Below, piece by piece: positions 1 to 64,000 of a DNA stretch of 64,000 nt. Numbering within the stretch: the first letter of the stretch is position 1; every line of letters starts with the position of its first letter. The notes beneath the pieces are model-generated. The model saw nothing but the letters and a program-made list of their open reading frames with translations, did not search any database and was not told the DNA's origin. The translations under genes were made by a program, and so were the position numbers. The DNA comes from a virus, in IMG/VR virus record IMGVR_UViG_3300030329_004888, positions 5,508 through 69,507 of that record. The stretch is one strand, 5' to 3'.

Positions 1-2653
1 TTCCACCTCTACGATCGACCCCTCGGTTCCCGAAATACCTATCAGTAGGACGATTCGGATCCCTCCAGTAGTCGTCTGCGCTGCCCATTCTTGGACCGTA
101 GATTTCTTCCAATCTAAGCAGCAGGGCTTCTTTTTCTTCGGGGTCTAAGTCGCTTTTTTCGATCTCTAACTCCTGCGATACCCGGTTGGCCTCCTGCTCG
201 TAGGAGGTGACGTCTTCGCCAAATTGCTGGCCACGCCCCGCTAAAGTTTGACGACCATCATATCTTCCGGTCAGGCCCGCTTCAGTGGCGCCTCGAGCTA
301 CCCGTTGTGTTTCGAGATCGTCTTCCATCCGTGTTCGCGCCATCGTGTCTTCGGTGCCCAGTCTCCCTAATCGGTCCGCCTCGCCAAATTCTCGCTGGAG
401 CGTTTTAGTTGGCCCACCGGGACCGACGAGACTACCTGTTAGCTCAGCCCGAGTGAAATCTTCGCCCTGGCGAGCTTGGCGGATACTCTCCTCAAACATC
501 TCCCGCTGCGTTGGCGCCGTCTGTGTTAGCTGACGCGCTAACGTCCGGTCTGCAACATTCTGTTGGAGGTCGGCCGCGTCAAACTGGAGCCCGGCTTGCG
601 CTAACCGCGCCGGTAGTGTGGCTGCTCCACGCAATGACCCGGTCAGCTCAGACTCGCGGAAATCTCTGGCGTCGATACCCTCCTGACGAGTCATGGCGTC
701 GCCGATCGCTTGGCGTTGTAGATCCTGCTCGGCCATCGATATCTGATCGCGGCGCTGCTGGAACGGCATCACATCGCCAATAGCCTCACGGCGCATCTGA
801 CCCTCCATCCCGGCGCGTTGGTCGCGCTGCGATGCTAACCCGGACACATCGCCGATAGCCTGGCGCTCGAGCTCTTGGTTCAGAGATTCGAGGCGATCAC
901 GACGACCTTGATATCCTAATGCGTCGGCGATCGCTTGAGACTGCATGTCGTAGCCTAATGCATCGACGTCGAGCATCTGCTGATCTCGACCGCGTGTTAG
1001 CTCGTTAAAGACATCGGCCGTATCGCCGCCCCGTAATACTCCCAACCGGTTGAGCATTTCACGGCCCTCGTCCATCGATCGTCCATAGCGCTCTTCCACC
1101 CGCGCCCGCTGTGCTGCCATAGCCGGGTTCTCCCCGCCCATCAATCTATTCCTGATAACCTCTTCTGCCGCTCCTGACAGCTCGCTCCCGATAGGCACTG
1201 TTCGCCGCCCGCCTTCCTCGAGTCGGAGCATCGCTGCCCGCTCCGCAGCGTCTAAGCCTTCCGACTCCCCTAAGTAAGAGTCTTGCTGTAAGCGCCGCAG
1301 CGCTTGCGCTTCGCCTTCGTTTGTCAATCCTGATTGGGGATCCAGAAACCTGCCGCCCGTTAACCGATCGGTCAGTCTCTCGCCGATGGCCTGCTCCATC
1401 GCAGACTCTGTGCGCTCTGGCACCGAGACTGCCGTGACATCAGGGAGCGATAGGTTTTCAACTGCTGCTCGGCCCGCCTCCTCTGCCCGCTGTCCCATCA
1501 ATTGCAGGACGTTCTGTTGATTCCCTCGCAGCGCGTCGTCGCTCTGCAAGTCTAAGGCGGCGCCCCTACTAAGCTGCTGGTCGATTTCCGTATTCAGACC
1601 GCTCCCTTGTATGGCTTGGGGACCGGTAATCGTCTCTGCCGCCAGCGGAATATCCCCCGAAGATGCCGCGTTTGAAAATGCAGCCTGCGTTGGATCGCGC
1701 TGATCAATAGCCTCGGTAGACCCGGTCTGAGTCTCTACCGTTGCTTGTTGTTGCCTTAAGAGGTTCTTGCGCTCCTGTTCATCCATCGCAGTTTGAGGAT
1801 CTTTTTTTGGACCCGTAACACTCACTTGGGCCGGGTCAGTAATCCAATGGACCCGCGAGCTGCCAGGGCGGCGCGTGTAGAATCCGCCGTTAGGATCTTC
1901 ATAAACCGGAAACCCTTCGTGCATGCGGCCCGCGACTTTAGATCCGCCACGGTCATCGACGTCTGGCCAGTCTGTCACCGTGCCGTCTCCAGTATCAGCA
2001 GTATCTGTTCCGCCGCCCGCTAACATGGTGTCGATATAATCAGAGCGATCCTGCTGAACCGTGGACACCTGCTGCTTTTCGCCCGCTGCTGCCATTACCG
2101 CTGATGGGTCCAGCTGTGCTCCAGTAGCTAACGTTTTCGGGCCTCCGCTTGCTCCCATTGCTGCCGCCTGAGCTGCCGCTGGAGCTACCGCCCCCACGTT
2201 CCGAGCGGCAGCTCCCATTGCTGCCGCTGGAGTCGGAGGCGCAGGACCGCCGTCTCGATTTCCCGAAGAAACCTGAGTCTTCCCCGACGACGCTGCCTGA
2301 GCTCCCATTGCTGCCGCAGGAGTGGCTGCTCCACGGGCCATCGCTGCCGCTGGATCGACTGCCCCCACGTTCCGAGCTGCCGTTCCCATTGCTGCCGCTG
2401 GATCGACTGCCCCCGCATTCTGGACCACCGCTCCCATTGCTGCTGCCGGGGCCACTGCTTCTGGCGCCAGTCGCTCGCCGATCGCGTCTGCCTTGGACAT
2501 CGTCTCAAACGGCGATGCTTTTTTGGGCGCCGCAGCAGAGCCCTGGGTGAACGGGTTCCCCTTAGCCGCAGTAGAGCCCTGGGTGAACGGGTTCCCCTTA
2601 GCTGTCGGGCGCTTTTTCTTCTTTTTAGCGCTTTGTCCATGCATCATCATCAT
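1..2653 (-). CDS. Large internal virion/DNA-ejection protein (3'-truncated; missing from ORF track)
   Basis: ATG run at 2642-2653 directly after the nozzle gene; same frame reads open in the N-terminal part I translated and at the window edge; contains LNRLGVLRGGD, matching LQSMGALRSGD of the syntenic 37171-40083 protein. Confidence 0.75.
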   Translation of the reverse strand, partial: MMMMHGQSAKKKKKRPTAKGNPFTQGSTAAKGNPFTQGSAAAPKKASPFETMSKADAIGERLAPEAVAPAAAMGAVVQNAGAVDPAAAMGTAARNVGAVDPAAAMARGAATPAAAMGAQAASSGKTQVSSGNRDGGPAPPTPAAAMGAAARNVGAVAPAAAQAAAMGASGGPKTLATGAQLDPSAVMAAAGEKQQVSTVQQDRSDYIDTMLAGGGTDTADTGDGTVTDWPDVDDRGGSKVAGRMHEGFPVYEDPNGGFYTRRPGSSRVHWITDPAQVSVTGPKKDPQTAMDEQERKNLLRQQQATVETQTGSTEAIDQRDPTQAAFSNAASSGDIPLAAETITGPQAIQGSGLNTEIDQQLSRGAALDLQSDDALRGNQQNVLQLMGQRAEEAGRAAVENLSLPDVTAVSVPERTESAMEQAIGERLTDRLTGGRFLDPQSGLTNEGEAQALRRLQQDSYLGESEGLDAAERAAMLRLEEGGRRTVPIGSELSGAAEEVIRNRLMGGENPAMAAQRARVEERYGRSMDEGREMLNRLGVLRGGDTADVFNELTRGRDQQMLDVDALGYDMQSQAIADALGYQGRRDRLESLNQELERQAIGDVSGLASQRDQRAGMEGQMRREAIGDVMPFQQRRDQISMAEQDLQRQAIGDAMTRQEGIDARDFRESELTGSLRGAATLPARLAQAGLQFDAADLQQNVADRTLARQLTQTAPTQREMFEESIRQARQGEDFTRAELTGSLVGPGGPTKTLQREFGEADRLGRLGTEDTMARTRMEDDLETQRVARGATEAGLTGRYDGRQTLAGRGQQFGEDVTSYEQEANRVSQELEIEKSDLDPEEKEALLLRLEEIYGPRMGSADDYWRDPNRPTDRYFGNRGVDRRGG
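2150..2602. repeat. Coding repeats (AAAMG; AKGNPFTQGS x2)
   Basis: ctcccattgctgccgc-type units recur several times; ccctgggtgaacgggttccccttagc at 2541 and 2577. Confidence 0.8.
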
Positions 2654-2655
2654 AA

Positions 2656-4218
2656 TTAAATCATCCCTGCTTTTTGTTTGCGCCGTCGCCCGATCACCTT
2701 GTATTGCAGGTGAGTGCGCCGTACTCTATACGGCTCATTACTATTGTTGTTGGTAAATAACAGCGAGCTATGAGGATCATAGCCACGCAGCTCAAGATCT
2801 TTTGAAACCATCCGCGTAGTACCCAGCTTAGAGGTTCCGAGAGTAAATGAGTCCAATGCTGCGCCTCCTAAAACCGTTTTAAACGTGCCACTATGGACGC
2901 CGACCCCTTGTGACTCTTGGTCGATCGTTATTGTATACTCGCCGAGCGCGTCGAAATAAGTTTTGGCATAGAGCCATCGCAAATCGACATCTGCGCCGTA
3001 AGGGGCCGCGGCCCCCGTCATGAAATACGAATCGTTTTTAGATCCATCGTCGGTATAGAGATTCTCGGGGGCATGATCATACAACACTCCCGTATAACTC
3101 CCCGCATGCGGCTTGCCGTCAATAATAGCAGCACAGTTGCGTTCCAAGTTGGTGCCATTGCGATACGGACCATACCACGCCATACGCGTAGTGCCCGTTG
3201 ACGGGTCTTGGTATAGATGTTTAGTAGACAGCACCATTATGTCATTCATCTTAGTTTTGCCGCTGCCGTAGGTCAGCCAAAACCACACCTCGTCCTCAGT
3301 CGCCCAGTATACCGCAAAACATTGTGACAGCCGGGACGTTACAACATTATCCCAATACCCCTCATCAAGCGCATAGCTGATGCGCTCAATCGTGTCTCCG
3401 CCTGTCCACATGTATATGCCGTCGTCCAGCGGGAACACCTGGACATTGCCTGGCAATACGATTACAGCTCGTCCAGATATAGTTCCGCCGCGCTGAGGGT
3501 TACGAGGATCTGAGCTGGTACGTTGCTGGACCTGATACGGGATTTGACTATTGCCTGTTGGTATCAATGTGTATAACGCGTCTTCGGTGTGGACCGACAA
3601 TGCATTTTGCATCGGGACCAGCGCAGTAATAGGAGCGCCGAAATTGTAGAACGCGGTGCTGCCCCATGTCTCCGGGTCGCCCGCGTCGCTATACCATAGT
3701 CGGTCGCTGTTAGCGTTAGTGTATCCCATCCATACGCGGTTATCCCAGTAGCCAACGTGCTTAGCCGTGGTGAATCTACTGTCTACGTCAAGCGCGGATA
3801 TGTTGCCGCTGCCTGTCCATTTGATTGGCCCGTTGACGCCGTTGGTTAAGACCAACTTGTCAAATGCTCGGACCCACTCAAATGTATTATCATCGCCAGC
3901 TGTAATTGTCACGGTCGATGTCCGGTCTACCCAGCCATCATCAAACTCATAGAATTTTGTGCCCGCAGTGGCAAACACTTTAGCGGCGCCGCCAGGAATT
4001 TGAAATTCGCCGACGCTCGTAAACGTCGGCGGTCCAGAAATCGCCGCCGTGCTTTCGTACTTCGCGGTCCCGTGGCGACGCTCAACTGCCGCCGCCGCAT
4101 TTAACCGCGTGTTCTGCATTTTTTGCAACCCGTTTGCCGTAATGTCTTCTGGGGGGAGGTCATACCGCACCCCTTGTCCCCATGGTCCATACTGCACGGT
4201 TTCAGCGTCAATGGCCAT
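2656..4218 (-). CDS. Tail nozzle / DNA-stabilisation protein (P22 gp10 / T7 gp12-like position)
   Basis: Beta-propeller-like repeats (YWDNRVW, DRLWYSDAGDPETW); follows the adaptor; clear homolog at 40086-41702. Confidence 0.7.
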   Translation of the reverse strand: MAIDAETVQYGPWGQGVRYDLPPEDITANGLQKMQNTRLNAAAAVERRHGTAKYESTAAISGPPTFTSVGEFQIPGGAAKVFATAGTKFYEFDDGWVDRTSTVTITAGDDNTFEWVRAFDKLVLTNGVNGPIKWTGSGNISALDVDSRFTTAKHVGYWDNRVWMGYTNANSDRLWYSDAGDPETWGSTAFYNFGAPITALVPMQNALSVHTEDALYTLIPTGNSQIPYQVQQRTSSDPRNPQRGGTISGRAVIVLPGNVQVFPLDDGIYMWTGGDTIERISYALDEGYWDNVVTSRLSQCFAVYWATEDEVWFWLTYGSGKTKMNDIMVLSTKHLYQDPSTGTTRMAWYGPYRNGTNLERNCAAIIDGKPHAGSYTGVLYDHAPENLYTDDGSKNDSYFMTGAAAPYGADVDLRWLYAKTYFDALGEYTITIDQESQGVGVHSGTFKTVLGGAALDSFTLGTSKLGTTRMVSKDLELRGYDPHSSLLFTNNNSNEPYRVRRTHLQYKVIGRRRKQKAGMI

Positions 4219-5129
4219 TACGATACCGTAACCAACGTGTTGTCAACGATGATCCCAAACGGAGATGTCGCGCCAGACGACACTGATGGATACGATCGAT
4301 TGCCCTGCATACGTAGATTTTGCCGCAGCGCCAACTCGAGGACTCGATTGAGTTCCATCGCTTCTCTCGCGCTCCCTGCGTCGTCACCCTTTTCTGCCAA
4401 GTATAACTTAGAGGCGCCGTAGACACACGCGCCCTCGAGTATTTGCGGGAGGCCCAACGTCAAAAACTCACTGCCGTCATTGGCCGCAGCCCATGACGTT
4501 AGCGCTATGCGATACCGGACGCGGATAACTTCCGCCGTGGTATCAGGGGCCCTCCATAACTCTATCGTCGGATATCCAGTGTGCACATCGACGCCGCCAA
4601 CCAATACTGTCTCGACGGTCCCGGTCTCGGTCTGGTCCTCCGTTAGGAGATCATACGAGTCTGGGCCAACAACTACTAATGCGCGTTCGTTGGTTTCATC
4701 GTAAAATGAATGCCATGCTCCTACCGCTGACTCGATCGGCGTATAGATTCGTGTTGCAGCGGAGCTTTTAAATGTTGCAGAGCCCGCCCCCGAAATAGAC
4801 ACTGTCTCATCAGCCGTAAACGACCCGGTCGGACTGTATACGTATATCTCGTTTTTGACGTCGCTATAGCCGTCGATCTTAGCGGTCTTGCCAGACGACA
4901 GGCCCGTTATGGTTGCGTCCGCCGCAAACGCTCCTGTGTCACTGGTTACCGTTAGCGTATCGGTCGTGCGGAACGTGGCGGTGCGGTCCAACCACCACCA
5001 GTCAACCAGGTTTGAAACCTCCACCGCTGTCAGGTTGATGTAGTTCCGCGCCTCGTTTTTGAAATCAACATTGGTAGTGTCCAACCCAACACGGTTGAGC
5101 ACCATCGTGATCGCTTCGCCCAGTGTCAT
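4218..5129 (-). CDS. Head-tail adaptor / tail tubular protein A-like
   Basis: MTLGEAITMVLNRVG start, WWWL motif, C-terminal VYGASKLYLAEKGDD; homolog at 41702-42640. Confidence 0.65.
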   Translation of the reverse strand: MTLGEAITMVLNRVGLDTTNVDFKNEARNYINLTAVEVSNLVDWWWLDRTATFRTTDTLTVTSDTGAFAADATITGLSSGKTAKIDGYSDVKNEIYVYSPTGSFTADETVSISGAGSATFKSSAATRIYTPIESAVGAWHSFYDETNERALVVVGPDSYDLLTEDQTETGTVETVLVGGVDVHTGYPTIELWRAPDTTAEVIRVRYRIALTSWAAANDGSEFLTLGLPQILEGACVYGASKLYLAEKGDDAGSAREAMELNRVLELALRQNLRMQGNRSYPSVSSGATSPFGIIVDNTLVTVS

Positions 5130-5371
5130 ATCAGATTCGCCCAGCTTCCGTTTTCGTATGCTTGCATTTTGTTTGTTGTCGTGTTGTAGATCATCATACC
5201 GTTAGCTGCCGTCACTGCGTCGCGCTCAGTCGATGTCAGGTTGGCAACGCGAATCGTTGACCCGATGGCCAACGTCTCTACGTCCGCCGCTCCCAACAAC
5301 GCGGTCTGTCCAAAAAAGTTGGCCGCGTTGGACTGCCCTTGGACAGTTTCATCGCGTCGCGCTATCGTCAA
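5126..5371 (-). CDS. Small virion protein with tail-fibre-type motif
   Basis: LTSTERDA..ANGMMIYNTTTNKMQAYENGSW; homolog at 42637-42912. Confidence 0.7.
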   Translation of the reverse strand: MTIARRDETVQGQSNAANFFGQTALLGAADVETLAIGSTIRVANLTSTERDAVTAANGMMIYNTTTNKMQAYENGSWANLI

Positions 5372-6048
5372 TTTACCATGCCCTCATCACCCACGGTGAA
5401 CGAGTCGGCCATAATGCCGTAGCGCACGTTGGTATCCATTTTCTTTCCTTGGCTTTTCAAATCGAGCCAGTGTTTGTAATGCTCCGTCTTGACCGGCCTG
5501 CCGTCGGGCCCCTTGAGGGCTTTCTCCGGATCAGGGCATGTAGTAACGCCATCCGCAGCGACAAACTTTGGAATGTAACTGGGCGGCAGAGGTTCAAATC
5601 CTTTTTGGTGCGCAACTTCGACCCCTCCGTGTACGCGGAGCGCTGGTTCCGCGCTATAATTTCGAGTATAGTCTCCGCTCGGCGGCACTGCTGCTGATTC
5701 CAAGTCAAGCATTTTCCGCAGGTCAGGAGACTGTGATGCGGTGTGGACTACTTGACGGACAATGTCCGGATCTTTAAGTGCTGCTATCAGCGCTTCTTTG
5801 TTGATCGCTGCCGGTGCTGTCGGAACCGGGGCCTGTAGCTCTGGAGCAATATCGACTAATGGTTTCAATTTCGATTGTTCTTCGTTGATGGCTTCAATTT
5901 TTTTAACTGCGTCCGGGTCCGGCTCGCCGGTCAGTGTGCCTATCGGCTGGCCCATTGCGTCATACTGCTCATTTGTTGCCAAGATATTTTCTCCCCTGAA
6001 AAAAGATATGAGCAGCGAGGCATACGCCCCGCCGCTCATCTCCGTCAC
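5368..6048 (-). CDS. Hypothetical protein
   Basis: Coupled in the late operon; syntenic with 42899-43351. Confidence 0.65.
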   Translation of the reverse strand: MTEMSGGAYASLLISFFRGENILATNEQYDAMGQPIGTLTGEPDPDAVKKIEAINEEQSKLKPLVDIAPELQAPVPTAPAAINKEALIAALKDPDIVRQVVHTASQSPDLRKMLDLESAAVPPSGDYTRNYSAEPALRVHGGVEVAHQKGFEPLPPSYIPKFVAADGVTTCPDPEKALKGPDGRPVKTEHYKHWLDLKSQGKKMDTNVRYGIMADSFTVGDEGMVN

Positions 6049-6051
6049 TGC

Positions 6052-6564
6052 TTAGTTGCTAACATTGTTGACAAACGGATGTGAAATGCTGGATAAAGTC
6101 GTGCCGCCTGAATCAGCAGCTACCGCATACGCTCCATAAATCACATCGCCAGCCACCACAGTATCATCTACGCTACTGGCCGTAGCAGTCAGATACAGCT
6201 GCGCCCCGTCAGCCACATCGCCGCTGGTAATGGCGACCGTTCCGTCAATGCAATACCAACCATACTGGTTGGCCACATTGGCGCTCATCGCCACTCCGCA
6301 CTTGCCTACAGCATTCGCTGAAGGTCGCGACGTAGTGAACCCAGCTCCGTCGATCAGAACCAAGTTCCCCGCTGCCGTACTGGCAACGCCTTTACAATAC
6401 ACAAACGTCATGTCTCCATACCCCGGATTGTCAATGTCCCTCGCTTGTACGCGAGATCCCAATGGGACAGGAAGTGGAGTAACGTCTGGGTCAGCAATTG
6501 CGGCCGACGTCTCCGCAATTCCTTGATCAAAAGTTGTTTCCCCGACCATCTTCCAAGTAGCCAT
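6052..6564 (-). CDS. Capsid decoration/cement-like protein
   Basis: Directly after MCP; Gly/Ala-rich, NQYGWYCIDG motif; homolog at 43415-44215. Confidence 0.6.
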   Translation of the reverse strand: MATWKMVGETTFDQGIAETSAAIADPDVTPLPVPLGSRVQARDIDNPGYGDMTFVYCKGVASTAAGNLVLIDGAGFTTSRPSANAVGKCGVAMSANVANQYGWYCIDGTVAITSGDVADGAQLYLTATASSVDDTVVAGDVIYGAYAVAADSGGTTLSSISHPFVNNVSN

Positions 6565-6583
6565 GTGTTATCTCCTTCTTGGC

Positions 6584-7570
6584 TTAGACGCCGGTTATAG
6601 CTGTCGCAACACCGTTGCGACGCCTGTTGTTTGTGATTAGCTGAAGTCCGGCAACTAAATAACTCAGCTGCGCCAGCTGTCCGTTAGATTGCAATGAGAC
6701 AAACGGCGTCTTTTTGAAGTTCGCTTGTTTCATTACTCGAAGTTGGACAGAGCTCGTATCAATATGATAGCTGTGCAACGATGCTATATCATTGTCAGCG
6801 ATGACCTCAGCGCCCATATACCTCGGGAACTCTGGGCCTTTGATCCCTTCTACGTTCGAGAGCGATACCTCTCCATATCCGGTGCTTGCCAGCGCGGTGC
6901 GGTAGGCAGAGGCGATCGAATATGTAGTGACGATAGCATCGTTTTTCCCGCCCTGAATCCTGCACAGATCCATGATGGCGTTCCACGCAACGAACCCGTC
7001 AAAAATGGTATCTACAGTGTCCGTCGTAAACGTCTTTGACGCGGTATACCGCTGGCTTTCCCAGCTCGCGGTATCAGCTGGATCTATACCTCCTAATACC
7101 TCATTGGCAGAATCAGCCATGATGTCTTGGTAACCGATAATCGATTTTCCCGATTGATTACCGCAAATATCTTCGTTAATGGATTTCAGCAACGAGTTCA
7201 TTGCGTTGTCGCCAAGACCTTTCAGAAGATCGAAAACTTGTTCTTTGCCGCTGTTCTGCCAGTTGGTCGTGTCGTCCAGGACAATAGGCACTGCATAGTA
7301 TCGCCTGTTGTAATGGGCTGACTGAAATGGATCTGCCGGAGTTTTTGAAAGCGGATCGTATCCGTCAAAAGCCTCCGCGGTTGAAGATCCGGTCTCGATG
7401 ATGACGGAAATTTCTTTGCCGCCACCGTCCATGATCTGCATGCCGCGCCGCCGATGAAACCCAAGTGCGTTATAGGCTTCAAAGACGTTGTCGATTTGTT
7501 TTGAATCGACCGTGCGCCGGGTGCTCGACCACCTCGAATCCCAGACCTCGCTGGTCGTCTGTCCTGCCAT
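6584..7570 (-). CDS. Major capsid protein
   Basis: 328 aa after scaffold; GGKEI, FDGYDPL, QLITNNRRRNG motifs shared with 44274-45272. Confidence 0.85.
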   Translation of the reverse strand: MAGQTTSEVWDSRWSSTRRTVDSKQIDNVFEAYNALGFHRRRGMQIMDGGGKEISVIIETGSSTAEAFDGYDPLSKTPADPFQSAHYNRRYYAVPIVLDDTTNWQNSGKEQVFDLLKGLGDNAMNSLLKSINEDICGNQSGKSIIGYQDIMADSANEVLGGIDPADTASWESQRYTASKTFTTDTVDTIFDGFVAWNAIMDLCRIQGGKNDAIVTTYSIASAYRTALASTGYGEVSLSNVEGIKGPEFPRYMGAEVIADNDIASLHSYHIDTSSVQLRVMKQANFKKTPFVSLQSNGQLAQLSYLVAGLQLITNNRRRNGVATAITGV

Positions 7571-7602
7571 TTTAGATATCTTCCTTCAAATTTCTCCCCC
7601 GC

Positions 7603-8532
7603 TTACAGCGTCGCTTCGATCTCGGCGAGCGCCTGCTCTCGCGTAATACTACCGCCCGATTCCGCTATCCCAGGCGAACCGCTCTGTGCCGCAGAGGCTC
7701 GCTTTGCAGTGTTTCGCAAAGCTCGCTGTTGCCCGATCGCGTCTGTGCGATCATTAAGTGCTCGCTTAGTAGCCAGCGCCATTGCTTCTGCTACGGTATA
7801 CGCTTCTCCCGTATCGGCGTTCTCCGTGCGAGTCAACGCTGCGGCCACGGCGCGGTGCCGTGGATCCCAATCGTCTACCCGTCCGAATATCGCCTCGGCC
7901 GCTTCGATCTGGGCGTTAGCCTCCGATCGAGCTTGAGCTGTCTGTGCCTGAGTGACTCGGTCAACCGCTGCTGTCGTAGTTGATAGCTGGTCCAAATACG
8001 GTTTATACGGTTCGAGCGCTGCCGCCACTTGGCGATCAGCGATCTCTTGCGCCCGCTCTTGGACAAGCTGGTCCACTACGGTCAGGCCCCGCGCCTCGTC
8101 TGGCCCTAACTGAGCTGCCAGCGCTTGTACGGGGTCTACCTGCTGCGATTGGTTATACTGCGCGAGATGCTGGTTGAGCTGCTGTTGCGTTTCGAGCACT
8201 GCTGCACGATCTGCCTCAACGGCTCGACGCTCATCTGCAACGGCCTGCATCTTGCGGGTGTAATCCGCGAGGCGCAATCCGTCTCCGGAACCATCTGCTC
8301 CCGCTGCTGCCGGGGAAGTAGTGGTTGTGGTTTGTGCTGCCGTGTTGTTTCCTGCGTCTGTGCCGTTACCAGCGGCGGTCGGGTGCTCTGCACTTTGCGA
8401 GTCAGAATCGGACGTCCCAATATCAGGCTCGACAAACCCCATCCCCATTTCGTTGACGGATTCGGAACCCGAGTCGTTACTGTCCGGTTGCTCTGAGCTG
8501 GCCGCAGAATCGACGGCGACGGCTTCGGTCAT
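7603..8532 (-). CDS. Scaffolding protein
   Basis: Acidic N-terminus, ADYTRKMQAVA motif, coiled coil, upstream of MCP. Confidence 0.75.
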   Translation of the reverse strand: MTEAVAVDSAASSEQPDSNDSGSESVNEMGMGFVEPDIGTSDSDSQSAEHPTAAGNGTDAGNNTAAQTTTTTSPAAAGADGSGDGLRLADYTRKMQAVADERRAVEADRAAVLETQQQLNQHLAQYNQSQQVDPVQALAAQLGPDEARGLTVVDQLVQERAQEIADRQVAAALEPYKPYLDQLSTTTAAVDRVTQAQTAQARSEANAQIEAAEAIFGRVDDWDPRHRAVAAALTRTENADTGEAYTVAEAMALATKRALNDRTDAIGQQRALRNTAKRASAAQSGSPGIAESGGSITREQALAEIEATL

Positions 8533-8563
8533 GATACTCTCCTACCTGTTTAGCGGGACCAGG

Positions 8564-9040
8564 TTAAAACCCTGGTCCATCATCTATGTCCCGGTCTAAG
8601 TTTCCAGTTTCCTTCCAATCGACCCGGTCCTTATCGATCAGATTTGTAATCTCCTCTTCTGAATCTGCGATAATAACATCGCTGTGGCCGCTCTGCGCCT
8701 CTGCTTGTGCGTTCCGGGCGCTTTCAGCATCTGCCATAATATGATCACGGCTCTGCGGGCGCCCAACATCCTCGAGCCCTTGGTCGCGCAAAACTTTCTG
8801 CCGGTGTCCGTAGCTGCTGTATTCAACGCCGGTCTGCGGATCCGGAAAGCCCTTGTTGTATCCGCGTTCGCTGGAAGAAAAATTCCAACGCACCATGTTG
8901 TTGAATCCCCCAAGATGTTTTTGCGCTTGGTCTCCGCAACGAGGGCACTCTACGCTGTCCTTAATGTCCTTATAGCTCACAGACATTTCATCCTCGATCA
9001 AGTGGCCGCACTTACATTCGTAATCATGGAATACTGGCAT
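8564..9040 (-). CDS. FmdB-like zinc-ribbon protein
   Basis: MPVFHDYECKCG...CPRCG; homolog at 46199-46618. Confidence 0.7.
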   Translation of the reverse strand: MPVFHDYECKCGHLIEDEMSVSYKDIKDSVECPRCGDQAQKHLGGFNNMVRWNFSSSERGYNKGFPDPQTGVEYSSYGHRQKVLRDQGLEDVGRPQSRDHIMADAESARNAQAEAQSGHSDVIIADSEEEITNLIDKDRVDWKETGNLDRDIDDGPGF

Positions 9041-9461
9041 CGCCCTGTCCCTCTCGTGAATTCATAACTTCTTCCAATTGCGTCATTAGCTCTGGGGGCA
9101 AGATCTCCGACAATACTAAGTCGGGCGGGATCTCACCGCCGAAAAACGCCATGTCCAGATACCCAGGTATCGAGATCTCTTTGCCGTGTCGGATCATATA
9201 ATCCAACAACGGGTCGTCGGACTGACTGCCGATCGGCGCCGATCCGTGATCTTCGGCCGAGGCAATCCCCTGGCCCTCGGTCGGCATCGCGTTAGCAGAT
9301 TGAGCGCCGATCGCGCCCAAAATAGTCTGCTGATTGCCGGTCGGGCTATCGGCCCTCGGCCCACGAGGGTCGATCGATTCCGCCTGCGAATTCATAAATC
9401 CGTCTCCGGGTAGTTGGCGCGTCAGCCGCGCCGGTTTGAAATTGTTTCCACGCGTCTTCAA
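9024..9461 (-). CDS. Hypothetical protein (start uncertain, possibly ~9395)
   Basis: Fills the gap between the 908-aa gene and the Zn-ribbon gene. Confidence 0.5.
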   Translation of the reverse strand: MKTRGNNFKPARLTRQLPGDGFMNSQAESIDPRGPRADSPTGNQQTILGAIGAQSANAMPTEGQGIASAEDHGSAPIGSQSDDPLLDYMIRHGKEISIPGYLDMAFFGGEIPPDLVLSEILPPELMTQLEEVMNSREGQGDASIP

Positions 9462-12072
9462 CGCCGCCTACCGCCGCTACGTTGCGCTTGTACGCTGGGG
9501 AGAACAGTCCTCGGACCGCCTCCCATGTTACGCTCTGTAATTGTCGAGGATACTCCAATCCCACTCGTTTCGACGCCTCCCTATACGCGTCGGCGTGTAG
9601 TGGATACAATCCCTGTAGTCCCGTCGCTGCCGCTTTTGACCCTGAGCCCATAGAGTGCTTAACGTGCGGGTGCGATGCGCCCAGCGGTCGCATCAGACTG
9701 GCAGCGATCGCATGAGTATCCATGGTTACGCTCGGCGGTAACGACAAGCCCCCGCCGGGATCGTTCGGAAAAATAATGTTGTTGTAGAAACTCCGCACTT
9801 TGTGTGCGCCGCCCATCGCCCGCGAAATAGACCCCATAGACCCGTCGCGCAAAACCCTGACAGCAGAAGCCGTGGAGCCTGCGTCTGACCACGAGAGGGC
9901 GCCAGGCTTCGACATAGCGATCATCTCCCCGGTCTTTTTGTCGATCTCCGGCATGTTATATACATAGTCCCCCGGATCCCCCTCGGGAGTGACAATGCGG
10001 TGCTGAGGATTGTGGTGAGCTTGGCTATAAACCCGAAGCCAGATAGCCTGCAACACCGGATCTTCGATTTCGTGCAGGGTCTTGCCTTCAATCCTGACAA
10101 CATCGTCCCAGGTAAAATTGCCCTGTGTCTTTCCGCGTATCGCCGGGATACTCGCCGCCACTTGCATCATCTTAGCGTCGAACGGTTGGTCTCCGGCGTG
10201 TGTCCACATATCGAGGATGCGTTCCGCCATCGCAACGTTGGAGAACCATTCTTTCTGCGGCGACAACGCCGCTATTACTCCTGCCGCCTGTTCAACCGTT
10301 ACGTTATATTTTTTAGCAAACCGGTTCGCAATTTTGTTGGCGCCGTCATACCATTTCATCGCTCGAGCACGGTCCTCCGGATCCATCCTCTCGAACAGAT
10401 ACACCAGGTTTTCGGCCTCGTGCTCCTTCATAAATTCGATTATTTCTTTAGGGTCAGAGGCGTCTCGCATCTTGTCCGGCAGATTGACATAAGGCGGATC
10501 AAGCACCTTCTCCCCTTTTTCCGTAATCCAGCGCTCATCCGTCATGAGCTTAACGTCTTTTTCCAAGGCAGTGACCGGCTTACCGGTCTTTGGGTTCACC
10601 GTGCCCGCCAAGGCGGGATCGTATGCGTCATACATCGCGTCGATGGTTACGGGACTCGGCGTGAGGTCGTCGGGATTGACGACTAATTCCCCGCCCTTTT
10701 CCGCCGTCGGAAACGCCTGCGGAATCACCCTCCCGGTTTGCGGCTCGACTTCGATCCCCTTCCCAAGCGTGTTCAGAATGTCGGGAGACCGCCGAGCTAC
10801 AATAAACTGACCGTGGACAGTTACGTTGGCCGGGCCGAAAACATTACCTACCTCTTCCAGGTAATCTCCTGCGGGGCGGTTGTTCTGTTTCGCCCGGAGC
10901 CCCGTTTGGGCGTCTAATGCCCCCTCGGACACTTTTTTGTCGCCGCTGCCGCGGTGTATGCTGATTCGCAATTCGCCGCCGGGCACAACCAGATCGTACG
11001 CCGATTGCAGCACCCGTCTGCGAGCCTCTGGCGTCGGGATAACGTTGAGCACACTATTGAGCGTAACATAGTCCGCCGGCTCAGAGCTGAATTCGGCTAA
11101 TACGCGGGCGTTATGGGCCGGATCCCGGTTGTAAACATCCTGGACCTGGAGCTCAACGCCAAAATTGTCCTGCATATGCCTAATAGCGTCGTCTTCCCTG
11201 CCGCCGCCTATATCCAACACCCGAGCTCCCCGGTCATCAGCCCAATCCCACGGCGTTCTCCTGTCGCCTCCCTTCTCGATGTTCGGATTAAACGTCGCCG
11301 ATACCTGCCTAATGTCGGTTGCCTTCGACGCAGCGTTCTTGGGGTCGGGGATTAACAAATGATGATGATTGTCAGGGATAGCTTCGAGATATTCCGGCGG
11401 GACAGGCCCCAGGAACCCGCGACGGTCTTTGGGGGTGTAGATCTGTTGTGCAAGCGACGTAGGCTTAGGATCCGGCAAAGGGAATTTTTTCTTTGCCATC
11501 AGCAGCCCAGATACCAATCCCCCCCCTTTGCCTGCCGGTCCCAGAAAATCTTCCGGGCCTGTAAGCCCGGCGAGCCCGCGCTCGTCCATGACCTGGCCTA
11601 TCAATTCCAAGATCCCCTTACCGCTACGCTTGGCCACTTCGTAGACCCCCTGCACTGCATCGACCACCCCTTGGTTGACGCCGTCTTTCTGCGCCCCTTC
11701 TCTATAAACCTCTCCTACCTTACCGCTAACGCCCTTGGCCAAGTCCGCTGCCGCGCCCCAATCCGTGCCCCGGAGCGTCTCGACAGGATCCCTCCGAAAC
11801 TGCCCGACACTCTGCGCGGCCTGCGCCAGGTCCGGGATATCTTCCGTCACCCATTTTTGAACCCCTTCCGGCGTCTGCTTGCCCCAATGCACCGCCCGCT
11901 GCACAGACGGATCTTCGGCGGCTTGCTGCAAAAAATCAACCAAGCCGCTAATCGAATACGGGCCCTCCTGCAATGCGGGAGTGTCTTGGACAAAATCCGC
12001 TACGCCCGTTAGCCACTCAGGCGAATTAGGAGTAGCCCGCCGATCTCGCGGTCCCTGAAATTGATGTGTCAT
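9346..12072 (-). CDS. 908-aa multidomain protein: class I SAM-methyltransferase domain plus C-terminal HhH-glycosylase-like (DUF7178-like) domain
   Basis: VLDIGGG...NSVLNVI...PGG; WY...IAALSPQKEW...HKVRSFYNNI...VTMDTH...ADAYREA...QLQSVTW. Confidence 0.7.
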   Translation of the reverse strand: MTHQFQGPRDRRATPNSPEWLTGVADFVQDTPALQEGPYSISGLVDFLQQAAEDPSVQRAVHWGKQTPEGVQKWVTEDIPDLAQAAQSVGQFRRDPVETLRGTDWGAAADLAKGVSGKVGEVYREGAQKDGVNQGVVDAVQGVYEVAKRSGKGILELIGQVMDERGLAGLTGPEDFLGPAGKGGGLVSGLLMAKKKFPLPDPKPTSLAQQIYTPKDRRGFLGPVPPEYLEAIPDNHHHLLIPDPKNAASKATDIRQVSATFNPNIEKGGDRRTPWDWADDRGARVLDIGGGREDDAIRHMQDNFGVELQVQDVYNRDPAHNARVLAEFSSEPADYVTLNSVLNVIPTPEARRRVLQSAYDLVVPGGELRISIHRGSGDKKVSEGALDAQTGLRAKQNNRPAGDYLEEVGNVFGPANVTVHGQFIVARRSPDILNTLGKGIEVEPQTGRVIPQAFPTAEKGGELVVNPDDLTPSPVTIDAMYDAYDPALAGTVNPKTGKPVTALEKDVKLMTDERWITEKGEKVLDPPYVNLPDKMRDASDPKEIIEFMKEHEAENLVYLFERMDPEDRARAMKWYDGANKIANRFAKKYNVTVEQAAGVIAALSPQKEWFSNVAMAERILDMWTHAGDQPFDAKMMQVAASIPAIRGKTQGNFTWDDVVRIEGKTLHEIEDPVLQAIWLRVYSQAHHNPQHRIVTPEGDPGDYVYNMPEIDKKTGEMIAMSKPGALSWSDAGSTASAVRVLRDGSMGSISRAMGGAHKVRSFYNNIIFPNDPGGGLSLPPSVTMDTHAIAASLMRPLGASHPHVKHSMGSGSKAAATGLQGLYPLHADAYREASKRVGLEYPRQLQSVTWEAVRGLFSPAYKRNVAAVGGVEDAWKQFQTGAADAPTTRRRIYEFAGGIDRPSWAEGR

Positions 12073-12079
12073 TATGCCC

Positions 12080-12142
12080 TACACAACATCTGGTATGCGG
12101 GCCTGGGCCCGATTCGGGATAAAACCACAAGATATTGGGGTG
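12080..12142 (+). promoter_or_regulatory. 63-bp element with two NrdR-box-like sites; inverted copy at 17584-17646
   Basis: 49/63 identity without gaps, 20-bp perfect core atctggtatgcgggcctggg; immediately upstream of the 908-aa gene. Confidence 0.6.
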
Positions 12143-12149
12143 TCTGCAT

Positions 12150-12329
12150 CTATTCCCCGCTCAGCGCCACTAACGCGTCCCGCTGGTCTTGGGTTAACGT
12201 ATACACAACCCCGTTCCGCGCATTGGCGGGCTGTAGGCTGGCGATAATTTCCCGCACTGCCTCTTGCACTGCTGTCGGTTTTTTAGGCGCCGCCGCTTTC
12301 GGCGCCGCTTTTGCTTTTGTCTTTGCCAT
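12150..12329 (-). CDS. Small Lys/Ala-rich protein (59 aa)
   Basis: MAKTKAKAAPKAAAPKK... with gaggag RBS; similar N-terminus to 50147-50401. Confidence 0.65.
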   Translation of the reverse strand: MAKTKAKAAPKAAAPKKPTAVQEAVREIIASLQPANARNGVVYTLTQDQRDALVALSGE

Positions 12330-12330
12330 A

Positions 12331-14454
12331 TTAGCTACTCCTCATAGTTTCGGCCGCTTCAACCTGCGCGGCATCGCTTATCCGCTGCGCGTTGCTGGCT
12401 ACCTGCCCCTGAAGGTCAAGCCCCATAGACGGCGATCCGCCGCCTCCCGCAGGTTGGCCCATCGCATTTTGTTGCTGCTGCTGCTGCGCTTCCGCATGCC
12501 CTTGGATGTGCTGCGCTACTACCGCGTCAATCTGCTGGATCTGCTGCTGTGCCTGCGGATTGAGCGGACGTCCCGCCGGGTCTGTCATCTGCGCCGCTTG
12601 CATTAATTGCATATACGCCGGGTGATCTCGATACATATTGTGCGTGTCTGTGTGCGTCGGATGATCCTGTTCGATCAAGACATCGGTGTCTTGCCCATTC
12701 ATAAAGCGGTCGTTTTCAAGCTGTGCCGCCCGCTGTGCTTCGACGTTGACATCAGAGACCATCAGTTTTTCGACGTCGATGACGTCAAACGCTGACGCCA
12801 TGGCCTTATCGAGTTCGACCTGGTCGAAGTTGGGCCGGTTAGCGGCCCGGTCGTAGAATGCCAGGAAACGGTCTTGCTCGAGCTGCTCATATAATGGTTG
12901 CGTCGATCCGACGCGAGAATGGATACGGAAATTCCACAGAAAATCACTTGTCCGCAGTGCTCTGACGATTTGTGACGCGCCCTCCGGGGCCACGTTGATC
13001 GTGAAATCTTCCGGCGTGTAGCGCGGATCGCCCATAATCTGAAACGCGTTGCGAACCACCATTTCATACGCTTGGGAAACCTTAGCCTCCATCCAATTGC
13101 CGTTTAGCTGGGCGGCTGCGGCTACTACCGCAGCTTCCGTGGCCGTGTCGGATTCTCCCGGCGCTGGCGGCTGCACAGCGGCGATCTGATCCTCATACGA
13201 TAACAGCGACTGCTCGTGAGCATACAGATCAGGAGGGACCGAGGAATATGAAAGTTCGCGGATGGAGTTGATGTCCTGAACCGTCTGAAACTCGCCGTCT
13301 CTCCCCGCCCGCAATTTCTCTAAAATCTCAGGATTGGCCAAGACTTCGCTTTCGGCGACAACTCCCTGCCGCGCCGTACGTTTCAAAAGATCACTGCGAC
13401 GGCTGATCTGCTCGATGATCCCCGCTTGGAGATCCTCGAGATACGCCATCTGTCCCATCGGATAAAACGACGCCGAGTGCATATCAAATTTGATCGGGAC
13501 AAAGGGAAATCCGTTCTCGACAAGCCAGCCTGCCGCCGGGATCCCTCCCTCGATGTCAAGCACTGGCTCGCTCAATTCGCCTGTCTCGTCTTCCGCGAAT
13601 ATCAGATTGCCGACCGAGTCGATCATCTGGGGGAACGAGCGCTTGATAAACGGATGCTCTTGCTCGAGGATCGGATCCTCGACTCCGTCGGCAAACATGA
13701 TCAACCGGCGCCCTATGCGATCATGGATACGATCCACCAATACAAACTCGCCGTTGTCGATCGACTCCTTCAAAGCTTGGCGCTCCTCTGTATCGGATTG
13801 CGCTCCCATTACCTCCCCGAACATCAGATCGTCCGCCGAATTCCCGGCCGCAGTTGCCGATAGCTGCCTCTTGTGCTGGACGTTCGGATCGTCGCGGAGG
13901 AACTTCAGTGGCATCCACATTTTCTCCCGAATGTAGCGGGCATGCCCTAACCGATGGGGCGGACACGCTGGATCCAGATGCACACATCCAGGAGCTACTC
14001 GAGACACCGCGACCATGTCATCGGCCATGTCGTCATTGGCAATATACGGAGCGATCATCGTGTCGCCTGGAGGGTTGTAGTCCAGCCGTAGCCAGCCGAC
14101 CCCGCAGAACAACGCGTCAAAAATAGCCTGATGCATATGATCTCGGACGTTAGCAAGACGGAAAAATGCCGCGCTCGCTCGCTCGAGCAACTCAGCGACC
14201 TGGTCGCCTTCCTCGTCCTCGATCAAGAAAAATTGCTTGGGATACCGAAAGGCAATCGTGCTGATAATCTGGCGGACAATCGGATAAAACCGAGACACCC
14301 GGACAATATCGCTCGGCTGGAGATCCCGAATGCGCTCATCGAATTGGAGGTCGTATAGATCCACCAATCGCTGCCATTCCGCCATGCGCCCCCGGTAGAG
14401 ACGGTCCAGCGTCTTCATCTCGTCTGCCCAGAATGCCAGCTCTTTTTTATTCAT
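12331..14454 (-). CDS. Portal protein
   Basis: 707 aa directly after TerL; VSRFYP, QAIFD, TATEA motifs, Gln-rich C-terminal barrel; homolog at 46615-48717. Confidence 0.85.
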   Translation of the reverse strand: MNKKELAFWADEMKTLDRLYRGRMAEWQRLVDLYDLQFDERIRDLQPSDIVRVSRFYPIVRQIISTIAFRYPKQFFLIEDEEGDQVAELLERASAAFFRLANVRDHMHQAIFDALFCGVGWLRLDYNPPGDTMIAPYIANDDMADDMVAVSRVAPGCVHLDPACPPHRLGHARYIREKMWMPLKFLRDDPNVQHKRQLSATAAGNSADDLMFGEVMGAQSDTEERQALKESIDNGEFVLVDRIHDRIGRRLIMFADGVEDPILEQEHPFIKRSFPQMIDSVGNLIFAEDETGELSEPVLDIEGGIPAAGWLVENGFPFVPIKFDMHSASFYPMGQMAYLEDLQAGIIEQISRRSDLLKRTARQGVVAESEVLANPEILEKLRAGRDGEFQTVQDINSIRELSYSSVPPDLYAHEQSLLSYEDQIAAVQPPAPGESDTATEAAVVAAAAQLNGNWMEAKVSQAYEMVVRNAFQIMGDPRYTPEDFTINVAPEGASQIVRALRTSDFLWNFRIHSRVGSTQPLYEQLEQDRFLAFYDRAANRPNFDQVELDKAMASAFDVIDVEKLMVSDVNVEAQRAAQLENDRFMNGQDTDVLIEQDHPTHTDTHNMYRDHPAYMQLMQAAQMTDPAGRPLNPQAQQQIQQIDAVVAQHIQGHAEAQQQQQQNAMGQPAGGGGSPSMGLDLQGQVASNAQRISDAAQVEAAETMRSS

Positions 14455-15836
14455 CCTGCGTATCTGTATTGGTTATCGTCATTACTCAGTAGTCGATCGA
14501 TTAGAGTTTGCCCATCGCCGCTCGGACGCACGTCTGCGCGTCGCGGTCGGTAGACATGGTTGATACCGTATCGGAGCCCGTCGGCAGGGTGGTCATCGCC
14601 CCCCTTCTCGACGTCCTCGGCATTGCGTGAACATCGTTGCACCGTCGCCAGGCTTTCGACCACGCGATCTGTGCGGTGCCGGAAAAACTTGATCCGCCCG
14701 GAATACATCAGATCCTTGAGATTGCGCCAGCCGGTTATCCGGTCGGCGTTCGCCCGCGTCAAATGGATGCCCTCGGCCTCGAAGGAGTCCTTGGGCGCCT
14801 TGGCCTGCGACGCCTCTCCCGGAGCTCTGCGTGTCCACATGTCCGGAGGCGCCAAGTGCAGCCGGGGCCGGTGCCGCAGATATGGGCAGTTGTCGATCAT
14901 CGCTGCGATTGCTCGAGCGTGATCTGCTCCGCCCGCCCCGGCACGGTAGTATTCATCGATGACCCAAACGGAATCATCGTAATCAACGGCGATGAGCCCC
15001 GCCCATGTGGGGTTGGACTCGCCATAGTCCATGCACGAAAATACCGACCACGTTGACGGAATCTCGAACCCGTCAACGACGGCGTCCTTCCGAGAAAACA
15101 TCGAAAAATAGTTGCCGATGACAGCGTCCCAATCGCCATCCTTCCAAGCTTTGATCAGCTCCGGGTCGCCGAGGTTCTCCAGGCGCTGCTCGTATCCCGG
15201 ATCCCGGCCGAGGCCCAACTTGTTATCGGTCAGCTTCGACGGCACAAACATCCGAACCATCCCGGAGTCGGAGTCCTGAAGCGGGACCATCCCCTGCGGG
15301 TAGTCTCCGATCCCAAAGTATTCTTTGATCTCATTATGACAACGACCTCCTGGGTTGCCAGTGGCCCGTATCCGTTTATTCATTGCTGCGCCACGCAACC
15401 GAGAGGTCATCATCCGATAGGGTGTCAACGTCTCCCAACTGGGGAGCTCGTCCCATCCGATCCAGCTCAGGCTCCACCCCATGTATTTTGTATAGTCCTG
15501 CTCTCTCTCGAGGTGCCGCAATCGCAACACGGCTCCTCCGGGGAATTTCCAGGTGTATTTGCCAACCAGATACTCGCCCCCGCAATGCGGGTAGATCTCA
15601 TGAGAGCGATCGATGATCTCCTCGAGATCCGGGTAGGAAAGTCGAAACAGAACCCCTTTCCACTTGGATCCCTGGTCAAGATCCTGCGCGAAATCGCCGA
15701 GCAGAAAATCGCTCTTACCGCCAAATACTGCGCCGCCGTAGAACAGCTCATCAACAGCAGATCCCATCCATACGGCGGTTCGCTGCGGTCCTGGCTGCGC
15801 TGCCCAGCTATACTGTTCCGGAGGCTCTTCGATCAT
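14451..15836 (-). CDS. terL: Terminase large subunit
   Basis: Walker A YGGAVFGGKS, Walker B WDEL, ATGNPGG, MDYG, DHPADGLRY. Confidence 0.93.
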   Translation of the reverse strand: MIEEPPEQYSWAAQPGPQRTAVWMGSAVDELFYGGAVFGGKSDFLLGDFAQDLDQGSKWKGVLFRLSYPDLEEIIDRSHEIYPHCGGEYLVGKYTWKFPGGAVLRLRHLEREQDYTKYMGWSLSWIGWDELPSWETLTPYRMMTSRLRGAAMNKRIRATGNPGGRCHNEIKEYFGIGDYPQGMVPLQDSDSGMVRMFVPSKLTDNKLGLGRDPGYEQRLENLGDPELIKAWKDGDWDAVIGNYFSMFSRKDAVVDGFEIPSTWSVFSCMDYGESNPTWAGLIAVDYDDSVWVIDEYYRAGAGGADHARAIAAMIDNCPYLRHRPRLHLAPPDMWTRRAPGEASQAKAPKDSFEAEGIHLTRANADRITGWRNLKDLMYSGRIKFFRHRTDRVVESLATVQRCSRNAEDVEKGGDDHPADGLRYGINHVYRPRRADVRPSGDGQTLIDRLLSNDDNQYRYAG

Positions 15837-15880
15837 TTCTGATTAACTATAATAGGTATTATCGTTAGTATAATTCAGGG

Positions 15881-16405
15881 TTAGTCAGTGTATTCCGCGA
15901 TCCTGTTTTGTGCTGTTTGCGGCGCCAATGCCGCCTTCAACTCCTCGAGCGATGGCCTCGCCTCCTGCTTAACCGCTCTGTAGGAGATCGGCTCGCCATC
16001 GATCCCGGTCAATTCTACACGATCGGTAAACCCTCGGCGACCATGCTGTGTTTTCAGGTAGAATTGGATTGCGGGAAAATGGCCCTCCCGAACCAACTTG
16101 TGCAGCTGCCCAACTGCCTCGTCGCCGACTTTCTCTCGAGCAGCATCGACTGCCTTGCCGAGCTCGGGGAATCTGCGGATGTAGTCGTAGATCGTCAACC
16201 TCTGGCACCCCAAGACCTTGGCAACGGCAGTCAGATTGCCATCGCATCGGACGATCTCCTTCTCCATTTGCTTGACGTCGTATTTCAGCGGATGCTTCTG
16301 AGGCATGGCATTGTTCATCTGTTTAGAGGTTTTACGGCGCTGGCGGGCCGGATTTTGACGTCCTGCCCCCCGCCAGCGCGTCACCAGGAGGAAAGCCGGT
16401 CGCAA
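15881..16405 (-). CDS. terS: Terminase small subunit (true start probably ~16317)
   Basis: HTH GNLTAVAKVLGCQRLTIYDY, AIQFYLKT, VELTGIDGEPI; upstream of terL. Confidence 0.7.
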   Translation of the reverse strand: MRPAFLLVTRWRGAGRQNPARQRRKTSKQMNNAMPQKHPLKYDVKQMEKEIVRCDGNLTAVAKVLGCQRLTIYDYIRRFPELGKAVDAAREKVGDEAVGQLHKLVREGHFPAIQFYLKTQHGRRGFTDRVELTGIDGEPISYRAVKQEARPSLEELKAALAPQTAQNRIAEYTD

Positions 16406-16699
16406 GGGCTTTCATGTGATACCTGAACAATACATCAACCGCATAGTATGGCGCAAGCGCTGTTTGACCGCATCTGGCTGCATTTGGCTGCATTTGACTG
16501 CAAAGTTTAGACGGGACAAGGAATTCCAAAAACGCATCCCCCCATGTCGCGATACGATTCCGGCGGGACAAGGATCTTCAAAGACGCATCCGCCCATGTC
16601 ACGTTAACGCCTCTGAGCGGCAATAACGCGTATGCCCCGGGGAATAGCACAGCGCTATGTAGCGTGTGACCTCCCTAACCCCCAAGCCCATGGCCGACA

Positions 16700-17166
16700 C
16701 AACCGATGCTATGGGAAAACTTTTCCGGGGCAGAATGGGGGCAGAATCACCGATGTCCCATACAACCTCTTAATCTACAACACGTTACATCCAAAAAGAC
16801 GCTCGAAGCCAGGGCAGAATGGGGGCGCTTTTTTACAACACCTAACCCAATGCACTACAACACCTTACGTAGATTCGGGGCGGAAAGGGCGCGTTTCTCC
16901 GACCTTTAACCTATATAACGTAAAATATATTTCTATAGGACTTTATATAGGAAAACAGGCCCTTTTGTCCCTAACACAACGTAAGGTGTTGTTTTTACTC
17001 GTTTGAGGGAGGGCCAAATGAGGGCCAAATGGGGTTTTTTAGGGGCCAAAAGGGCGCTTTCTGGTCAAAGGGGCGCATCTTCCTGAGAGCTACCTCTCAG
17101 GATTTTTGTCCCTTTTGTCCCCAAGGGTACCTCCTCTTTTTTAAAAAAACGAGAGGAGGTACCCTT
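16700..17166. other. Origin-like module 1: iterons, AT-rich core, hairpin
   Basis: GGGC(A/C)(G/A)AA repeats and inverted ttttgtccc; core cctatataa...ttatatagg; acaacaccttacgt/acgtaaggtgttgt. Confidence 0.5.
17123..17166. repeat. Hairpin repeat, copy 1
   Basis: aagggtacctcctct-tttttaaaaaaacg-agaggaggtaccctt. Confidence 0.85.
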
Positions 17167-17334
17167 CTTTGTCAAAGTTATGCCCTGCCAGGGGGGAGAC
17201 CGGCGAGATACCGTGACATACTCCAGGTCTGTGCTTGGAGGCATGTCACGGTATCTCTTATATGTGTTGATCCCTCCGGATCGAGTGCAACCGTGCAACA
17301 GTCCCCCCTCCTACCATGAGCCGAGGGGCTGCTG

Positions 17335-17472
17335 CAAGTGTTAGGTCCGCTAGGACCACTGTAGGACAACAACTTACGGAGGATACAGAAGTGTTAGAAC
17401 CGGAGCGTCCTAACACTTCTGGAAGAGACGCAAGTGATTGGGAGACAACGATCCTAACGGACCTAACACTTG
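17335..17472. repeat. Nested inverted repeat (origin-like module 2)
   Basis: caagtgttaggtccgctagga / tcctaacggacctaacacttg outside; cagaagtgttag / ctaacacttctg inside. Confidence 0.8.
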
Positions 17473-17490
17473 TATAGACCGCTACGATCC

Positions 17491-17538
17491 AAAAGGGTAC
17501 CTCCTCTTTTTTAAAAAAACGAGAGGAGCTACCCTTTT
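17491..17538. repeat. Hairpin repeat, copy 2
   Basis: Same as 17123-17166 with one substitution, 370 bp downstream. Confidence 0.85.
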
Positions 17539-17583
17539 TTTATCAAATAAAAAAAATAATCTCATATTGTGCTGGCCGAAACG

Positions 17584-17646
17584 CACCACAACATGTTGTG
17601 GTTTTTGACACTTTCGGCCCCAGGCCCGCATACCAGATAGAGTGTA
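17584..17646 (-). promoter_or_regulatory. 63-bp element with NrdR-box-like palindrome CCACAACATGTTGTGG (17586-17601)
   Basis: Perfect 16-bp palindrome plus a second box 44 bp away; inverted copy of 12080-12142. Confidence 0.6.
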
Positions 17647-17701
17647 TGTTTTCGAGGAGGGCCAAAGGGGCGGATTTCTTCAAGATATTATTCAAAATCC
17701 C

Positions 17702-17732
17702 TTGACGTATGCAATACTGCATAGTTATATTA
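17702..17732 (+). promoter_or_regulatory. Sigma70-type early promoter with ATGCA-N4-TGCAT operator
   Basis: TTGACG...TATATT; near-identical layout at 20881. Confidence 0.7.
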
Positions 17733-17804
17733 GTATTCCCAGTCGGAAGTGCACATCGGCTGGGGAAAAAACCAGAAGTGCACAAACCAAGAGGAGCAGC
17801 AAAG

Positions 17805-18104
17805 ATGGCAAAGTCAGCACGGAAGGCGAGTAACCCAGAAACATTTTCACACTACGCGCACACTCTCAATCATTACGCATTGGGAAAAAGTCTTGCCAAT
17901 GCCAAGAAAAGGATTAAAGACCACGCTAACTCAAGTTGTTACAAGTACGGCTACCAAATTCTCGAATTCTCAAGACCGATAACGGTAGAAGAGTACAACG
18001 TTGATCCAATAGACGGATACATGACAGTGGTAAAGGGCGTCACATTAGAGGCTGTTTACACCCACCCCAAATGGGCCAAACGGCTCATCAAACCCGTTAA
18101 CTGA
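17805..18104 (+). CDS. Hypothetical early protein
   Basis: gaggag RBS, ATG 17805 (MAKSARK...). Confidence 0.7.
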   Translation: MAKSARKASNPETFSHYAHTLNHYALGKSLANAKKRIKDHANSSCYKYGYQILEFSRPITVEEYNVDPIDGYMTVVKGVTLEAVYTHPKWAKRLIKPVN

Positions 18105-18169
18105 AATAAAACAAAGACCCCCGCAACCGCCCCCCCCCTTAGGGGGGGGCAAGGAGAGGAGCAGCAAAG

Positions 18170-18580
18170 ATGACCGGATCAATGGAAAAAATAAGAGAAG
18201 AGTTGAAAAAAGAAATCCAAAAGAGTGTGGATGTAATCTACGATAAAGCCTGTAAGGCCGCCGATCCGGACAGGTTTGTTACTGACCTATTAATAGGTAT
18301 TGTAAACAAAGTAGGTCCAGAAACTATCGAAGAAGTAATGGAACTACTTACAGAAGATGATTGGAATCGTACTCAGTTAGTGATCGAGCCTCTGAGAGGC
18401 ATGGAAAAAGAAGCACTCCTTGAAACTCATAGTCTGAGCCCTCTTGACGTAGCATCTTACGTAATAAAACGAAACCTGTTTAACGAAGGTAGGGATGAAT
18501 TACGTAAGGCTCATAAAATAGGGTTTGACGCACCGGATTCACGTTTCACAAAAGTTTACTTTAACCGAACCCATTTCTAA
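18170..18580 (+). CDS. Hypothetical early protein
   Basis: Strong RBS, 136-aa ORF. Confidence 0.7.
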   Translation: MTGSMEKIREELKKEIQKSVDVIYDKACKAADPDRFVTDLLIGIVNKVGPETIEEVMELLTEDDWNRTQLVIEPLRGMEKEALLETHSLSPLDVASYVIKRNLFNEGRDELRKAHKIGFDAPDSRFTKVYFNRTHF

Positions 18581-18603
18581 AATAAACCAGGGGCAAGGAG
18601 AAG

Positions 18604-19425
18604 ATGGCAATGGCAAAGTCAGCAAATAATACCAGGACTCTGAACGTATTATCGCTCTTCGATGCGACCGGAGAATGGGTGCGACCGTACTACGAAGCCG
18701 GTCACAACTGCATGGCCATCGACATCCAGTCCTCCGGAGAATACTCGGAGTATCGTGTAGGACAAGACGACTCGATTGACGTGAGCGACATCAACATTGA
18801 ATGGTTTTTCGACCAGCCTGAAATGAGCGAGTACTACTCCCGTATCGACGTACTCCTTGCGGCACCTATGTGCACACATTTCTGCTCGTCGGGCGCTCAG
18901 TACTGGCCCCAAAAAGATTCTGACGGGAGAACGGAAGAACACCTCGAGCTCGTCTACCAAACATTGCGAACGGTTGAATTTCTGAAGCCGTCGGTGTGGT
19001 GCATCGAGAACCCGGTCGGACGCCTCAACAAGTTAATCCCTGAACTCGCCGACGTCGGCCCATGGTATATACAGCCGCACCACTATGGAGACCCTTACAC
19101 CAAAAAGACAGGGCTGTGGGGCCGCTTTTCTCGCGACCTACCGCGCAACGATGTCGAGCCTATCCGCGCATGTGATGCCGGTTCGTGGCTAATGCAGTTG
19201 GGCGGCTCAAGCGATAAGACAAAAAAACTCCGCTCTACTACGCCTCAAGGATTCGCCAGGGCGTTTTTTGAAGCGAACCATCGCTTGCCTGAAACTAACT
19301 CCATCGAGTCTCCTGAGTTCCGGGAGGCTTGTGGAGCCACTGACGATGAGGAGATCGAGTGGAACGATTACTATGATATGTGGACAGTTGACGCGGCTAA
19401 CAATTTGCCGTGTGCGCTGGACTAA
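18604..19425 (+). CDS. Short C5-cytosine methyltransferase-like protein
   Basis: LSLFDATG, AAPMCTHF, ENPVGRL, TKKTGLWG, RSTTPQGFARAF; homolog at 54808. Confidence 0.75.
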   Translation: MAMAKSANNTRTLNVLSLFDATGEWVRPYYEAGHNCMAIDIQSSGEYSEYRVGQDDSIDVSDINIEWFFDQPEMSEYYSRIDVLLAAPMCTHFCSSGAQYWPQKDSDGRTEEHLELVYQTLRTVEFLKPSVWCIENPVGRLNKLIPELADVGPWYIQPHHYGDPYTKKTGLWGRFSRDLPRNDVEPIRACDAGSWLMQLGGSSDKTKKLRSTTPQGFARAFFEANHRLPETNSIESPEFREACGATDDEEIEWNDYYDMWTVDAANNLPCALD

Positions 19426-19587
19426 CCGAAGAAAGGGAGAATGTTGTGGACAGGGTGTATAGAGCTCGAAAGGGGTCACCGCCCCGGAGACGGAAACAAA
19501 AACAAAAAAAGGAGCCGAAGAGATTTAACCACGGGCTCCGTAACCACTGCCCCCGTCGTAGGCGGGAAAAGGAAAAGAGGATTACTC

Positions 19588-20097
19588 ATGATCACATTGA
19601 GAAACAACTTTCACAATAGCTCTACCCGCATACGAGCAAAAATCGGGGACTTGCTGGACGAGGCCCAGGTCAAACGAATCGGCAAGCGGTTGTGCAGCTC
19701 AAGGGGGTGCGGCTGCTCGGACGACACCGGAACCAGAGGCGCCCAGGACTACGGGTTGGAAATTGTTGACATTGGTGATCGGGGCCTACGGACCTCAGAC
19801 ACATACAAAGTAGTCGCCCGTAACCAGCGCGGCCCCCTGTTCCCGGTCGGGATGGTCGTCATCACCACCGCCGCCGTGGACACACACGGAATTGATCGTG
19901 TCCACGATTGCATGCGCCGTCACGCCTCGGGAGATTGGGGAGATGCCAATCCGGAGGATAACGCGGTCAACGACAATAGCGTCGCCAGGGGCCGGGGACA
20001 GATCCTGTCAAACTACAATCTGCCGGACGGTAGGCTGTGGGTCATCACGGAGCATGACCGTTGCGCCACCACCGCTTTGCTTCCGGAACATTACTAA
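19588..20097 (+). CDS. Conserved phage/plasmid protein (RH..GDWG...LLPEHY type); ORF open from 19441
   Basis: C-terminal RRHASGDWG, WVITEHDR, LLPEHY motifs. Confidence 0.65.
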   Translation: MITLRNNFHNSSTRIRAKIGDLLDEAQVKRIGKRLCSSRGCGCSDDTGTRGAQDYGLEIVDIGDRGLRTSDTYKVVARNQRGPLFPVGMVVITTAAVDTHGIDRVHDCMRRHASGDWGDANPEDNAVNDNSVARGRGQILSNYNLPDGRLWVITEHDRCATTALLPEHY

Positions 20098-20141
20098 CGC
20101 TTAATCGCCCCCCGAAAGGGGGGCAAGGAGACTATCACTAA

Positions 20142-20543
20142 ATGCGACTATCGATCAACGATCCCCGAGTCAACGCGCTCAAGCCCACGCTACGTAGGGA
20201 GGTAATCCTGTGTGGTAGCGTGGCAGCAGCAGCACGAAAGTTGTCGTTGATTTTGGCGGATCATTACTATCCCTACAGCATGCCAGAGGATGCTCCAAAA
20301 AATCTGTGGCGCCGGAGAGGCAGGCTCTTCCAAACGATCATCACGCCACGGCTCCTCTATTCGATATTGCGGCCGAGGGACAAAGGATCCGCGGCGCTGG
20401 TGGATGAAAAATCGCTAACCCGATTAGAGACTGCGTATGACGTGTTCAACCCACACCACGTATTCCCGCTGTGGATACGCCTGCTCAGCTACCTCCCTCG
20501 TCACCGCTATAAGACGCCGTCAATCCGAAGGCGGGTCAAATAG
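20142..20543 (+). CDS. Hypothetical protein
   Basis: aaggag RBS, 133 aa. Confidence 0.6.
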   Translation: MRLSINDPRVNALKPTLRREVILCGSVAAAARKLSLILADHYYPYSMPEDAPKNLWRRRGRLFQTIITPRLLYSILRPRDKGSAALVDEKSLTRLETAYDVFNPHHVFPLWIRLLSYLPRHRYKTPSIRRRVK

Positions 20544-20807
20544 CTATGCGGAGACGCAGTGCAGGAGATCGCCTGGCTCGCACTCTAATGCATGACACAG
20601 CCTGCCAAGCGAGTGCATCGATGGCCCGCCTCGCCCCTTCGCTAATCTGTAGAGATTTACCGAATCGACGTCGGCGAGCCGTGCTAATTCGCTGCGGGAG
20701 GAAATTCCTCTCGCGTCCATTAATCGCTCGACCTCTCCCCATCGTAACTCTATGCGCGGGGATGGCGACGTGTGATCTGATGATGATGTCCAGTTATGAG
20801 TAGTCAT
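20544..20807 (-). CDS. Cro/CI-type (XRE) HTH repressor
   Basis: SRSELARLADVDSVNLYRLAKG...LCHALECEPGDLL; divergent from the 20881 promoter; start taken at MTTHN. Confidence 0.8.
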   Translation of the reverse strand: MTTHNWTSSSDHTSPSPRIELRWGEVERLMDARGISSRSELARLADVDSVNLYRLAKGRGGPSMHSLGRLCHALECEPGDLLHCVSA

Positions 20808-20880
20808 ATTGCTATATTGCAGACACTCGAGGGAGCTGTCAAGTTTAAATGGGAGGCTGACAGAAATATATCCCAATCAC

Positions 20881-20911
20881 TTGACATATGCAGCATTGCA
20901 TATCTATATTA
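20881..20911 (+). promoter_or_regulatory. Sigma70-type promoter with ATGCAGCATTGCAT operator
   Basis: TTGACA...TATATT with a palindrome in the spacer. Confidence 0.75.
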
Positions 20912-20963
20912 GTGGTCCTGGCTCACACCGTGTCAGGGTCAAAACCCGCAAGGAGAACACGCA

Positions 20964-21272
20964 ATGAATCCTCCCATGATGTCTACCAAGCAGCTCAACT
21001 GGTTAAGCGAAAAAGATTCGGATGATTTAGTAGTCTATTATTGGATCGCTCGACCTGACAATATTGCAATCGGGGATTGGGTGTTGGCGTGGAAGCCCAA
21101 GTATGCGGATGATGCAGAGACCACGTTAGACATTATCAGGAGCCAAGCGTTCATCGCTGTGACCTCTGACCGACTGCGGGAAGACGCTTTCCTGCGGCCG
21201 AATAAGGAGATGATCGACAAAGTCAAAAAAGAGCATGGCTACGTAAATTCCTCCGGTTGCCCCCGATATTAA
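20964..21272 (+). CDS. Hypothetical protein
   Basis: aaggag RBS. Confidence 0.65.
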   Translation: MNPPMMSTKQLNWLSEKDSDDLVVYYWIARPDNIAIGDWVLAWKPKYADDAETTLDIIRSQAFIAVTSDRLREDAFLRPNKEMIDKVKKEHGYVNSSGCPRY

Positions 21273-21310
21273 CACACGCTCACTCACACACACTATTAAG
21301 GAGTTTTAAT

Positions 21311-21601
21311 ATGACCCACAAACCCATCCCTGCAAAAGATAAAGTTTTGATCTCGACCAAGTCTCTAAGCGCTTTGGTTTCCGCACCGAATGACCTGACG
21401 GTAGGTCAACGGGAGAACCTCGATAAATTAGAGATTGTCCAACGGATGACGACGTCGGAACGCCCAACTGATTTTGACACTGCCATTTTGCTCGATCCTC
21501 CAAACGAGATTAACGTAGTGTATACGCACTGGGGCCCGGAGGGTCAGAGGATGGAAACGACCCTGGTTGTCTCCGAAGTAATCGAAGAAGAGATCGAATA
21601 A
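21311..21601 (+). CDS. Small acidic-tailed protein with HWGPEGQRMETTL motif
   Basis: aaggag RBS; homolog at 55569-55742. Confidence 0.75.
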   Translation: MTHKPIPAKDKVLISTKSLSALVSAPNDLTVGQRENLDKLEIVQRMTTSERPTDFDTAILLDPPNEINVVYTHWGPEGQRMETTLVVSEVIEEEIE

Positions 21602-21699
21602 TGAGACCTCGGGTAGATCGGTTAGCTACATGGATGCTGGTAATCGCTACGGCAATACTCGCTGTCCAAATCATCCCAACATTAGTGGAGAGACTCTAA
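21601..21699 (+). CDS. 32-aa membrane peptide
   Basis: TAATG coupling; MRPRVDRLATWMLVIATAILAVQIIPTLVERL. Confidence 0.5.
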   Translation: MRPRVDRLATWMLVIATAILAVQIIPTLVERL

Positions 21700-21924
21700 A
21701 TGTATGACCCCCTCGAGCAGTTGTATGTACAGGAGCAGTCTGAGCTCGTTGCTGAAAAAGTTGCTGCCGACTATCACGATCACGTAGAACGATTGGAACA
21801 TGCAACAGCCGACGCAGGATGGACTGAGCATATCGCTCGCATTAAACAAGAACAACCGCTTGGCATTCCCCGCTCGATGGAGACGAGCGGGCCCATCGCA
21901 CAACTAACGCACGTTAACTATTAA
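21700..21924 (+). CDS. Hypothetical protein
   Basis: Coupled ORF with ggag RBS. Confidence 0.55.
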   Translation: MYDPLEQLYVQEQSELVAEKVAADYHDHVERLEHATADAGWTEHIARIKQEQPLGIPRSMETSGPIAQLTHVNY

Positions 21925-21945
21925 TCATTATCAGGAGAATCAGTT

Positions 21946-22656
21946 ATGGCATTTGGACTATCTGGAGGCGGAGACTTTTTACCGACCGTACGCTACAACG
22001 CCCGCGAAGGAATTTTCTCCCGCGTTGACCGTCGCCCCATGAGCGACGGCACTTGGGCTAACGATATCACCGATATCACACCAGCGCTGTCTGAGACGGG
22101 ATTCCTGGCAGACGTCGCAAACACGGAAGTGGGGTATATTAGATACGAGGGCGAGGTGGACTTCAAGCTGGTCCACAACTCTCTCGCCATGCCCGCTTGC
22201 CCGTCCGATCTCTACAAGCCGGGATTTCGGATGCAGCTATGGTTGCCGGGCGAAGTGGCCGAGGGAGCGTGTCTCAGGCACTTTTCCTCCACGGCAGCTA
22301 CTGTGCTGCGTCGCATCGATAACCTCCACGACGAGTGGTCGCAAAGCGCTTCCCAACCGTCACACGACAAGGTTTCCGGGGCCGTTGTCCCGCACGTCAA
22401 GATCACGATCGAGGACGTGACTACAAGCCGCGGCACATTCAAGGCGCCGATCTTCACCATCCATGGATGGTGTAACCGGCCAGAAGAATGGCCGATGTTT
22501 GAGGCCGATGCAGCGGCGCCCGCCACAAGTTTTACTACTGGATCACAGGCGCCTCAGCCGGAGGCTACAAAGGAGCCGGTAACCACACAGGCCGTCATGG
22601 ATACATTCGACGGCGAGGTCGTTGTCGAAAAAAAACAGGGCGATCTCCCCTTCTAA
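21946..22656 (+). CDS. ssDNA-binding/annealing-like protein
   Basis: FKAPIFTIHGW motif, GDLPF C-terminal tail, upstream of the primase. Confidence 0.6.
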   Translation: MAFGLSGGGDFLPTVRYNAREGIFSRVDRRPMSDGTWANDITDITPALSETGFLADVANTEVGYIRYEGEVDFKLVHNSLAMPACPSDLYKPGFRMQLWLPGEVAEGACLRHFSSTAATVLRRIDNLHDEWSQSASQPSHDKVSGAVVPHVKITIEDVTTSRGTFKAPIFTIHGWCNRPEEWPMFEADAAAPATSFTTGSQAPQPEATKEPVTTQAVMDTFDGEVVVEKKQGDLPF

Positions 22657-22729
22657 TCGATGGGTGCTCCGGGGTTGAGCGACAGTGCGAGACCTCGGGG
22701 CCCCGTTACCATCAAGGGAGCAATCCATA

Positions 22730-23344
22730 ATGGACAAATCAGACGCCCTGCTGGAGCATGCGCTACGATACGCAGAGATAGGATGGGCAGTATTCCCGTG
22801 TTCACCTCGAGGGAAAAAGCCCGCGATCTCAGGCGGTCGCGGCTGCTTGGACGCCACAACTAATATCGACCAGATCCGCCATTGGTGGGGGCAGAATCCT
22901 GAGCTCAACATAGGACTGGCTACTGGCGCCCCCAGTGGCGTAGTTGCCGTTGACATCGACAGCCGAACTAATGGACACCATTTCTGGCAGGCCGCTCTCG
23001 ATGATCACGGAGATCTGCCCGACGGGGTGTGGATCAGCTTGACCGGCGGCGGAGGATGGCATCATTTTTTTGCGTACGACAACCAAGCTAACTATGATAT
23101 TGCGCCAGGTGTCGAAATCAAATCGACCGGTAAATACGTAATCCTGCCGCCGAGCATACACCCAACCGGAAATGCGTATCTTTGGAACTTGGATCACACA
23201 CCTTTCACCGATGACTACGATACTACTAATGACAACGACCACACCGACAAACAACAACCCAGTGCCGATGCCGCCGTGGCTACGACAGATGATACCGTCC
23301 ATCCAGATTTCGGACGACTCCGAACCTCGCCGCCCGTCACATAA
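22730..23344 (+). CDS. Bifunctional primase/polymerase (Prim-Pol) domain; frameshifted from its helicase part
   Basis: GWAVFPC, NIGLATG, VDID, TGGGGWHHFF, YVILPPSIH. Confidence 0.85.
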   Translation: MDKSDALLEHALRYAEIGWAVFPCSPRGKKPAISGGRGCLDATTNIDQIRHWWGQNPELNIGLATGAPSGVVAVDIDSRTNGHHFWQAALDDHGDLPDGVWISLTGGGGWHHFFAYDNQANYDIAPGVEIKSTGKYVILPPSIHPTGNAYLWNLDHTPFTDDYDTTNDNDHTDKQQPSADAAVATTDDTVHPDFGRLRTSPPVT

Positions 23345-25178
23345 TATTTTCGATCGAGCTCTGTCAGGTGAGTTACCCGATCTGGCGGCTACAGTCCCGC
23401 CGGAAGTCGAGCGATACGGACAGTCTGTATTGACAGCAGCGATGGATAGTATCCGCCGAGCGCCAGCGGGAGAGCAAGAGGAAACTCTCAATCGATCGGG
23501 ATATCGCGTAGGACAAATAGTCGGCGCCCATGCGATCAACGCTGAGGCAGCGCGAGGCGCTCTCCTGCAAGCGGCTGCTGAGATGCCTGTCCACAACCCG
23601 AGCGACCCGTGGACTACCGGATTCCTCTACTACAAAATCTCACGGTCGATCAGTCACGGCGCCCTCGATCCAGACCCTATTGGAGGCATCATGACACGTC
23701 GGCCATCGGACCCGGCGTATGCCTCTACGCCCATCGTCCCGCCAGGGGGGCCTGGTCCCCATCCCCCCATGACAGACATGGGTAATGCCGAGCGTTTTTG
23801 CGAGCGCTGGCAGGAGGAGCTCAAATACTGCACCGAGCTCGCCAAGACGGAGCTCGGGGGATGGATGAGGTGGAATGGGCGCCATTGGCAAATCGATGAT
23901 CTGCTGGGCGTCCAAGAGCTGGCGAAGGATTGCGTTAGGGCTATCGCGCAGGAGTCGCCCCCGGTCATGGGCCCCCCAAAAATGGTGCAGGGGCTCGCGG
24001 TTGACGAGGGTAAAAACCTGACTGCCGAATGGGCGAAAAAGTGCGAGGACGAGACCCGCTTATTAAAGATGATGAGGCTGGCACGATCGATACCCCCTAT
24101 GCCGGTACACGCTGACGCGTTCGACGCGAAGCCAGATCTATTTAACGTCGAGAATGGGACTATCGATTTGAGCAGCGGCACGTTGCGTAGCTCGAGGCGC
24201 ACTGATCTCCTCACTCAGTGCGCCCCAGTAACGTATGACGCGGATGCTCAATGCCCTCAGTGGCTGGCGTTCTTGTCCCAGTGCATGCGTGGGAATGACC
24301 GGCTGGTCGAATTCCTCCAAACGTGGGCAGGATACTGCCTGACAGGATCAACGATCGAGCACAAGTTGGTCATCCATTACGGCGAGGGGAGCAACGGCAA
24401 ATCGACGTTCTCTGATGTCTTGGCAACTCTCATGGGACCATATAGCGCAACCGCGGCGGCGAGCTCGTTTATGATTTCATCGAAAGGCTACGAGGACAAC
24501 GCCCGTAACGATCTGGCAGCATTGCGATCTACTCGCTCGGTAGGAGTAGTTGAAACTAATGAGACTGACGCCGTTAACGAGGCCCTGCTAAAGAGGGTCA
24601 CCGGCGGCGATCCTATAACCGCTCGATTTTTGCATCGTGAATTTTTTACGTTTGTTCCAGGGTTCAAGGTGTCCATGTCTACTAACACCCTGCCCAACAT
24701 AGCGGGGATGGATTACGGCACATGGCGGCGCATCTGCTGTATCGAGTGGGGCGTTGTATTCGGCTCCGCGGGAGCTCCTGCGGTAGACAAGGCCCTCAAA
24801 GAAAAATTGCTAACAGAGTTGCCGGGGATTCTGAACTGGGCGCTCGAGGGATGCCGGATATGGAGGACCAATGGGTTATCCATTCCTCCTGAGATCGCTG
24901 CCACGACCGCCAACTATAGAGAGTCCCAAGATATCTTGGGGCCATTTATCGAGGAATGTTGCGTTGTCGATCCCAATCAAACAGAGCAACAAACCCGAAT
25001 GTATGAATGCTACTTCGCGTGGAACACACACAAAACTATGGGTAAGAAACAATTCTTCGAGCTCTTGTCACAACGCCCAGGAATAGCGCGGGGGAAATCA
25101 CAGGGGTTCCGGATCTTCCGCGGCATAACTATCTCGGAGGAGGCCGGGATGCGGTATGTTTCGGATCGATCGTATTGA
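23172..25178 (+). CDS. P4/D5-family SF3 helicase part of the primase
   Basis: TDMGNAERF, FNVENGTIDL, GEGSNGKST, LKRVTGGD, TWRRI. Confidence 0.9.
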   Translation: MRIFGTWITHLSPMTTILLMTTTTPTNNNPVPMPPWLRQMIPSIQISDDSEPRRPSHNIFDRALSGELPDLAATVPPEVERYGQSVLTAAMDSIRRAPAGEQEETLNRSGYRVGQIVGAHAINAEAARGALLQAAAEMPVHNPSDPWTTGFLYYKISRSISHGALDPDPIGGIMTRRPSDPAYASTPIVPPGGPGPHPPMTDMGNAERFCERWQEELKYCTELAKTELGGWMRWNGRHWQIDDLLGVQELAKDCVRAIAQESPPVMGPPKMVQGLAVDEGKNLTAEWAKKCEDETRLLKMMRLARSIPPMPVHADAFDAKPDLFNVENGTIDLSSGTLRSSRRTDLLTQCAPVTYDADAQCPQWLAFLSQCMRGNDRLVEFLQTWAGYCLTGSTIEHKLVIHYGEGSNGKSTFSDVLATLMGPYSATAAASSFMISSKGYEDNARNDLAALRSTRSVGVVETNETDAVNEALLKRVTGGDPITARFLHREFFTFVPGFKVSMSTNTLPNIAGMDYGTWRRICCIEWGVVFGSAGAPAVDKALKEKLLTELPGILNWALEGCRIWRTNGLSIPPEIAATTANYRESQDILGPFIEECCVVDPNQTEQQTRMYECYFAWNTHKTMGKKQFFELLSQRPGIARGKSQGFRIFRGITISEEAGMRYVSDRSY

Positions 25179-25191
25179 GAGGAGTATCAAC

Positions 25192-25620
25192 ATGTCTCAT
25201 CATACTGTCCAGGAGATTGTGATACCGGGGGAGCTGCCCACGCTTAACGCGGTGTTGGCAGCAACCAAATCGCATTGGAGTATGTATGCGGCGACAAAAA
25301 AACAAATGACAAACAAGGTCGCGTATCTGGCTCGCAAAGATCTTCGACCGATCGAAAATTCAGTGGAGGTGGAGATAGAATGGACAACCAAAGACCGGCG
25401 ACAGGATCCCGACAATATCAGCTACGGCGCAAAATATCTGCTCGATGGATTAGTAGCAGCGGGAATCCTCCAGGACGACAATCGAAAAATAGTATGCTCG
25501 ATCGCACATCGATTCCCCGAGCCGAGCAAAAAGCATCCCCAGGTAAAGATGGTGCTAACCGAGGTTCAGAAGTGTGGGATGAATGGACAGCCCAACGGCA
25601 AGAAGACCAAGCCCTCATGA
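25192..25620 (+). CDS. RusA-like Holliday junction resolvase
   Basis: PGELPTLN, DPDNI, KYLLDGLVAAGILQDDN. Confidence 0.85.
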   Translation: MSHHTVQEIVIPGELPTLNAVLAATKSHWSMYAATKKQMTNKVAYLARKDLRPIENSVEVEIEWTTKDRRQDPDNISYGAKYLLDGLVAAGILQDDNRKIVCSIAHRFPEPSKKHPQVKMVLTEVQKCGMNGQPNGKKTKPS

Positions 25621-25727
25621 AAGCGCGACGCTCGACATGTCGATGCAAAACATGTCGATGCAAAAACTGTAGTTGTGCAAAAGGGAGTCGCAAACGTTGC
25701 ACCTCGTTTGGGAAAAAACTATTATGA
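25617..25727 (+). CDS. 36-aa Cys-rich mini-protein
   Basis: ATGA overlaps at both ends; MKARRSTCRCKTCRCKNCSCAKGSRKRC... Confidence 0.6.
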   Translation: MKARRSTCRCKTCRCKNCSCAKGSRKRCTSFGKKLL

Positions 25728-26008
25728 ATAAATCGAAGACCAACAGGAACCAGAGGCCCATCCAACATGATGGCTACATGCGGTTGGCAACAGCTGTTAT
25801 AATTGCTGCCATACGTGCCCTGCAACAGGTACGAAAAAAACTGGAGCAGGATTGGCTGACAACAGACGAGGTGGTCATGCTGGCAACAGAAGCCATGGAA
25901 GCCGAGGAATTTTTGAGAAATCGCGATAGTCCGTACCATCAGATGATACGCTATCGGTATCCGATGCTGGACGAGAAAATCCGGCGCATGTTAGACGAGA
26001 TGACATAA
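25724..26008 (+). CDS. Hypothetical protein
   Basis: ATGA-coupled; YMRLATAVIIAAI. Confidence 0.6.
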   Translation: MNKSKTNRNQRPIQHDGYMRLATAVIIAAIRALQQVRKKLEQDWLTTDEVVMLATEAMEAEEFLRNRDSPYHQMIRYRYPMLDEKIRRMLDEMT

Positions 26009-26015
26009 TGAGAGA

Positions 26016-26132
26016 GTGGTGTGCGAGGACCGACTGGGGAGCGGATTGGAGTCTCGCAGCATTGCGGGGCTCCAGCAGTAGCGGTGACATGATAGACAGG
26101 AATAGAGAGGCCACTGCTGACTCGCACACCAC
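26016..26132 (+). ncRNA. Candidate structured RNA 1
   Basis: 12-bp closing stem gtggtgtgcgag/ctcgcacaccac; internal 12-bp stem with G-U pairs 26047-26074. Confidence 0.4.
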
Positions 26133-26212
26133 ACCATCTCGCCAAAGCCGAACAGGCCGTTTTTTGGCTAATAAAAACAATATGTTACGGATTTACCTCG
26201 AGTAAAATTGAC

Positions 26213-26363
26213 AGAGGACAGCCTAAACGGGGCTATCCGGTCGGCATGAGCGCAGCGAGAAGTTTTGCCACTTCTCGCTCGCGAAGAGAGCTGATCAAGA
26301 TGGTTAGCCCGTGGAGTTCCTTGCGGTCTTCACAGATTGTGTTCGCAATCTCAGGCTGTCTCT
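26213..26363 (+). ncRNA. Candidate structured RNA 2 (multibranch)
   Basis: gacagcct/aggctgtc closing stem, several internal stems, TAAAAT at 26203-26208. Confidence 0.45.
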
Positions 26364-26460
26364 CGCGCCCGTCGTGTCAATAACGACGCCTGCTTTGGGA
26401 GCGGGGGTGTGGGCGCATACCCGCTGAGAGGGCGGGCACATATATACAGAGCGAGGCCAC

Positions 26461-26688
26461 ATGACAGACCCGCAGCAGGATAAGAACGAAACTATACGAG
26501 ATATAATACAGAGGACGCGTCCCAAATACATGACGCTGGCCCAGTTTGCCGACGCGTTAGGCATCCACAATGACACCGCGTATCGATGGGCCAAATCGGG
26601 GAAATTACGAATCCGTCAAGTAGGGGCGGGCAAAAAAATCTTTGTCGCCGTTGACGAATTAGATGATACAGATACTACCTGTAACTAA
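26461..26688 (+). CDS. Excisionase/MerR-like HTH protein
   Basis: MTLAQFADALGIHNDTAYRWAKSGKL. Confidence 0.75.
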   Translation: MTDPQQDKNETIRDIIQRTRPKYMTLAQFADALGIHNDTAYRWAKSGKLRIRQVGAGKKIFVAVDELDDTDTTCN

Positions 26689-26694
26689 CGGGGA

Positions 26695-27066
26695 CTATAG
26701 CTCAGATACGACCTCGACTTCGGCAGCGGTTGGTTCGCCATTGCCGGTTGGCACCTGGCTGTCAGGATCCCCAAACTCCTGCAAGACAGCTATGGCACCA
26801 CACGTCTGATGATATGCAGCGTCTAACTGTTGCCGGGCGGTTGCGTTTTGTTCTAACCGTTTCAGCAGGTCGTCCCGTTGTGTCATCAGCTCTTCGGCTC
26901 GAGCAGCAATGTCTTTCATTTCTTCTTTTTCGGTTTCCGTTTCGCGGCTTTTGTCGCGGCGCGTTTGGCCGCGGCTTTTCCCGCTTTTGTGTACGGATAA
27001 TGTCGGGTTCCCACGACTGGCATAGCGTGATTCCTTTCGCTTTTTGTTTCGTGACTTATAAGGCAT
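26695..27066 (-). CDS. Coiled-coil hypothetical protein (start possibly ~26919)
   Basis: Late-strand ORF; loosely similar to 63037-63321. Confidence 0.55.
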   Translation of the reverse strand: MPYKSRNKKRKESRYASRGNPTLSVHKSGKSRGQTRRDKSRETETEKEEMKDIAARAEELMTQRDDLLKRLEQNATARQQLDAAYHQTCGAIAVLQEFGDPDSQVPTGNGEPTAAEVEVVSEL

Positions 27067-27499
27067 CGTAGTTCCAGCTTATCACACATTCGGCCGGATC
27101 ATCTCCCAGCACCTCTTGCATCTGCGACAGTGCGTCGCGGGATTTCCATACCGCGCACGAGGTCTCTGGCTCGTAATAATCCGCCTTGCTACAACCGGGA
27201 GACAGGCACCCCTGGAGCTGGCGGGTGTAGTTTGCGGGATGGATCAAACACGCGAACCGGTCCGCCCTGCCTTCAGAGATTGCTACGTCCCCGCCTACAA
27301 ATATACGACACGTCCCGTAGCGCGGCGACTCCCATGGCAATACTACATACGTCCCGGTCGGGATACAACTCTCATACGGGAGGTTGTCTAACCATGGTCT
27401 CTCGAGCCCGTGCCACGATTGATCGCTGCCCACAACGGAGATCACACTCTGTGTCCCGTTGCGGGTAGAGCTGTAGCGATCAATTGTTATAGTCTTCAC
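27056..27499 (-). CDS. DUF5675-like putative endolysin
   Basis: LERPWLDN, SCIPTGTY, LIHPANY..QLQGCL.PG, SRDA; next to the holin. Confidence 0.75.
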   Translation of the reverse strand: MKTITIDRYSSTRNGTQSVISVVGSDQSWHGLERPWLDNLPYESCIPTGTYVVLPWESPRYGTCRIFVGGDVAISEGRADRFACLIHPANYTRQLQGCLSPGCSKADYYEPETSCAVWKSRDALSQMQEVLGDDPAECVISWNYDAL

Positions 27500-27687
27500 G
27501 CGCTCGCGGCAAATTTAGCGTCGGCATAACCCTTAACCGCGTCCACTAATCCCTGGATGACCAAATACACTATGGTCGGCACACCCTGCATGTCTGGAGC
27601 AGTTCCGGCAATTGCTGTCTCACCGATAACTGCGGCTCCTATCTTTTTCGAGATTAATCCCTTTGCTCTTTCGAGTAAGAATTCCAC
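27496..27687 (-). CDS. Putative holin
   Basis: aaggag plus GTG start; SKK...YLVIQGLVD; homolog at 62846-63010. Confidence 0.6.
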   Translation of the reverse strand: MEFLLERAKGLISKKIGAAVIGETAIAGTAPDMQGVPTIVYLVIQGLVDAVKGYADAKFAASA

Positions 27688-27796
27688 GATAGTTTTCTCC
27701 TTTTGTTTTTTCCATTCTTTTATCAATCATTTTTTGGCGAAGAGTTTTTTTCTTAAACCTCCGCCACAGCCTAAAAACCGTTAGTGCCCGCCTTCG

Positions 27797-28222
27797 TTAA
27801 CTTGTGGCATAGTAAATTTTTTGCAACCAGCTAACACTATTTGCAAGTGCCCACATTATCGCCGCAGTGACCAAGGCGTCATTGAAATAAGGCTCCCATT
27901 CGGGACCACCTGGATACCCAGTCGTTTGCCACCAGTAAAAAAGACTGGTATAGCAAAATGCTGCAACACTTGAACTGACGGCAGATTGCCTTTGGATACT
28001 TGCGGCCTGCTCCGATTTGGTGATCAAAAAATCTACATTACGCTGCTTCTCTTTTACCTCAGCCCGTGTGCCGGTTAGCTCCTTGCGGTCGTCTTTGCTT
28101 GTGGCAAACGCTAACTGCCTCTCACGTTTGCATCGTTCAAGCTCAGATAACGCTCGCTTGTATTCGTCTCTGATTTCGCCGAATGAGCTGAACTGGTTAG
28201 GGTCTTTGAATTTACGCGCCAT
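27797..28222 (-). CDS. Coiled-coil plus two-TM membrane protein
   Basis: MARKFKDP..SSFGE; homolog at 63473-63901. Confidence 0.7.
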   Translation of the reverse strand: MARKFKDPNQFSSFGEIRDEYKRALSELERCKRERQLAFATSKDDRKELTGTRAEVKEKQRNVDFLITKSEQAASIQRQSAVSSSVAAFCYTSLFYWWQTTGYPGGPEWEPYFNDALVTAAIMWALANSVSWLQKIYYATS

Positions 28223-28223
28223 C

Positions 28224-28310
28224 TCACATTGAGATCAGGAGTTGCCATACCGTCGCTACGCCAATTATGGCTATCACGCCTCCTGAGATTAGTAGTACCT
28301 TTTTAATCAT
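28224..28310 (-). CDS. 28-aa hydrophobic peptide
   Basis: MIKKVLLISGGVIAIIGVATVWQLLISM; ATGA-coupled to the upstream gene. Confidence 0.55.
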   Translation of the reverse strand: MIKKVLLISGGVIAIIGVATVWQLLISM

Positions 28311-28321
28311 CTACCTAATGC
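28224..28321. repeat. Exact direct repeat, copy 1 (at least 98 bp)
   Basis: Identical to 63903-64000; offset 35679 bp. Confidence 0.97.
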
Positions 28322-28552
28322 CGCATCCTCTTCAGCCTGTCGCACGGCTCTATTTTTATAATTTCCTGCTGCCAACTTTCGATCATATTCTGGACCCCAC
28401 TTCGCAACTTTGCTGGCCAGTGCCTTCTCGCTATCAATAGCGCGACCTCCGTCATCCCCATTGCGAGAACAGACGTGATTCCACCAGTCGTCGGGACTGA
28501 TGACTACATGCGCTAACACGACGCTCTCTCTACTTGTTAATGCTCGTGGCAT
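28307..28552 (-). CDS. Small tail-fibre-associated protein
   Basis: aagga RBS; directly after the fibre gene. Confidence 0.65.
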   Translation of the reverse strand: MPRALTSRESVVLAHVVISPDDWWNHVCSRNGDDGGRAIDSEKALASKVAKWGPEYDRKLAAGNYKNRAVRQAEEDAALGR

Positions 28553-28570
28553 AAGAGTTCCTTTTTAGAA

Positions 28571-31500
28571 TTAAGTTCCTGTACTGGCGGTCAATAGATG
28601 CCCCTCAAATCGTGAATGTGCCATCACTCGCACAAGAGCAGAACCCTGTCCCCGAAACTCAACTGTAACATGGGCAGTATCCCCTCTCTCCATATCGGCT
28701 ACGCAGGAGCCGTTAAATGTCTGGCCACCGAACGGCCAAGTGTTGTTGCTTATCTCGCCGCTGTGCCAAATTATGTAGCTGAAATTACTGGTGACTATGT
28801 ACGACATAGCCTCATTGGTGTCGGTTGTGATACCGTCAACCATTATGGAGGCCATGAAAAAATACCGACCATCAACCGGAGCGGTAAATACTCCATTGAC
28901 TTGATCGGCCCCCACATCCCACCGCTCTTGGTTGAATACGGCTGTATAATTAGTGGCATTTCCGGTGACACCGGCTAAGTGGCCATCGTTATATGCCATA
29001 AATGACGGATGCTGAGGAGTGTCTATTACCACAAGGCCGTCTTCATCAGCTGATCCAGCCACCGTTAATCCAGTAGTAACAGTCCCGTCGTTTTCGGCAA
29101 CGGAGAAAGTCATTCTACCAGCTTCGGTGCCACTTCCTGTCTCAGCTGCATCTACTAAAATTCTGGCATAATGTTGTGAAGCTGGAGTCCCATCATCTAT
29201 GCCTTTAAAATCAATCTTGCCAACATGATCTGCATCTACTCCGTCTACGCCAGTACCTCTGGTTTTCTTGAATGTAAGAACTCCAGAAGAAGCACTATTG
29301 TGTTCGTTGTAAATCAGCAACTCTGGAAGATCACCACTGCCAGTGTTGAAAAGCTGAAGCTTGGCATTACTGTCCTCGTCCCAAGTTAATCCTGACGATA
29401 CGTTAAGAACGGTAGCAGCACTACTGTTATAAGCAAGTAACCCCGTATTAGTAGAGCCAGTGGTACTAACGCCACCTGCAGCCGAAGTCCAGTCCAGATT
29501 ACCAGATCCATCCGTCTTCAAATATTGATCTGCACTGCCATCAGCCGTCGGGAACTCCCATGCTACACCGGCTGAACTGAGCTTTAAAGCTGTGCCTGAT
29601 GCTGTCCCAAGTCCCTTGGCATCGGTGACACGCACAACTTCCGTGCCATCATACTGCTGAAAAACGATGTCCTTGGCATCCTGCAAAGGCTTAATTATTA
29701 CATTGTTGCTTGAATTGGAAATTCTCAGAAGATCAGTGCCCCCATCTGCATACTTGATACCCTCTGTAGCTGTATCAGAATCAAGGGTAATCGAATCCAC
29801 GGTATCTAAGGTTATAGCCCCTGAATCGCTACTGTCATCCGTAGTAGTAATGGAGTATACACCGGCTGAACTGACTGCATGAGTTACATATTCCTGTGCG
29901 TCGTATTTGAGGATTAATGGGGCAGTGGTGTCCGTGGCCGTAATTGCAGCTGACGTGATTGTACTGCCCACTGTCATGGCCCCATCGGCTTGAATTACGC
30001 CCGCCCCAGAGATCGTCGCTCCAGTGTCGCCATATCCTCCACCAAATGTGGCACCCGCCGTGCACACCAATGAGGCCAGAGTAGCAGCCCCCGTAGTAGC
30101 CAGAGTGCCCGAAGTAGTGACGCCACCACCATCCGCTATCGTAATCGCGTTATCACCATCAGTATAGCCGATACTTGCCGTTTGTACTTCGCCGCCAACT
30201 TTTAGGTCGCCAGATACATCGACTCGCGTAGAAGCATTAAGATCAATAATCGCCTCACCGTCTATACGCAGTGTGCCATCTGCTGACTGTTGAATGAAGC
30301 TCGCCGCATCACCGAAAGTGAGTTTGTTGGTAGAGTTAAGCGTTAGGCCTGTGCCATCTGTATGCGTAAGCGAGGTGTCCAGGTCAGCGCCAAACTCAAG
30401 CACCGCAGAGTCAGATTTAAGTTGAACATCATTTACAAATATTGCATTGCCCTCGTCACTGCCGTCGAATGTCACTGCTGTGACTGCTGACCCACCGTCG
30501 TCAACTTTAATAATTACATCAGCATCGTTGGCCTGGGCATCTATCGTAATATTGCCGCTGGTTGTAACCAAGCTAACTGCGGCATCGCCAGTGGCTATAT
30601 CATCTGCCGCAGTTGCCGATGTCAGCGCCCCTATGTCACTGGCCACCTCGGTGCCAGTGCGGTAATCAACGTTGCCGCTGCCATCGAGGACCAGGAACTT
30701 ATCAACATCACTCCCTGCCGCTGCCACCGAGCCTATCGTCAACGTGCTGGCCGTAGTAACGCCGCCGCCGTCTGCTATCGTAATGGCATCGTCGCCATCG
30801 GTGTAGGCGATTTTAGTTGTCTGCACCTCTCCAGGTACGTTTATGCCAGCGGCTGCATCCAGAACCTTCAGATTGGTTGCATCGCCATTGTCTGTAAAAA
30901 CCAGATCCTTGCCATTGGTTGCCAGCTTGATGGTAACGTCCCCGCTGTTGCCTTCCGTGAACCGCAAGACCTCGGTGCCAGCGTCTTTGAATATATGGAT
31001 CCCGGTATGAGCATCGAGCGTCAGATTACCGCCTGAGTCCACTGTAATGGGCGTGGCCGCTATTGTTACCCCGGTGGTTCCGTCGTGAGTCAAGGTGACA
31101 TCGTTGCCAGCGCCCATCGACAGGACAGCACTGTCAGAACCAAGGGTCACATCGTCTCCTACGGACAGATCGCCCACAACCTCAACTAATCCAGCCTGCG
31201 ATATACGCAGTCGCTCTGTAGTGGAATTGTCTGTATCGGCAGTAGTCGAGAACACAAGCTCAGTAGGCAAGTCATTCGCGCCCGGAGAGCCGTTTACTCG
31301 AGCAAGCATCGATGCCCCCGGTGTGGCAAAGTCTCCACTGCTGCCAGTTACGTCACAACCATAAAAATAAATGCCGCCCAAAACATCATTGTCTACTACG
31401 GCTCCCTTGCCCCCAATTGTCCCGTCGCGTGACTTTGCAAAATTAATCTGACCCCCGGAGGCATCAGCGGAAAACCGTCCCACCAACAGTGAAGAGTCCG

Positions 31501-31753
31501 CATCTGCCGTACCCAGTACCTGCAATTGATTGGCAGCGTTGGTTGTCAGTGCCGCGGTATGCCCAAGAACCGTGTTGGCGTTGTTGAATGTGTGCAACCC
31601 CGTCCACGCATACGCATCCGATAGCGTGAGATTATCGGCGTCGAGGGCATTGTCATTGATGCCCGTTAAAATCCCATTAAACTCTGCGTTGAGATCGGAC
31701 GCTGTCAGCGTTTCGTTGCTGGCCCATGTTTTTGTGCGTGATATATTTGGCAT
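28571..31753 (-). CDS. Tail fibre with C-terminal C1q-like domain
   Basis: LTASDLNAEFN N-terminus; Gly/Thr/Asp-rich repeats; PSFMAY...GVFTAPVDGRYFF...FEGHLL. Confidence 0.85.
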   Translation of the reverse strand: MPNISRTKTWASNETLTASDLNAEFNGILTGINDNALDADNLTLSDAYAWTGLHTFNNANTVLGHTAALTTNAANQLQVLGTADADSSLLVGRFSADASGGQINFAKSRDGTIGGKGAVVDNDVLGGIYFYGCDVTGSSGDFATPGASMLARVNGSPGANDLPTELVFSTTADTDNSTTERLRISQAGLVEVVGDLSVGDDVTLGSDSAVLSMGAGNDVTLTHDGTTGVTIAATPITVDSGGNLTLDAHTGIHIFKDAGTEVLRFTEGNSGDVTIKLATNGKDLVFTDNGDATNLKVLDAAAGINVPGEVQTTKIAYTDGDDAITIADGGGVTTASTLTIGSVAAAGSDVDKFLVLDGSGNVDYRTGTEVASDIGALTSATAADDIATGDAAVSLVTTSGNITIDAQANDADVIIKVDDGGSAVTAVTFDGSDEGNAIFVNDVQLKSDSAVLEFGADLDTSLTHTDGTGLTLNSTNKLTFGDAASFIQQSADGTLRIDGEAIIDLNASTRVDVSGDLKVGGEVQTASIGYTDGDNAITIADGGGVTTSGTLATTGAATLASLVCTAGATFGGGYGDTGATISGAGVIQADGAMTVGSTITSAAITATDTTAPLILKYDAQEYVTHAVSSAGVYSITTTDDSSDSGAITLDTVDSITLDSDTATEGIKYADGGTDLLRISNSSNNVIIKPLQDAKDIVFQQYDGTEVVRVTDAKGLGTASGTALKLSSAGVAWEFPTADGSADQYLKTDGSGNLDWTSAAGGVSTTGSTNTGLLAYNSSAATVLNVSSGLTWDEDSNAKLQLFNTGSGDLPELLIYNEHNSASSGVLTFKKTRGTGVDGVDADHVGKIDFKGIDDGTPASQHYARILVDAAETGSGTEAGRMTFSVAENDGTVTTGLTVAGSADEDGLVVIDTPQHPSFMAYNDGHLAGVTGNATNYTAVFNQERWDVGADQVNGVFTAPVDGRYFFMASIMVDGITTDTNEAMSYIVTSNFSYIIWHSGEISNNTWPFGGQTFNGSCVADMERGDTAHVTVEFRGQGSALVRVMAHSRFEGHLLTASTGT

Positions 31754-31754
31754 T

Positions 31755-34325
31755 TTATTCTTCCGGAACGAAAATGGTGCCTCTTTGTTGTGATGTGGCG
31801 CTGGGGTACTGCAATTTGGCTCTATCCCAATCTTCTTTTAAGCCAGAATCAATTGTATCAATCTGTTCTCCGCGGATTATTTCGTCTGATTCCCAATCTC
31901 CCGCATTAGCCAGCCTTACGGCCACCTGCCCAATCGTTGCTCCCTGCGCGATCCATTGTGATGGCCTTCCTTTAAGCGCCCCTGTGGCCGCAGTTCTTGC
32001 GTAAGCCTTCATGCCTTCTCTTACATTGTCAAACATAATCTTGACGTTCTGTCGCTGTACTGGATCTGATATTTCCAAAAGCATTTTACTCATATACCGA
32101 GGCGAAAACACAAGTGTAGCAGGGATTAATGAAAGCAAAGCTGTAGCCGCACCAGCTACAGCTGGCATCACCGGGGCCACCTGTACTCCAACATAGGCAG
32201 CCGTAGCTGGCAGCATTCCGAAGCCAATCGCATTACGACTCACTTTCGCAACTGAGTTTACTAAGTTATTCCCATGTTGTATAACATGGGATTTACCGGT
32301 AAGGCCACCGCCTGTAACATCCATCGTAGCAATCGCAGCACCGCGAACCGCAAAATCCTGCCCAGCCTCCTGCTCCAGTCTTTTAAGCATGGCCCAGGCT
32401 TGGTCCTCTCCTTCGTCCAAATATCTAAATATATTATTATCTACTCGGGTACGCAGAGCACTCCTGAATTCGCCAGGAGTATTCAACATTTTAGGCTCAA
32501 GGCCCAAGTTGGCCTTCATATCAGCAAGCAGTGCCTTATCTGATTCATACTGACGTGTAACGTCGCGGTATTTCCACATTTCTCCTGTTTCCGGGTGCGG
32601 ATATTCCGCGTCCAGCAATGTGTATTGTTTTTCTATAAACTCTCGCAACTCAAAACGCAATTTCGACAAGGCCCGCCTTGGTTGACTAATTTCTTTAGTA
32701 TCGGTGGTTAATTTATCTATAGCCCCCTGTATCTGATCTAAAAAGTCCTTCAGTCCATCAATATTAGTGGGAGGGGTATCTAATATTTTTTTGTGGAAAC
32801 GGGCTACCGCTTTTCTTCCCTTGCCTGGCAGTATAGGAGTGGTCTTGCCCTTGCCAAGATCTTTGGGCCAGATAATCTGGACGTCTCCAGAGCGCGTCTG
32901 GTAGGTTACGCCACGCTCGCCCGGAGGCCTTTTAAGGGTCTGCCTCCCTTCCGTTGGCGTCTGAATTGTTACCTCCTTTGGATATACTGCCAAAGGAGCC
33001 CTTCTTCCTTTCCAGCCCGGTAGCGTAGCTTCTTTAGAGATAACTACAAATTCATCCCCTACATCAAGATTAAAATCCTCAAGATTTTTAACAACCAAAT
33101 CCTTAAGATCAGACATTTCTTCATTGGTAATTATTTTTTTTCTCCAGGGAGCAAGCCCCCTATCAAAATGACCCTGAAATGCTTTAATTCGGTCTTGTAT
33201 GGCATCGATTGTATTGGCTGCGTCAATATAAAAACTATCCTTTATTTTTTTCCTGGCCTCATGGTAGCCCGCCTCCCACGGCTGGGGGAAGCCCTCCGGA
33301 AAATCCTTGTCAAAGTCAGCATACCCATAGGTTTGCGCCCACCGCTTTTTCCCTTGTCCGGGGGCTCGTTTTAAAAGATCTATAGTTTCTTTCGTTGCTG
33401 CACTGGTAGATGTTAAGAAGTATGACGAGGCCTCAGACAGGAACCTTTTCCCAACTCCCTTTAGCTCCACCATAGCATCTTTAACTCTAAGATCAGGATT
33501 TGTTATGATTCTTGTAAACCCATATTTAGGCGCACCATCAGTGTTAATGCCCTCATAGAGCCTATTGAAGTATTTTCCAAGATTAACATCTTTTAGATAA
33601 TTCCAGCCCCTTTTTGCCTGAAATGTTGGTTTTATAAAATCAGGACGTTCCCCATAGAGTTCCTTGAAGCGCGGGAACCCAGCACCAACTGATGCGGTTG
33701 CCGGGTCTTCCATATATCTGACCAGTTTCATCAATTCAGGAGACTCCCTGATCATCGGCAGGCGTCGGAGGCCCGGACCGAGAAGCCCGGACAGAAGCAG
33801 AGGCGCATCAAGGGGCCGCTCAAGCATCCTTTCTAAGGCAAAGGTGTTTTTTGCCCCCTCTTTCATCTGCTCATACTTCTCAACATCTCTGTTTTGTTCA
33901 GCCTCCGACGCTATCCGCTTATAATCAGCCAATCCAGGAACCCTTGACTCATAATCCTCTCCCCCCAGCCCCGTTATAAGATTTCCAGGGTCAGATGGGG
34001 AAATTCCCGTGGCTCCTGAAAGAGCCCCTGAAATCATTCCTGCTGTGTCGTAAGGATTCCACGCTGCGGACCCAAGTTCCGGAAACAGCGAAAGAAAGTT
34101 TAAAAAAGTTCTTCTTGGTAGTTTGTCTCGCTCGCTTTCCAGCGGGTGTGAGATGGCCCTATCTATTGCTCCATCTGGCGATAGGACATTTGTCGCATCT
34201 TGCAACAACTCACTCACAAAACGACCGGGGCGCGTTCGATCACGACCCTCTTCACCAAAAGGGCCAGGCGTAATTTCCTCTTCTACTTCTGGGTCCATAT
34301 CTACAACAAATTCAATTTTTGCCAT
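31755..34325 (-). CDS. Internal virion/ejection protein (856 aa)
   Basis: Large helical protein between nozzle and fibre genes. Confidence 0.6.
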   Translation of the reverse strand: MAKIEFVVDMDPEVEEEITPGPFGEEGRDRTRPGRFVSELLQDATNVLSPDGAIDRAISHPLESERDKLPRRTFLNFLSLFPELGSAAWNPYDTAGMISGALSGATGISPSDPGNLITGLGGEDYESRVPGLADYKRIASEAEQNRDVEKYEQMKEGAKNTFALERMLERPLDAPLLLSGLLGPGLRRLPMIRESPELMKLVRYMEDPATASVGAGFPRFKELYGERPDFIKPTFQAKRGWNYLKDVNLGKYFNRLYEGINTDGAPKYGFTRIITNPDLRVKDAMVELKGVGKRFLSEASSYFLTSTSAATKETIDLLKRAPGQGKKRWAQTYGYADFDKDFPEGFPQPWEAGYHEARKKIKDSFYIDAANTIDAIQDRIKAFQGHFDRGLAPWRKKIITNEEMSDLKDLVVKNLEDFNLDVGDEFVVISKEATLPGWKGRRAPLAVYPKEVTIQTPTEGRQTLKRPPGERGVTYQTRSGDVQIIWPKDLGKGKTTPILPGKGRKAVARFHKKILDTPPTNIDGLKDFLDQIQGAIDKLTTDTKEISQPRRALSKLRFELREFIEKQYTLLDAEYPHPETGEMWKYRDVTRQYESDKALLADMKANLGLEPKMLNTPGEFRSALRTRVDNNIFRYLDEGEDQAWAMLKRLEQEAGQDFAVRGAAIATMDVTGGGLTGKSHVIQHGNNLVNSVAKVSRNAIGFGMLPATAAYVGVQVAPVMPAVAGAATALLSLIPATLVFSPRYMSKMLLEISDPVQRQNVKIMFDNVREGMKAYARTAATGALKGRPSQWIAQGATIGQVAVRLANAGDWESDEIIRGEQIDTIDSGLKEDWDRAKLQYPSATSQQRGTIFVPEE

Positions 34326-34437
34326 TGCATAATTTCCCTATTACTGAGCAACAGTTAAGCCGGCTTCCTCCACGGTTGCATACGGCAAAATATCCACCTT
34401 GGAGCCTATGTCTAAATATTTAGACACTGTGTTCATA

Positions 34438-36657
34438 TCATCTAGAATCCTGTGCCCAATCGGGCTTAATCGGCTCTCCTCCAGCTTGTAGCATTGGAAG
34501 GTCTTCCCCCGCAATGTCTCTTTTATACTTCTCCCAATTATTCATAATTTGTTCCATAGTCATTTCAGGAAACCGTCTTGCAAAATCTATTACAAACTCA
34601 TTGAGGCTCAGATTGTCCTCCAAGGTGATCTTTTTTTCTTCTGACTCAAATGTATAAAATGCCGCATTGGAAAATTTCTTTGCTTCTTCCAGTACCTGAT
34701 CTTTTGTCTGATGAAGTCGCTTGTCCTTCATCGCCCCATTCCACCCCTCTACATATCTGTCCACTTCTACCAGAAAGGCATTTCGCTGGGCTTCATGTAT
34801 GGCTTTAGCAACGTTATACATATTTTCCACATAGCCCACGTCCAACAGACCGCCTTCGGCCTTTGTCATAATGTCTGCCGTAATCTGGTCCTTCCAAGAG
34901 GCAGCACTTCTCGCTAACGCAACGTCGCCCTCTCGCACCGTCGCAGGGTCAATGCCTCGCTGGAAAAAGTTCATAACTGCAACCTGGTAGGCATCTTTCC
35001 CCAATTTATCCGTGTGCCATGCTTTATGGAGAGCATTCAAGGACGAGAAAACATTTAAACTGCCCTGTGGCCCAACAAAAGACCGGTATGTTTCTATGTC
35101 TCTCAAACCCGTGCTGAAGGCCAGATTATACTTACTCACGTAGGCCGCTTCCGCAAGGTTTTCTTTATCTACTTTTCTTTGTTCTTCAGCTTCCTTCCAA
35201 CGAAGCTCTCTGTTCTCCCTGACGCGCTCTCTTACGGCTTTGGCAGAGCTTATACGAGACTCAATGAGCTTGTTTTGTCCCGCTGCCCGTAAAGTTTTAA
35301 GGCGACCCAATAATCTTGCATCTATAACAGGCAAACGGGTTGTCCGCTCCGTAAAGATATCTCTGTATTCCCAACTCGTACTCACTGATTTGCCATTTTC
35401 TTTTGTCATCCAGCCATTTTCTAAAAGCCACTCCTCCGCGCTTTTCAGAGAAGGGTATCCGGATGGCGTAAATTCTTCCCCTTCCACTTCAGCCCTAAGT
35501 CCCTCGCCCGCTGCAAACCTACCAACCTCTGCCGCTATCGCTGCCTCGTATCCTTCAAGGGCAATTGCTTGGTCATTTAAATAATTCTTACGATTTTCTT
35601 TACTCATATTACTTATAGTTTGTTGCCAAAGGCGACGGTCATTCGCTTCCAAGCGATCTGCCGCTTCAGTCTTATTTTTCTTAGCCTCCCAGCCGCCACG
35701 GAAATGAGACTCAAAATACGCGGCTTCCTCTGGATGCTCTTTTATAAAATTGATCCATCGGTCATCTTGTCGGGCCTCTTCTAATGCCAGATCAAAACCG
35801 CCTTCAGTTTTGCCATGGCGCTCATAGCCCTCAAGGCCCAGTACTCCAATCTTGCTTTTGATCTCCGTGGAAGTCGGTTTCTTCGGTATTTTAGCTGCGG
35901 CCAAAAGCCTTTCCTCTGTGGTCTTTTTGAGGTCAAAATCTTCCAACCACCGACGATGTAGTTCCTTTTCTTTAGCACGGCCTATTTGACGGTTGTATTC
36001 TGCTGCTTCCCCTGCGTCCCCGGCCTCTCTTACTGAACGGATTGCCCCGGCACCTTTGCCCACGCCCTTTGCCAGAGTCTCAAGAAAGGTCTGCTCTGCG
36101 ACTGCTGGAGTACCTCTGGCTCCGGCTCCCGGACGCAGGGCGTTGATAAGATTTGCACTCGCCTGACTGGCAGCTGCTTCCTTAATAGCTTTGTTCTGGG
36201 ATCGTCCTGCAAGGAACTCTCCACCAATAGAGCCCAGCACTTCAAGCATTCTCAGTGGCGTATTGGCCCTTGGCTGTCCCGGCACAGGAATGGTAGCAAG
36301 ATCCTGCAAGTAAGTGCCCTGTGTTTCATTCGGAGCCCCGGCACCGTCAAGATCCTTGCCTTTTGTTCGTGGAAGGTCTCTTGGGGTAGTTTCTGGAGGC
36401 TCTTCTTCGTCTTCAATATGTCCAATTGGCTGAATAAGGTCTGGTCGATGGCCAGGGGGGGGATAGCGGTACAGGCCGTCAATTTCTGCCTCTGCCTCTG
36501 CTCGAGTAAGCCCTTGGCCCATTAAAATGCTTATGCGAAGCTCTCGCTCTTGCTCCTCTGTCATCGCAAACCCAGGGTCAAAGTCTGCTCCTCTTCGTGT
36601 AATCCAATTTAAATTCGCAGGAGCCCGAACATCCGTGCTTGGTTTATTGGTATACAT
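34438..36657 (-). CDS. Internal virion/ejection protein (739 aa)
   Basis: Position; DPATVREGD motif typical of such proteins. Confidence 0.65.
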   Translation of the reverse strand: MYTNKPSTDVRAPANLNWITRRGADFDPGFAMTEEQERELRISILMGQGLTRAEAEAEIDGLYRYPPPGHRPDLIQPIGHIEDEEEPPETTPRDLPRTKGKDLDGAGAPNETQGTYLQDLATIPVPGQPRANTPLRMLEVLGSIGGEFLAGRSQNKAIKEAAASQASANLINALRPGAGARGTPAVAEQTFLETLAKGVGKGAGAIRSVREAGDAGEAAEYNRQIGRAKEKELHRRWLEDFDLKKTTEERLLAAAKIPKKPTSTEIKSKIGVLGLEGYERHGKTEGGFDLALEEARQDDRWINFIKEHPEEAAYFESHFRGGWEAKKNKTEAADRLEANDRRLWQQTISNMSKENRKNYLNDQAIALEGYEAAIAAEVGRFAAGEGLRAEVEGEEFTPSGYPSLKSAEEWLLENGWMTKENGKSVSTSWEYRDIFTERTTRLPVIDARLLGRLKTLRAAGQNKLIESRISSAKAVRERVRENRELRWKEAEEQRKVDKENLAEAAYVSKYNLAFSTGLRDIETYRSFVGPQGSLNVFSSLNALHKAWHTDKLGKDAYQVAVMNFFQRGIDPATVREGDVALARSAASWKDQITADIMTKAEGGLLDVGYVENMYNVAKAIHEAQRNAFLVEVDRYVEGWNGAMKDKRLHQTKDQVLEEAKKFSNAAFYTFESEEKKITLEDNLSLNEFVIDFARRFPEMTMEQIMNNWEKYKRDIAGEDLPMLQAGGEPIKPDWAQDSR

Positions 36658-36695
36658 TATCTGCCGCCATCATATCCGTATCTCTGCCTGTTTGC

Positions 36696-37124
36696 TTACG
36701 TTAAAAGAGGAGCAGCCATCCCAGGCTTCAAGACGTCTTTTAGCCCCTGTCCGGGTGATAGATTGTAGCTGCCACCAGCCAGAATAGATTCCGCTAATGG
36801 ATCAAGAACCTGGGTTGTTCCAAATTTGCCCGCGCCGGGACGGTCTTCCAGTAAGTATTGATGCTCTGGACCGGGTTTATTAAATAAATCCCCTATTTGT
36901 TTTTGGAATTCCGGATTTCCCAGTAGGCCAGCCAGCCAGTGCGATCCCGATTCCTGTTGCCGTCGTGCTGGAGGCATGACCCCACCACTCATAGCAGCCA
37001 CCGCGGCATCCCGTGCGGCTCCGCTTGCTGCTCGTCTTTCTGCCGCCGACTGCTGCCTGTGGCCCATATACGACTGCCCAGCCGAAATAAGAGTGCCTAA
37101 TAATGGAATTACCCAAGGTGCCAT
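36696..37124 (-). CDS. Small ejection-type protein
   Basis: Hydrophobic/Gly-Ala N-terminus, aggag RBS. Confidence 0.55.
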   Translation of the reverse strand: MAPWVIPLLGTLISAGQSYMGHRQQSAAERRAASGAARDAAVAAMSGGVMPPARRQQESGSHWLAGLLGNPEFQKQIGDLFNKPGPEHQYLLEDRPGAGKFGTTQVLDPLAESILAGGSYNLSPGQGLKDVLKPGMAAPLLT

Positions 37125-37170
37125 ATCAATTCTCCTGTCTGATCTTCATTTCTTTTTTATAACTTTTGCT

Positions 37171-40083
37171 TTACCAGTTCGCGTCATCTGCTCTGTCCGA
37201 ACGACCATGCTCCGATTCTTCGTCGCGAGTTCCCTTGCCTATCTCAAGCCATTCATACCATTTGGCTCTCTCGTGGGCCGGAAGGTCGAGCATGTCAATT
37301 AATGCCTTTGCAAGGCCAAGCTGTTCAGAAGACCTGGTGGCAATATTTAACTTTGGATCCAATGCCGCAGTAACTGCCGCCAGTATAGCCATCTCATTTT
37401 CTCTTCCAGCCATTGTAGTCTCGCCATACAGTTTACCCATCTGGGTAGCGATCATCTGATCCCGTGTCGTCCTCTGACCCGTCAGGCCTGCTGCTTCTGC
37501 AAGCGCAAATTCACGATCCGCACGATGGCGTTCTGCGGCGTCGCTCAGAATCTCTGCCCTGGCCCTTGCTTTATCCAACTCAAACTGCCTTGCCGCTTCT
37601 TCAAGGTCACCGGAACGCAATGCGCCCATGCTTTGAAGTTCAGCCACTCTTGTGTTCCATTCCTCCTTAGATCGTTCTTCAAAATCCAATAACAAAGATG
37701 CCGTTATCGGATCTGCCGCCAGTGCATCGGCATCCATTGCTATGTCCGGATTATACATGCCTTCTAAAATTGTTGCCAAATTACCAATGTCATCTGTGCG
37801 CGTAGTTCCTGTGCCACCAGTGCCAGTGCCGGTGCCGTCGCCTACTGCATCACTGATCATGGACTGCAACCGGTCCCAGTCAAACTCACCGTCCTCTCCG
37901 AGAACCCGCTTTATGTCGTCCCAGTCCTGATCCCTTAACCAGTCGCTCAACTCTGTTATCTTTGGAGACAGCATGCCTGTTGTCTGATATATGTCTCCCA
38001 GCATGCCGCTCAATCTCTCCTCATAACCAGGAAAATCGATACCTCGTAATTGCTCGGCAAGTGGCCCTAATAATTTCGTCAACTCATCTACCGGGCCCTG
38101 TTCTGCAAAAATACCCATCACTGGATCAAATAGTTTTGTTATGTCTCCTGCAAGTGGCCCTCCTTCTGCAAAAAGGGCCCCCAGATTTTCAATGCCGGTG
38201 CCAAACTCATCCGTGATGCCTGGAATTTCGTCCGCGAAGGCCGTTCCAATGTCATCAACGCCTGTGCCGAACGTTTCCAGAAGCCTTTCAAGGCCGGTGT
38301 CGAACTCTCCTGTGATACCAGGAATCTCTTCTCCGAAGGCCGTTCCAATTTCACCAACGCCTGTGTCAAATTCTCCCGTGATACCTTGCAGGATGCGGTC
38401 TAACTCCCCTTCGGGCATGAGCGCATCAATCTTCTCAGGGATGACCAGTCCTTCAAGGGCTCCCGTAATCTCCTCCGCTGCACCCGGAATGCCCGTCAGT
38501 GCGTGAATAGAAGCAGGGTCTAATGAGACCGGCCTCATTTCAGGGGGCTCAAAATCCCGAAGAGCTTTGCTCAGTCCTGTTACCTGCGGACCGAGCATCC
38601 CCAGTGTGGTCGGAAGCTCGCCCAGTGCGTCGATTATTTTCGGATCCAACCCCAGACCCAATGCTACTTCCGGAGTAATCTCCCCCATCTCTCCAGCAAG
38701 AATTTTCCCCAAAGCCGTTTGATCAAAGTCTCTTGTGAGATCAGCCGCAGGGACCATGGTTTCAGGAATTTTCCCGCTTAAAAGCTCACCCAGCCTCGTT
38801 GCGTCAAAGCCTTCTGTGAGCGCCTCCGGAGAGACCATCGTTTCAGGAACCTCCCCTCGCAGGAATCCTCCCAGTACTGTGTCATCGAATCCTGCCGTAA
38901 GGGCTTCGGGGGACACCATCGTTTCAGGAGTTTCTCCTGCCAGCAGTAATCCCAAGTCAGTCGCGCCGAAGTCTCCCTCTAAAGTATCCAGCCTGTTCTG
39001 AGCCAGATTAAAAAGATCCTCATCCCCATCCATTAACGCTTGGACCTTGGTCGCTTCAAGTTGTGTTACTAAGTCCTGAATACCCTCTCGGGCATCCGCA
39101 AATGGATCCGCCCCCATGAGAGTTCCAAGGGCCCCCCCTGCCAGGGCCTCCTGTAGGCCTTCAGCGCCTGCCATCAACGCCCCTGTTTCCGGATCTAATA
39201 ATCCCCGTGACGTCTCCAAATCAGCCAGTGTGTCCCCTGCTAATTGATCCAGGCCCCCTTCTCCGAAAGACCCCTTCATCAGTTCGAGGGCCTCGACTAT
39301 GCGATCCACCTCTGCGCCAAGGCCACCGGGCCCTGTAATCTGGCCCTGTACGCCCGAAATAAGAGGATCCCAGGCCCTGAATTCCCCTCCTATGTCTCCT
39401 CCTGTCCTCTGGACTTCTCCTAATTTGCCCATAAGATCGCCAAAGGACGTACCGGCAAGAGCCGCCATGTCTCCCCTCAGCAGCTGCGATAACCCCACGG
39501 TGGTTTTTAGGTCTTGGGATAAGCGGCCAAAGCCACCGTCTTCTCCGCCAGCAGTGTCCCAGTCATAGTCTCTTCTGGAGGTCAATGTGGGAGGCCATGG
39601 AATAATAGGCGGACGACCTTCTTGGTTAAAAACCCTTGTTACGCGGTCGGTGCCAGCATTGGTTCTCAGCCAGTCTATCCTATCAGGATAGTATTTGGCA
39701 TAATAATAAATATCGTCATCGCTCCACGTCGTAGGGTCATTACGATTATAATCGTGCACGGTTCCGTCGGGTTTCACATAAGGCACATTTGTATCCCCCG
39801 AGTACGTGCCGCCTGGCCAATGTATCGGATCTTTTGGCTGGCCTGCATGGCCTGATACCGTATCCTCACCAGAAAAAGTGCCCGATGTAGTCGTTGTGGA
39901 GCCCGTGGCTACGTGGCCTCCCGGATCATGCACTTTAGGGGCGGTTTTAGTAGCCCCATTTGTCCCGCTCGATGATTGGACGTTTTTATGCTGGGAGCCA
40001 AGATGAGTAGTAGTGGGCAGGCCAGTGAAAGACCCTTTTTCTTTTGGTCCACCAACTCTGCCAAGATCAACTATATGTGCCAT
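37171..40083 (-). CDS. Large ejection protein with internal repeats (970 aa)
   Basis: PETMVSPEALT and GITGEFDTG repeats; homolog of <1-2653. Confidence 0.65.
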   Translation of the reverse strand: MAHIVDLGRVGGPKEKGSFTGLPTTTHLGSQHKNVQSSSGTNGATKTAPKVHDPGGHVATGSTTTTSGTFSGEDTVSGHAGQPKDPIHWPGGTYSGDTNVPYVKPDGTVHDYNRNDPTTWSDDDIYYYAKYYPDRIDWLRTNAGTDRVTRVFNQEGRPPIIPWPPTLTSRRDYDWDTAGGEDGGFGRLSQDLKTTVGLSQLLRGDMAALAGTSFGDLMGKLGEVQRTGGDIGGEFRAWDPLISGVQGQITGPGGLGAEVDRIVEALELMKGSFGEGGLDQLAGDTLADLETSRGLLDPETGALMAGAEGLQEALAGGALGTLMGADPFADAREGIQDLVTQLEATKVQALMDGDEDLFNLAQNRLDTLEGDFGATDLGLLLAGETPETMVSPEALTAGFDDTVLGGFLRGEVPETMVSPEALTEGFDATRLGELLSGKIPETMVPAADLTRDFDQTALGKILAGEMGEITPEVALGLGLDPKIIDALGELPTTLGMLGPQVTGLSKALRDFEPPEMRPVSLDPASIHALTGIPGAAEEITGALEGLVIPEKIDALMPEGELDRILQGITGEFDTGVGEIGTAFGEEIPGITGEFDTGLERLLETFGTGVDDIGTAFADEIPGITDEFGTGIENLGALFAEGGPLAGDITKLFDPVMGIFAEQGPVDELTKLLGPLAEQLRGIDFPGYEERLSGMLGDIYQTTGMLSPKITELSDWLRDQDWDDIKRVLGEDGEFDWDRLQSMISDAVGDGTGTGTGGTGTTRTDDIGNLATILEGMYNPDIAMDADALAADPITASLLLDFEERSKEEWNTRVAELQSMGALRSGDLEEAARQFELDKARARAEILSDAAERHRADREFALAEAAGLTGQRTTRDQMIATQMGKLYGETTMAGRENEMAILAAVTAALDPKLNIATRSSEQLGLAKALIDMLDLPAHERAKWYEWLEIGKGTRDEESEHGRSDRADDANW

Positions 40084-40085
40084 AA

Positions 40086-41702
40086 TTAAATGCCTGCTCT
40101 GGCTTTGCGTTTACGGCCTATGTCGGTATAGGCAGGATGACATCTGCGTATACGAAATGCCTGATTTCTTGTATTATTGGAAAATCGTATGGAAGTATGT
40201 GGATCGTATTCGGATAAATCCAAATCCTGATACAGCATTCGCAGAGTAGCTAACGCCCCCTGATTTAATGAACTGACATCTAAAGTGAACCCGCCCCCGT
40301 TGACATTAAACGCACCGGTCAGTCCGGCCACTCCACCGGATTCCTGCTCGTAGTTGACCGTCAACTCTGCCTCTACGTCATGCGGAGGAGAAGTGGAATC
40401 GTAATACACGCGCACATTTCGCCAGCGCACCGTGTTTCCGGAGCCCGCTGGTGCCGTAGCTCCCGTTTTAAAGTATTGCCTGATTGCAGTCCCTGACGTT
40501 CCCTTATTGTCGTCTGAATAATGCACCTTGGTTGTGCCGTCGCTGTTTGCGTCCGTGCTTATGGGATCGTGGTTTTCCAGTTGGCCATATACATTACCCG
40601 AACCCTGAAGCGTTCCGGCGTGAGGTCGCTCGTCAATCAGTGCCGCACAATTGCGCGTAAAAAACGGGCCGCTTCCCGTATACGGACCATACCAGATGTC
40701 AAAGCGATCTGAATACACCATAATATGATTCATGGCACTTTGTGTGCCGCCGGGCGTTGAAGGATACGGAAGCCAGAACCATGCCTCGTTCAGCCGTGGA
40801 AAATACAGGCCAAAGCATTTAGGCCCTACATTGGCAGCATCCAGATTCGGCCAGTATCCCAGGTCCAATGAATACGATTTCTTTTCTGTCTCATCTCCCC
40901 CTGACCACATGTAGATGCCGTCATGTCGCAAGAACAACTGTCGATTGCCGGGCAGCACCACAATGGCCCGGCCTGATATAGTGCCTACATCTGTTCGCTT
41001 TTGCAGTTGATAAGGAATTGCCGTATTACTGGTTGGCACCAGAGTATGGATGCCCTCATTGGTATGTACAGTCAGGGCATTCTGGGTAGCCATAAGGCCG
41101 GTAACGGGAAGACCTATGTTGTAGAATGAAGTAGACTGAATTGTATTAATATCACCAATATCTGAATACCATAACCGATCTGAATTGGCATTGGTATTAG
41201 CATACCAAACCCTATTTTCCCAGTAGGCCACATGACTACAGTTTGTAAATCGAGAGTCAATATCAGCCGCAACGGCATCTGCGTCCGGATCCCACTTAAT
41301 AGGAGGATTTACTCCATTGGTGAGAATCAACACCCCGTTGCAGTTGGCCCACTCAAACGTATTGGCATCTGCATGCGTGATAATTTCGCCACCACTTACG
41401 TCTGTTACGTCTGTCCAGTCATTGCTGGTGTAGTGATACAGCCTAGTGCCGCGGACCATAAAAACAACCTTGGTGGACGGGGGGTCTATAAACTCCCCAC
41501 AGGCCAACACTGACTTGTTAATTACAGGAGCCTCTCCTTTATACGGCACCGTCCCCTTGCGAGTCTCCACTGCGCCCGCAGCATTGATCCGCATATTTTC
41601 CATTTCAGCAAGGCCGTCGTCTTCGACGTCTTCTGCGGCTCGGTCATACTGAACTCCAGCCGTCCAGGGACCATACTGAACATCATCCGCACGTAAGGCC
41701 AT
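40086..41702 (-). CDS. Tail nozzle / DNA-stabilisation protein
   Basis: Homolog of 2656-4218 (VQYGPW, DSRFT, DRLWYSD, ISGRAIVVLPGN). Confidence 0.7.
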   Translation of the reverse strand: MALRADDVQYGPWTAGVQYDRAAEDVEDDGLAEMENMRINAAGAVETRKGTVPYKGEAPVINKSVLACGEFIDPPSTKVVFMVRGTRLYHYTSNDWTDVTDVSGGEIITHADANTFEWANCNGVLILTNGVNPPIKWDPDADAVAADIDSRFTNCSHVAYWENRVWYANTNANSDRLWYSDIGDINTIQSTSFYNIGLPVTGLMATQNALTVHTNEGIHTLVPTSNTAIPYQLQKRTDVGTISGRAIVVLPGNRQLFLRHDGIYMWSGGDETEKKSYSLDLGYWPNLDAANVGPKCFGLYFPRLNEAWFWLPYPSTPGGTQSAMNHIMVYSDRFDIWYGPYTGSGPFFTRNCAALIDERPHAGTLQGSGNVYGQLENHDPISTDANSDGTTKVHYSDDNKGTSGTAIRQYFKTGATAPAGSGNTVRWRNVRVYYDSTSPPHDVEAELTVNYEQESGGVAGLTGAFNVNGGGFTLDVSSLNQGALATLRMLYQDLDLSEYDPHTSIRFSNNTRNQAFRIRRCHPAYTDIGRKRKARAGI

Positions 41703-42640
41703 CAGGCAGTCAGACTCCCTTCACTGATAGAGAAGTCAAAGGCACTGCCCTCGCCTGCCCACTCTGTCGCCGGTCGTCGTCGCCACTTGCGCGTACCCCA
41801 TATACGCAAGTTCTGCTCTTTGCCCGCTTCCAGCATTTCCTCATACAGGGCCCTGTTTATATTGGCCCCTTCATCGTCTCCTTTTTCCTGCATATACAAC
41901 TCGGCAGCGCCAAAGACCAGCGCCGATTGCAACTGCTCTGGAATCCAGCGATCCAGTTCAGTGTCGTCATTCGACTCTGTCCAATCAGGAATGTAGGCAA
42001 GGTAGCGATAGCGGATGGTTTCATTGGTAGTGGAGTGGGCTGGATGAAAGCGAATAGCTATCTGCCCCGGATGCCCGGCAGTCACGTCAATGCCGTCTAC
42101 GGTTATATCAGAAACATCCCCGGTTTCATCCCGTTCAGGATCCAGCTTGTCAAAGCGATTATACCCCTGGAACGTAAGCACCTCTCCGTTGGTTTGATTG
42201 TAAAAGTTTATCGGAGCCAACACATCTGCGGCCAGATAATACACTTGCGTGAACTCCCTTGACGCAAACGTGCTGGTAGCACCGGAGGTTTGTCCGGTAA
42301 GCGTGTAATAGGTTGCTGTCGTAGGCGATACGCTGTTTTCGCTGTAAACGTAAAGTCGCGAATTGGTCGTGTCTGCTTCTTCCAGCGTTGCTTCGTAGTA
42401 GGGATCCTGCCCGTCACGAAGCTGCTCGCCGTCTGTAAAATTGCCAGTAATTCCCGAAACCGTCAGTGAACGGGTCGTACGAAATGTCCCTGTCTTATTC
42501 AGCCACCACCACTGGGCCTGACCGGAAATACGCTTTGCTACAATATTCAAATACAGCCGTACCTGGTTCTTGTATCCGGTGGTTGATGAATTCAGACCAG
42601 CCCTGTCGAGGGCCATTGTCATTGCATCAGAAAGTTTCAT
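41702..42640 (-). CDS. Head-tail adaptor
   Basis: Homolog of 4218-5129. Confidence 0.65.
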   Translation of the reverse strand: MKLSDAMTMALDRAGLNSSTTGYKNQVRLYLNIVAKRISGQAQWWWLNKTGTFRTTRSLTVSGITGNFTDGEQLRDGQDPYYEATLEEADTTNSRLYVYSENSVSPTTATYYTLTGQTSGATSTFASREFTQVYYLAADVLAPINFYNQTNGEVLTFQGYNRFDKLDPERDETGDVSDITVDGIDVTAGHPGQIAIRFHPAHSTTNETIRYRYLAYIPDWTESNDDTELDRWIPEQLQSALVFGAAELYMQEKGDDEGANINRALYEEMLEAGKEQNLRIWGTRKWRRRPATEWAGEGSAFDFSISEGSLTA

Positions 42641-42912
42641 ATTAAATCAGCCCAGCTTCCGTTTTCGTATCCCTGAAACTTATTAGTGCTTGAATTGTAG
42701 ATAAGCATGCCGTTGGCCGCACTCAACGCATTGCGCTGTGTCGTTGTCAGTGACGGCAATTGAACATACCCCGTCGTACTGTCCACTTTAACTGACTGCG
42801 CTTCCACATGATTGAACAGACCCAGTTCCCCAAAAGAAACCGCCTGATTCTGCTGACCGGCAACTACCCGGTCGGATCGCTGAACCGGAGCAAGTCTTTT
42901 ATTCGGAGGCAA
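42637..42912 (-). CDS. Small virion protein with fibre-type motif
   Basis: LTTTQRNAL.AANGMLIYNSSTNKFQGYENGSW. Confidence 0.7.
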   Translation of the reverse strand: MPPNKRLAPVQRSDRVVAGQQNQAVSFGELGLFNHVEAQSVKVDSTTGYVQLPSLTTTQRNALSAANGMLIYNSSTNKFQGYENGSWADLI

Positions 42913-43351
42913 CGAACTCAGCGTCTGTTACGTCTGGACTGGGAAGCGGTTCCACTCCATCAGTGGCAAATTCCATTTGGGCCGATTCAGCCAGAGAGTC
43001 TGCATCAAGAGACTCTACTCCGTATTCGGCTACTTCACGGGCCGTAATCGACGTAGTAGCTCCTCCTCCTTGACCAGCATGGTAACGAGCCGCTACGTGC
43101 GCCTGGGCCGCTTCCTTGCCCATCTTTTCGACCAGAGCCTCAGACGGCTTAGGCACAAATCCAGGAGGATGCTCAATAGACAGTCCTGACGAGTTCATGC
43201 GCCTGGCATCTTGATTGGTTTGTTGAGGACGGCGAGTCTTGATGGTGCTGCCCACTTCCAAGGCCTGCTGAAGCAATCGCTTCTGGTCAGGAGTCGCCTT
43301 AGACAATAAGCCTGTCAAGCCTTCGATTGTATTAGCACTTACTTCACTCAT
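42899..43351 (-). CDS. Hypothetical protein
   Basis: Late operon, aagg RBS. Confidence 0.6.
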   Translation of the reverse strand: MSEVSANTIEGLTGLLSKATPDQKRLLQQALEVGSTIKTRRPQQTNQDARRMNSSGLSIEHPPGFVPKPSEALVEKMGKEAAQAHVAARYHAGQGGGATTSITAREVAEYGVESLDADSLAESAQMEFATDGVEPLPSPDVTDAEFVASE

Positions 43352-43365
43352 AATAGCCTTTCTTT

Positions 43366-43411
43366 TAAAAAAAGAGAGGGAAGAAGCGATTCCCCTTCCC
43401 CCTCTTTCTTC
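43366..43411 (-). terminator. Rho-independent terminator after capsid genes
   Basis: agagggggaagggg-aatcg-cttcttccctctc followed by a T-run on the minus strand. Confidence 0.6.
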
Positions 43412-43414
43412 TAT

Positions 43415-44215
43415 TTACACTTCACCAAGTCGCAGCATCACTCCGATGTAGGCACCAGTGGTGCCTACATTACAAGCGATACCAACCAAAGGCTCAGTTT
43501 CTGCGTCTTTAAGCTGAACGGCTCCCGCTGTGCCGTCGCCAAGGGTCACATTATCACCAATAGCCGGAACAGCAGTACCGTTGGTTTCCATCAAAACAGT
43601 GGCAATACCAGCTGTCTGAAACCACCCGTAGTAGTTGGCGGTAAATGCGATCGGAGTAACGCCAGTAACAAGAATGTCTGTCGTGGTTGCTCCGATAAGT
43701 TCATCAAATGGATTACCTTGGATAAAGATGTCAGACGCAGTAGTTAAGGCAACCTTGAGTGGATCATACAATTCCAGATCCACTTTGCCACTGGTAGTGG
43801 CACCTGTTGCACTACTGGTCTTGATACGATACTGGATTCCTTCACCAAGACCGTCATCCAGATCATTATTGATCTGCAAATACCCACCAGCAAAATCATC
43901 TTTATTTTTGCTTGCCAGTGTGATTTGCAATTTAGAAGACCCAGCAGCCGGACTGTAATCGCCAGAAGCAGCAATTACAGCATTATCCGTCGATGCTAAA
44001 GACGTTGTTGAAACATCTGGAGCAACCAAAAGTCCGGCCTTTACAGCGGCACCCGTATAGCCATATCGAAATACGCGGCCATCTGCAAGTTCCAGCTTTT
44101 CGCCAAGGGCAAATTTGGCAGTCGATGACTCATCATAAATACTTTGACCAGCTTTACTGCCTTTGCCAACGCCTCCAACGCGATTAGTAGCAAAGTTATG
44201 ATTTAAGTAACTCAC
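43415..44215 (-). CDS. Capsid decoration-like protein with an inserted domain
   Basis: DGRVFRYG, YYGWFQTAG; ~95 aa longer than 6052-6564. Confidence 0.6.
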   Translation of the reverse strand: MSYLNHNFATNRVGGVGKGSKAGQSIYDESSTAKFALGEKLELADGRVFRYGYTGAAVKAGLLVAPDVSTTSLASTDNAVIAASGDYSPAAGSSKLQITLASKNKDDFAGGYLQINNDLDDGLGEGIQYRIKTSSATGATTSGKVDLELYDPLKVALTTASDIFIQGNPFDELIGATTTDILVTGVTPIAFTANYYGWFQTAGIATVLMETNGTAVPAIGDNVTLGDGTAGAVQLKDAETEPLVGIACNVGTTGAYIGVMLRLGEV

Positions 44216-44273
44216 GGTAATTCCTTTCCCCTATGGTCAGGGTGTGAACCCCCATTGGCTTGGGGGCAAGGGT

Positions 44274-45272
44274 TTACGCCAAGTCGTACAACAGACCTTG
44301 ACGGCGTCTGTTATTCGTCATTAGCTGTACGCCCACGACCACGAAAGCGACTTTCGCCAGCTGGTTGGTAGGCTCTTTGAATGGAGTCTTTGCGAAGTTC
44401 AGGCCACCCTGAATCTTCAACTTCAGATACTTCGTATTCAGCAGATACATTGAATCAGAAACACAGTCCCTGTCTCCAATTACTGGAGCGCCGCGGAAAG
44501 AGATGTCTCCTTCTGCGCCAAGGCCAAATCCCGGACCAGATCGACCCGATCCACTTTTGACGAAGCGAGTGTATCCGGTGCCCTCAAAGAGTGCCTCGTA
44601 TTCACCGTAGTACGTCATTGAAGTGATAATCAGATTAGTCTTGTCGTTTGCTTCTGACGCATTATTCCAAACCACTCCCATGCCCAGTGGGCCCTGAAAG
44701 CGATTATTTGACTGCGTAGAAAAAGACGTATAACTGGCGTTGAAATCGGTGCGCTGGTTGTCCCACCAACTATTGCTGGACACTGCAATTGAATGCAAAG
44801 TTGTAGAGGTGCCCTCTGCACAAATGTCCTGCAAGCCAACAATCGACTTACCTGACTGCGCCCCGTGAATGGCGGCGTTGATGGTGTCCATCGACTTGGT
44901 CATCGCCTGCTTGGTTTTAGCTTCCAGCAATTTGACGGCTGAGTCTGATTTACGCGCTTCGCGCTCTTCCGTCATCGAAATGACGATAGGCGTAGCATTG
45001 TATCGAAACTGCTCAAAGGCGGCGGTGATGCCGTCGGTGCTGTCCGTAGACAACACGTCAAAGCCATCAAACCATTCCGAAGATCCCAACCCGTACATCA
45101 GGTCTTCCTGAATCTCCTTACCGCCGTTTTCTACTTCCATGATTCCGGACCTGCGAAAGCGTCCAACCGTGGGATAGGCATCGCTGATATTATCAGTGAG
45201 GCGTTTCCGCTTGGCCCTCATTGTGAGAGTCCAGGCGGCATCCCACGTTTCTGTGGTAGAAGTGGCTGCCAT
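44274..45272 (-). CDS. Major capsid protein
   Basis: Homolog of 6584-7570. Confidence 0.85.
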   Translation of the reverse strand: MAATSTTETWDAAWTLTMRAKRKRLTDNISDAYPTVGRFRRSGIMEVENGGKEIQEDLMYGLGSSEWFDGFDVLSTDSTDGITAAFEQFRYNATPIVISMTEEREARKSDSAVKLLEAKTKQAMTKSMDTINAAIHGAQSGKSIVGLQDICAEGTSTTLHSIAVSSNSWWDNQRTDFNASYTSFSTQSNNRFQGPLGMGVVWNNASEANDKTNLIITSMTYYGEYEALFEGTGYTRFVKSGSGRSGPGFGLGAEGDISFRGAPVIGDRDCVSDSMYLLNTKYLKLKIQGGLNFAKTPFKEPTNQLAKVAFVVVGVQLMTNNRRRQGLLYDLA

Positions 45273-45302
45273 GTAGTATTACCTCATACGTTATTGTTAT
45301 TA

Positions 45303-46184
45303 TTATCGATAGTCGGTTGTGCCAAAGCCAAGCTCCTGCATACCGGCTAACAGTTGATTGTCAGACAATTGTCCATCCGATGGCGATGCATGTACGGGAG
45401 AACTCGGACGAGTCGCGTTGGCATTGCGTGTGTCGCGGTGCTGGCCGTGTAAGGCCTGGCTCTGCTGCTGCGCCCTGCCGGTGACAAGTTCGTAGGCTTC
45501 CGTCGGTGTGTAATTCTGTCCTGTTGCTGGATTTACGACAGCACTCAATGCTCCCACCTGTGCTTTATACTGATCGATGTCTGGGTATTTTGCACGGGCC
45601 TCTTGAGCAACTGCATTAACTTCCTGGGCGCGATTCTGAATCACATTAGCCGCCAACTGCTTGACGACATTTTCCACCATTTGAAACCGCTTGTCGTAAT
45701 TGTTCAGCTTATCTCCCGTCGTCAGACGATTGATCTCCTGAACAATGTCAAGCGCACGTCCTTCATCTTCAGACAGCGATGACCGCAGTGTCGCCAGCGG
45801 ATCGACTTCTTCCTGCTGAGATGCCACTACTTCCTGCTGTCCCTGCAAACGAGCCAACTGCACTTCTGCCTGCTGGGCCCGCTGTTCTGCCGCTCTGGTT
45901 GCTTCTGAATCCCTGCGCCGTTTGGCGTGGTAATCCCTCAGCAGTCTCTGATCTCCGTCGGATAGCACGGAAGGATCGGACACTTCGTCCAAATCCTGTG
46001 GATACTGATTGCCAGTGGTACCGTTCGATGGCAGGGCAGGAAGATTCTGGGCTGGAACGTCTTCAGGCTCAGTGGCGAGGTGTCCGGCGTCTTCAAGATC
46101 TGCCGCAAAGTCGTCCTGTTCTGAAGCATCTGCCTGTTGTCCGGCCTGTCCCTGTTCGTCAGGAAGCTGTGCACTTTCAGTCAT
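45303..46184 (-). CDS. Scaffolding protein
   Basis: RDYHAK, coiled coil, TGQNYTPTEA matches TGEAYTVAEA in unit A. Confidence 0.75.
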   Translation of the reverse strand: MTESAQLPDEQGQAGQQADASEQDDFAADLEDAGHLATEPEDVPAQNLPALPSNGTTGNQYPQDLDEVSDPSVLSDGDQRLLRDYHAKRRRDSEATRAAEQRAQQAEVQLARLQGQQEVVASQQEEVDPLATLRSSLSEDEGRALDIVQEINRLTTGDKLNNYDKRFQMVENVVKQLAANVIQNRAQEVNAVAQEARAKYPDIDQYKAQVGALSAVVNPATGQNYTPTEAYELVTGRAQQQSQALHGQHRDTRNANATRPSSPVHASPSDGQLSDNQLLAGMQELGFGTTDYR

Positions 46185-46198
46185 AATATATCACCTTG

Positions 46199-46618
46199 TT
46201 AAAAAGAAACGTCAAATTTGCCTTGACGGGCACGGTTGAGAGCTTCGCGTTCTGCTTTCTTGAAGTCGTCCTTGTCCATCCAGGCGGCATTCTCATTTAC
46301 TGCGCGCGGAGACATCTCCTCTGCGGAGGGTCGATGACAGCGACTGCCACCGACCGTATCTCCTCCTTCTATAACATCCAGTTCTTTCATTAACTTCTTT
46401 TTATGTTCGTAGCTTTCCACATATTGACCCAGTCCCGGCTCATACCGGCCATACATACTGGAGCGAGTCGTATGCAGATGATTGCCTCCTTTGGTCGCCC
46501 ATGAGGCTTTCTTGCCGCACTCACAGACAATGGTTTCAGGAATGCGTTTGCCCTCTACTGGATAATCCGGATACTTCTTGCCGCAGGTGTCACACCCGTA
46601 ATCCCATAATCGTATCAA
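46199..46618 (-). CDS. FmdB-like zinc-ribbon protein
   Basis: DYGCDTCG...CECG. Confidence 0.7.
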   Translation of the reverse strand: MIRLWDYGCDTCGKKYPDYPVEGKRIPETIVCECGKKASWATKGGNHLHTTRSSMYGRYEPGLGQYVESYEHKKKLMKELDVIEGGDTVGGSRCHRPSAEEMSPRAVNENAAWMDKDDFKKAEREALNRARQGKFDVSF

Positions 46619-48717
46619 TTTTGATTCCTATCTGAGACAATGTCCTGTGAAATGTTCTGTGCCGCCGAACGCACCGCAGACTCTACGCCGCCGGTCGCCC
46701 TGGAGATAGTATTGGTCGCCCCGCCTTCATCGGAAACTGGAGACACCCTGCCACCACCGCCACCCGGAGGAGGAGCCGCTCTACCGCCGCCCGCCTTCTC
46801 CTGCAAAAATTGCTGGTGCTGCTGCATGTGCATCGCTCTCATCTGACCGACGACCTGCTGTAGCTGCGGCGGCAGTTGCAGGAACAGGGCCGATCCCTGC
46901 TCCAGTTGCTGATGAGTTTGCAGGTGCGCCTGATGATCGTCCTGCGGTTGGGCCGTGGCCGGTTTCGCCTGACCCGTCATTGCATACATAACCATCAGTT
47001 CGTTTTCGGTTTCTGCCGCCCGCATTGCATCCCAGCGCACCGACTGACCGATAAAGCGGTCTACGTTGGGCACCTTGAAGGCCCGCAGAAGCATCTTGAT
47101 CGATTCCATGCGTGGTATCTCAGGCATCTGAATCAGGTAATTGAAGAGCGCCAGCGTATCCTCGCGTTCCAACTGCTCAAACAGCGGTTTCATGGAACCG
47201 GCCTCGACCTGGACCTTGAAATGCATGTTCAGCATATCGGCCTGGACTGCCTCAAAGACCGGGTCGGTTTCCGATTCAGCAACATTGATTAAAAAGTTTT
47301 CCGGCGTATAGCGCACGTCAGACATAATCCGCAGGGTATTGTGAACGATGTTTGTATACAGATCCGCAACCTTGGACTGCATCCACTCCCTGTTCAGCTG
47401 TCCGAAAGAAGCCATGAGGCTGGCCTCAGTAGCCGTTCTCCGCGGTCCTCCTCCTGCCTGCAACTGACTGACGTTGAGAATCTGTTCTTCGTAATTGCGG
47501 AAATCTGCTTCAATGCCCAGTTGATCAGGAGGGGGATTGCCCTGCTGCAATTCGGCAAAGGAGTTGTGCACATCCTGCACCCATACCAAAGACAGATCCT
47601 TGCCGTCTTCTATGTCTTCTCCCAGTTGCGGATTTTCTTTCTGCTCGTCTTTGCGTCCCAGGATGATGCGTGTGCCCCGCTTCAGCAGGCCCGTGCGCCG
47701 GGACAATGATTCGACAATTCCCTTTTGCGTGTCTTCCGCATAGGCCATCATCGGCAGTCCGTACAGTTCATCGTGCGACAGATCAAACGCCAGTGTTGCA
47801 TAATTGAATCCGTTGCGAACCAGATAGCCGCCGGTAGGCGTAAACTCCCCGTTCAGGCGCTGTTCTCCGGTTATGGGATCTACCGCCATGCCCGATTCCC
47901 CGGCGAGGAACGGATGCGGCCTGTCTTCCAATGGCTGAGGAATGCCATCGGCAAACGTATACTGACGTTTGTGAATGCGGTCATGGACTTCGCGCAGAAT
48001 CACATACTTGCCCTGCGCCTTGGCGTCCCGGAACGCAGACTCCTCTTCTTCGGACCCGAAGTTGCGCTGCTGCATCTCTTCAAGGATCTCGTTCTCTGCG
48101 TCCTTTTCTCCCATCGGTTCAATGCGATTGACCAGATTCTGATCAAAGCGCCTGTCCTTCATTACAAATTCATACGGCACCACCATCTTCTCCCAGACAA
48201 ACCGTGCCTGCCCGAAGTCGTGCGGCGGCGTCAGCGGATCGGGGAAGAAGTTGAACGGCGATACTCTCTGCCAGCAGACCATGCCGTTCTGCATCGCGTC
48301 ATTAGCGACGTAGGGAGGCATTAAGTCGCTGTCTCCCACGGGGTTAACTCCGCACTTCAAAATTCCCATATAGCAATAGAGCGAATCAAAAATAGCCTGC
48401 TGTACGTGTGGTTTGACATCCATCATGGCTATCGCCTCGTTGGCCACCCGCTCGAGTATCTCTGCATTCAACTGGCGGTTGTTGTCATCCACGCGCATAA
48501 AGACTTTGGGATAATTAAAAGCAGTTGAGGTTATGATCAGACGGGTGAGCGGATAAAACCGCGACACCTTCTGCACCCTCGACTTCTTCATCCCGGCAAT
48601 GCGAAACTCCAATTTGTACAGACCGATCAAGCGTCGCCACAGTTCATGCTTGGGAGCCATGTACTGTTCGCAGGTCTTGAACGTTTTCTGCCAGAACTGG
48701 ACGTGTTCTTCTCTCAT
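46615..48717 (-). CDS. Portal protein
   Basis: Homolog of 12331-14454. Confidence 0.85.
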   Translation of the reverse strand: MREEHVQFWQKTFKTCEQYMAPKHELWRRLIGLYKLEFRIAGMKKSRVQKVSRFYPLTRLIITSTAFNYPKVFMRVDDNNRQLNAEILERVANEAIAMMDVKPHVQQAIFDSLYCYMGILKCGVNPVGDSDLMPPYVANDAMQNGMVCWQRVSPFNFFPDPLTPPHDFGQARFVWEKMVVPYEFVMKDRRFDQNLVNRIEPMGEKDAENEILEEMQQRNFGSEEEESAFRDAKAQGKYVILREVHDRIHKRQYTFADGIPQPLEDRPHPFLAGESGMAVDPITGEQRLNGEFTPTGGYLVRNGFNYATLAFDLSHDELYGLPMMAYAEDTQKGIVESLSRRTGLLKRGTRIILGRKDEQKENPQLGEDIEDGKDLSLVWVQDVHNSFAELQQGNPPPDQLGIEADFRNYEEQILNVSQLQAGGGPRRTATEASLMASFGQLNREWMQSKVADLYTNIVHNTLRIMSDVRYTPENFLINVAESETDPVFEAVQADMLNMHFKVQVEAGSMKPLFEQLEREDTLALFNYLIQMPEIPRMESIKMLLRAFKVPNVDRFIGQSVRWDAMRAAETENELMVMYAMTGQAKPATAQPQDDHQAHLQTHQQLEQGSALFLQLPPQLQQVVGQMRAMHMQQHQQFLQEKAGGGRAAPPPGGGGGRVSPVSDEGGATNTISRATGGVESAVRSAAQNISQDIVSDRNQN

Positions 48718-48718
48718 A

Positions 48719-50143
48719 TCAGTTCAATATGCTTTCTGCATGGGCTGTGCGTAAATCCTTTATGAGATTGGTGCCCAGGAACGGATCCTTGCGAACCACC
48801 GGGGCAGTTGGAGTAGGCTGATACACATGCATGATACCGTAACGGGCCGCATCGGCGGCATGGTCTTCACTCTTGGTGTCAAGATCTTCCGGGTTGGACT
48901 TGGACCGCGGCAATGTCGGCATGGTGCGAAGCAGGTTCGGACACCAGTCGGCAAAGGCATACAGTCGTTTATTGGTTAAAGCATCGTTGATAACGCGCCA
49001 GCCGGTAATGCGATCATTGTTGGCCTTGCTAAGAAACAGTCCCTGCTGTGAAAACACATCCGCAGGCGATTGACTGACCACTTCATGCAGTCGCCGCTTG
49101 ACCCACATACTGGGATCGGCATAGATAATGGACGGACGCCGTCCTCCTGTAAAGGGACAGGAACTGATGATCTTGTCGATTTCATAGGCATGAGTACTGG
49201 CTGCGGCCCCACCCATGTAATACTCGCTGATAAAATAGATCTGACCGTCGTAATCAACGGTTACCAGATAAAAGGCAGTAGGTGACGACTCCCCGTAATC
49301 CATGCACCCGAACAGGGGCCATGATTCAGGGATTTCAAATGAAGGCACGGCCACAGATGAATTCCAGGTGCCGAAGAACGCCCCCAGCGATACCTGCCAG
49401 TCTCCTTCCAGCCAGGCGCGAACCAACTCCGGATCCCCTACTGACTTAAGCCTGTCTATGTACAACGGGTCGTTTTTAAGCAGTATCTTGTTGTCGGACA
49501 ATAAGCTGCGTATCCACATGCGTGGCATGACCGACTGGGTGTCCCGAATGAGTTCCCCCTGGGGACCGGCGTCAATATAATATCGCTTTACTTCATTATG
49601 GCCAACGCCGCCGGGATTCCCCGTCGCCCTGATGCGCTTGCAGGGAATGTCCTCCGCGGAACGCAGGCAGGCCTTGAGTTTGTGATATGGTTTGAGATCA
49701 GGCCAGTTGGTCAACTCGTCAAACGAGATATGAGCATAGGAGTGGCCCTGATAATGATCGGCATCCCCTTCGGTTTCCATATGCCGCAACCGCAGAATGA
49801 CATGGCCGGTAGCATGGGGAATGCGGAATTCATGCACCCCTACCTTGTATTCGGTGCCGGGAAATGCCTTATATAGAACTTTTTTACCTTCTTCGACCAC
49901 TTCATCCAGTTCCGGATAGGTTTTACGGAAAATTATTCCCCTCCATGCCGTGCCATACTCCTGTACGTCCGCAGCAAAGTCGCCGATCAGAAAGGAAGTC
50001 TTCCCCCCACCACGAGCCCCACCAAAAAACAACTCAGGTACAAAAGAAGCACGAATAGCTTTTTCCTGGGGCCCCGGTTGAGGCATCCATTGATCGCGCT
50101 CTGCTCCCGGTGTCTTGGCGGCATTGTCGGATACTCTGGGCAT
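48719..50143 (-). CDS. terL: Terminase large subunit
   Basis: FGGARGGGKT, FDEL, ATGNPGG, MDYG, DHAADAARY. Confidence 0.93.
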   Translation of the reverse strand: MPRVSDNAAKTPGAERDQWMPQPGPQEKAIRASFVPELFFGGARGGGKTSFLIGDFAADVQEYGTAWRGIIFRKTYPELDEVVEEGKKVLYKAFPGTEYKVGVHEFRIPHATGHVILRLRHMETEGDADHYQGHSYAHISFDELTNWPDLKPYHKLKACLRSAEDIPCKRIRATGNPGGVGHNEVKRYYIDAGPQGELIRDTQSVMPRMWIRSLLSDNKILLKNDPLYIDRLKSVGDPELVRAWLEGDWQVSLGAFFGTWNSSVAVPSFEIPESWPLFGCMDYGESSPTAFYLVTVDYDGQIYFISEYYMGGAAASTHAYEIDKIISSCPFTGGRRPSIIYADPSMWVKRRLHEVVSQSPADVFSQQGLFLSKANNDRITGWRVINDALTNKRLYAFADWCPNLLRTMPTLPRSKSNPEDLDTKSEDHAADAARYGIMHVYQPTPTAPVVRKDPFLGTNLIKDLRTAHAESILN

Positions 50144-50146
50144 TGC

Positions 50147-50401
50147 CTACCCTCTGATACCGGCTAACTTCTCGTTAATGTCGTTAAAGGCGGTTTCAGA
50201 AAGCAATCGTGCCGGTATGCCGCCCGCCAGCATGGTAATCTGGGCCGCGTTGAGTAAATCCTGTGCTTCCGCGGCCAGATCCTTCGACTTGCCTTTCTGA
50301 ACTACAGTAGCAATAGCGCCACTGTCATCGACTTCCACTACTTCTGAGGCAGCAGGCTTGCTTGCCGCTTTCTTTTTAGCAGGAGCTTTTTTCTTTGCCA
50401 T
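50147..50401 (-). CDS. Small Lys/Ala-rich protein
   Basis: MAKKKAPAKKKAASK; ggag RBS. Confidence 0.65.
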   Translation of the reverse strand: MAKKKAPAKKKAASKPAASEVVEVDDSGAIATVVQKGKSKDLAAEAQDLLNAAQITMLAGGIPARLLSETAFNDINEKLAGIRG

Positions 50402-50415
50402 TCTAATTTCTCCCT

Positions 50416-50898
50416 TTATCCTGAAACGACCTCTGCCTCAACCGGCACGGCCTGTTCCATCTGTTCGTTCTGCTTGAGCCATTCGTCGTAACTGGCTGCC
50501 CGTGGAGGCACCCTGACACCGACATCGCCGGTATGATGATGCTCATGTTCCACGACCATGCGGTCATCCCCTACTTCCTGACGGATGGCCTGCAATACTT
50601 TTACTTTGAGATTGACGTTGGGCCGCTCGGCATTCTTGAGATCGTTGTACAGAGACTGCAATTCGATGACGCGCTCTTTGCGATGCGCCAGCGGCACGTC
50701 TTTGAAGTTCGCTCTCCATAAGTCCAGCCTGCGGTGGTACTCTTCGATGAAATCCGGATCCCGACGCCAGCGATTGATCCGCTGTCGGGTTACCCCCAGG
50801 ATTTCGGCAATCTCTGCGGATACGTCGCCGCCTCCCCAACGCTCCAGAACCAGCAGGTCCATGGCCTTGGTATGGAGGGGAATGATCTTCACGGACAA
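50416..50898 (-). CDS. terS: Terminase small subunit-like HTH protein
   Basis: AEIAEILGVTRQRINRWRRDPDF; PLAHRKERV; upstream of terL. Confidence 0.65.
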   Translation of the reverse strand: MSVKIIPLHTKAMDLLVLERWGGGDVSAEIAEILGVTRQRINRWRRDPDFIEEYHRRLDLWRANFKDVPLAHRKERVIELQSLYNDLKNAERPNVNLKVKVLQAIRQEVGDDRMVVEHEHHHTGDVGVRVPPRAASYDEWLKQNEQMEQAVPVEAEVVSG

Positions 50899-50912
50899 GT
50901 CCTCCGGGACGC

Positions 50913-51251
50913 TTATACTAAGGCGCTTGCCGGAGAAGGCCTTTCAGGAGCGCCGTTTCCAAGAGGAGAAGCTCCCGTCTGACCCATGTCAGGGCCAAGT
51001 CCTCCAGGGCCCTCGGGGCCACCGCCCTGCTGTTTCAGCAAAAGAAGCATCAACGGCAGCAGTTTCTGTATGTCCATGTCGCCCATCGATCCTCCTGCCT
51101 GCCCGCCGAACAAGGCCTTCAACTGCTGTAATAAACCGGAAACGTCCCCTCCGGGAGGGCCTGCTCCTGGTCCGGGAGCGGAACGAGCCGCATCTGCCTG
51201 TGCTTCCCCTTCAGGGGTGTAAGGAAATTCCTGTCCGTTTACCATTGGCAT
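50913..51251 (-). CDS. Gly/Pro-rich hypothetical protein
   Basis: MPMVNGQEFPYTPEG N-terminus. Confidence 0.6.
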   Translation of the reverse strand: MPMVNGQEFPYTPEGEAQADAARSAPGPGAGPPGGDVSGLLQQLKALFGGQAGGSMGDMDIQKLLPLMLLLLKQQGGGPEGPGGLGPDMGQTGASPLGNGAPERPSPASALV

Positions 51252-51292
51252 AATTCAAATCTCTTTGTTGGATGTGTGGAGCATTGCAGACT

Positions 51293-51934
51293 CTATCTGT
51301 TGAAGCGGTCGAATGTCGGAGCCTGACTGCGGTAATTGACAGGAGTCGGGTCGTCCCTTCTCAAGCCACCGCCGTATCTTCGCAGAACGTCCGCAGGATC
51401 TCCGCGGTTGACAGAGCGTCCTTCCAGCATCTTTCGGGCCAGTGCCCTGGCGTGATCCTGTTCCCCTTCGCGTTGGGCAAATTCATTTGGGCCCCGTCGC
51501 CCAAGTCCAAATCCCTGGGTGCCCCTGTACGTGCGCCTGGGCCGCATCCCACCTCTTCCATACGTCGTTCCACCCGCTCTTTGATAAAGGGTGTCCATGG
51601 GAGTTTCTCTGGCAATGTCCATGGCCCTTTGGGCCCGACCCTGATCAGTGGTGGGCCTTGGTCCGAAATCTCTTACGTGCCTTTGAATTGGTGAAAACCC
51701 CGACCCGGACTCCTGGGCCGTAATATCTGTAATTCCCTTGCGACGCGCCCCCTGCATGGCCAGCGTCTTAAGTAGTTTTGAGATGTTTTCCAGCGATACG
51801 TCCCCTCGTCCCGCCATATCAGCGGCGTTGAGGGCAGCCTGTTGGTAAGGAGCCCCCTCGCCTACGATATTTCGAGTTCCCCATACGCTTGGTTTTATAC
51901 CAGGTATTCCAGTGATTGTTCTTGTTTCGGCCAT
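51293..51934 (-). CDS. Hypothetical protein (first late gene)
   Basis: aaggag RBS. Confidence 0.6.
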   Translation of the reverse strand: MAETRTITGIPGIKPSVWGTRNIVGEGAPYQQAALNAADMAGRGDVSLENISKLLKTLAMQGARRKGITDITAQESGSGFSPIQRHVRDFGPRPTTDQGRAQRAMDIARETPMDTLYQRAGGTTYGRGGMRPRRTYRGTQGFGLGRRGPNEFAQREGEQDHARALARKMLEGRSVNRGDPADVLRRYGGGLRRDDPTPVNYRSQAPTFDRFNR

Positions 51935-51961
51935 TGATTACCACTCCTTGGTTTGCATATA

Positions 51962-52028
51962 TAAAAAGGCCACAAAGACACCTGTCCGAACCATCTCCCG
52001 TCTGACAAGTAACCTCTGTGACCTTTTA
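51962..52028 (-). terminator. Long stem-loop plus U-run in the late leader (possible attenuator)
   Basis: aaaaggtcacagag...ctttgtggccttttt on the minus strand. Confidence 0.45.
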
Positions 52029-52432
52029 ATCTCCCGTTGTCGAAACCATCTCTCGTCTACTGCCTATGCTTCCCCCGAGTATGGGCAGTTCCTCCAGACC
52101 ATAGTTTTCGACCCCTACAGCATACCAAAAGGGAATTTTATTGTCAAGTATTATTATTTGGCTGTAAATACCATGAGGGTGAGAGTGGTGATAATATTTG
52201 GGGTGTATAGCCAGGGCCCGGGTGTTCCCCTGTCGGGTTCACCTTCGGTGAATGCAAAACCATAAAATTGCTCCGGCTCCTAGCTACTGCCCACATGAGC
52301 ACTGCTAATTCAAGCACTACTGCCCTAATGGGCATCATTGAATGCCTATTGGATATGGTTGGTAGTAGGCAAATAATTTGCCCAATGTGTGGGTTATCTT
52401 GCCTAATGTGTGGGTTGTTGTGGTTGCTTGGG

Positions 52433-52691
52433 TAGGCCTTGGGTAGGTCTGAATTGATAGGCCTATAGGTACAACCATAGGCCTATTGGTTAGATGATTA
52501 GATATGTCTAATTAGTAATACTAATACCCCATCTAATCCTATTCCTATAGCGCCCATACCTATAGGCCTATTAGGTACCTATATAGGTACCTATAGGTAC
52601 TGCTGTTCATATAGGCCTATCTAATAGGCCTATACAAAACAAATAATTAAGTACATAAAAATAGGCCTATAGGATAATCCTATAGGCCTAT
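52433..52691. repeat. Array of palindromes ATAGGCCTAT (x7) and TAGGTACCTA (x2)
   Basis: Copies at 52457, 52477, 52562, 52611, 52624, 52661, 52682; the last two form a terminator-like hairpin. Confidence 0.85.
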
Positions 52692-52866
52692 CGGTTAAAG
52701 GTTAGTAGGCGTGTTACCAGTTAAACACCATTTCCAACAAGACGACCACTAGAGCGCCATTGAGCGTATACAAGACAATCCCGCAAATATGCATATTATC
52801 TATTCTCCCGTTGTAATCTCCAAAGGCCATAGGCCACACCAAACGCAAGTATCAACAGATCTAATA

Positions 52867-53610
52867 TCATGACACCATACCATCAACAACAAAACCGGTA
52901 GTGTCTTTTTTTGCCTTGCCTTTGGCTAACAGGCCTACAACCACGCCTTGACGGTCTAACATGCGCGCATCATGAGAGTCGCCATCTATAACGTCATGAC
53001 CACGAAAGAAGGGAGGTAACGTCTTGCGGAATACTACCGCCACATTACGACCCTTCCGTAACCATTCCTTGCAATCTTGCCAATTGTCGCCTTGCGTGGT
53101 CTCGTATCGCGATAGCGTCAAGTGATAGTTATCACGATCCATCTTATACAATCTTGACGCATTTTTCGTGTAGTCGTAAAACTGCACGTTTGGGAATATG
53201 TCAAGTATGGTTTTGCCACAACAGGCAATGTCAAAAGTGATAGATTCCCAAGGCAAATCGCTTGTACCGTTTAGCCGTATAGCTGGCACAAGGTTCTTAC
53301 TTGCTGCCTTCGTTACTACCTTCAAAATATCTTTATAGAGCAATTCTCCAAACTGTTCTTGGTTCTGAAAAAATAATACCGTTCTTGCTATTCGTGCTTG
53401 CTGTATAGCGTTTGTCTTTTCTCCACGTTTTACGATACCAGCACGCCCCGCACTATTCAGACAAGCTTTGCGACAACCAGACGTAGAAAATTGACAGACA
53501 TTATAGCTGGACAAATTTGCTGGCGCTAAGTGTAGGATACCCGTTTCGTATCCAGCTAGGATACTCTTAGCCGTTTTCGGGTTGTGTGTGCTTTCGGTTA
53601 ATAGTTTCAC
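52867..53610 (-). CDS. Gp88-like phage protein
   Basis: LAPA..VC...GCRKACL, RLNGTSD, QFYDYTK, DGDSHD.R, TTGFVV. Confidence 0.8.
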   Translation of the reverse strand: MKLLTESTHNPKTAKSILAGYETGILHLAPANLSSYNVCQFSTSGCRKACLNSAGRAGIVKRGEKTNAIQQARIARTVLFFQNQEQFGELLYKDILKVVTKAASKNLVPAIRLNGTSDLPWESITFDIACCGKTILDIFPNVQFYDYTKNASRLYKMDRDNYHLTLSRYETTQGDNWQDCKEWLRKGRNVAVVFRKTLPPFFRGHDVIDGDSHDARMLDRQGVVVGLLAKGKAKKDTTGFVVDGMVS

Positions 53611-53612
53611 GG

Positions 53613-54053
53613 TTAGTCCATCCTTGATAGGTAGTACGCGTCTTCAATGCCACAGTGTTGCAAGTGTTCAACGCAGGCCTTAGCCCAAACTTCTTTAGGC
53701 TCTAACGACTGCCCAAACATATCAACACTGTAGTAATTCCCTCCACGGTAGCTATCGCGTTTCATAATGCCCGAACGTTTCATCGCTCGCCCAAATGCCG
53801 TATTGCCTTTGACGTGCACGGTAGCGAACCCACAGCAACCTTGCTCAATAGCAAACCTTTGGCCTGTCATTGTATCAATGGCACTAATCGGAGTAGGTAC
53901 AACGTCTTTAGTCGCTATAGATGCGTACTCTATAGCATCATTCCAAATTTCGATATGTCGCATATCACTAATTGGGAATGTCGCTACTCTCTGCCTTGCC
54001 TGTAACCATTGTTCTTCATTCACCATCAGGCGTTCTGGGTCTAATCGTTCCAT
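53613..54053 (-). CDS. Conserved phage protein (CGFA...SRMD type)
   Basis: GCCGFATV, QSLEPKE, YLSRMD; ggag upstream of ATG 54053. Confidence 0.65.
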   Translation of the reverse strand: MERLDPERLMVNEEQWLQARQRVATFPISDMRHIEIWNDAIEYASIATKDVVPTPISAIDTMTGQRFAIEQGCCGFATVHVKGNTAFGRAMKRSGIMKRDSYRGGNYYSVDMFGQSLEPKEVWAKACVEHLQHCGIEDAYYLSRMD

Positions 54054-54113
54054 CTTTCCAACTCTCCAATTTTTGGTGACACCATTGTCACTACCAATAA
54101 AGATACTACAAAC

Positions 54114-54398
54114 ACTGCATATAATACAGTATATATATGAATTTATTTTATGTGGTTTTATACTGCCCATCTTTTCACTGCCCACATAAACCAGTGCACG
54201 AACAAACCAGTGCCCACTTGGGCACCTGGGCCCACGCGAGCCGGTCGTGCGTGTTGTCATGATTTTTTATATGAATTTTGGATGGCGTTGAAATCCGGGG
54301 AAAATTGGAAAAGTTGGATGGTCTGCATAATGGGGGAAAATTGCACCACTCAAATAATCCTTGCATGGACATCCTCCATACTGTATCTTATGCAGTGC
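54114..54398. promoter_or_regulatory. Divergent promoters with inverted ACTGCAT-N4-TACAGTAT sites
   Basis: actgcatataatacagtat (~54114) and atactgtatcttatgcagt (~54379); TTGCAT-17-TATCTT. Confidence 0.6.
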
Positions 54399-54436
54399 TG
54401 ATGAGAATACCCTCATCACGACTTAGGAGAGTCAAC

Positions 54437-54805
54437 ATGCCACACCATGGATGTCAGTCCTCACAGGATAGAATTTTAGGTAGTCTCATAGACTCGATTC
54501 GCGCCGTAAATCTGCAATGCACTATCGACCGCGCACCGACTGACCAACACTCAGCCCGTTACCTGTTACGAATCGAAACAAGAGCAGGAGTCGCAGAAGA
54601 ATTAGAAACGGAGATCGGGCAGATCGAGCTTGAGTTCCATTTCAAGGGATTCACCGTCACCCCAACCCAGAACCTGCTCCGACTACTCCCCCACGACTAC
54701 ACGGAGAGTGGGCGATCTCAGACGCTACTAAGCACTGAGGAGCGCAGTGAATTTCTCGCTGAGGCACAGCGTCTGATGGAAGATCTTAGCGAGGGGGCCT
54801 ACTAA
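54437..54805 (+). CDS. Hypothetical early protein
   Basis: aggag RBS before ATG 54437. Confidence 0.6.
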   Translation: MPHHGCQSSQDRILGSLIDSIRAVNLQCTIDRAPTDQHSARYLLRIETRAGVAEELETEIGQIELEFHFKGFTVTPTQNLLRLLPHDYTESGRSQTLLSTEERSEFLAEAQRLMEDLSEGAY

Positions 54806-54807
54806 CC

Positions 54808-55572
54808 ATGGACAAATTCAGACCAATGCCAATGGGGTGGGCACGTCCTCCATCATCCAAACGAGTCATCTTGTCCTTGTGCGATCATACTGGTATGTGG
54901 GCTTCTCCTTATGTGAGTGACAGAAACGAGACGATCTTCGATTCGGACGGGAATCTCGAAGAGAGAGTCAGTCGCTATCATGTCTATCTCATCGACGTCA
55001 AGATGCCGGTGAAACCAGACTACCTTCCCGATGATCTATGGATCGATGAAAACGACCACGATAATGTCACACGAGTCCAGATGGATGTGAGAGATGTGGA
55101 AATGTGGATGGAAACCCATCTTGAGTGCCGTCCGTGGGGCGTACTGGCGGCTCCACCCTGCACGGATTTCAGTGGATCTGGTGCCCGTTGGTGGGCCGAA
55201 AAGGACGCCGATGGCCGCACTGATTTATCTGTCTCCATAGCCCAGTCCTGCGTCCGCGTTGGCAGGCTCAGTACCAAGTGGTGGGCCTTGGAGAATCCGG
55301 TAGGCAGATTAAATCGGTGGTTGGGCAAACCCAAGATGTATTTTCACCCCTACCATTACGGCGACCCCCATTCCAAAAAGACCGCATTGTGGGGCGACTT
55401 CAACACCGACCTCAAACGGCAATGCGTTGAACCAGTCATGTACACCACCAAGGGCGGCAAAAAGGGCAGTTACAGTTGGGCCAAATACGGTGGTAGGGGC
55501 GAGAAGACCAAGACGATGAGAAGCATTACCCCCAGTGGTTTTGCACGGGCCTTCAAGGCGGTGAACCCATGA
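54808..55572 (+). CDS. Short C5-cytosine methyltransferase-like protein
   Basis: LSLCDHTG, AAPPCTDFS, ENPVGRL, KKTALWG, RSITPSGFARAF. Confidence 0.75.
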   Translation: MDKFRPMPMGWARPPSSKRVILSLCDHTGMWASPYVSDRNETIFDSDGNLEERVSRYHVYLIDVKMPVKPDYLPDDLWIDENDHDNVTRVQMDVRDVEMWMETHLECRPWGVLAAPPCTDFSGSGARWWAEKDADGRTDLSVSIAQSCVRVGRLSTKWWALENPVGRLNRWLGKPKMYFHPYHYGDPHSKKTALWGDFNTDLKRQCVEPVMYTTKGGKKGSYSWAKYGGRGEKTKTMRSITPSGFARAFKAVNP

Positions 55573-55742
55573 AGGACAAAGTCAAGCTGGTCCGGCAATT
55601 GCACGATGACAGCACACCATATGAGATTGAGGCTGGCGATGACGAGATGCACATCGTCTACCGCCACTGGGGCCCAGAAGGACAGCGTATGGAGACCACG
55701 CTCATCGTCACCGACATCATCGAGGACGAGTTAGACCATTAA
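55569..55742 (+). CDS. 57-aa protein with HWGPEGQRMETTL motif
   Basis: ATGA-coupled; homolog of 21311-21601. Confidence 0.75.
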   Translation: MKDKVKLVRQLHDDSTPYEIEAGDDEMHIVYRHWGPEGQRMETTLIVTDIIEDELDH

Positions 55743-55754
55743 CAGGAGATCATT

Positions 55755-55919
55755 ATGCGTAAAACATTTTTGGACATCGACGATTATCCAACCAAAGAAG
55801 ACGCAGAAGCAGAGTGCCCATGGGCCTGTGCCGTTGAGCCAGCAGAGGGCAGTTGGGCTTGCTTTGAGTCAGCCACAGATTGGGAGTTGTGGACAAAAGA
55901 ACTCATCCCCATGGACTAA
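55755..55919 (+). CDS. 54-aa acidic protein
   Basis: aggag RBS; CPWA...FES..DW. Confidence 0.6.
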   Translation: MRKTFLDIDDYPTKEDAEAECPWACAVEPAEGSWACFESATDWELWTKELIPMD

Positions 55920-56016
55920 GCAATAGCCGATAACGCCCCTTCGGGGGCGTCTGGTTGGGACTGATCGCCCAATCACTGACGAGGCAGATCCTCGCACACA
56001 ACAGGAGAGTTGAGAG

Positions 56017-56322
56017 ATGACAGAACAGAACAGCACCCAATCCGTTGCCGTCAACGAGGACGAGGATTTCGAGACCCGGTACTGGCTCAAGCAGATCCAG
56101 CCGCTGATCGGCAAAGGAGTTATCGTTGGGCTGGCCGTAGACGACAGCGGCAAGTACGAAGAATTCGGGATGGGTGAGACCCTCTACGGTATCAAGGTTA
56201 GAACTGGAAAGAAGGGTAGCAAGGCTGAGAATCAATATGTGATCTGGATTTTAAGAGACGAGGAAGGGAATGGGGCTGGGGCAATCGACGTGCAGGGAAT
56301 CAGCGAGGAGGACGAGCAATAA
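56017..56322 (+). CDS. Hypothetical acidic protein
   Basis: aggag RBS. Confidence 0.65.
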   Translation: MTEQNSTQSVAVNEDEDFETRYWLKQIQPLIGKGVIVGLAVDDSGKYEEFGMGETLYGIKVRTGKKGSKAENQYVIWILRDEEGNGAGAIDVQGISEEDEQ

Positions 56323-56651
56323 TGCACGATCCAGTAGAATCAGCACTCAATTACGAGTCAGACAAACAGGCAGCATGGGAGAGGGAATTGATGGAGCGGC
56401 ACGGCGTCGAACGCACCGGTGAGGAATGGCAGGGCCTCACGGGAGCAGAGGTGCGCCAGTGCCGCCAGCATATGCAGTTGACGGCATCGGCGTTGGCAGA
56501 TCAGTGCGGCACCAAGTGGAGGACTGTCTGGAATTGGGAGAAAAACGGCGTGAAAGGCCCTGCCGCCAAGCTCATCGAACTATTGGTGAGGTTGCACGAT
56601 CTGAAGCTTTCTTATACATTGGACGATACCGACTCTCCTAAGACGAGGTAA
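56322..56651 (+). CDS. XRE-type HTH protein
   Basis: LTASALADQCGTKWRTVWNWEKNG. Confidence 0.75.
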   Translation: MHDPVESALNYESDKQAAWERELMERHGVERTGEEWQGLTGAEVRQCRQHMQLTASALADQCGTKWRTVWNWEKNGVKGPAAKLIELLVRLHDLKLSYTLDDTDSPKTR

Positions 56652-56670
56652 TTCTCGTTAGTTGGTATAT

Positions 56671-56709
56671 ACCCCCCATCCTCGCATAACGCAGGGATGG
56701 GGGGTTTTG
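56671..56709 (+). terminator. Rho-independent terminator between convergent genes
   Basis: accccccatcc...ggatggggggttttg. Confidence 0.7.
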
Positions 56710-57228
56710 TTATGCCTCCAGTAATTCCTGCAATGCCCGTTGGTCCTCATCGCGCCAAACCTGTCCCACCCTGTCGGTCGTGTAGGCGATTGCCGCCTGC
56801 GGCCCACGTTTATGCCGTGTTCGTTTCTTGGATTCGGGTAGCTCGTCCAGAGTAGACGACGTCAATAGTTTTTTGATTGCTGTCCATGATACGTTTTTCC
56901 CAATCGACTGGGCATCGAGCCACGCATCCACACCTCCAGACGCATTAGCCTCCAGATAAAACGCACGGGCATAATACAGGTCACGGACAGATCGATCCAG
57001 ATCCATAGCCAGTTTTCCCATCAACGAGCCGGTGCCCCGTTGCCCCAGCCCGGCATACATGGGATGGCTGACGATGGCCTCGCCGATTTCATAGCGGCAA
57101 TGGATGGCCTCCATATGGGCGGCAAATCCCCGTTCGTAGATGATAGCGAGAATGCCCTGAAAAAGCTGTTCATACTCATTGCCGAAATCAGCTGGCTGTA
57201 AATCAGCTTTTGGAATGGCCAGAGACAT
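56710..57228 (-). CDS. DUF1016-N (YhcG N-terminal)-like DNA-binding protein
   Basis: YEIGEAI...LMGKLAMDL..RDLYYARAFY...VSWTAIKKLL. Confidence 0.55.
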   Translation of the reverse strand: MSLAIPKADLQPADFGNEYEQLFQGILAIIYERGFAAHMEAIHCRYEIGEAIVSHPMYAGLGQRGTGSLMGKLAMDLDRSVRDLYYARAFYLEANASGGVDAWLDAQSIGKNVSWTAIKKLLTSSTLDELPESKKRTRHKRGPQAAIAYTTDRVGQVWRDEDQRALQELLEA

Positions 57229-57577
57229 GGGAAAATTCCTTTCGATTGTTTGATATTATTGTGACGGTGAAAACGCGAGGCTCATCCGTCATAAATAAAA
57301 AATTGGTCCGGGAAAAAACAATTCTTTGGCGAGAATTTCCCGGACCGATTCTAATTCGACCTTTTGCGAGGTTGAATTAACTCTTGAATCCTAAGAAAAA
57401 TTCCGGCCAGGCGCCAATTAAATCTGCACCTCCGCCGATCGGCATCTCGACGAAACCGACCCACATCGTGACGATGATATAAAATAAAAAAGGCCGGCAG
57501 ACAAAAGCTGTCCACCGACCCGTGAGGAGTTGGTCACAATGGCAATCGTGAGATGATTGGCCTGTCCGAATATAGGG

Positions 57578-57811
57578 CTATCGATCCGATTGCGCTATCA
57601 AGCACGATGCTGCACAGTTCAGCGCACCGGCCAAGGCAGCCAGGGTCGCCGAAGAAAACGGTTTGCCGTGCAGAATTTTGCTTAAATGAGAAACATCCAA
57701 CTGGGCAACATCAGCCAGTTCAGCCTGGCTCTCAATCCCCAGTTGAGCCATGCGATCCAGCACCACAGCACGATTGATGGTGATTAATATTTTCATTGAC
57801 CCCGTAGTCAT
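57578..57811 (-). CDS. Cro/CI-type HTH repressor
   Basis: SQAELADVAQLDVSHLSKILHG...LAGALNC; counterpart of 20544-20807. Confidence 0.8.
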   Translation of the reverse strand: MTTGSMKILITINRAVVLDRMAQLGIESQAELADVAQLDVSHLSKILHGKPFSSATLAALAGALNCAASCLIAQSDR

Positions 57812-57824
57812 ATATCCCTATTAT
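57796..57824 (+). promoter_or_regulatory. Sigma70-type promoter
   Basis: TTGACC-17-TATTAT, overlapping the repressor start. Confidence 0.65.
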
Positions 57825-57859
57825 ACCCATAAGCACCTCACAACACAAGGAGAGTAGGA

Positions 57860-58507
57860 ATGCCAGACACTATCGAATTACATGACGGGAGCGTTCAGGA
57901 TTTAACGTTTAGGTACGGCAACTGTGCCCGGATGACGAGCCGCAGCGGCACCGGGTTCTATTATCGGTTTGAATTGGAGGAGGGCAGGCTCAACGCCAAT
58001 GCCCACATCGTCAAAGCGATTGCGGAAAATTGGCCCGGACGAGGGGGATCGATGCGAATCGAACGCCACTCTGCTGCCTCGTACACGATCAGCAACGTTA
58101 ATCCCAGTGAAAATGCACAGTACGCCCTCGATATGTGCGAATGGAACAACAACACGCGGAAGTACGATATAATCCCTTTCGACTTGGGGACGGCGGGGAC
58201 GCCAGAGACGGCAACTCCTCAACACAGCCCTCCGTCAACAGCAACGTCGCCGTCCCCCACTCCAGCCACAATCGAAAGCAACACCCAGTGGGACGACATC
58301 ACCGACCTGATGAGGTTCTGCCTGCTGGAGGCCAAAAGAATGTGGGAGAGGACGCAGGTCGAAGCACAGGGGGATCACGCCAAAGCGATTCAGGCGCTGG
58401 CCGTGAGTCTGTACATCGACGCGCGGAAACTGGGCATCACAGTACCGACAGACGACCGCAACGAGTTGATCGCCCAAGAGGTGGACGACGAGGAACTGCC
58501 GTTTTAA
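57860..58507 (+). CDS. SSB-like protein
   Basis: Acidic DDEELPF tail; same slot as 21946-22656. Confidence 0.5.
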   Translation: MPDTIELHDGSVQDLTFRYGNCARMTSRSGTGFYYRFELEEGRLNANAHIVKAIAENWPGRGGSMRIERHSAASYTISNVNPSENAQYALDMCEWNNNTRKYDIIPFDLGTAGTPETATPQHSPPSTATSPSPTPATIESNTQWDDITDLMRFCLLEAKRMWERTQVEAQGDHAKAIQALAVSLYIDARKLGITVPTDDRNELIAQEVDDEELPF

Positions 58508-58740
58508 CGGAATCCTACTACTATCGCGTACCCAGCCAGTCAAGAGACCGTGTCTATCTGATTCTCCAAGAGATTGCAGACGATGCGGTCTCTTGGCACT
58601 GCGGGTGCGAGTTCGCAACATTCCAGAAAAAAGACAGTGCACGGGTGTGCAGACATGTAGATGCTGTCCGTCAGGCCTTCCGACAGGGGGTGGCTGGCGG
58701 CACCGAAAACAATCCCACGTTAGTGGGCATACAGGAGTGA
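58507..58740 (+). CDS. SWIM zinc-finger protein (no canonical start)
   Basis: RVPSQS..Y...WHCGC...CRHV. Confidence 0.55.
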   Translation, partial: TESYYYRVPSQSRDRVYLILQEIADDAVSWHCGCEFATFQKKDSARVCRHVDAVRQAFRQGVAGGTENNPTLVGIQE

Positions 58741-58741
58741 T

Positions 58742-59026
58742 ATGGACACAGACGAGGAATACACCGACGACATCGATAAGGCCCGTGAGGTGGCTGGCAA
58801 GATTGTGGCCACCGCCGATTACTGGATCGCCATTGGATGCACGGTCACAGAAGAAGGAGGCGAACTCCAGTTGGTAGCGGAATTTTCCGAGAATGGAGAC
58901 GCGGAGGCACTGGCACACGCACTGGCTGAACTCCTGCGACGGCGCAGTGATCTGAGGAATTATCTGCTAAAGATGATGGTGTTGTCCGCACGCCCCCTTG
59001 GAGTGGATGACACATGGAAAAATTAG
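58742..59026 (+). CDS. Hypothetical protein
   Basis: aggag RBS. Confidence 0.6.
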   Translation: MDTDEEYTDDIDKAREVAGKIVATADYWIAIGCTVTEEGGELQLVAEFSENGDAEALAHALAELLRRRSDLRNYLLKMMVLSARPLGVDDTWKN

Positions 59027-59388
59027 TTGTGCACGGCATGCTGGTCTCCCTCAACGAGGCCATTGCCAGTGCTAAAAAACACTGGTCTGCCTATGCCAGC
59101 ATCAAGAAGCGATTGACCAATCAGGTATGCACTCTGGCGATGGCGCAGCGGATCGAACCGTTTGACACGCCTGTGGTTATCCGGATGACTCTCTATCCGC
59201 ACAACCGCAAAACCGATCCAGACAACCTGCTGATCAACAGCAAATGGGTGCTGGATGGATTGGTAGCCGCAGGAGTGCTGGCCGATGACGGACCCAAGCA
59301 GATCGCAGGGCTGGAATTCAAATTCGACATGGATCGGGTCAACCCCAGAGTAGTCGTTGAGATCGAGGAGGCCGATGAACCATCCTAA
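59014..59388 (+). CDS. RusA-like resolvase
   Basis: SLNE, DPDNL, KWVLDGLVAAGVLADD, NPRV. Confidence 0.85.
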   Translation: MEKLVVHGMLVSLNEAIASAKKHWSAYASIKKRLTNQVCTLAMAQRIEPFDTPVVIRMTLYPHNRKTDPDNLLINSKWVLDGLVAAGVLADDGPKQIAGLEFKFDMDRVNPRVVVEIEEADEPS

Positions 59389-59675
59389 GCGGATCCTTTC
59401 ACGGTTTTGCGTACGGTGCAAGGTCAACGAGATCATCCACACATCATTCAGGGTGCCGTGGCTGTTCGTGCAAAATTTGCGGACAGGCGACAGCATGCAT
59501 GTAGTGTGGGACGGAGCGAATGTGCCGGTGCGGAAGGAAAGAGATTTTGGCGTATGCGTCAGACGAGTTACAGAGAAGGGGTGGCGGCAACTGGGTCAGA
59601 TCGATGACTGGATGTTTTCGATAACCAGTTTCCCTGCTCTGTGGTATAATAACATAGACAAGGAGGCGAATCAAC

Positions 59676-60005
59676 ATGAAGAAACCAGAGGGATTGACAC
59701 GCCAGGAGAAGGCCAAGGTCAAGAGTCGGAACAAAAACGTGATCGCGAAGTGGGAAGCCAAGTTGGAGGCGCTGGAGCAGCGTGACCCCAGAACGAGGCC
59801 ATTGCATGCGCTGAAGTTTTTTCCTACGCACGGGGCAACTGCGGCCAACATAGCTGGCATCACCGGTCAGCCCGAAGCAGTCGTCAAAAGCACGTTGGAT
59901 CATCTGGCGTCCAAGGGATTTTTGTATCGTAGGGTCAGGCCAGATCCGGAAGCCGTGACTACCCAGCGACGCAAGACACGCATTGTCTATCAATGTCTGG
60001 ATTAG
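59676..60005 (+). CDS. Winged-HTH-like protein
   Basis: aaggagg RBS, upstream TGGTATAAT; TAANIAGITG...LDHLASKG. Confidence 0.6.
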   Translation: MKKPEGLTRQEKAKVKSRNKNVIAKWEAKLEALEQRDPRTRPLHALKFFPTHGATAANIAGITGQPEAVVKSTLDHLASKGFLYRRVRPDPEAVTTQRRKTRIVYQCLD

Positions 60006-60766
60006 ATCTAATTAATGAAGCCATAGACAAGCACAAGTTAAAAACTGTGTTTGCGTTGTTCAGTGGAGGACATGATTCTCTGTGTGCAACGCATGTTGCC
60101 ATGCAGCATCCTGCGGTTACTACGGCAGTCCATATAAATACAGGGATCGGGATAGAAAAGACGCGCCAATTTGTTCGCAATACGTGCAAAAACTTCGATT
60201 GGAAGCTGAATGAGTACCATCCACCAAAGGCGTATAGTGAATTGGTGCAGACATATGGATTTCCTGGCCCTGGACAGCATCAGGCTATGTATATTCAGCT
60301 TAAAGAGCGGTGCTTACGTCAAGTCTTGCGAGAACATAAGACGTATAGACGTGAGGCTATCGGGTTTATTACTGGTGTGCGGTCACAGGAGTCAACTCGA
60401 CGCATGGGTCATGTGAAGCCCATTCAAAAAGACGGAAGTCGCATCTGGATAGCCTGTATACATGATTGGGACAGCAAAGACAAGAATGCATACATGGAGA
60501 AACACAACCTGCCTCGCAATGAAGTTGTAGATTTGCTCCATATGTCAGGGGAATGTTTGTGTGGTGCTTTTGCAAAGCCAGGGGAACGAGAAGAGATTAA
60601 GCTCTGGTTTCCTGAAGTGTATAAAGAAATAGAAGAACTTGAAGAGTCCGTGGCAACAACGGGGAAGCCATGTCGTTGGGGTGTGCAGCCAACAATAAAT
60701 CCGTATCAAACTACCATGAATTTGCCATTGTGCACTTCGTGTATTGCTAAAAATGAGACCCCTTGA
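59993..60766 (+). CDS. PAPS-reductase-family protein
   Basis: FSGGHDS, NTG, TGVRSQES.RR, SGECLCGAFA. Confidence 0.85.
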   Translation: MSGLDLINEAIDKHKLKTVFALFSGGHDSLCATHVAMQHPAVTTAVHINTGIGIEKTRQFVRNTCKNFDWKLNEYHPPKAYSELVQTYGFPGPGQHQAMYIQLKERCLRQVLREHKTYRREAIGFITGVRSQESTRRMGHVKPIQKDGSRIWIACIHDWDSKDKNAYMEKHNLPRNEVVDLLHMSGECLCGAFAKPGEREEIKLWFPEVYKEIEELEESVATTGKPCRWGVQPTINPYQTTMNLPLCTSCIAKNETP

Positions 60767-61706
60767 CGGCCTGACCTACGGCAGTATCTGCTCTGGCATA
60801 GAGGCGGCAAGCGCCGCATGGAAAGAACTGGATTGGCAACCATCATGGTTTGCCGAGGTCGATCCGTTCTGTTGCGAGGTGCTTGCCCATCACTATCCGG
60901 ACATACCCAACCTGATGGACATCACAGCAAAGGAGTTTCTTGATGACGCAACACCAGTTGACGTTCTTATCGGAGGCACTCCCTGTCAAGCCTTCTCCGT
61001 TGCCGGAAGACGACGCGGATTCGATGACGACAGAGGAAATCTCACGCTACGATTTCTGGACGTGGTGGGCCACATACGCCCCCGTTGGGTCGTCTGGGAA
61101 AATGTCCCCGGCGTCCTGTCAATTGACAAAGGACGGACGTTTGGAACCATCCTCGCAAAAATGGCAGGACATGGGTATGGGTGGGCCTACCGAATCCTGG
61201 ACGCTCAGTACTTCGGAGTGCCCCAACGACGCCGTCGAATCTTCCTTGTCGGACATTCTGGAGGAGAGTGGCAGCGTTGCTCCGAAGTACTCGCTGTCGC
61301 CCAAAGCATGTCAGGGCATCCTCCGACGCGCAAAGCGTCGCAAGAAACCGTTGCCGGTGGCACTGGAAAAAGCACTAAAACACACAGCCACTGGGCGGTG
61401 ACCTATGACATGCGCGGCAATGGCAATGGCAAGACGGTGCCCCCTATCATAGGAGATCACGCCAATCGTCCCACCGACTATACGCCTGTAGTTGTAGCAC
61501 GGCCCGGCATGCAAGTACGAAGGCTGACCCCCGTAGAATGCGAACGATTGCAGGGATTCCCAGACAACTACACATTAATCGACAGAAAAGGCAAGCCAGC
61601 AGCCGATAGCCCACGGTATCGGGCAATAGGCAATTCGTTTGCCGTGCCGGTAGTGCGGTGGATCGGCCAGCGCATTGCACACATTGACAAACTGCGAGGA
61701 CAGTAA
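60753..61706 (+). CDS. DNA cytosine-5 methyltransferase
   Basis: CSGIE, GGTPCQAFS, ENVPG, QRRRRIF, RRLTPVECERLQGFP, IGNS. Confidence 0.92.
   Translation: MRPLDGLTYGSICSGIEAASAAWKELDWQPSWFAEVDPFCCEVLAHHYPDIPNLMDITAKEFLDDATPVDVLIGGTPCQAFSVAGRRRGFDDDRGNLTLRFLDVVGHIRPRWVVWENVPGVLSIDKGRTFGTILAKMAGHGYGWAYRILDAQYFGVPQRRRRIFLVGHSGGEWQRCSEVLAVAQSMSGHPPTRKASQETVAGGTGKSTKTHSHWAVTYDMRGNGNGKTVPPIIGDHANRPTDYTPVVVARPGMQVRRLTPVECERLQGFPDNYTLIDRKGKPAADSPRYRAIGNSFAVPVVRWIGQRIAHIDKLRGQ
60940..61401 (+). CDS. Alternative-frame ORF nested in the MTase (M.EcoHK31I beta-like)
   Basis: aaggag upstream; SSLSDILE..PKYSLSPKACQGILRRAKRRKKPLP. Confidence 0.55.
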   Translation: MMTQHQLTFLSEALPVKPSPLPEDDADSMTTEEISRYDFWTWWATYAPVGSSGKMSPASCQLTKDGRLEPSSQKWQDMGMGGPTESWTLSTSECPNDAVESSLSDILEESGSVAPKYSLSPKACQGILRRAKRRKKPLPVALEKALKHTATGR

Positions 61707-62146
61707 TGAAAAAAGAATGGAATGAAGACACATGGGAGCGGAGTCGATGGCCCAACTTTTCCTTTGCCGAAATGAAATGCAGCCACAGTGGACTGTGCTT
61801 CATGGACGAGAGCGCCTTAGACAAATTGCAGGAGATGCGTAACCAGATCGGGCCCCTGTGGGTTACCTCTGCCTACAGAGACAAGACGCATCCAATCGAA
61901 GCACGTAAGACGGATGCGGCGGGGAATCCTCGTCCAGGGGCACATTTCACCGGCAAGGCGTTTGATATCTCCTGCTCTGGAGAAAAGGCCCTACAGGTCG
62001 TTGCCGCGGCATTGTCGGTGCACTTCACCGGACTGGGAATTAAGCAGCACGGGGCCCATGCCAAGCGGTTCATCCATATCGACATGATCAGTGAAGATGA
62101 CAATTTCCACGTTCCACGCCCCACTATCTGGTCGTATGGAAGCTGA
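61706..62146 (+). CDS. Peptidase M15-family endolysin
   Basis: NFSFAEMKC, VTSAYR, GAHFTGKAFDI, FIHID. Confidence 0.85.
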   Translation: MKKEWNEDTWERSRWPNFSFAEMKCSHSGLCFMDESALDKLQEMRNQIGPLWVTSAYRDKTHPIEARKTDAAGNPRPGAHFTGKAFDISCSGEKALQVVAAALSVHFTGLGIKQHGAHAKRFIHIDMISEDDNFHVPRPTIWSYGS

Positions 62147-62807
62147 AAGTCTGTTTGGAGACAGCAACCGGTGCTATCACTGGATGTTGTCTCAGTATCG
62201 GGCGGGGCGCAATATGGAAAAAATAAAGCCCCACTACTACCTGTTCGATGGATCGCATAAGGTCGTTCTGGATCCACGCCGCCAGAAGTGGCTCTGGAAG
62301 CAGGCAGAACGGCGCAATGAACAGACATCGCGCAACCGCAAGTATCAACAGCGCAAACGCGCAGATGGCCTTACTGACGTACAGTGCCACTATCTGGGAA
62401 TCAAGGGGGAGGCAGCGGTTCTACTGGCGTACGGATGGCCCAAGGAACCCCTGAAAACCCTGAAGGCTGGAGGCGTTGGTATTATGGGGGATGCGATTAC
62501 CCCGTCCGGCAAAACCGTACAGATTAAATTGCCCCAAGGACGGAATCGACAATTCGCCCTGCCTACCCATCGCCAGCATCTGGAAACCGATTACGGCATA
62601 CTGGTCTGGCCCGATGAATTCACCACGCCAGTTGACCCGTCTGAGGCCAATGAAACGCTACAGGTGATCGGGTGGTGTTCCAAGGAACAGTTTCAGGCAG
62701 ATTCCGATATACGGACCTTTTCCAACGGCAGCCAGCATTTTCTGCCATGGAAGCTCATGCAAGCCGCCAGAGACTTTCCGTCAGATGATAGCCAAAATAG
62801 CCAATGA
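62136..62807 (+). CDS. Hypothetical, possibly PD-(D/E)XK-like (start uncertain)
   Basis: GIKGEAAV...GD...VQIK...VIGW. Confidence 0.5.
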   Translation: MEAESLFGDSNRCYHWMLSQYRAGRNMEKIKPHYYLFDGSHKVVLDPRRQKWLWKQAERRNEQTSRNRKYQQRKRADGLTDVQCHYLGIKGEAAVLLAYGWPKEPLKTLKAGGVGIMGDAITPSGKTVQIKLPQGRNRQFALPTHRQHLETDYGILVWPDEFTTPVDPSEANETLQVIGWCSKEQFQADSDIRTFSNGSQHFLPWKLMQAARDFPSDDSQNSQ

Positions 62808-62845
62808 GAATTTTCCCGGTAATTTTGGGTGAGGCCTATTTGGTT

Positions 62846-63010
62846 TTAGCTGCTGCCACCTTTTGAATCTACGTACGCCTGACCCAGAAGATACACGGCC
62901 AGCACTATTGCCTGAGCGATTGGCTCTCCCTCGAGCAAGGCAAACCCCCCACCGGCCACCGCCACCTTCTTGCTGACCACACTCTTGATACGTTCTGTAA
63001 GAAAATCCAT
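62846..63010 (-). CDS. Putative holin (54 aa; missing from ORF track)
   Basis: MDFLTERIKSVVSKK...YLLGQAYVD; aaggag RBS; homolog of 27496-27687. Confidence 0.65.
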   Translation of the reverse strand: MDFLTERIKSVVSKKVAVAGGGFALLEGEPIAQAIVLAVYLLGQAYVDSKGGSS

Positions 63011-63036
63011 TTGTTTCTCCTTATTATGCTATCAGG

Positions 63037-63321
63037 TTAAGCGTCGGACGCTCCTTGCTCTTCCTCCGCAGTCTGCACAGACAACATGGGATCTCCGTTG
63101 ACACCGGCACCAATTGGCTTCGGCAATAACACATCCCTGTAGACCATCAGTTGGCCGGTCAGACGCTGACAAAGAGCGTCATTGTTCACCAGGTGTTGAC
63201 GCCGCTGTATAATCTGTGACTCCAACTGCTCAACGATCCTCTGTACGTCTTCTGTGGCTGGCATTTCTGTCATGTCGATCCTTTCTCTTTTTTCTACTGG
63301 GAAGTCTTCCCACATGAACAT
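63037..63321 (-). CDS. Coiled-coil hypothetical protein
   Basis: Late-strand ORF; start possibly 63273. Confidence 0.55.
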   Translation of the reverse strand: MFMWEDFPVEKRERIDMTEMPATEDVQRIVEQLESQIIQRRQHLVNNDALCQRLTGQLMVYRDVLLPKPIGAGVNGDPMLSVQTAEEEQGASDA

Positions 63322-63476
63322 CTCTTCTCTGTACTCGTTCCCATGTTTTGCGCTTGTGTTTTCGCTGCCTGAACTTCCTGTACCAAGTCAAACAGCGCGT
63401 CCTTAACGACAGCAGGTACAGCCTCTGTTGTAGTGCATAGCTTTAACGCCTCATTTAATTTTTCAGTGTATATCAT
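63294..63476 (-). CDS. Hypothetical protein
   Basis: ATGA-coupled to 63473-63901. Confidence 0.5.
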   Translation of the reverse strand: MIYTEKLNEALKLCTTTEAVPAVVKDALFDLVQEVQAAKTQAQNMGTSTEKRCSCGKTSQ

Positions 63477-63901
63477 TTTCCACCTTCATAGATCCTGCGT
63501 AATATAACAATAGCCATGGTTATACCCCACATTATCGATCCGCTAACTGCTTCGTGTTGCCAAAAACTTTGCCACTGACTGCCTCCGGGCCAGCCGTGAC
63601 TTATCTCCCAGATCTGATACAGTATTACCATGAGAGTGGCCGCTGTAGTGGAAGCTATTGTTGTCTGTTTGCTTTCCTTCTTGGCCTGCTCCTCACGAGT
63701 AAGAAGCTCTTCAACTTCTCTCTGTGTAGCCTTAACCTCTTTACGCTTTACTTGTAATTCTTTTCGATCTGAACTACCAACACTAAACGCTAATTTACGC
63801 TCTTGCTGGCACTCCTTTAACGCCCTCAAGCATCTGACATACTCCTCCTTAACCTCGCCAAAAGAAGAGCATGAATCCGGGTTCTTAAACCTCCGTGCCA
63901 T
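63473..63901 (-). CDS. Coiled-coil plus two-TM membrane protein
   Basis: Homolog of 27797-28222. Confidence 0.7.
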   Translation of the reverse strand: MARRFKNPDSCSSFGEVKEEYVRCLRALKECQQERKLAFSVGSSDRKELQVKRKEVKATQREVEELLTREEQAKKESKQTTIASTTAATLMVILYQIWEISHGWPGGSQWQSFWQHEAVSGSIMWGITMAIVILRRIYEGGK

Positions 63902-63902
63902 A

Positions 63903-64000
63903 TCACATTGAGATCAGGAGTTGCCATACCGTCGCTACGCCAATTATGGCTATCACGCCTCCTGAGATTAGTAGTACCTTTTTAATCATCTACCTAATGC
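63903..64000. repeat. Exact direct repeat, copy 2 (runs off the window); includes the 28-aa gene at 63903-63989
   Basis: Identical to 28224-28321. Confidence 0.97.

Follow-up and report, generated by a model that had tools for sequence, protein, structure and literature searches.

A 69,507-nt marine phage record that probably joins two separate genomes through a shared tail-fibre tip module

Introduction

The C-terminal receptor-binding modules of tail fibres are exchanged horizontally among unrelated phages, as is known for the fibres of P2, Mu, lambda and the T-even phages. Plasmid or phage cointegrates arise when a single crossover takes place within a segment common to both partners. As described in the COBRA paper, assemblers break at regions common to different genomes, with end sequences of maxK or maxK-1, and chimeric joins form during assembly (PMC10914622). 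Over-long concatemer contigs in IMG/VR have been flagged by CheckV. According to that paper, they repeat one genome 2.0-6.8 times, are caught by their k-mer frequency and are judged by its authors to be probably assembly artefacts (PMC8116208).

The IMG/VR record discussed here, IMGVR_UViG_3300030329_004888, has a length of 69,507 nt. The window, i.e., the whole stretch of 64,000 nt that was analyzed, consists of bases 5508-69507 of the record and thus of its last 64 kb. A sequence-only reading had described it as two diverged sister phages fused through a shared segment, being either a real cointegrate or tandem element or an assembler path through two co-occurring genomes. Like the cases in the COBRA paper, the record has its ends in a shared region, has an end length of about maxK or maxK-1 (98 nt) and consists of parts that differ in coverage; unlike the breaks described there, the assembler or a later merging step would here have joined two genomes (PMC10914622). 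Like the concatemers in the CheckV paper, it is an IMG/VR contig roughly twice as long as a member of its lineage should be; unlike these, its halves show 30-52% protein identity and repeats make up less than 1% of the record (PMC8116208). With halves this diverged and repeats this short, the CheckV k-mer check would therefore not see this record.

Two Diverged Gene Sets in One Record

Genome A has its unique part at positions 1-28223 of the window, as delimited by self-comparison of the record, and reaches 5,344 nt further upstream, to record position 164. Together with the shared segment, S, it would form a circle of 34,423 nt. Its virion operon (2-16405, minus strand), recognized by PHROGs, Pfam and homology to B, contains the genes for the small terminase (15881-16405), TerL (14451-15836), the portal (12331-14454), a 908-aa methyltransferase/DUF7178 protein (9346-12072) and the capsid (6584-7570), all on the minus strand and named by PHROGs/Pfam. 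The operon also holds genes for tail and internal proteins. The early and replication genes are located on the plus strand (16416-25178) and include, according to Pfam, Prim-Pol (22685-23344) and a D5-type helicase with D5_N/DUF5906 (23172-25178), both likewise on the plus strand. Adjoining S is a cassette of small genes (26695-28222, minus strand), a putative lysis or membrane module. It includes, on the minus strand, a 141-aa gene (27797-28222), a 76-aa gene (27496-27726) and a gene assigned to Pfam DUF5675 (27056-27499). The gene families of this cassette are also grouped together in a third phage.

The unique part of genome B measures 34,823 nt (29080-63902, from the same self-comparison), which with S gives a predicted circle of 35,679 nt. 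The B virion operon, including the tail proteins and the fibre (28571-50898, minus strand), was delimited by Pfam and by homology to A and to single-genome relatives. It encodes TerL (48719-50143; Pfam Terminase_6N/6C), the portal (46615-48717), the capsid (44274-45272) and a tail fibre of 1,060 aa (28571-31753; PHROG tail-fibre families), all on the minus strand. Among the early and accessory genes (50585-62807), Pfam identifies GP88 (52867-53610), RusA (59014-59388), a PAPS reductase (59993-60766), a C5 methylase (60744-61706) and an M15 peptidase (61706-62146). The small-gene cassette of B (62846-63901, minus strand), recognized by homology to that of A, reads out of S in a B-B arrangement. 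It contains, on the minus strand, a 142-aa gene (63473-63901), which is the homolog of the A 141-aa gene (41% identity), and a 54-aa gene (62846-63010). Genes of 60 and 94 aa are also included in this cassette. The two also differ in GC content (A, 54.5%; B, 51.1%).

A total of 91 ORFs were called in the window, which holds two complete phage gene sets. Among these ORFs there are 12 homologous A-B protein pairs with 30-52% identity (TerL 43%, portal 34%, capsid 33%, others 30-46%, and the fibre 52% over 185 aa). The two virion operons are syntenic and both lie on the minus strand. With these pairs, and with TerL, portal, capsid and small terminase named by PHROGs/Pfam, the earlier description of two syntenic, strongly diverged virion operons is borne out. 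Its two sets of early genes are true only in a loose sense: both phages have early genes, but just two early pairs are homologous. The lysis cassettes do exist as cassettes of small genes, but lysis is a presumptive role, the 141-aa and 142-aa genes being without family match. The word sister, finally, is too strong. The capsids are 33% identical to each other, and each phage has much closer relatives elsewhere: 14 IMG/VR loci match the A capsid protein at 64-73% identity, and for the B capsid protein the identity is 56-82% among 80 loci kept of 259 matching stretches. Most likely, A and B are co-occurring members of one marine, family-level lineage.

The long IMG/VR relatives of this lineage, five out of five, are 33.6-39.0 kb in size, 96-100% complete and equipped with one capsid gene each. 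One of them, the complete relative G001, carries a 46-nt terminal repeat; in it, an A-like fibre is followed by an S-like tip and then by an 81-aa-like gene. A relative from the B clade is a single-copy prophage in a MAG, with host genes and a tyrosine integrase adjoining; the MAG belongs to the Latescibacterota and has a second TerL match elsewhere. Among 50,697 GenBank phage records, no match was found for either portal, for the fibre tip or for 20 kb of A or of B, and the literature yielded no paper on this lineage or record.

The Shared Segment

The exact repeat that had been noticed, 28224-28321 = 63903-64000, is confirmed over 98 nt by self-comparison, in which the last k letters are unique from k=99. 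The match is limited to 98 nt because the record ends at 64000, and a repeat of this kind in 64 kb cannot have arisen by chance. At the other end, the first 215 nt of the record align to window positions 28917-29131, with record positions 16-163 identical, and the first 163 nt equal 28917-29079 except for one letter. Since the record start and the exact end repeat both fall within S, the shared segment measures 856 nt (28224-29079, minus strand), its left edge being set by the exact repeat and its right edge by the record start. Both record ends are thus inside S: the start corresponds to S positions 694-856, with one letter different, and the end to S positions 1-98, which are the left 98 nt of a second S copy ending with the record (63903-64000, minus strand). 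This also supplies the full size of the repeat, which the sequence-only reading had seen in part. To take the 98 nt for k-1 in an assembly with k=99 is attractive but was rejected, as the record start does not fit: unlike a simple k-1 overhang, as presented in the COBRA paper, it lies 163 nt into S with one letter different (PMC10914622).

In 50-column windows, identity falls from 1.0 over 0.88 to 0.54 at the right edge of S, and from 1.0 over 0.98 and 0.62 to 0.52 at the left edge; in the flanks, nucleotide identity drops immediately to ~50%. Self-BLAST of the record returns a 215-nt match, a 107-nt match and short internal repeats, and nothing else. Repetition of one and the same genome, as in the CheckV concatemers, is absent from the record by this self-BLAST.

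The coding content of S comprises the C-terminal ~170 aa of the tail fibre together with an 81-aa gene and the gene of a hydrophobic 28-aa peptide. The fibre tip is C1q-like (~28592-28906, minus strand): Pfam C1q scores 26.8 bits (cut-off 23.7) when the tip is scanned alone and 23.3 bits within the whole fibre, and is matched by two of eight aligned members. A PDB sequence search for a solved relative of the tip gave chance-level matches, with E values of at least 0.15. The 81-aa gene (28307-28552, minus strand), which moves together with the tip, gave nothing usable in PHROGs, Pfam or the protein atlas; a 52%-identical counterpart is located after the fibre in G001. The gene of the 28-aa peptide (28224-28310, minus strand, by translation) begins within an ATGA that also contains the stop of the 81-aa gene, and a single nucleotide separates its own stop from the gene that follows. 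With a hydropathy maximum of 2.06 over 19 residues, this peptide alone is clearly hydrophobic among the cassette and S products examined.

One tip is present on three unrelated shafts, belonging to fibres of 611 aa (A), 1,060 aa (B) and 847 aa (P0004). The P0004 tip is 91% identical, and the N-terminal parts of the three fibres do not align. Inside the gene, fibre identity between the otherwise diverged phages steps abruptly from 100% to ~50%. This step, the presence of the tip on three shafts and the co-travelling small downstream gene resemble the fibre exchange of P2, Mu, lambda and the T-even phages. Differences from theirs are the uncultured marine bacteria that serve as hosts, the C1q-like nature of the tip, and a module that adds a gene for a 28-aa membrane peptide and whose end coincides exactly with the beginning of the next cassette. 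On the evidence of these fibres, S is a real shared module, probably the product of ordinary tail-fibre tip exchange. This agrees with the earlier expectation that the shared module would still stand even if the fusion were a chimera.

The exchange would have been recent and would have taken place in a co-infected host through recombination, either homologous or illegitimate. Besides the C1q-like tip, the exchanged unit would include the 81-aa gene and the gene of the 28-aa peptide. S is probably identical or nearly so in A and B; for B, it is seen at its two edges and in the summed depth. Both phages presumably use the same host receptor. The GC content (48.8%) and GC3 of S fit the neighboring genes of both phages, and composition indicates no direction of transfer. 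An S-like tip with an 81-aa-like gene is found in one A-clade relative (G001) and in none of three B-clade relatives (G002, G005 and G006); four relatives are too few to decide the direction. Searches for other S carriers, with the window's own record excluded, gave 30 pattern matches for the 81-aa protein in IMG/VR, none of them confirmed, and no stretch with a 40-nt word of S in viral contigs.

Depth and Independent Contigs

Depth was compared in X3, a possible source run, using per-contig k-mer means from Logan contigs rather than mapped reads. A contig of A (9,664 nt) has a depth of 12.5, six contigs of B have depths of 4.8-7.2, and the S contig (28224-29035) has a depth of 16.4, near the sum of A and B. 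In these contig means, the depths of A and B, which the sequence-only reading had singled out as informative, indeed differ. A is present at ~2.1 times B, and equal copy number with a doubled repeat is not observed. B-cassette sequence is found at a loose contig end at 28218, where it runs into S, and A-fibre sequence at another loose end at 29108. A is assembled in one 9.7-kb piece and B in pieces of 0.8-2.3 kb; B is microdiverse and A nearly clonal.

An independent metagenome contig of 6,991 nt, L103, runs from the A cassette through S into the A fibre and is unbroken at both S edges. It matches the A cassette side over 3,614 nt with 0 mismatches, S identically and the A fibre over 2,684 nt with one mismatch. 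It is the one metagenome contig, out of one, with a 40-nt word of S when the window's own record is excluded. In X7, a run from another study, a contig spanning 28107-28998 crosses the A/S edge without a branch. The cover of B in X7 is sparse (0-1.8 per bin vs. 2-4.9 for A); as missing cover in contigs proves nothing, the B depth was set aside and only the bridging contig of X7 was used. The small-share runs X9-X20 were left out of the comparison. Regarding the spans by which the sequence-only reading would have told A-A and B-B from A-B configurations, A-A is thus found (L103 and the X7 contig), but B-B across S is not found among the contigs examined.

In public assemblies, 22-30 contigs hold exact proteins of A, 7-14 hold those of B, and 39 hold the S gene. 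The longest contig common to exact A and B proteins counts 70,311 nt, and A-type fibres are present on public contigs of 70,007, 62,251 and 58,784 nt; A+B would form a circle of 70,102 nt. Because these proteins occur on public contigs of ~58-70 kb, the A/B join recurs. Contigs of ~52.8-55.9 kb with variants of the B 142-aa protein were not counted as A+B joins. The 52,817-nt IMG/VR contig behind L110, which falls in this size class, belongs to a more distant, larger phage with a 28% identical capsid.

Origin of the Record

Very probably, the record is an assembly chimera of two separate ~35-kb marine phages, A (~34.4 kb) and B (~35.7 kb), joined via S. Observed support comes from the geometry of the record, from the different depths of A and B, from an independent contig with the A-A configuration and from relatives that have the size of one genome. 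Two circles with one common segment would give a figure-eight in a de Bruijn or overlap graph. The assembler would walk A, S and B and then halt on re-entering S, and such a stop would leave both record ends inside S. B presumably closes on itself through S, and an assembler step would have made the join. From the two interpretations offered earlier, the assembler path through two co-occurring genomes is thus supported by depth, the A-A contig and the size of the relatives. The real fusion is not: unequal depth, the A-A contig and the single-genome relatives do not support a fused molecule.

It is unlikely that the record represents a real A-B cointegrate, i.e., a heterodimer circle or mixed concatemer formed by one homologous crossover in S in co-infected cells, which existed alongside free A and B and was caught by assembly. 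The order A-S-B-S is the exact product of a single crossover, as in known cointegrates, and the identity of S implies that A and B meet and recombine in one host. Moreover, a cointegrate yields the figure-eight graph just as two circles do, so that contig paths, L103 included, are weak evidence alone. The X3 depths are compatible with free A plus some A-B dimers, as A at about twice B lets each B copy be linked to an A copy. The equal stoichiometry of the halves that goes with a cointegrate is, however, not observed in X3, where A exceeds B; unbranched A-to-S contigs exist, and B is microdiverse vs. A nearly clonal. With relatives of 33.6-39 kb, a 70-kb molecule would probably not fit the expected capsid. 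The recurrence of ~58-70-kb contigs, one of which (70,311 nt) has exact proteins of both phages, speaks for a cointegrate, but the 856 nt of S exceed the span of short reads, so no assembly can have had evidence for the link, and the 70,311-nt sequence, itself an assembled contig, would not prove it. That these contigs are real A-B heterodimers, as cointegrates or mixed replicative concatemers formed by crossover in S in cells co-infected by phages of 30-50% protein identity, is marginally less probable still. If true, they would represent, under natural conditions, the physical intermediate through which tail-fibre modules are exchanged.

Two related prophages in tandem at one attachment site, with the repeat as att, are highly improbable. 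The integrated B-clade relative with its tyrosine integrase and the second TerL match in its MAG fit this arrangement, but there is no host DNA at either record end, and a Pfam scan of 60 window ORFs and one 186-aa tip fragment detected no integrase, the largest unassigned early ORF being at most 273 aa. Furthermore, the 856-nt repeat is no att core but coding sequence, comprising the fibre tip and two genes, and the two ends of A are directly joined in L103. A genuine ~70-kb phage with two diverged copies of every virion gene has just as little probability: ~70-kb contigs do recur and the completeness of the record is given as 100, but the depth is unequal, the A-A contig exists, each of the five long relatives, like the prophage, has a single module, and A and B are each closer to relatives elsewhere than to each other.

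Implications

A public viral record given a completeness of 100 is thus probably two genomes, and similar joins seem to be present in other assemblies. Chimeric records lead to inflated genome sizes and to blurred species-level clusters and host predictions, and may pass for large phages with duplicated modules. Beyond the assembly itself, two phages that elsewhere show 30-50% identity carry an identical 856-nt fibre-tip module, which implies that they share a host and that the exchange was very recent. This exchange concerns an uncultured marine lineage, and the biological remainder is modest but real.

The Shared Segment and the Geometry of the Record

The record is 69,507 nt long; the window covers its bases 5508–69507, so both end at the same base. 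The IMG/VR entry assigns it to the linear class and gives its completeness as 100. The sequence-only reading had described an exact repeat of window positions 28224–28321 at 63903–64000, and alignment bears this out with 98 identical letters. A repeat finder pairs 28200–28321 with 63879–64000, while upstream of the 98 letters the two copies are about half identical by alignment. A string taken from the very end of the record has a second copy elsewhere in the record until its length reaches k = 99, so the repeat is exact to the record end, and the true repeat may be longer than 98 nt.

At the other end, out of reach of the sequence-only reading, self-BLAST of the record matches its positions 1–215 to 34424–34638 (window 28917–29131) at 94%, with mismatches at 15, 164 and 174, dense from 193, and with 16–163 identical. 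The record-end repeat and the record-start match belong to a single segment of 856 nt, S (window 28224–29079), that is common to two phage genomes, A and B. The end of the record includes the left 98 nt of S, and its start lies 163 nt before the right edge of S. Unique sequence amounts to 33,567 nt for A and 34,823 nt for B, with predicted circles of 34,423 and 35,679 nt, respectively (sum 70,102 nt). GC content is lower in S (48.8%) than in A (54.5%) or B (51.1%), and at both edges of S identity drops from 100% to about 50% inside 100 nt. The sole letter that differs between the first 163 nt of the record and internal S is at record position 15 (window 28931). Here, both an independent metagenome contig, L103, and a contig from the public sequencing run X3 have the internal S letter; the differing letter may reflect strain variation or, alternatively, an error close to the tip of the contig.

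Two Diverged Gene Sets

A simple ORF call gives 91 ORFs, among which all-against-all BLASTP finds 12 A–B protein pairs. Identities are 43% for TerL, 34% for the portal and 33% for the capsid protein, 30–46% for six more pairs from the virion genes or the small-gene cassette next to S, and 52% across 185 aa for the fibres. PHROGs and Pfam name the small and large terminase, portal, capsid and one virion protein in A, and the terminase and fibre in B. The earlier description of two sets of early genes holds for two homologous early pairs (35% and 41% by BLASTP), but the regions differ more than this phrase suggests, as they carry different named genes. Pfam identifies a Prim-Pol and a D5_N/DUF5906 helicase in A, and RusA, PAPS reductase, C5 methylase, GP88 and M15 peptidase in B, where a search for a counterpart of the A helicase gave no match. 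The Prim-Pol ORF (22685–23344, plus strand; E 2.7e-35) and the helicase ORF (23172–25178, plus strand) overlap by 173 nt in different frames, and are either two genes or one frameshifted primase-helicase. The X3 contig has no indel at the overlap, so the change of frame does not come from an error confined to this record.

Several other features were observed in the two genomes. A 908-aa protein of A (9346–12072, minus strand) combines a methyltransferase domain with DUF7178; its gene lies within the virion operon, with the portal on one side and head genes on the other, and B has no counterpart. The gap between the divergent operons of A contains two copies (17118–17170 and 17488–17540), 92% identical, of a 44-nt near-perfect palindrome. 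Their loops carry a T-run and an A-run, and they look like two-way terminators or operator-like sites. Genes for large proteins of the tail or virion interior contain in-frame repeats: in A, a 996-aa gene has 40-nt repeats in five copies and 60-nt repeats in three (2151–2469), and in B, a 970-aa gene has two tandem 99-nt copies (38187–38384). At the latter, an X3 contig steps back by 99 nt, a sign that copy number varies.

Junctions, Depth and a Fusion That Is Probably Not Real

An assembly graph looks identical for two circles that share S and for a cointegrate of the order A-S-B-S, and a contig path by itself is therefore uninformative. On four kinds of evidence (parental junctions, depth, relatives and population structure), the A–B fusion is most probably not a real molecule. 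A search with 40 nt from mid-S found no other IMG/VR contig and exactly one metagenome contig, L103 (6,991 nt). This contig consists of 3,614 nt of the A cassette side without mismatches, an identical S, and 2,684 nt of the A fibre, in which the single mismatch is the one at record position 15. As L103 ends far from S, S was not a branch point in that assembly. In X7, a run from a different study, a contig (28107–28998) likewise crosses the A/S edge without a branch. These unbranched parental contigs speak against a genuine A–B cointegrate, which is considered improbable. On the other side of the balance, no contig joining B to itself across S was found.

Depth in public runs argues in the same direction. 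The search listed 24 marine or aquatic runs, 20 of which contain part of the 10-kb junction stretch, with three possible sources of the record. Four runs were compared over window 18300–38299, all as Logan contigs, each of which has a single depth value. In X3, one of the possible sources, the A contig of 9,664 nt (18590–28253) has a depth of 12.5, the S contig (28224–29035) 16.4, and six B contigs (29050–38292) 6.69, 5.8, 5.9, 7.2, 5.64 and 4.79. By these per-contig figures A is about twice as deep as B and S is near their sum, the pattern that the sequence-only reading had itself linked to a chimera; an exclusive fusion is thus not borne out. The depths are also compatible with free A plus some A–B dimers. 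Loose ends in X3 lead from 28218 to the end of the B cassette (record 69374) and from 29108 to the A fibre (record 194), so all four edges of the figure-eight graph are present in this run.

In the 2021 run X8, both phages are represented by variants that are 2–5% diverged. Stretches of 228 nt and 73 nt are missing from its contigs (29981–30210 and 36596–36670), as are 5,204 nt of B tail genes (31161–36366) at one joint that is weakly anchored, by 22 letters on one side; these skips suggest tail-gene variants.

The main reason for leaving a cointegrate some small probability is that other assemblies also contain the A–B join, together with contigs as long as one genome. In a large protein collection, the longest contig common to exact A and B proteins is 70,311 nt. 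The complete A fibre, with 611 aa or, from another start codon, 603 aa, occurs on contigs of 70,007, 70,311, 62,251 and 58,784 nt, and also of 34,925 and 35,500 nt; B variants are found on a contig of 40,105 nt. The S-encoded part of the fibre is invariant across all six A fibre variants. However, the same graph arises wherever A and B co-occur, so recurrence of the join is expected from an artefact too. According to the CheckV paper, 290 IMG/VR contigs exceed twice the expected length, contain the same genome repeated and are rated probable assembly artefacts (PMC8116208); in contrast to these, the halves of the present record are diverged. The COBRA paper describes how regions common to different genomes break assemblies, leaving end sequences of maxK or maxK-1, and how assembly also generates chimeric joins (PMC10914622).

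Probable Exchange of the Fibre Tip

The shared module itself stands, as a real feature of a well-known kind. On its minus strand, S encodes the last ~170 residues of the fibre, an 81-aa gene and a strongly hydrophobic 28-aa peptide. The fibre tip scores 26.8 bits against Pfam C1q when scanned alone (cut-off 23.7) and 23.3 bits in the whole protein, while the 81-aa gene has no family match in PHROGs, Pfam or the protein atlas. The peptide gene begins within the stop codon of the 81-aa gene by an overlap of start and stop, and a single base separates its end from the start of the 141/142-aa gene. The same tip is carried by three shafts that otherwise do not align, those of A (611 aa), B (1,060 aa) and another fibre protein, P0004 (847 aa), in which it is 91% identical and C1q is precomputed. 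Three IMG/VR contigs of a more distant phage (L109–L111; 12,376, 52,817 and 24,854 nt; capsid 28% identical) have a peptide-gene region with 84% DNA identity to the left end of S. It is followed by B-type 142-aa (84%) and 60-aa (70%) genes and then by A-type 76-aa (51%) and DUF5675 (55%) genes. One tip on three shafts and this mixed cassette mark the stretch from fibre tip to small-gene cassette as a hot spot of mosaicism among these marine phages. The tip presumably binds the receptor, and A and B may use a common host.

Relatives and a Possible Host

The A capsid protein matches 14 IMG/VR loci at 64–73%, and the B capsid protein 259 stretches, with 56–82% identity in the 80 that were kept; as each has closer capsid relatives elsewhere, A and B are not mutual nearest kin. 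The five longest related records (33,606–38,955 nt, 96–100% complete) have one capsid match each, and such relatives of single-genome size are further evidence against a cointegrate. G001, an A-clade genome with a 46-nt terminal repeat, has the same arrangement as L103: an A-like fibre shaft, an S-like tip (38%), a gene like the 81-aa gene (52%) and a convergent primase gene. The B-clade genomes G002 and G005 have a homologue of the 142-aa gene directly after their fibre gene, the order predicted by closure of B on itself. The two populations also differ in structure, which again disfavors a cointegrate: exact A proteins occur on 22–30 contigs of the protein collection, exact B proteins on 7–14 and the 81-aa protein of S on 39, 90% clusters have 8, 17 and 31 members for B versus 2, 5 and 10 for A, and in X3 A is in one long piece while B is fragmented.

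The lineage is an abundant marine one, yet among 50,697 GenBank phage records nothing matched the portals of A and B, the fibre tip, or 20-kb stretches of the two genomes, and a literature search found no paper on it. A B-clade relative (L105–L107; capsid 71%, portal 54%) lies at ~3,423,500–3,463,300 of C2, a 4.14-Mb contig of G006, a MAG titled Candidatus Latescibacterota, in which a second TerL match is located on contig C1 at 1,582,310. This single-copy prophage of ~40 kb, whose genes include an HTH regulator and an ERF recombinase, is flanked by MreB/MiaA on one side; beyond its other end come a tyrosine integrase, an SLH/TPR protein and Der GTPase. The prophage provides a first hint of a host for the lineage.

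Follow-up and report, generated by a model that had tools for sequence, protein, structure and literature searches.

A complete 35.7-kb marine phage genome with no recognizable replicase, helicase or integrase

How can a phage that encodes its own virion be copied when no replication enzyme can be recognized in its genome? The question is raised by a stretch of 64,000 nt (positions 5,508-69,507 of IMGVR_UViG_3300030329_004888; hereafter the window), which holds two phages, A and B. The preliminary description took B to be apparently complete, and proposed that it might be a "reverse satellite" which makes its own virion and borrows replication from the host or from a partner such as A, and that this could give the fusion of A and B in this record a purpose.

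B is a complete marine phage genome of 35.7 kb, separate from A. Positions 28224-28321 recur at 63903-64000 in the self-comparison, and in runs X2 and X3 there are contigs that connect the right end of B (63867-63896) with 28218 onward; B is therefore a closed unit, and its presumed completeness is borne out (Table 1). It encodes terS, terL, a portal homologue, the major head protein, an adaptor and a tail fibre, and hence is no phage satellite, if that means an element devoid of capsid, tail and packaging genes. The known satellites (P4, PICIs, PLE), from which the idea of relying on a second element for something essential was borrowed, are the opposite of B, as they replicate from genes of their own and encode no virion.

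Table 1. Features of phage B and of the comparable part of phage A (window positions)
Feature	Position	Strand	Evidence and remarks
Phage A, 236-aa protein ending GDLPF	21946..22656	+	position matches that of B's SSB-like gene
Phage A, Prim-Pol ORF	22685-23344	+	PF09250 E 2.7e-35
Phage A, D5_N/DUF5906 helicase ORF	23172-25178	+	overlaps the Prim-Pol ORF in a different frame
Phage B, one closed unit	28224..63902		35,679 bp; self-blastn and mismatch map; X2/X3 contigs
Segment common to A and B	28224..29108		885 bp, ~99% identity
Palindrome ATAGGCCTAT, 10 nt, seven exact copies	52457..52691		AT-rich non-coding stretch, 235 nt
GP88-family protein	52867..53610	-	PF17338 E 2e-40; phrog_1617 E 9e-62
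ORF with no family match	53613..54260	-	Pfam, PHROGs, NCBIfam; uncertain start, a better GGAG precedes ATG 54053
ORF with no family match	54278..54805	+	Pfam, PHROGs, NCBIfam; start uncertain
DNA methyltransferase	54808..55572	+	phrog_757 E 3.5e-43; 34.5% identity to A's 18604-19425 (blastp)
Early ORF with no assignment	56017-56322		
Small HTH protein	56322..56651	+	phrog_7950 E 5.9e-8; weak HTH matches in Pfam
DUF1016_N-like helical protein	56710..57228	-	kept in G001 (29.5%) and L009 (34%)
Cro/CI-type HTH protein	57578..57811	-	PF01381 E 2e-5, PF13443; divergent from the rightward operon
Sigma-70-like promoter match	57796..57824	+	TTGACC-17-TATTAT, 10/12, consensus match only; ahead of the SSB-like gene
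SSB-like protein P0001	57860..58507	+	beta-rich N domain, linker, helical domain, DDEELPF tip
SWIM-type motif frame	58510..58740	+	CxC...CxH in the 3' portion of the 58135-58740 frame; next ATG adjoins the stop
94-aa acidic ORF	58742..59026	+	no match in Pfam, PHROGs or NCBIfam, relaxed thresholds included
RusA-like Holliday-junction resolvase	59014..59388	+	PF05866 E 2.7e-5; phrog_1682 E 3.7e-24
Small protein, possibly winged-helix	59676..60005	+	weak: TrmB E 0.025, MarR_2 E 0.12; phrog_1123 E 4.9e-4
PAPS-reductase-like protein	59993..60766	+	PF01507 E 1.5e-13; phrog_424; 63% identity to G001's
C5 cytosine DNA methyltransferase	60744..61706	+	PF00145 E 8e-56
M15 peptidase, endolysin-like	61706..62146	+	PF08291 E 1.8e-9; phrog_894
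238-aa ORF	62091..62807	+	two homologues only; DUF6998 E 0.015; AITPSGKT (Walker-A regex)

We searched 40 ORFs of 50147-63901 (Pfam and PHROGs) and 17 ORFs of 28307-50401; the NCBIfam scan took in 26 ORFs, and unassigned ORFs were also searched at relaxed thresholds (E up to 1-5). No polymerase, primase, helicase or initiator family was matched in Pfam, PHROGs or NCBIfam, even at the relaxed thresholds, and the same three databases gave no integrase, tyrosine or serine recombinase, ParA or ParB, in agreement with what had been stated from the sequence at the outset. The Prim-Pol (PF09250) and the D5_N domain (PF08706) with its P-loop helicase are absent among all ORFs of B. Likewise no lambdoid O/P-type or DnaA/DnaC-type initiation family was found in these databases, where profile searches can miss remote members. 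A Walker-A pattern occurs in open frames of at least 60 aa at six places in the six frames of B. These lie in terL, in the 238-aa ORF, in two large proteins of the tail module, in an 81-aa frame (36936) and in a frame antisense to 56710-57228; by this pattern none of the early ORFs looks like a P-loop helicase or a loader. There is also no cluster of DnaA boxes (10 matches against 12 expected).

The early gene content of B given in the preliminary description (Gp88-like, methyltransferase, HTH, RusA, PAPS reductase and M15 genes) was confirmed by family matches; two further labels come without a family match. For the putative SWIM protein the motif can be read by eye and Pfam gives no match; its frame has no ATG, GTG or TTG between the stop of the SSB-like gene (58507) and 58645. 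The SSB-like label is supported by the C-terminal tip and a weak OB-like fold, and not by any match in Pfam, PHROGs or NCBIfam. Near the Cro/CI-type gene there is a terminator-like hairpin (57521-57491).

The SSB-like protein belongs to an unnamed family with 46 cluster representatives at E <= 1e-10. Its predicted structure (pLDDT 85.5) consists of an N domain of strands and one helix (residues 1-110, pLDDT ~95), a disordered P/S/T-rich linker (residues 111-140, pLDDT 52-58), a helical domain (residues 144-207) and the acidic tip, so that it has the disordered linker followed by an acidic [IL]PF tip; 33 of the 42 aligned family members end in acidic-[LIMFV]PF. In fold searches the N domain gives weak matches to ssDNA binders with an OB fold, all below the noise bar: Foldseek gave nothing at E <= 0.001 and its best OB rows have E 0.09-0.25, and VIA gave RuvBL2 OB, Rim1, PRD1 P12, RPA and a Bartonella SSB with Z 3.9-5.0. 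At E <= 0.01 Pfam places none of the 42 members in an SSB family, and a profile search of the PDB gave an unrelated protein at best (E 1.3). We take the acidic LPF tip to be the tip motif of bacterial SSB, in which it recruits the host's replication and repair proteins. The beta-rich N domain, disordered linker and acidic LPF tip are shared with bacterial SSB and with divergent phage SSBs (PRD1 P12, DUF669/N4-like), whose acidic tails are already known (PMC4889955). The protein of B differs from these in giving no SSB-family match and in that a further conserved helical domain separates linker and tip.

The palindromes provide a candidate origin or operator array. No exact copy of ATAGGCCTAT occurs outside the cluster across the 64 kb, thus none in A; with at most one mismatch there are 8 matches against 1.36 expected, a number reached in 0 of 100 shuffles. 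Clustered repeats in an AT-rich non-coding stretch are typical of iteron-type origins, and this is what the cluster presents (GC is 0.443 over 52001-54000). The relative G001 has a related ATAGGCC cluster, with all six sites in 19.5 kb lying within 177 nt of a comparable gap, a count matched in 4 of 200 shuffles. A role as operator or packaging signal (pac site) could suit the repeats equally well.

On balance we take B to be a complete marine phage, podovirus-like and autonomous, that has no DNA polymerase, primase or helicase and is most likely copied by the host replisome. We infer this dependence on the host by elimination, and it is the part of the "reverse satellite" proposal that survives as the best reading left. 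The phage would add only accessory proteins, i.e. the divergent SSB-like protein, the RusA resolvase, the methyltransferases and the small HTH proteins. The conserved tip of the SSB-like protein may mimic the recruiting tip of bacterial SSB, and the palindrome cluster would be the foremost candidate for a start site of replication or of its control, probably bound by a small DNA-binding protein that no profile recognizes as an initiator; we infer both roles.

Phages of this kind have precedents. According to Kazlauskas et al. 2016 (PMC4889955), 25% of the representative dsDNA virus genomes have no replicative helicase, and such viruses usually carry an integrase, a recombinase or an initiator. 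In the cultured pelagiphage HTVC106P no replication genes were identified (bioRxiv 10.1101/2019.12.14.876532). Like B, HTVC106P and the helicase-less viruses have virion, packaging and lysis genes in less than 40 kb and no polymerase, primase or helicase, and are likewise supposed by their authors to depend on the host or on a novel module; HTVC106P is likened to B by gene content alone. B differs from the helicase-less viruses in having none of the usual integrase, recombinase or initiator, so that a hidden one would be likely and the picture of accessory proteins only may be incomplete. The early region also resembles the lambdoid arrangement (cI / cro-O-P / nin-RusA): both have a divergent HTH gene with a promoter, RusA farther along a rightward operon, and an AT-rich stretch with repeated sites for protein binding (candidates in B). 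However, B has no match to Phage_rep_O, DnaB/DnaC-like or P-like proteins, and its repeats are 10-nt palindromes with irregular spacing, located 5 kb from the switch and not inside an initiator gene.

It is possible, though we consider it rather unlikely, that an initiator or replicative enzyme is encoded in B but belongs to a family missed by all current profiles, the absence being a failure of detection. At least six early ORFs have no match at any threshold, an initiator is usual in helicase-less viruses (PMC4889955), and the repeated palindromes call for a DNA-binding protein dedicated to them. The DUF1016_N-like protein also speaks for this reading, as B, G001 and L009 all keep it together with the cassette. 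The candidates, to which we jointly give the same low chance, are the ORFs at 53613-54260, 54278-54805, 56017-56322, 56710-57228, 58742-59026 and 62091-62807. All of them are shorter than 240 aa and none has a convincing P-loop, which makes a helicase or AAA+ loader unlikely. The candidates other than the DUF1016_N-like protein are not kept in G001 (blastp 1e-4). The structure of the DUF1016_N-like protein matches DUF1016_N clusters in the Atlas with TM 0.54-0.57, under the tool's naming bar, and its homologue in G001 matches PF17761 with E 0.005. The 238-aa ORF, with so few homologues, has a D...QIK pattern which might be read as nuclease-like. No ORF of B was found to be a replication initiator.

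Between the SSB-like gene and RusA, B has only the SWIM-motif frame and the 94-aa ORF, as described earlier, where A has the Prim-Pol and D5 genes, now supported by the PF09250 and D5_N matches; the two-ORF layout of A is also found in L038. A and L038 are like B in the order of the virion genes (31-46% protein identity), in RusA following a tip-bearing protein, in a methyltransferase family and in the tail-fibre tip, whereas this slot holds nothing or ORFs of 66-94 aa in B, G001 and L009. The 236-aa protein of A has no detectable relation to the SSB-like protein of B (profile of A2, E 6.1). G001 is a record of its own with 39,532 bp, a 103-bp exact terminal repeat and a terL 70% identical to that of B; its order is DUF1016_N-like, HTH, SSB-like, RusA and M15, with RusA directly 3' of the SSB-like gene, and 0 of the 29 ORFs of its early region match a replicase or an integrase. 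L009, a 7-kb fragment, has the same replicase-free cassette, so neither relative has a replication gene in this slot. Three other relatives of B (L026, L033 and L056) carry an integrase (PF00589).

We consider it very unlikely that B is a replication parasite, making its own virion and relying for replication on the Prim-Pol/D5 primase-helicase that an A-type phage brings into the same cell. Extended to the group, this would mean that B-type phages (B, G001 and L009) gave up all replication enzymes and multiply only where a co-occurring A-type phage with the shared tip supplies Prim-Pol/D5, a scheme we likewise hold to be very unlikely; if true, they would be virion-competent replication parasites of another phage. 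The recently exchanged tail-fibre tip does indicate that A and B meet in one host. A was found in all four runs, which were chosen for holding B, always deeper than B (1.6 to about 4 times), so that B was not seen in abundance without an A-like partner; and among the 80 of more than 579 loci taken in, three of six A-like terL loci share a sample prefix with a B-like locus, that of G001 included. The presence of A in all four runs leaves the dependence some chance, but such co-occurrence is expected anyway if two phages have one host. A and B have no common non-coding sequence outside the tail-fibre module and the palindrome is not in A, so there is no sign that the initiator of A would work on B. 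Over ~30% terL divergence (G001, L009) the replicase-free cassette has been kept, B has its own SSB-like, RusA and regulatory genes, and the fusion behind the idea is an artefact. Borrowing from A is therefore not supported, given also the separate closure of B, and nothing specific speaks for this half of the proposal.

The fusion of A and B is an assembly artefact, in which the assembler walked from A into B across the shared tail-fibre tip, and a purpose for it is not supported. The depths in the four public runs are 134-139, 126, 12.5 and 16.8 for A and about 62, 76, 6 and 4 for B, and the shared Logan contig (825/866 nt) has a depth of 204.6/201.6, the sum of the two. Contigs break at 28253 and at 29060-29089, and the loose ends of the shared piece lead to the left end of A (four runs) and to the right end of B (X2 and X3). 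Because of the unequal depths, the summed depth of the shared piece and the separate closure contigs, we read the junction as an assembly path. That it is a real co-integrate molecule from recombination at the shared segment is least credible of all: it is present in the record, homologous recombination over 885 bp is possible during co-infection, and one X4 contig (20040-29035) extends from A over most of the segment, but these are set against the depths in four of four runs, the breaks and the separate closures, and ~70 kb would exceed a capsid sized for ~35 kb. The segment consists of the last ~179 codons of the tail fibre, an 81-aa ORF (28307-28552, minus strand) and a spacer, with three mismatches in 192 nt in the left copy and two in the last 105 nt in the right copy. 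This receptor-binding module has been swapped recently between A and B, which implies that they have a common host; its C1q-like tip matches PF00386 with E 8e-5, just under Pfam's cut-off.

Phage B, the right-hand one of the two phages in the record, encodes no recognizable replicase, helicase, integrase, recombinase or ParA, as the preliminary description had claimed and as our Pfam, PHROGs and NCBIfam scans bear out. No ORF of B matched a polymerase, primase, helicase, initiator, integrase, recombinase or partition family in any scan; the scans covered 40 ORFs of 50147-63901 (Pfam and PHROGs), 55 ORFs of 2-50143 (PHROGs), 17 B ORFs of 28307-50401 (Pfam) and 26 ORFs (NCBIfam), and were relaxed to E up to 5 for 11 ORFs (Pfam) and E up to 1 for 15 ORFs (PHROGs). 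The genes listed earlier for the early region of B are correct by Pfam and PHROGs, two of them (SSB-like and SWIM) being based on motifs only. A literature search for the GP88 family (PF17338) returned nothing, and no Rfam family or tRNA was found in the 64-kb window. The Walker-A pattern occurs at six places in B (six frames, open frames of at least 60 aa), i.e. in terL, two large tail-module proteins, an 81-aa frame, an antisense frame and, as AITPSGKT, a 238-aa ORF with two homologues, neither of them named. The sequence context of the last one (D...QIK) is more reminiscent of a nuclease motif.

Coordinates of the features discussed (window positions unless stated otherwise)
Feature	Position	Strand	Remark
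Gene set of A	record start to ~28,200		
Gene set of B	~28,200-64,000		
Segment common to A and B	28224-29108		885 bp
Terminal overlap 1	record bases 1-215 = 28917-29131		
Terminal overlap 2	63894-64000 = 28215-28321		record's end
Region of A without convincing gene	16410-17700		~1.3 kb, beside terS
Hairpin copies in A	17123-17170, 17493-17540		48 nt, with T/A run
Prim-Pol and D5 helicase ORFs of A	22685-25178	+	173-nt overlap, second ORF in +1 frame
Prim-Pol and D5 helicase ORFs of L038	L038:1326-3732	-	95-nt overlap, same frame relation
81-aa frame with Walker-A pattern	36936		
Promoter-like site	52147-52119	-	
Palindrome cluster of B	52457-52691		7 exact copies
Antisense frame with Walker-A pattern	antisense to 56710-57228		
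Gene of P0001 (SSB-like)	57860-58507	+	215 aa
SWIM-motif frame	58510-58740	+	
ORF with AITPSGKT	62091-62807		238 aa

The slot between the SSB-like gene and RusA holds in A a Prim-Pol (PF09250, E 2.7e-35) and a D5_N/DUF5906 helicase. The two ORFs overlap, and the same layout is found in the terL-bearing locus L038 with 51% and 46% identity; no indel was seen in the overlap of A in four runs. Judging from the sequence, the overlap could represent two genes or a conserved frameshift. The SWIM-motif frame of B has no ATG, GTG or TTG before the motif, and its stop abuts the ATG of the next gene. It may be a relic, or it may have an unusual start (CTG or ATT near 58558, preceded by AAGAG). A programmed frameshift from the SSB-like gene into this frame was rejected, as no slippery site was seen on reading the sequence.

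The two relatives that have the SSB-like gene of B carry no recognizable replication gene in the slot either, a point that had been raised for checking. Scanning viral contigs with P0001, the SSB-like protein of B, as a single protein gave no relative, and a 15-row SSB-like alignment retrieved only G001 and L009; the profile had no member among the ORFs of 82 viral or 80 genome terL loci. G001, found with a profile of the SSB-like protein, is 39,532 bp long; its two ends are exact repeats of 103 bp, and its terL is 70% identical to that of B. Its cassette consists of a DUF1016_N-like gene (-), an HTH gene (-), two small ORFs, the SSB-like gene, RusA directly after it and then M15, and none of its 29 early-region ORFs matched a replicase or integrase. 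L009, a 7-kb fragment, shares this cassette, and its slot contains a single ORF of 66 aa. Hence the slot is empty or holds only tiny ORFs in all three genomes with a B-type SSB-like gene. This defines a small marine phage lineage that lacks any recognizable replication enzyme but has kept a cassette of DUF1016_N-like, HTH, tip-bearing SSB-like and RusA genes.

Replication modules are mosaic in the wider terL clade, as our survey of 15 loci indicates. In the 114 ORFs of at least 140 aa within 7.6-10 kb upstream of terL, which represent part of the early regions with small ORFs left out, we found Prim-Pol/D5 at one locus (L038, also with the tip-bearing protein of A), a UvrD-like helicase at one (L083), a tyrosine integrase at three (L026, L033, L056), ERF at two (L044, L087), AAA_24 at one (L056) and an AAA_5/DUF7192 pair at four (L037, L061, L065, L072). 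In this recurring pair an AAA_5/AAA ATPase adjoins the DUF7192 protein. The integrase-bearing viral contigs have terL identities to B of 61% (L026), 56% (L033) and 41% (L056), and more distant relatives (L090-L169, genome contigs) are located on proteobacterial chromosomes, among them those of Polynucleobacter and Caulobacteraceae. The terL clade is largely temperate, with B and G001 having no integrase.

P0001 is probably a divergent SSB, as its modeled structure and C-terminus suggest. A word-indexed search gave five homologues. Searching exhaustively with a profile retrieved 69 cluster representatives at E <= 0.001, 46 of them at E <= 1e-10. We aligned 42 sequences, i.e. the roughly full-length members of the profile search and four of the five word-indexed homologues, leaving out very long low-complexity matches and short fragments. 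None of the 42 matches an SSB or other relevant Pfam family, and the sole Pfam match at E <= 0.01 is a weak one to Vmethyltransf_C (E 0.0069). The strongest feature for P0001 as an SSB is the conserved tip: an acidic-[LIMFV]PF motif forms the C-terminal end in 33/42 members, P0001 itself ending in DDEELPF. Bacterial SSB binds its partner proteins through this acidic C-terminal tip. The corresponding protein of A has GDLPF as its C-terminus; it shows no detectable relationship to P0001 (profile E 6.1).

Structure prediction in the early region covered one ORF, P0001. The model built from the 42-sequence alignment has pLDDT 85.5 (a first model from six sequences, pLDDT 41, was unusable) and predicts a beta-rich domain with one helix at residues 1-110 (pLDDT ~95), a low-confidence P/S/T linker at 111-140, three helices at 144-207 and then the tip. 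Foldseek gave no match at E <= 0.001, and the weak matches ranked highest are to nucleic-acid binders with an OB fold (ligase OB domain, Rim1, RPA, Bartonella SSB, LEF-3 and PrgE). A search of the N domain independent of Foldseek gave RuvBL2 OB, Rim1, PRD1 SSB P12, RPA DBD-A and Bartonella SSB at Z 3.9-5.0, under the noise bar of ~8. A PDB sequence profile search with P0001 returned nothing, and its matches in a protein atlas are unnamed viral clusters only. The 46 representatives at E <= 1e-10, having no Pfam name, are a candidate new family entry.

A palindrome cluster in B may serve as an origin, as a packaging signal or as operators of the late operon, a promoter-like site being present at 52147-52119 on the - strand. 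All exact copies of the 10-nt palindrome ATAGGCCTAT lie in the AT-rich stretch that separates GP88 from the leftward operon, and there are none elsewhere in the 64 kb, A included. With at most one mismatch we observed 8 copies versus 1.36 expected, a count reached in none of 100 shuffles. The comparable gap of G001 has a related cluster, in which six ATAGGCC sites, all that occur in 19.5 kb, are confined to 177 nt; 4/200 shuffles reached the count but not the clustering. DnaA boxes gave 10 matches with at most one mismatch versus 12 expected, and no cluster. The gene-poor region of A, with its hairpins and several short direct repeats including GGGCAGAATGGGGGC and GAGGGCCAAATG, may be the counterpart of this repeat region.

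By elimination of enzymes of its own, B is most likely copied by the host replisome, and of the earlier proposal, that B borrows replication from the host or a partner, this is the more likely half. The contribution of B itself would be the SSB-like adaptor and RusA, together with small DNA-binding proteins, among which one probably marks the replication start site. This picture agrees with published work. According to PMC4889955, 75% of the representative genomes of dsDNA viruses have a replicative helicase, and viruses lacking one usually encode an integrase, a recombination protein or an initiator; the same paper describes divergent phage SSBs with acidic tails. A cultured pelagiphage has no identified replication genes (bioRxiv 10.1101/2019.12.14.876532). 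Whereas the typical helicase-less phage has an integrase, recombination protein or initiator, B is barer, with no initiator found, and a hidden protein is likely. Small phages without recognizable replication enzymes are a known kind, of which B is a further example; two modest novelties are the unnamed tip-bearing SSB-like family and the conserved palindrome cluster. If P0001 indeed draws the host replisome to phage DNA via the host SSB tip, this lineage would be a compact model of viral replication with almost no replication genes.

The other half of the proposal, with A as the helper on which B depends for replication, is mostly unsupported, and we consider it very improbable. A is present with B in all four marine runs mapped (X1-X4), always deeper than B, and among the matches listed three of six A-like terL loci (64-74% identical to the terL of A) share a sample prefix with a B-like locus, one being that of G001; however, such co-occurrence fits a shared host as well as helper dependence. 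Our low estimate is due to the lack of a common cis element in A and B, the conservation of B's cassette with its own regulators, and the artefactual nature of the A-B fusion that prompted the helper idea.

The record represents two phages rather than one fused genome. It has 69,507 bases, is classed as linear (the window is its bases 5508-69507) and, by ORF listing and profile scans, contains two phage-like gene sets, each with its virion operon running leftward and its early operon running rightward. Self-comparison gave two terminal overlaps, and the base-by-base map has 3 mismatches/192 nt in the left copy, divergent beyond, and no differences from 63903 onward in the right copy; the record thus consists of A (34,423 bp) and then B (35,679 bp), linked through one segment that belongs to both. 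We mapped Logan contigs of X1-X4, two of which may be the origin of the record, on 20000-39999. The A-specific depths are 134-139, 126, 12.5 and 16.8 across the four runs, and the B-specific depths ~62, 76, 6 and 4. The contig over the shared piece has the sum of both (204.6 in X1, 201.6 in X2). Contig breaks fall at 28253 and at 29060-29089; loose ends before 28218 (X2, X3) equal 63867-63896, the right end of B, and those behind 29109, seen in each of the four runs, match record bases 194-223, the left end of A. Because the depths differ, the shared contig is their sum and the loose ends join each genome's own other end, A and B are separate genomes, closed or terminally redundant, differing in abundance. 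The fusion, once thought to have a possible purpose, is thus an assembly path for which no purpose need be sought, and a minor genuine A-B co-integrate is very unlikely on the contig evidence. Size, completeness and gene content of the 69.5-kb entry should therefore be read per phage.

The shared segment points to a receptor-binding module swapped recently between two co-infecting phages, which would imply a host common to A and B. It encodes the final ~179 residues of the tail fibre and an 81-aa ORF, plus a spacer; the tip is C1q-like with E 8e-5, slightly short of the Pfam cut-off. A and B are ~99% identical over this segment versus 31-46% in their virion and other proteins. The terL gave no host prediction for B in one-genome-per-species contigs, where the best match is 48% to a Latescibacterota MAG and the others are at most 40%, mostly Proteobacteria prophages.

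B or its close kin appear to be widespread in the sea. Its early region (52000-61900) is present at least partly in 20 marine, seawater or plankton runs from 9 studies dated 2014-2025; 16 of them (X5-X20) share 0.20-0.47 of its words, and the other four contain at least half.
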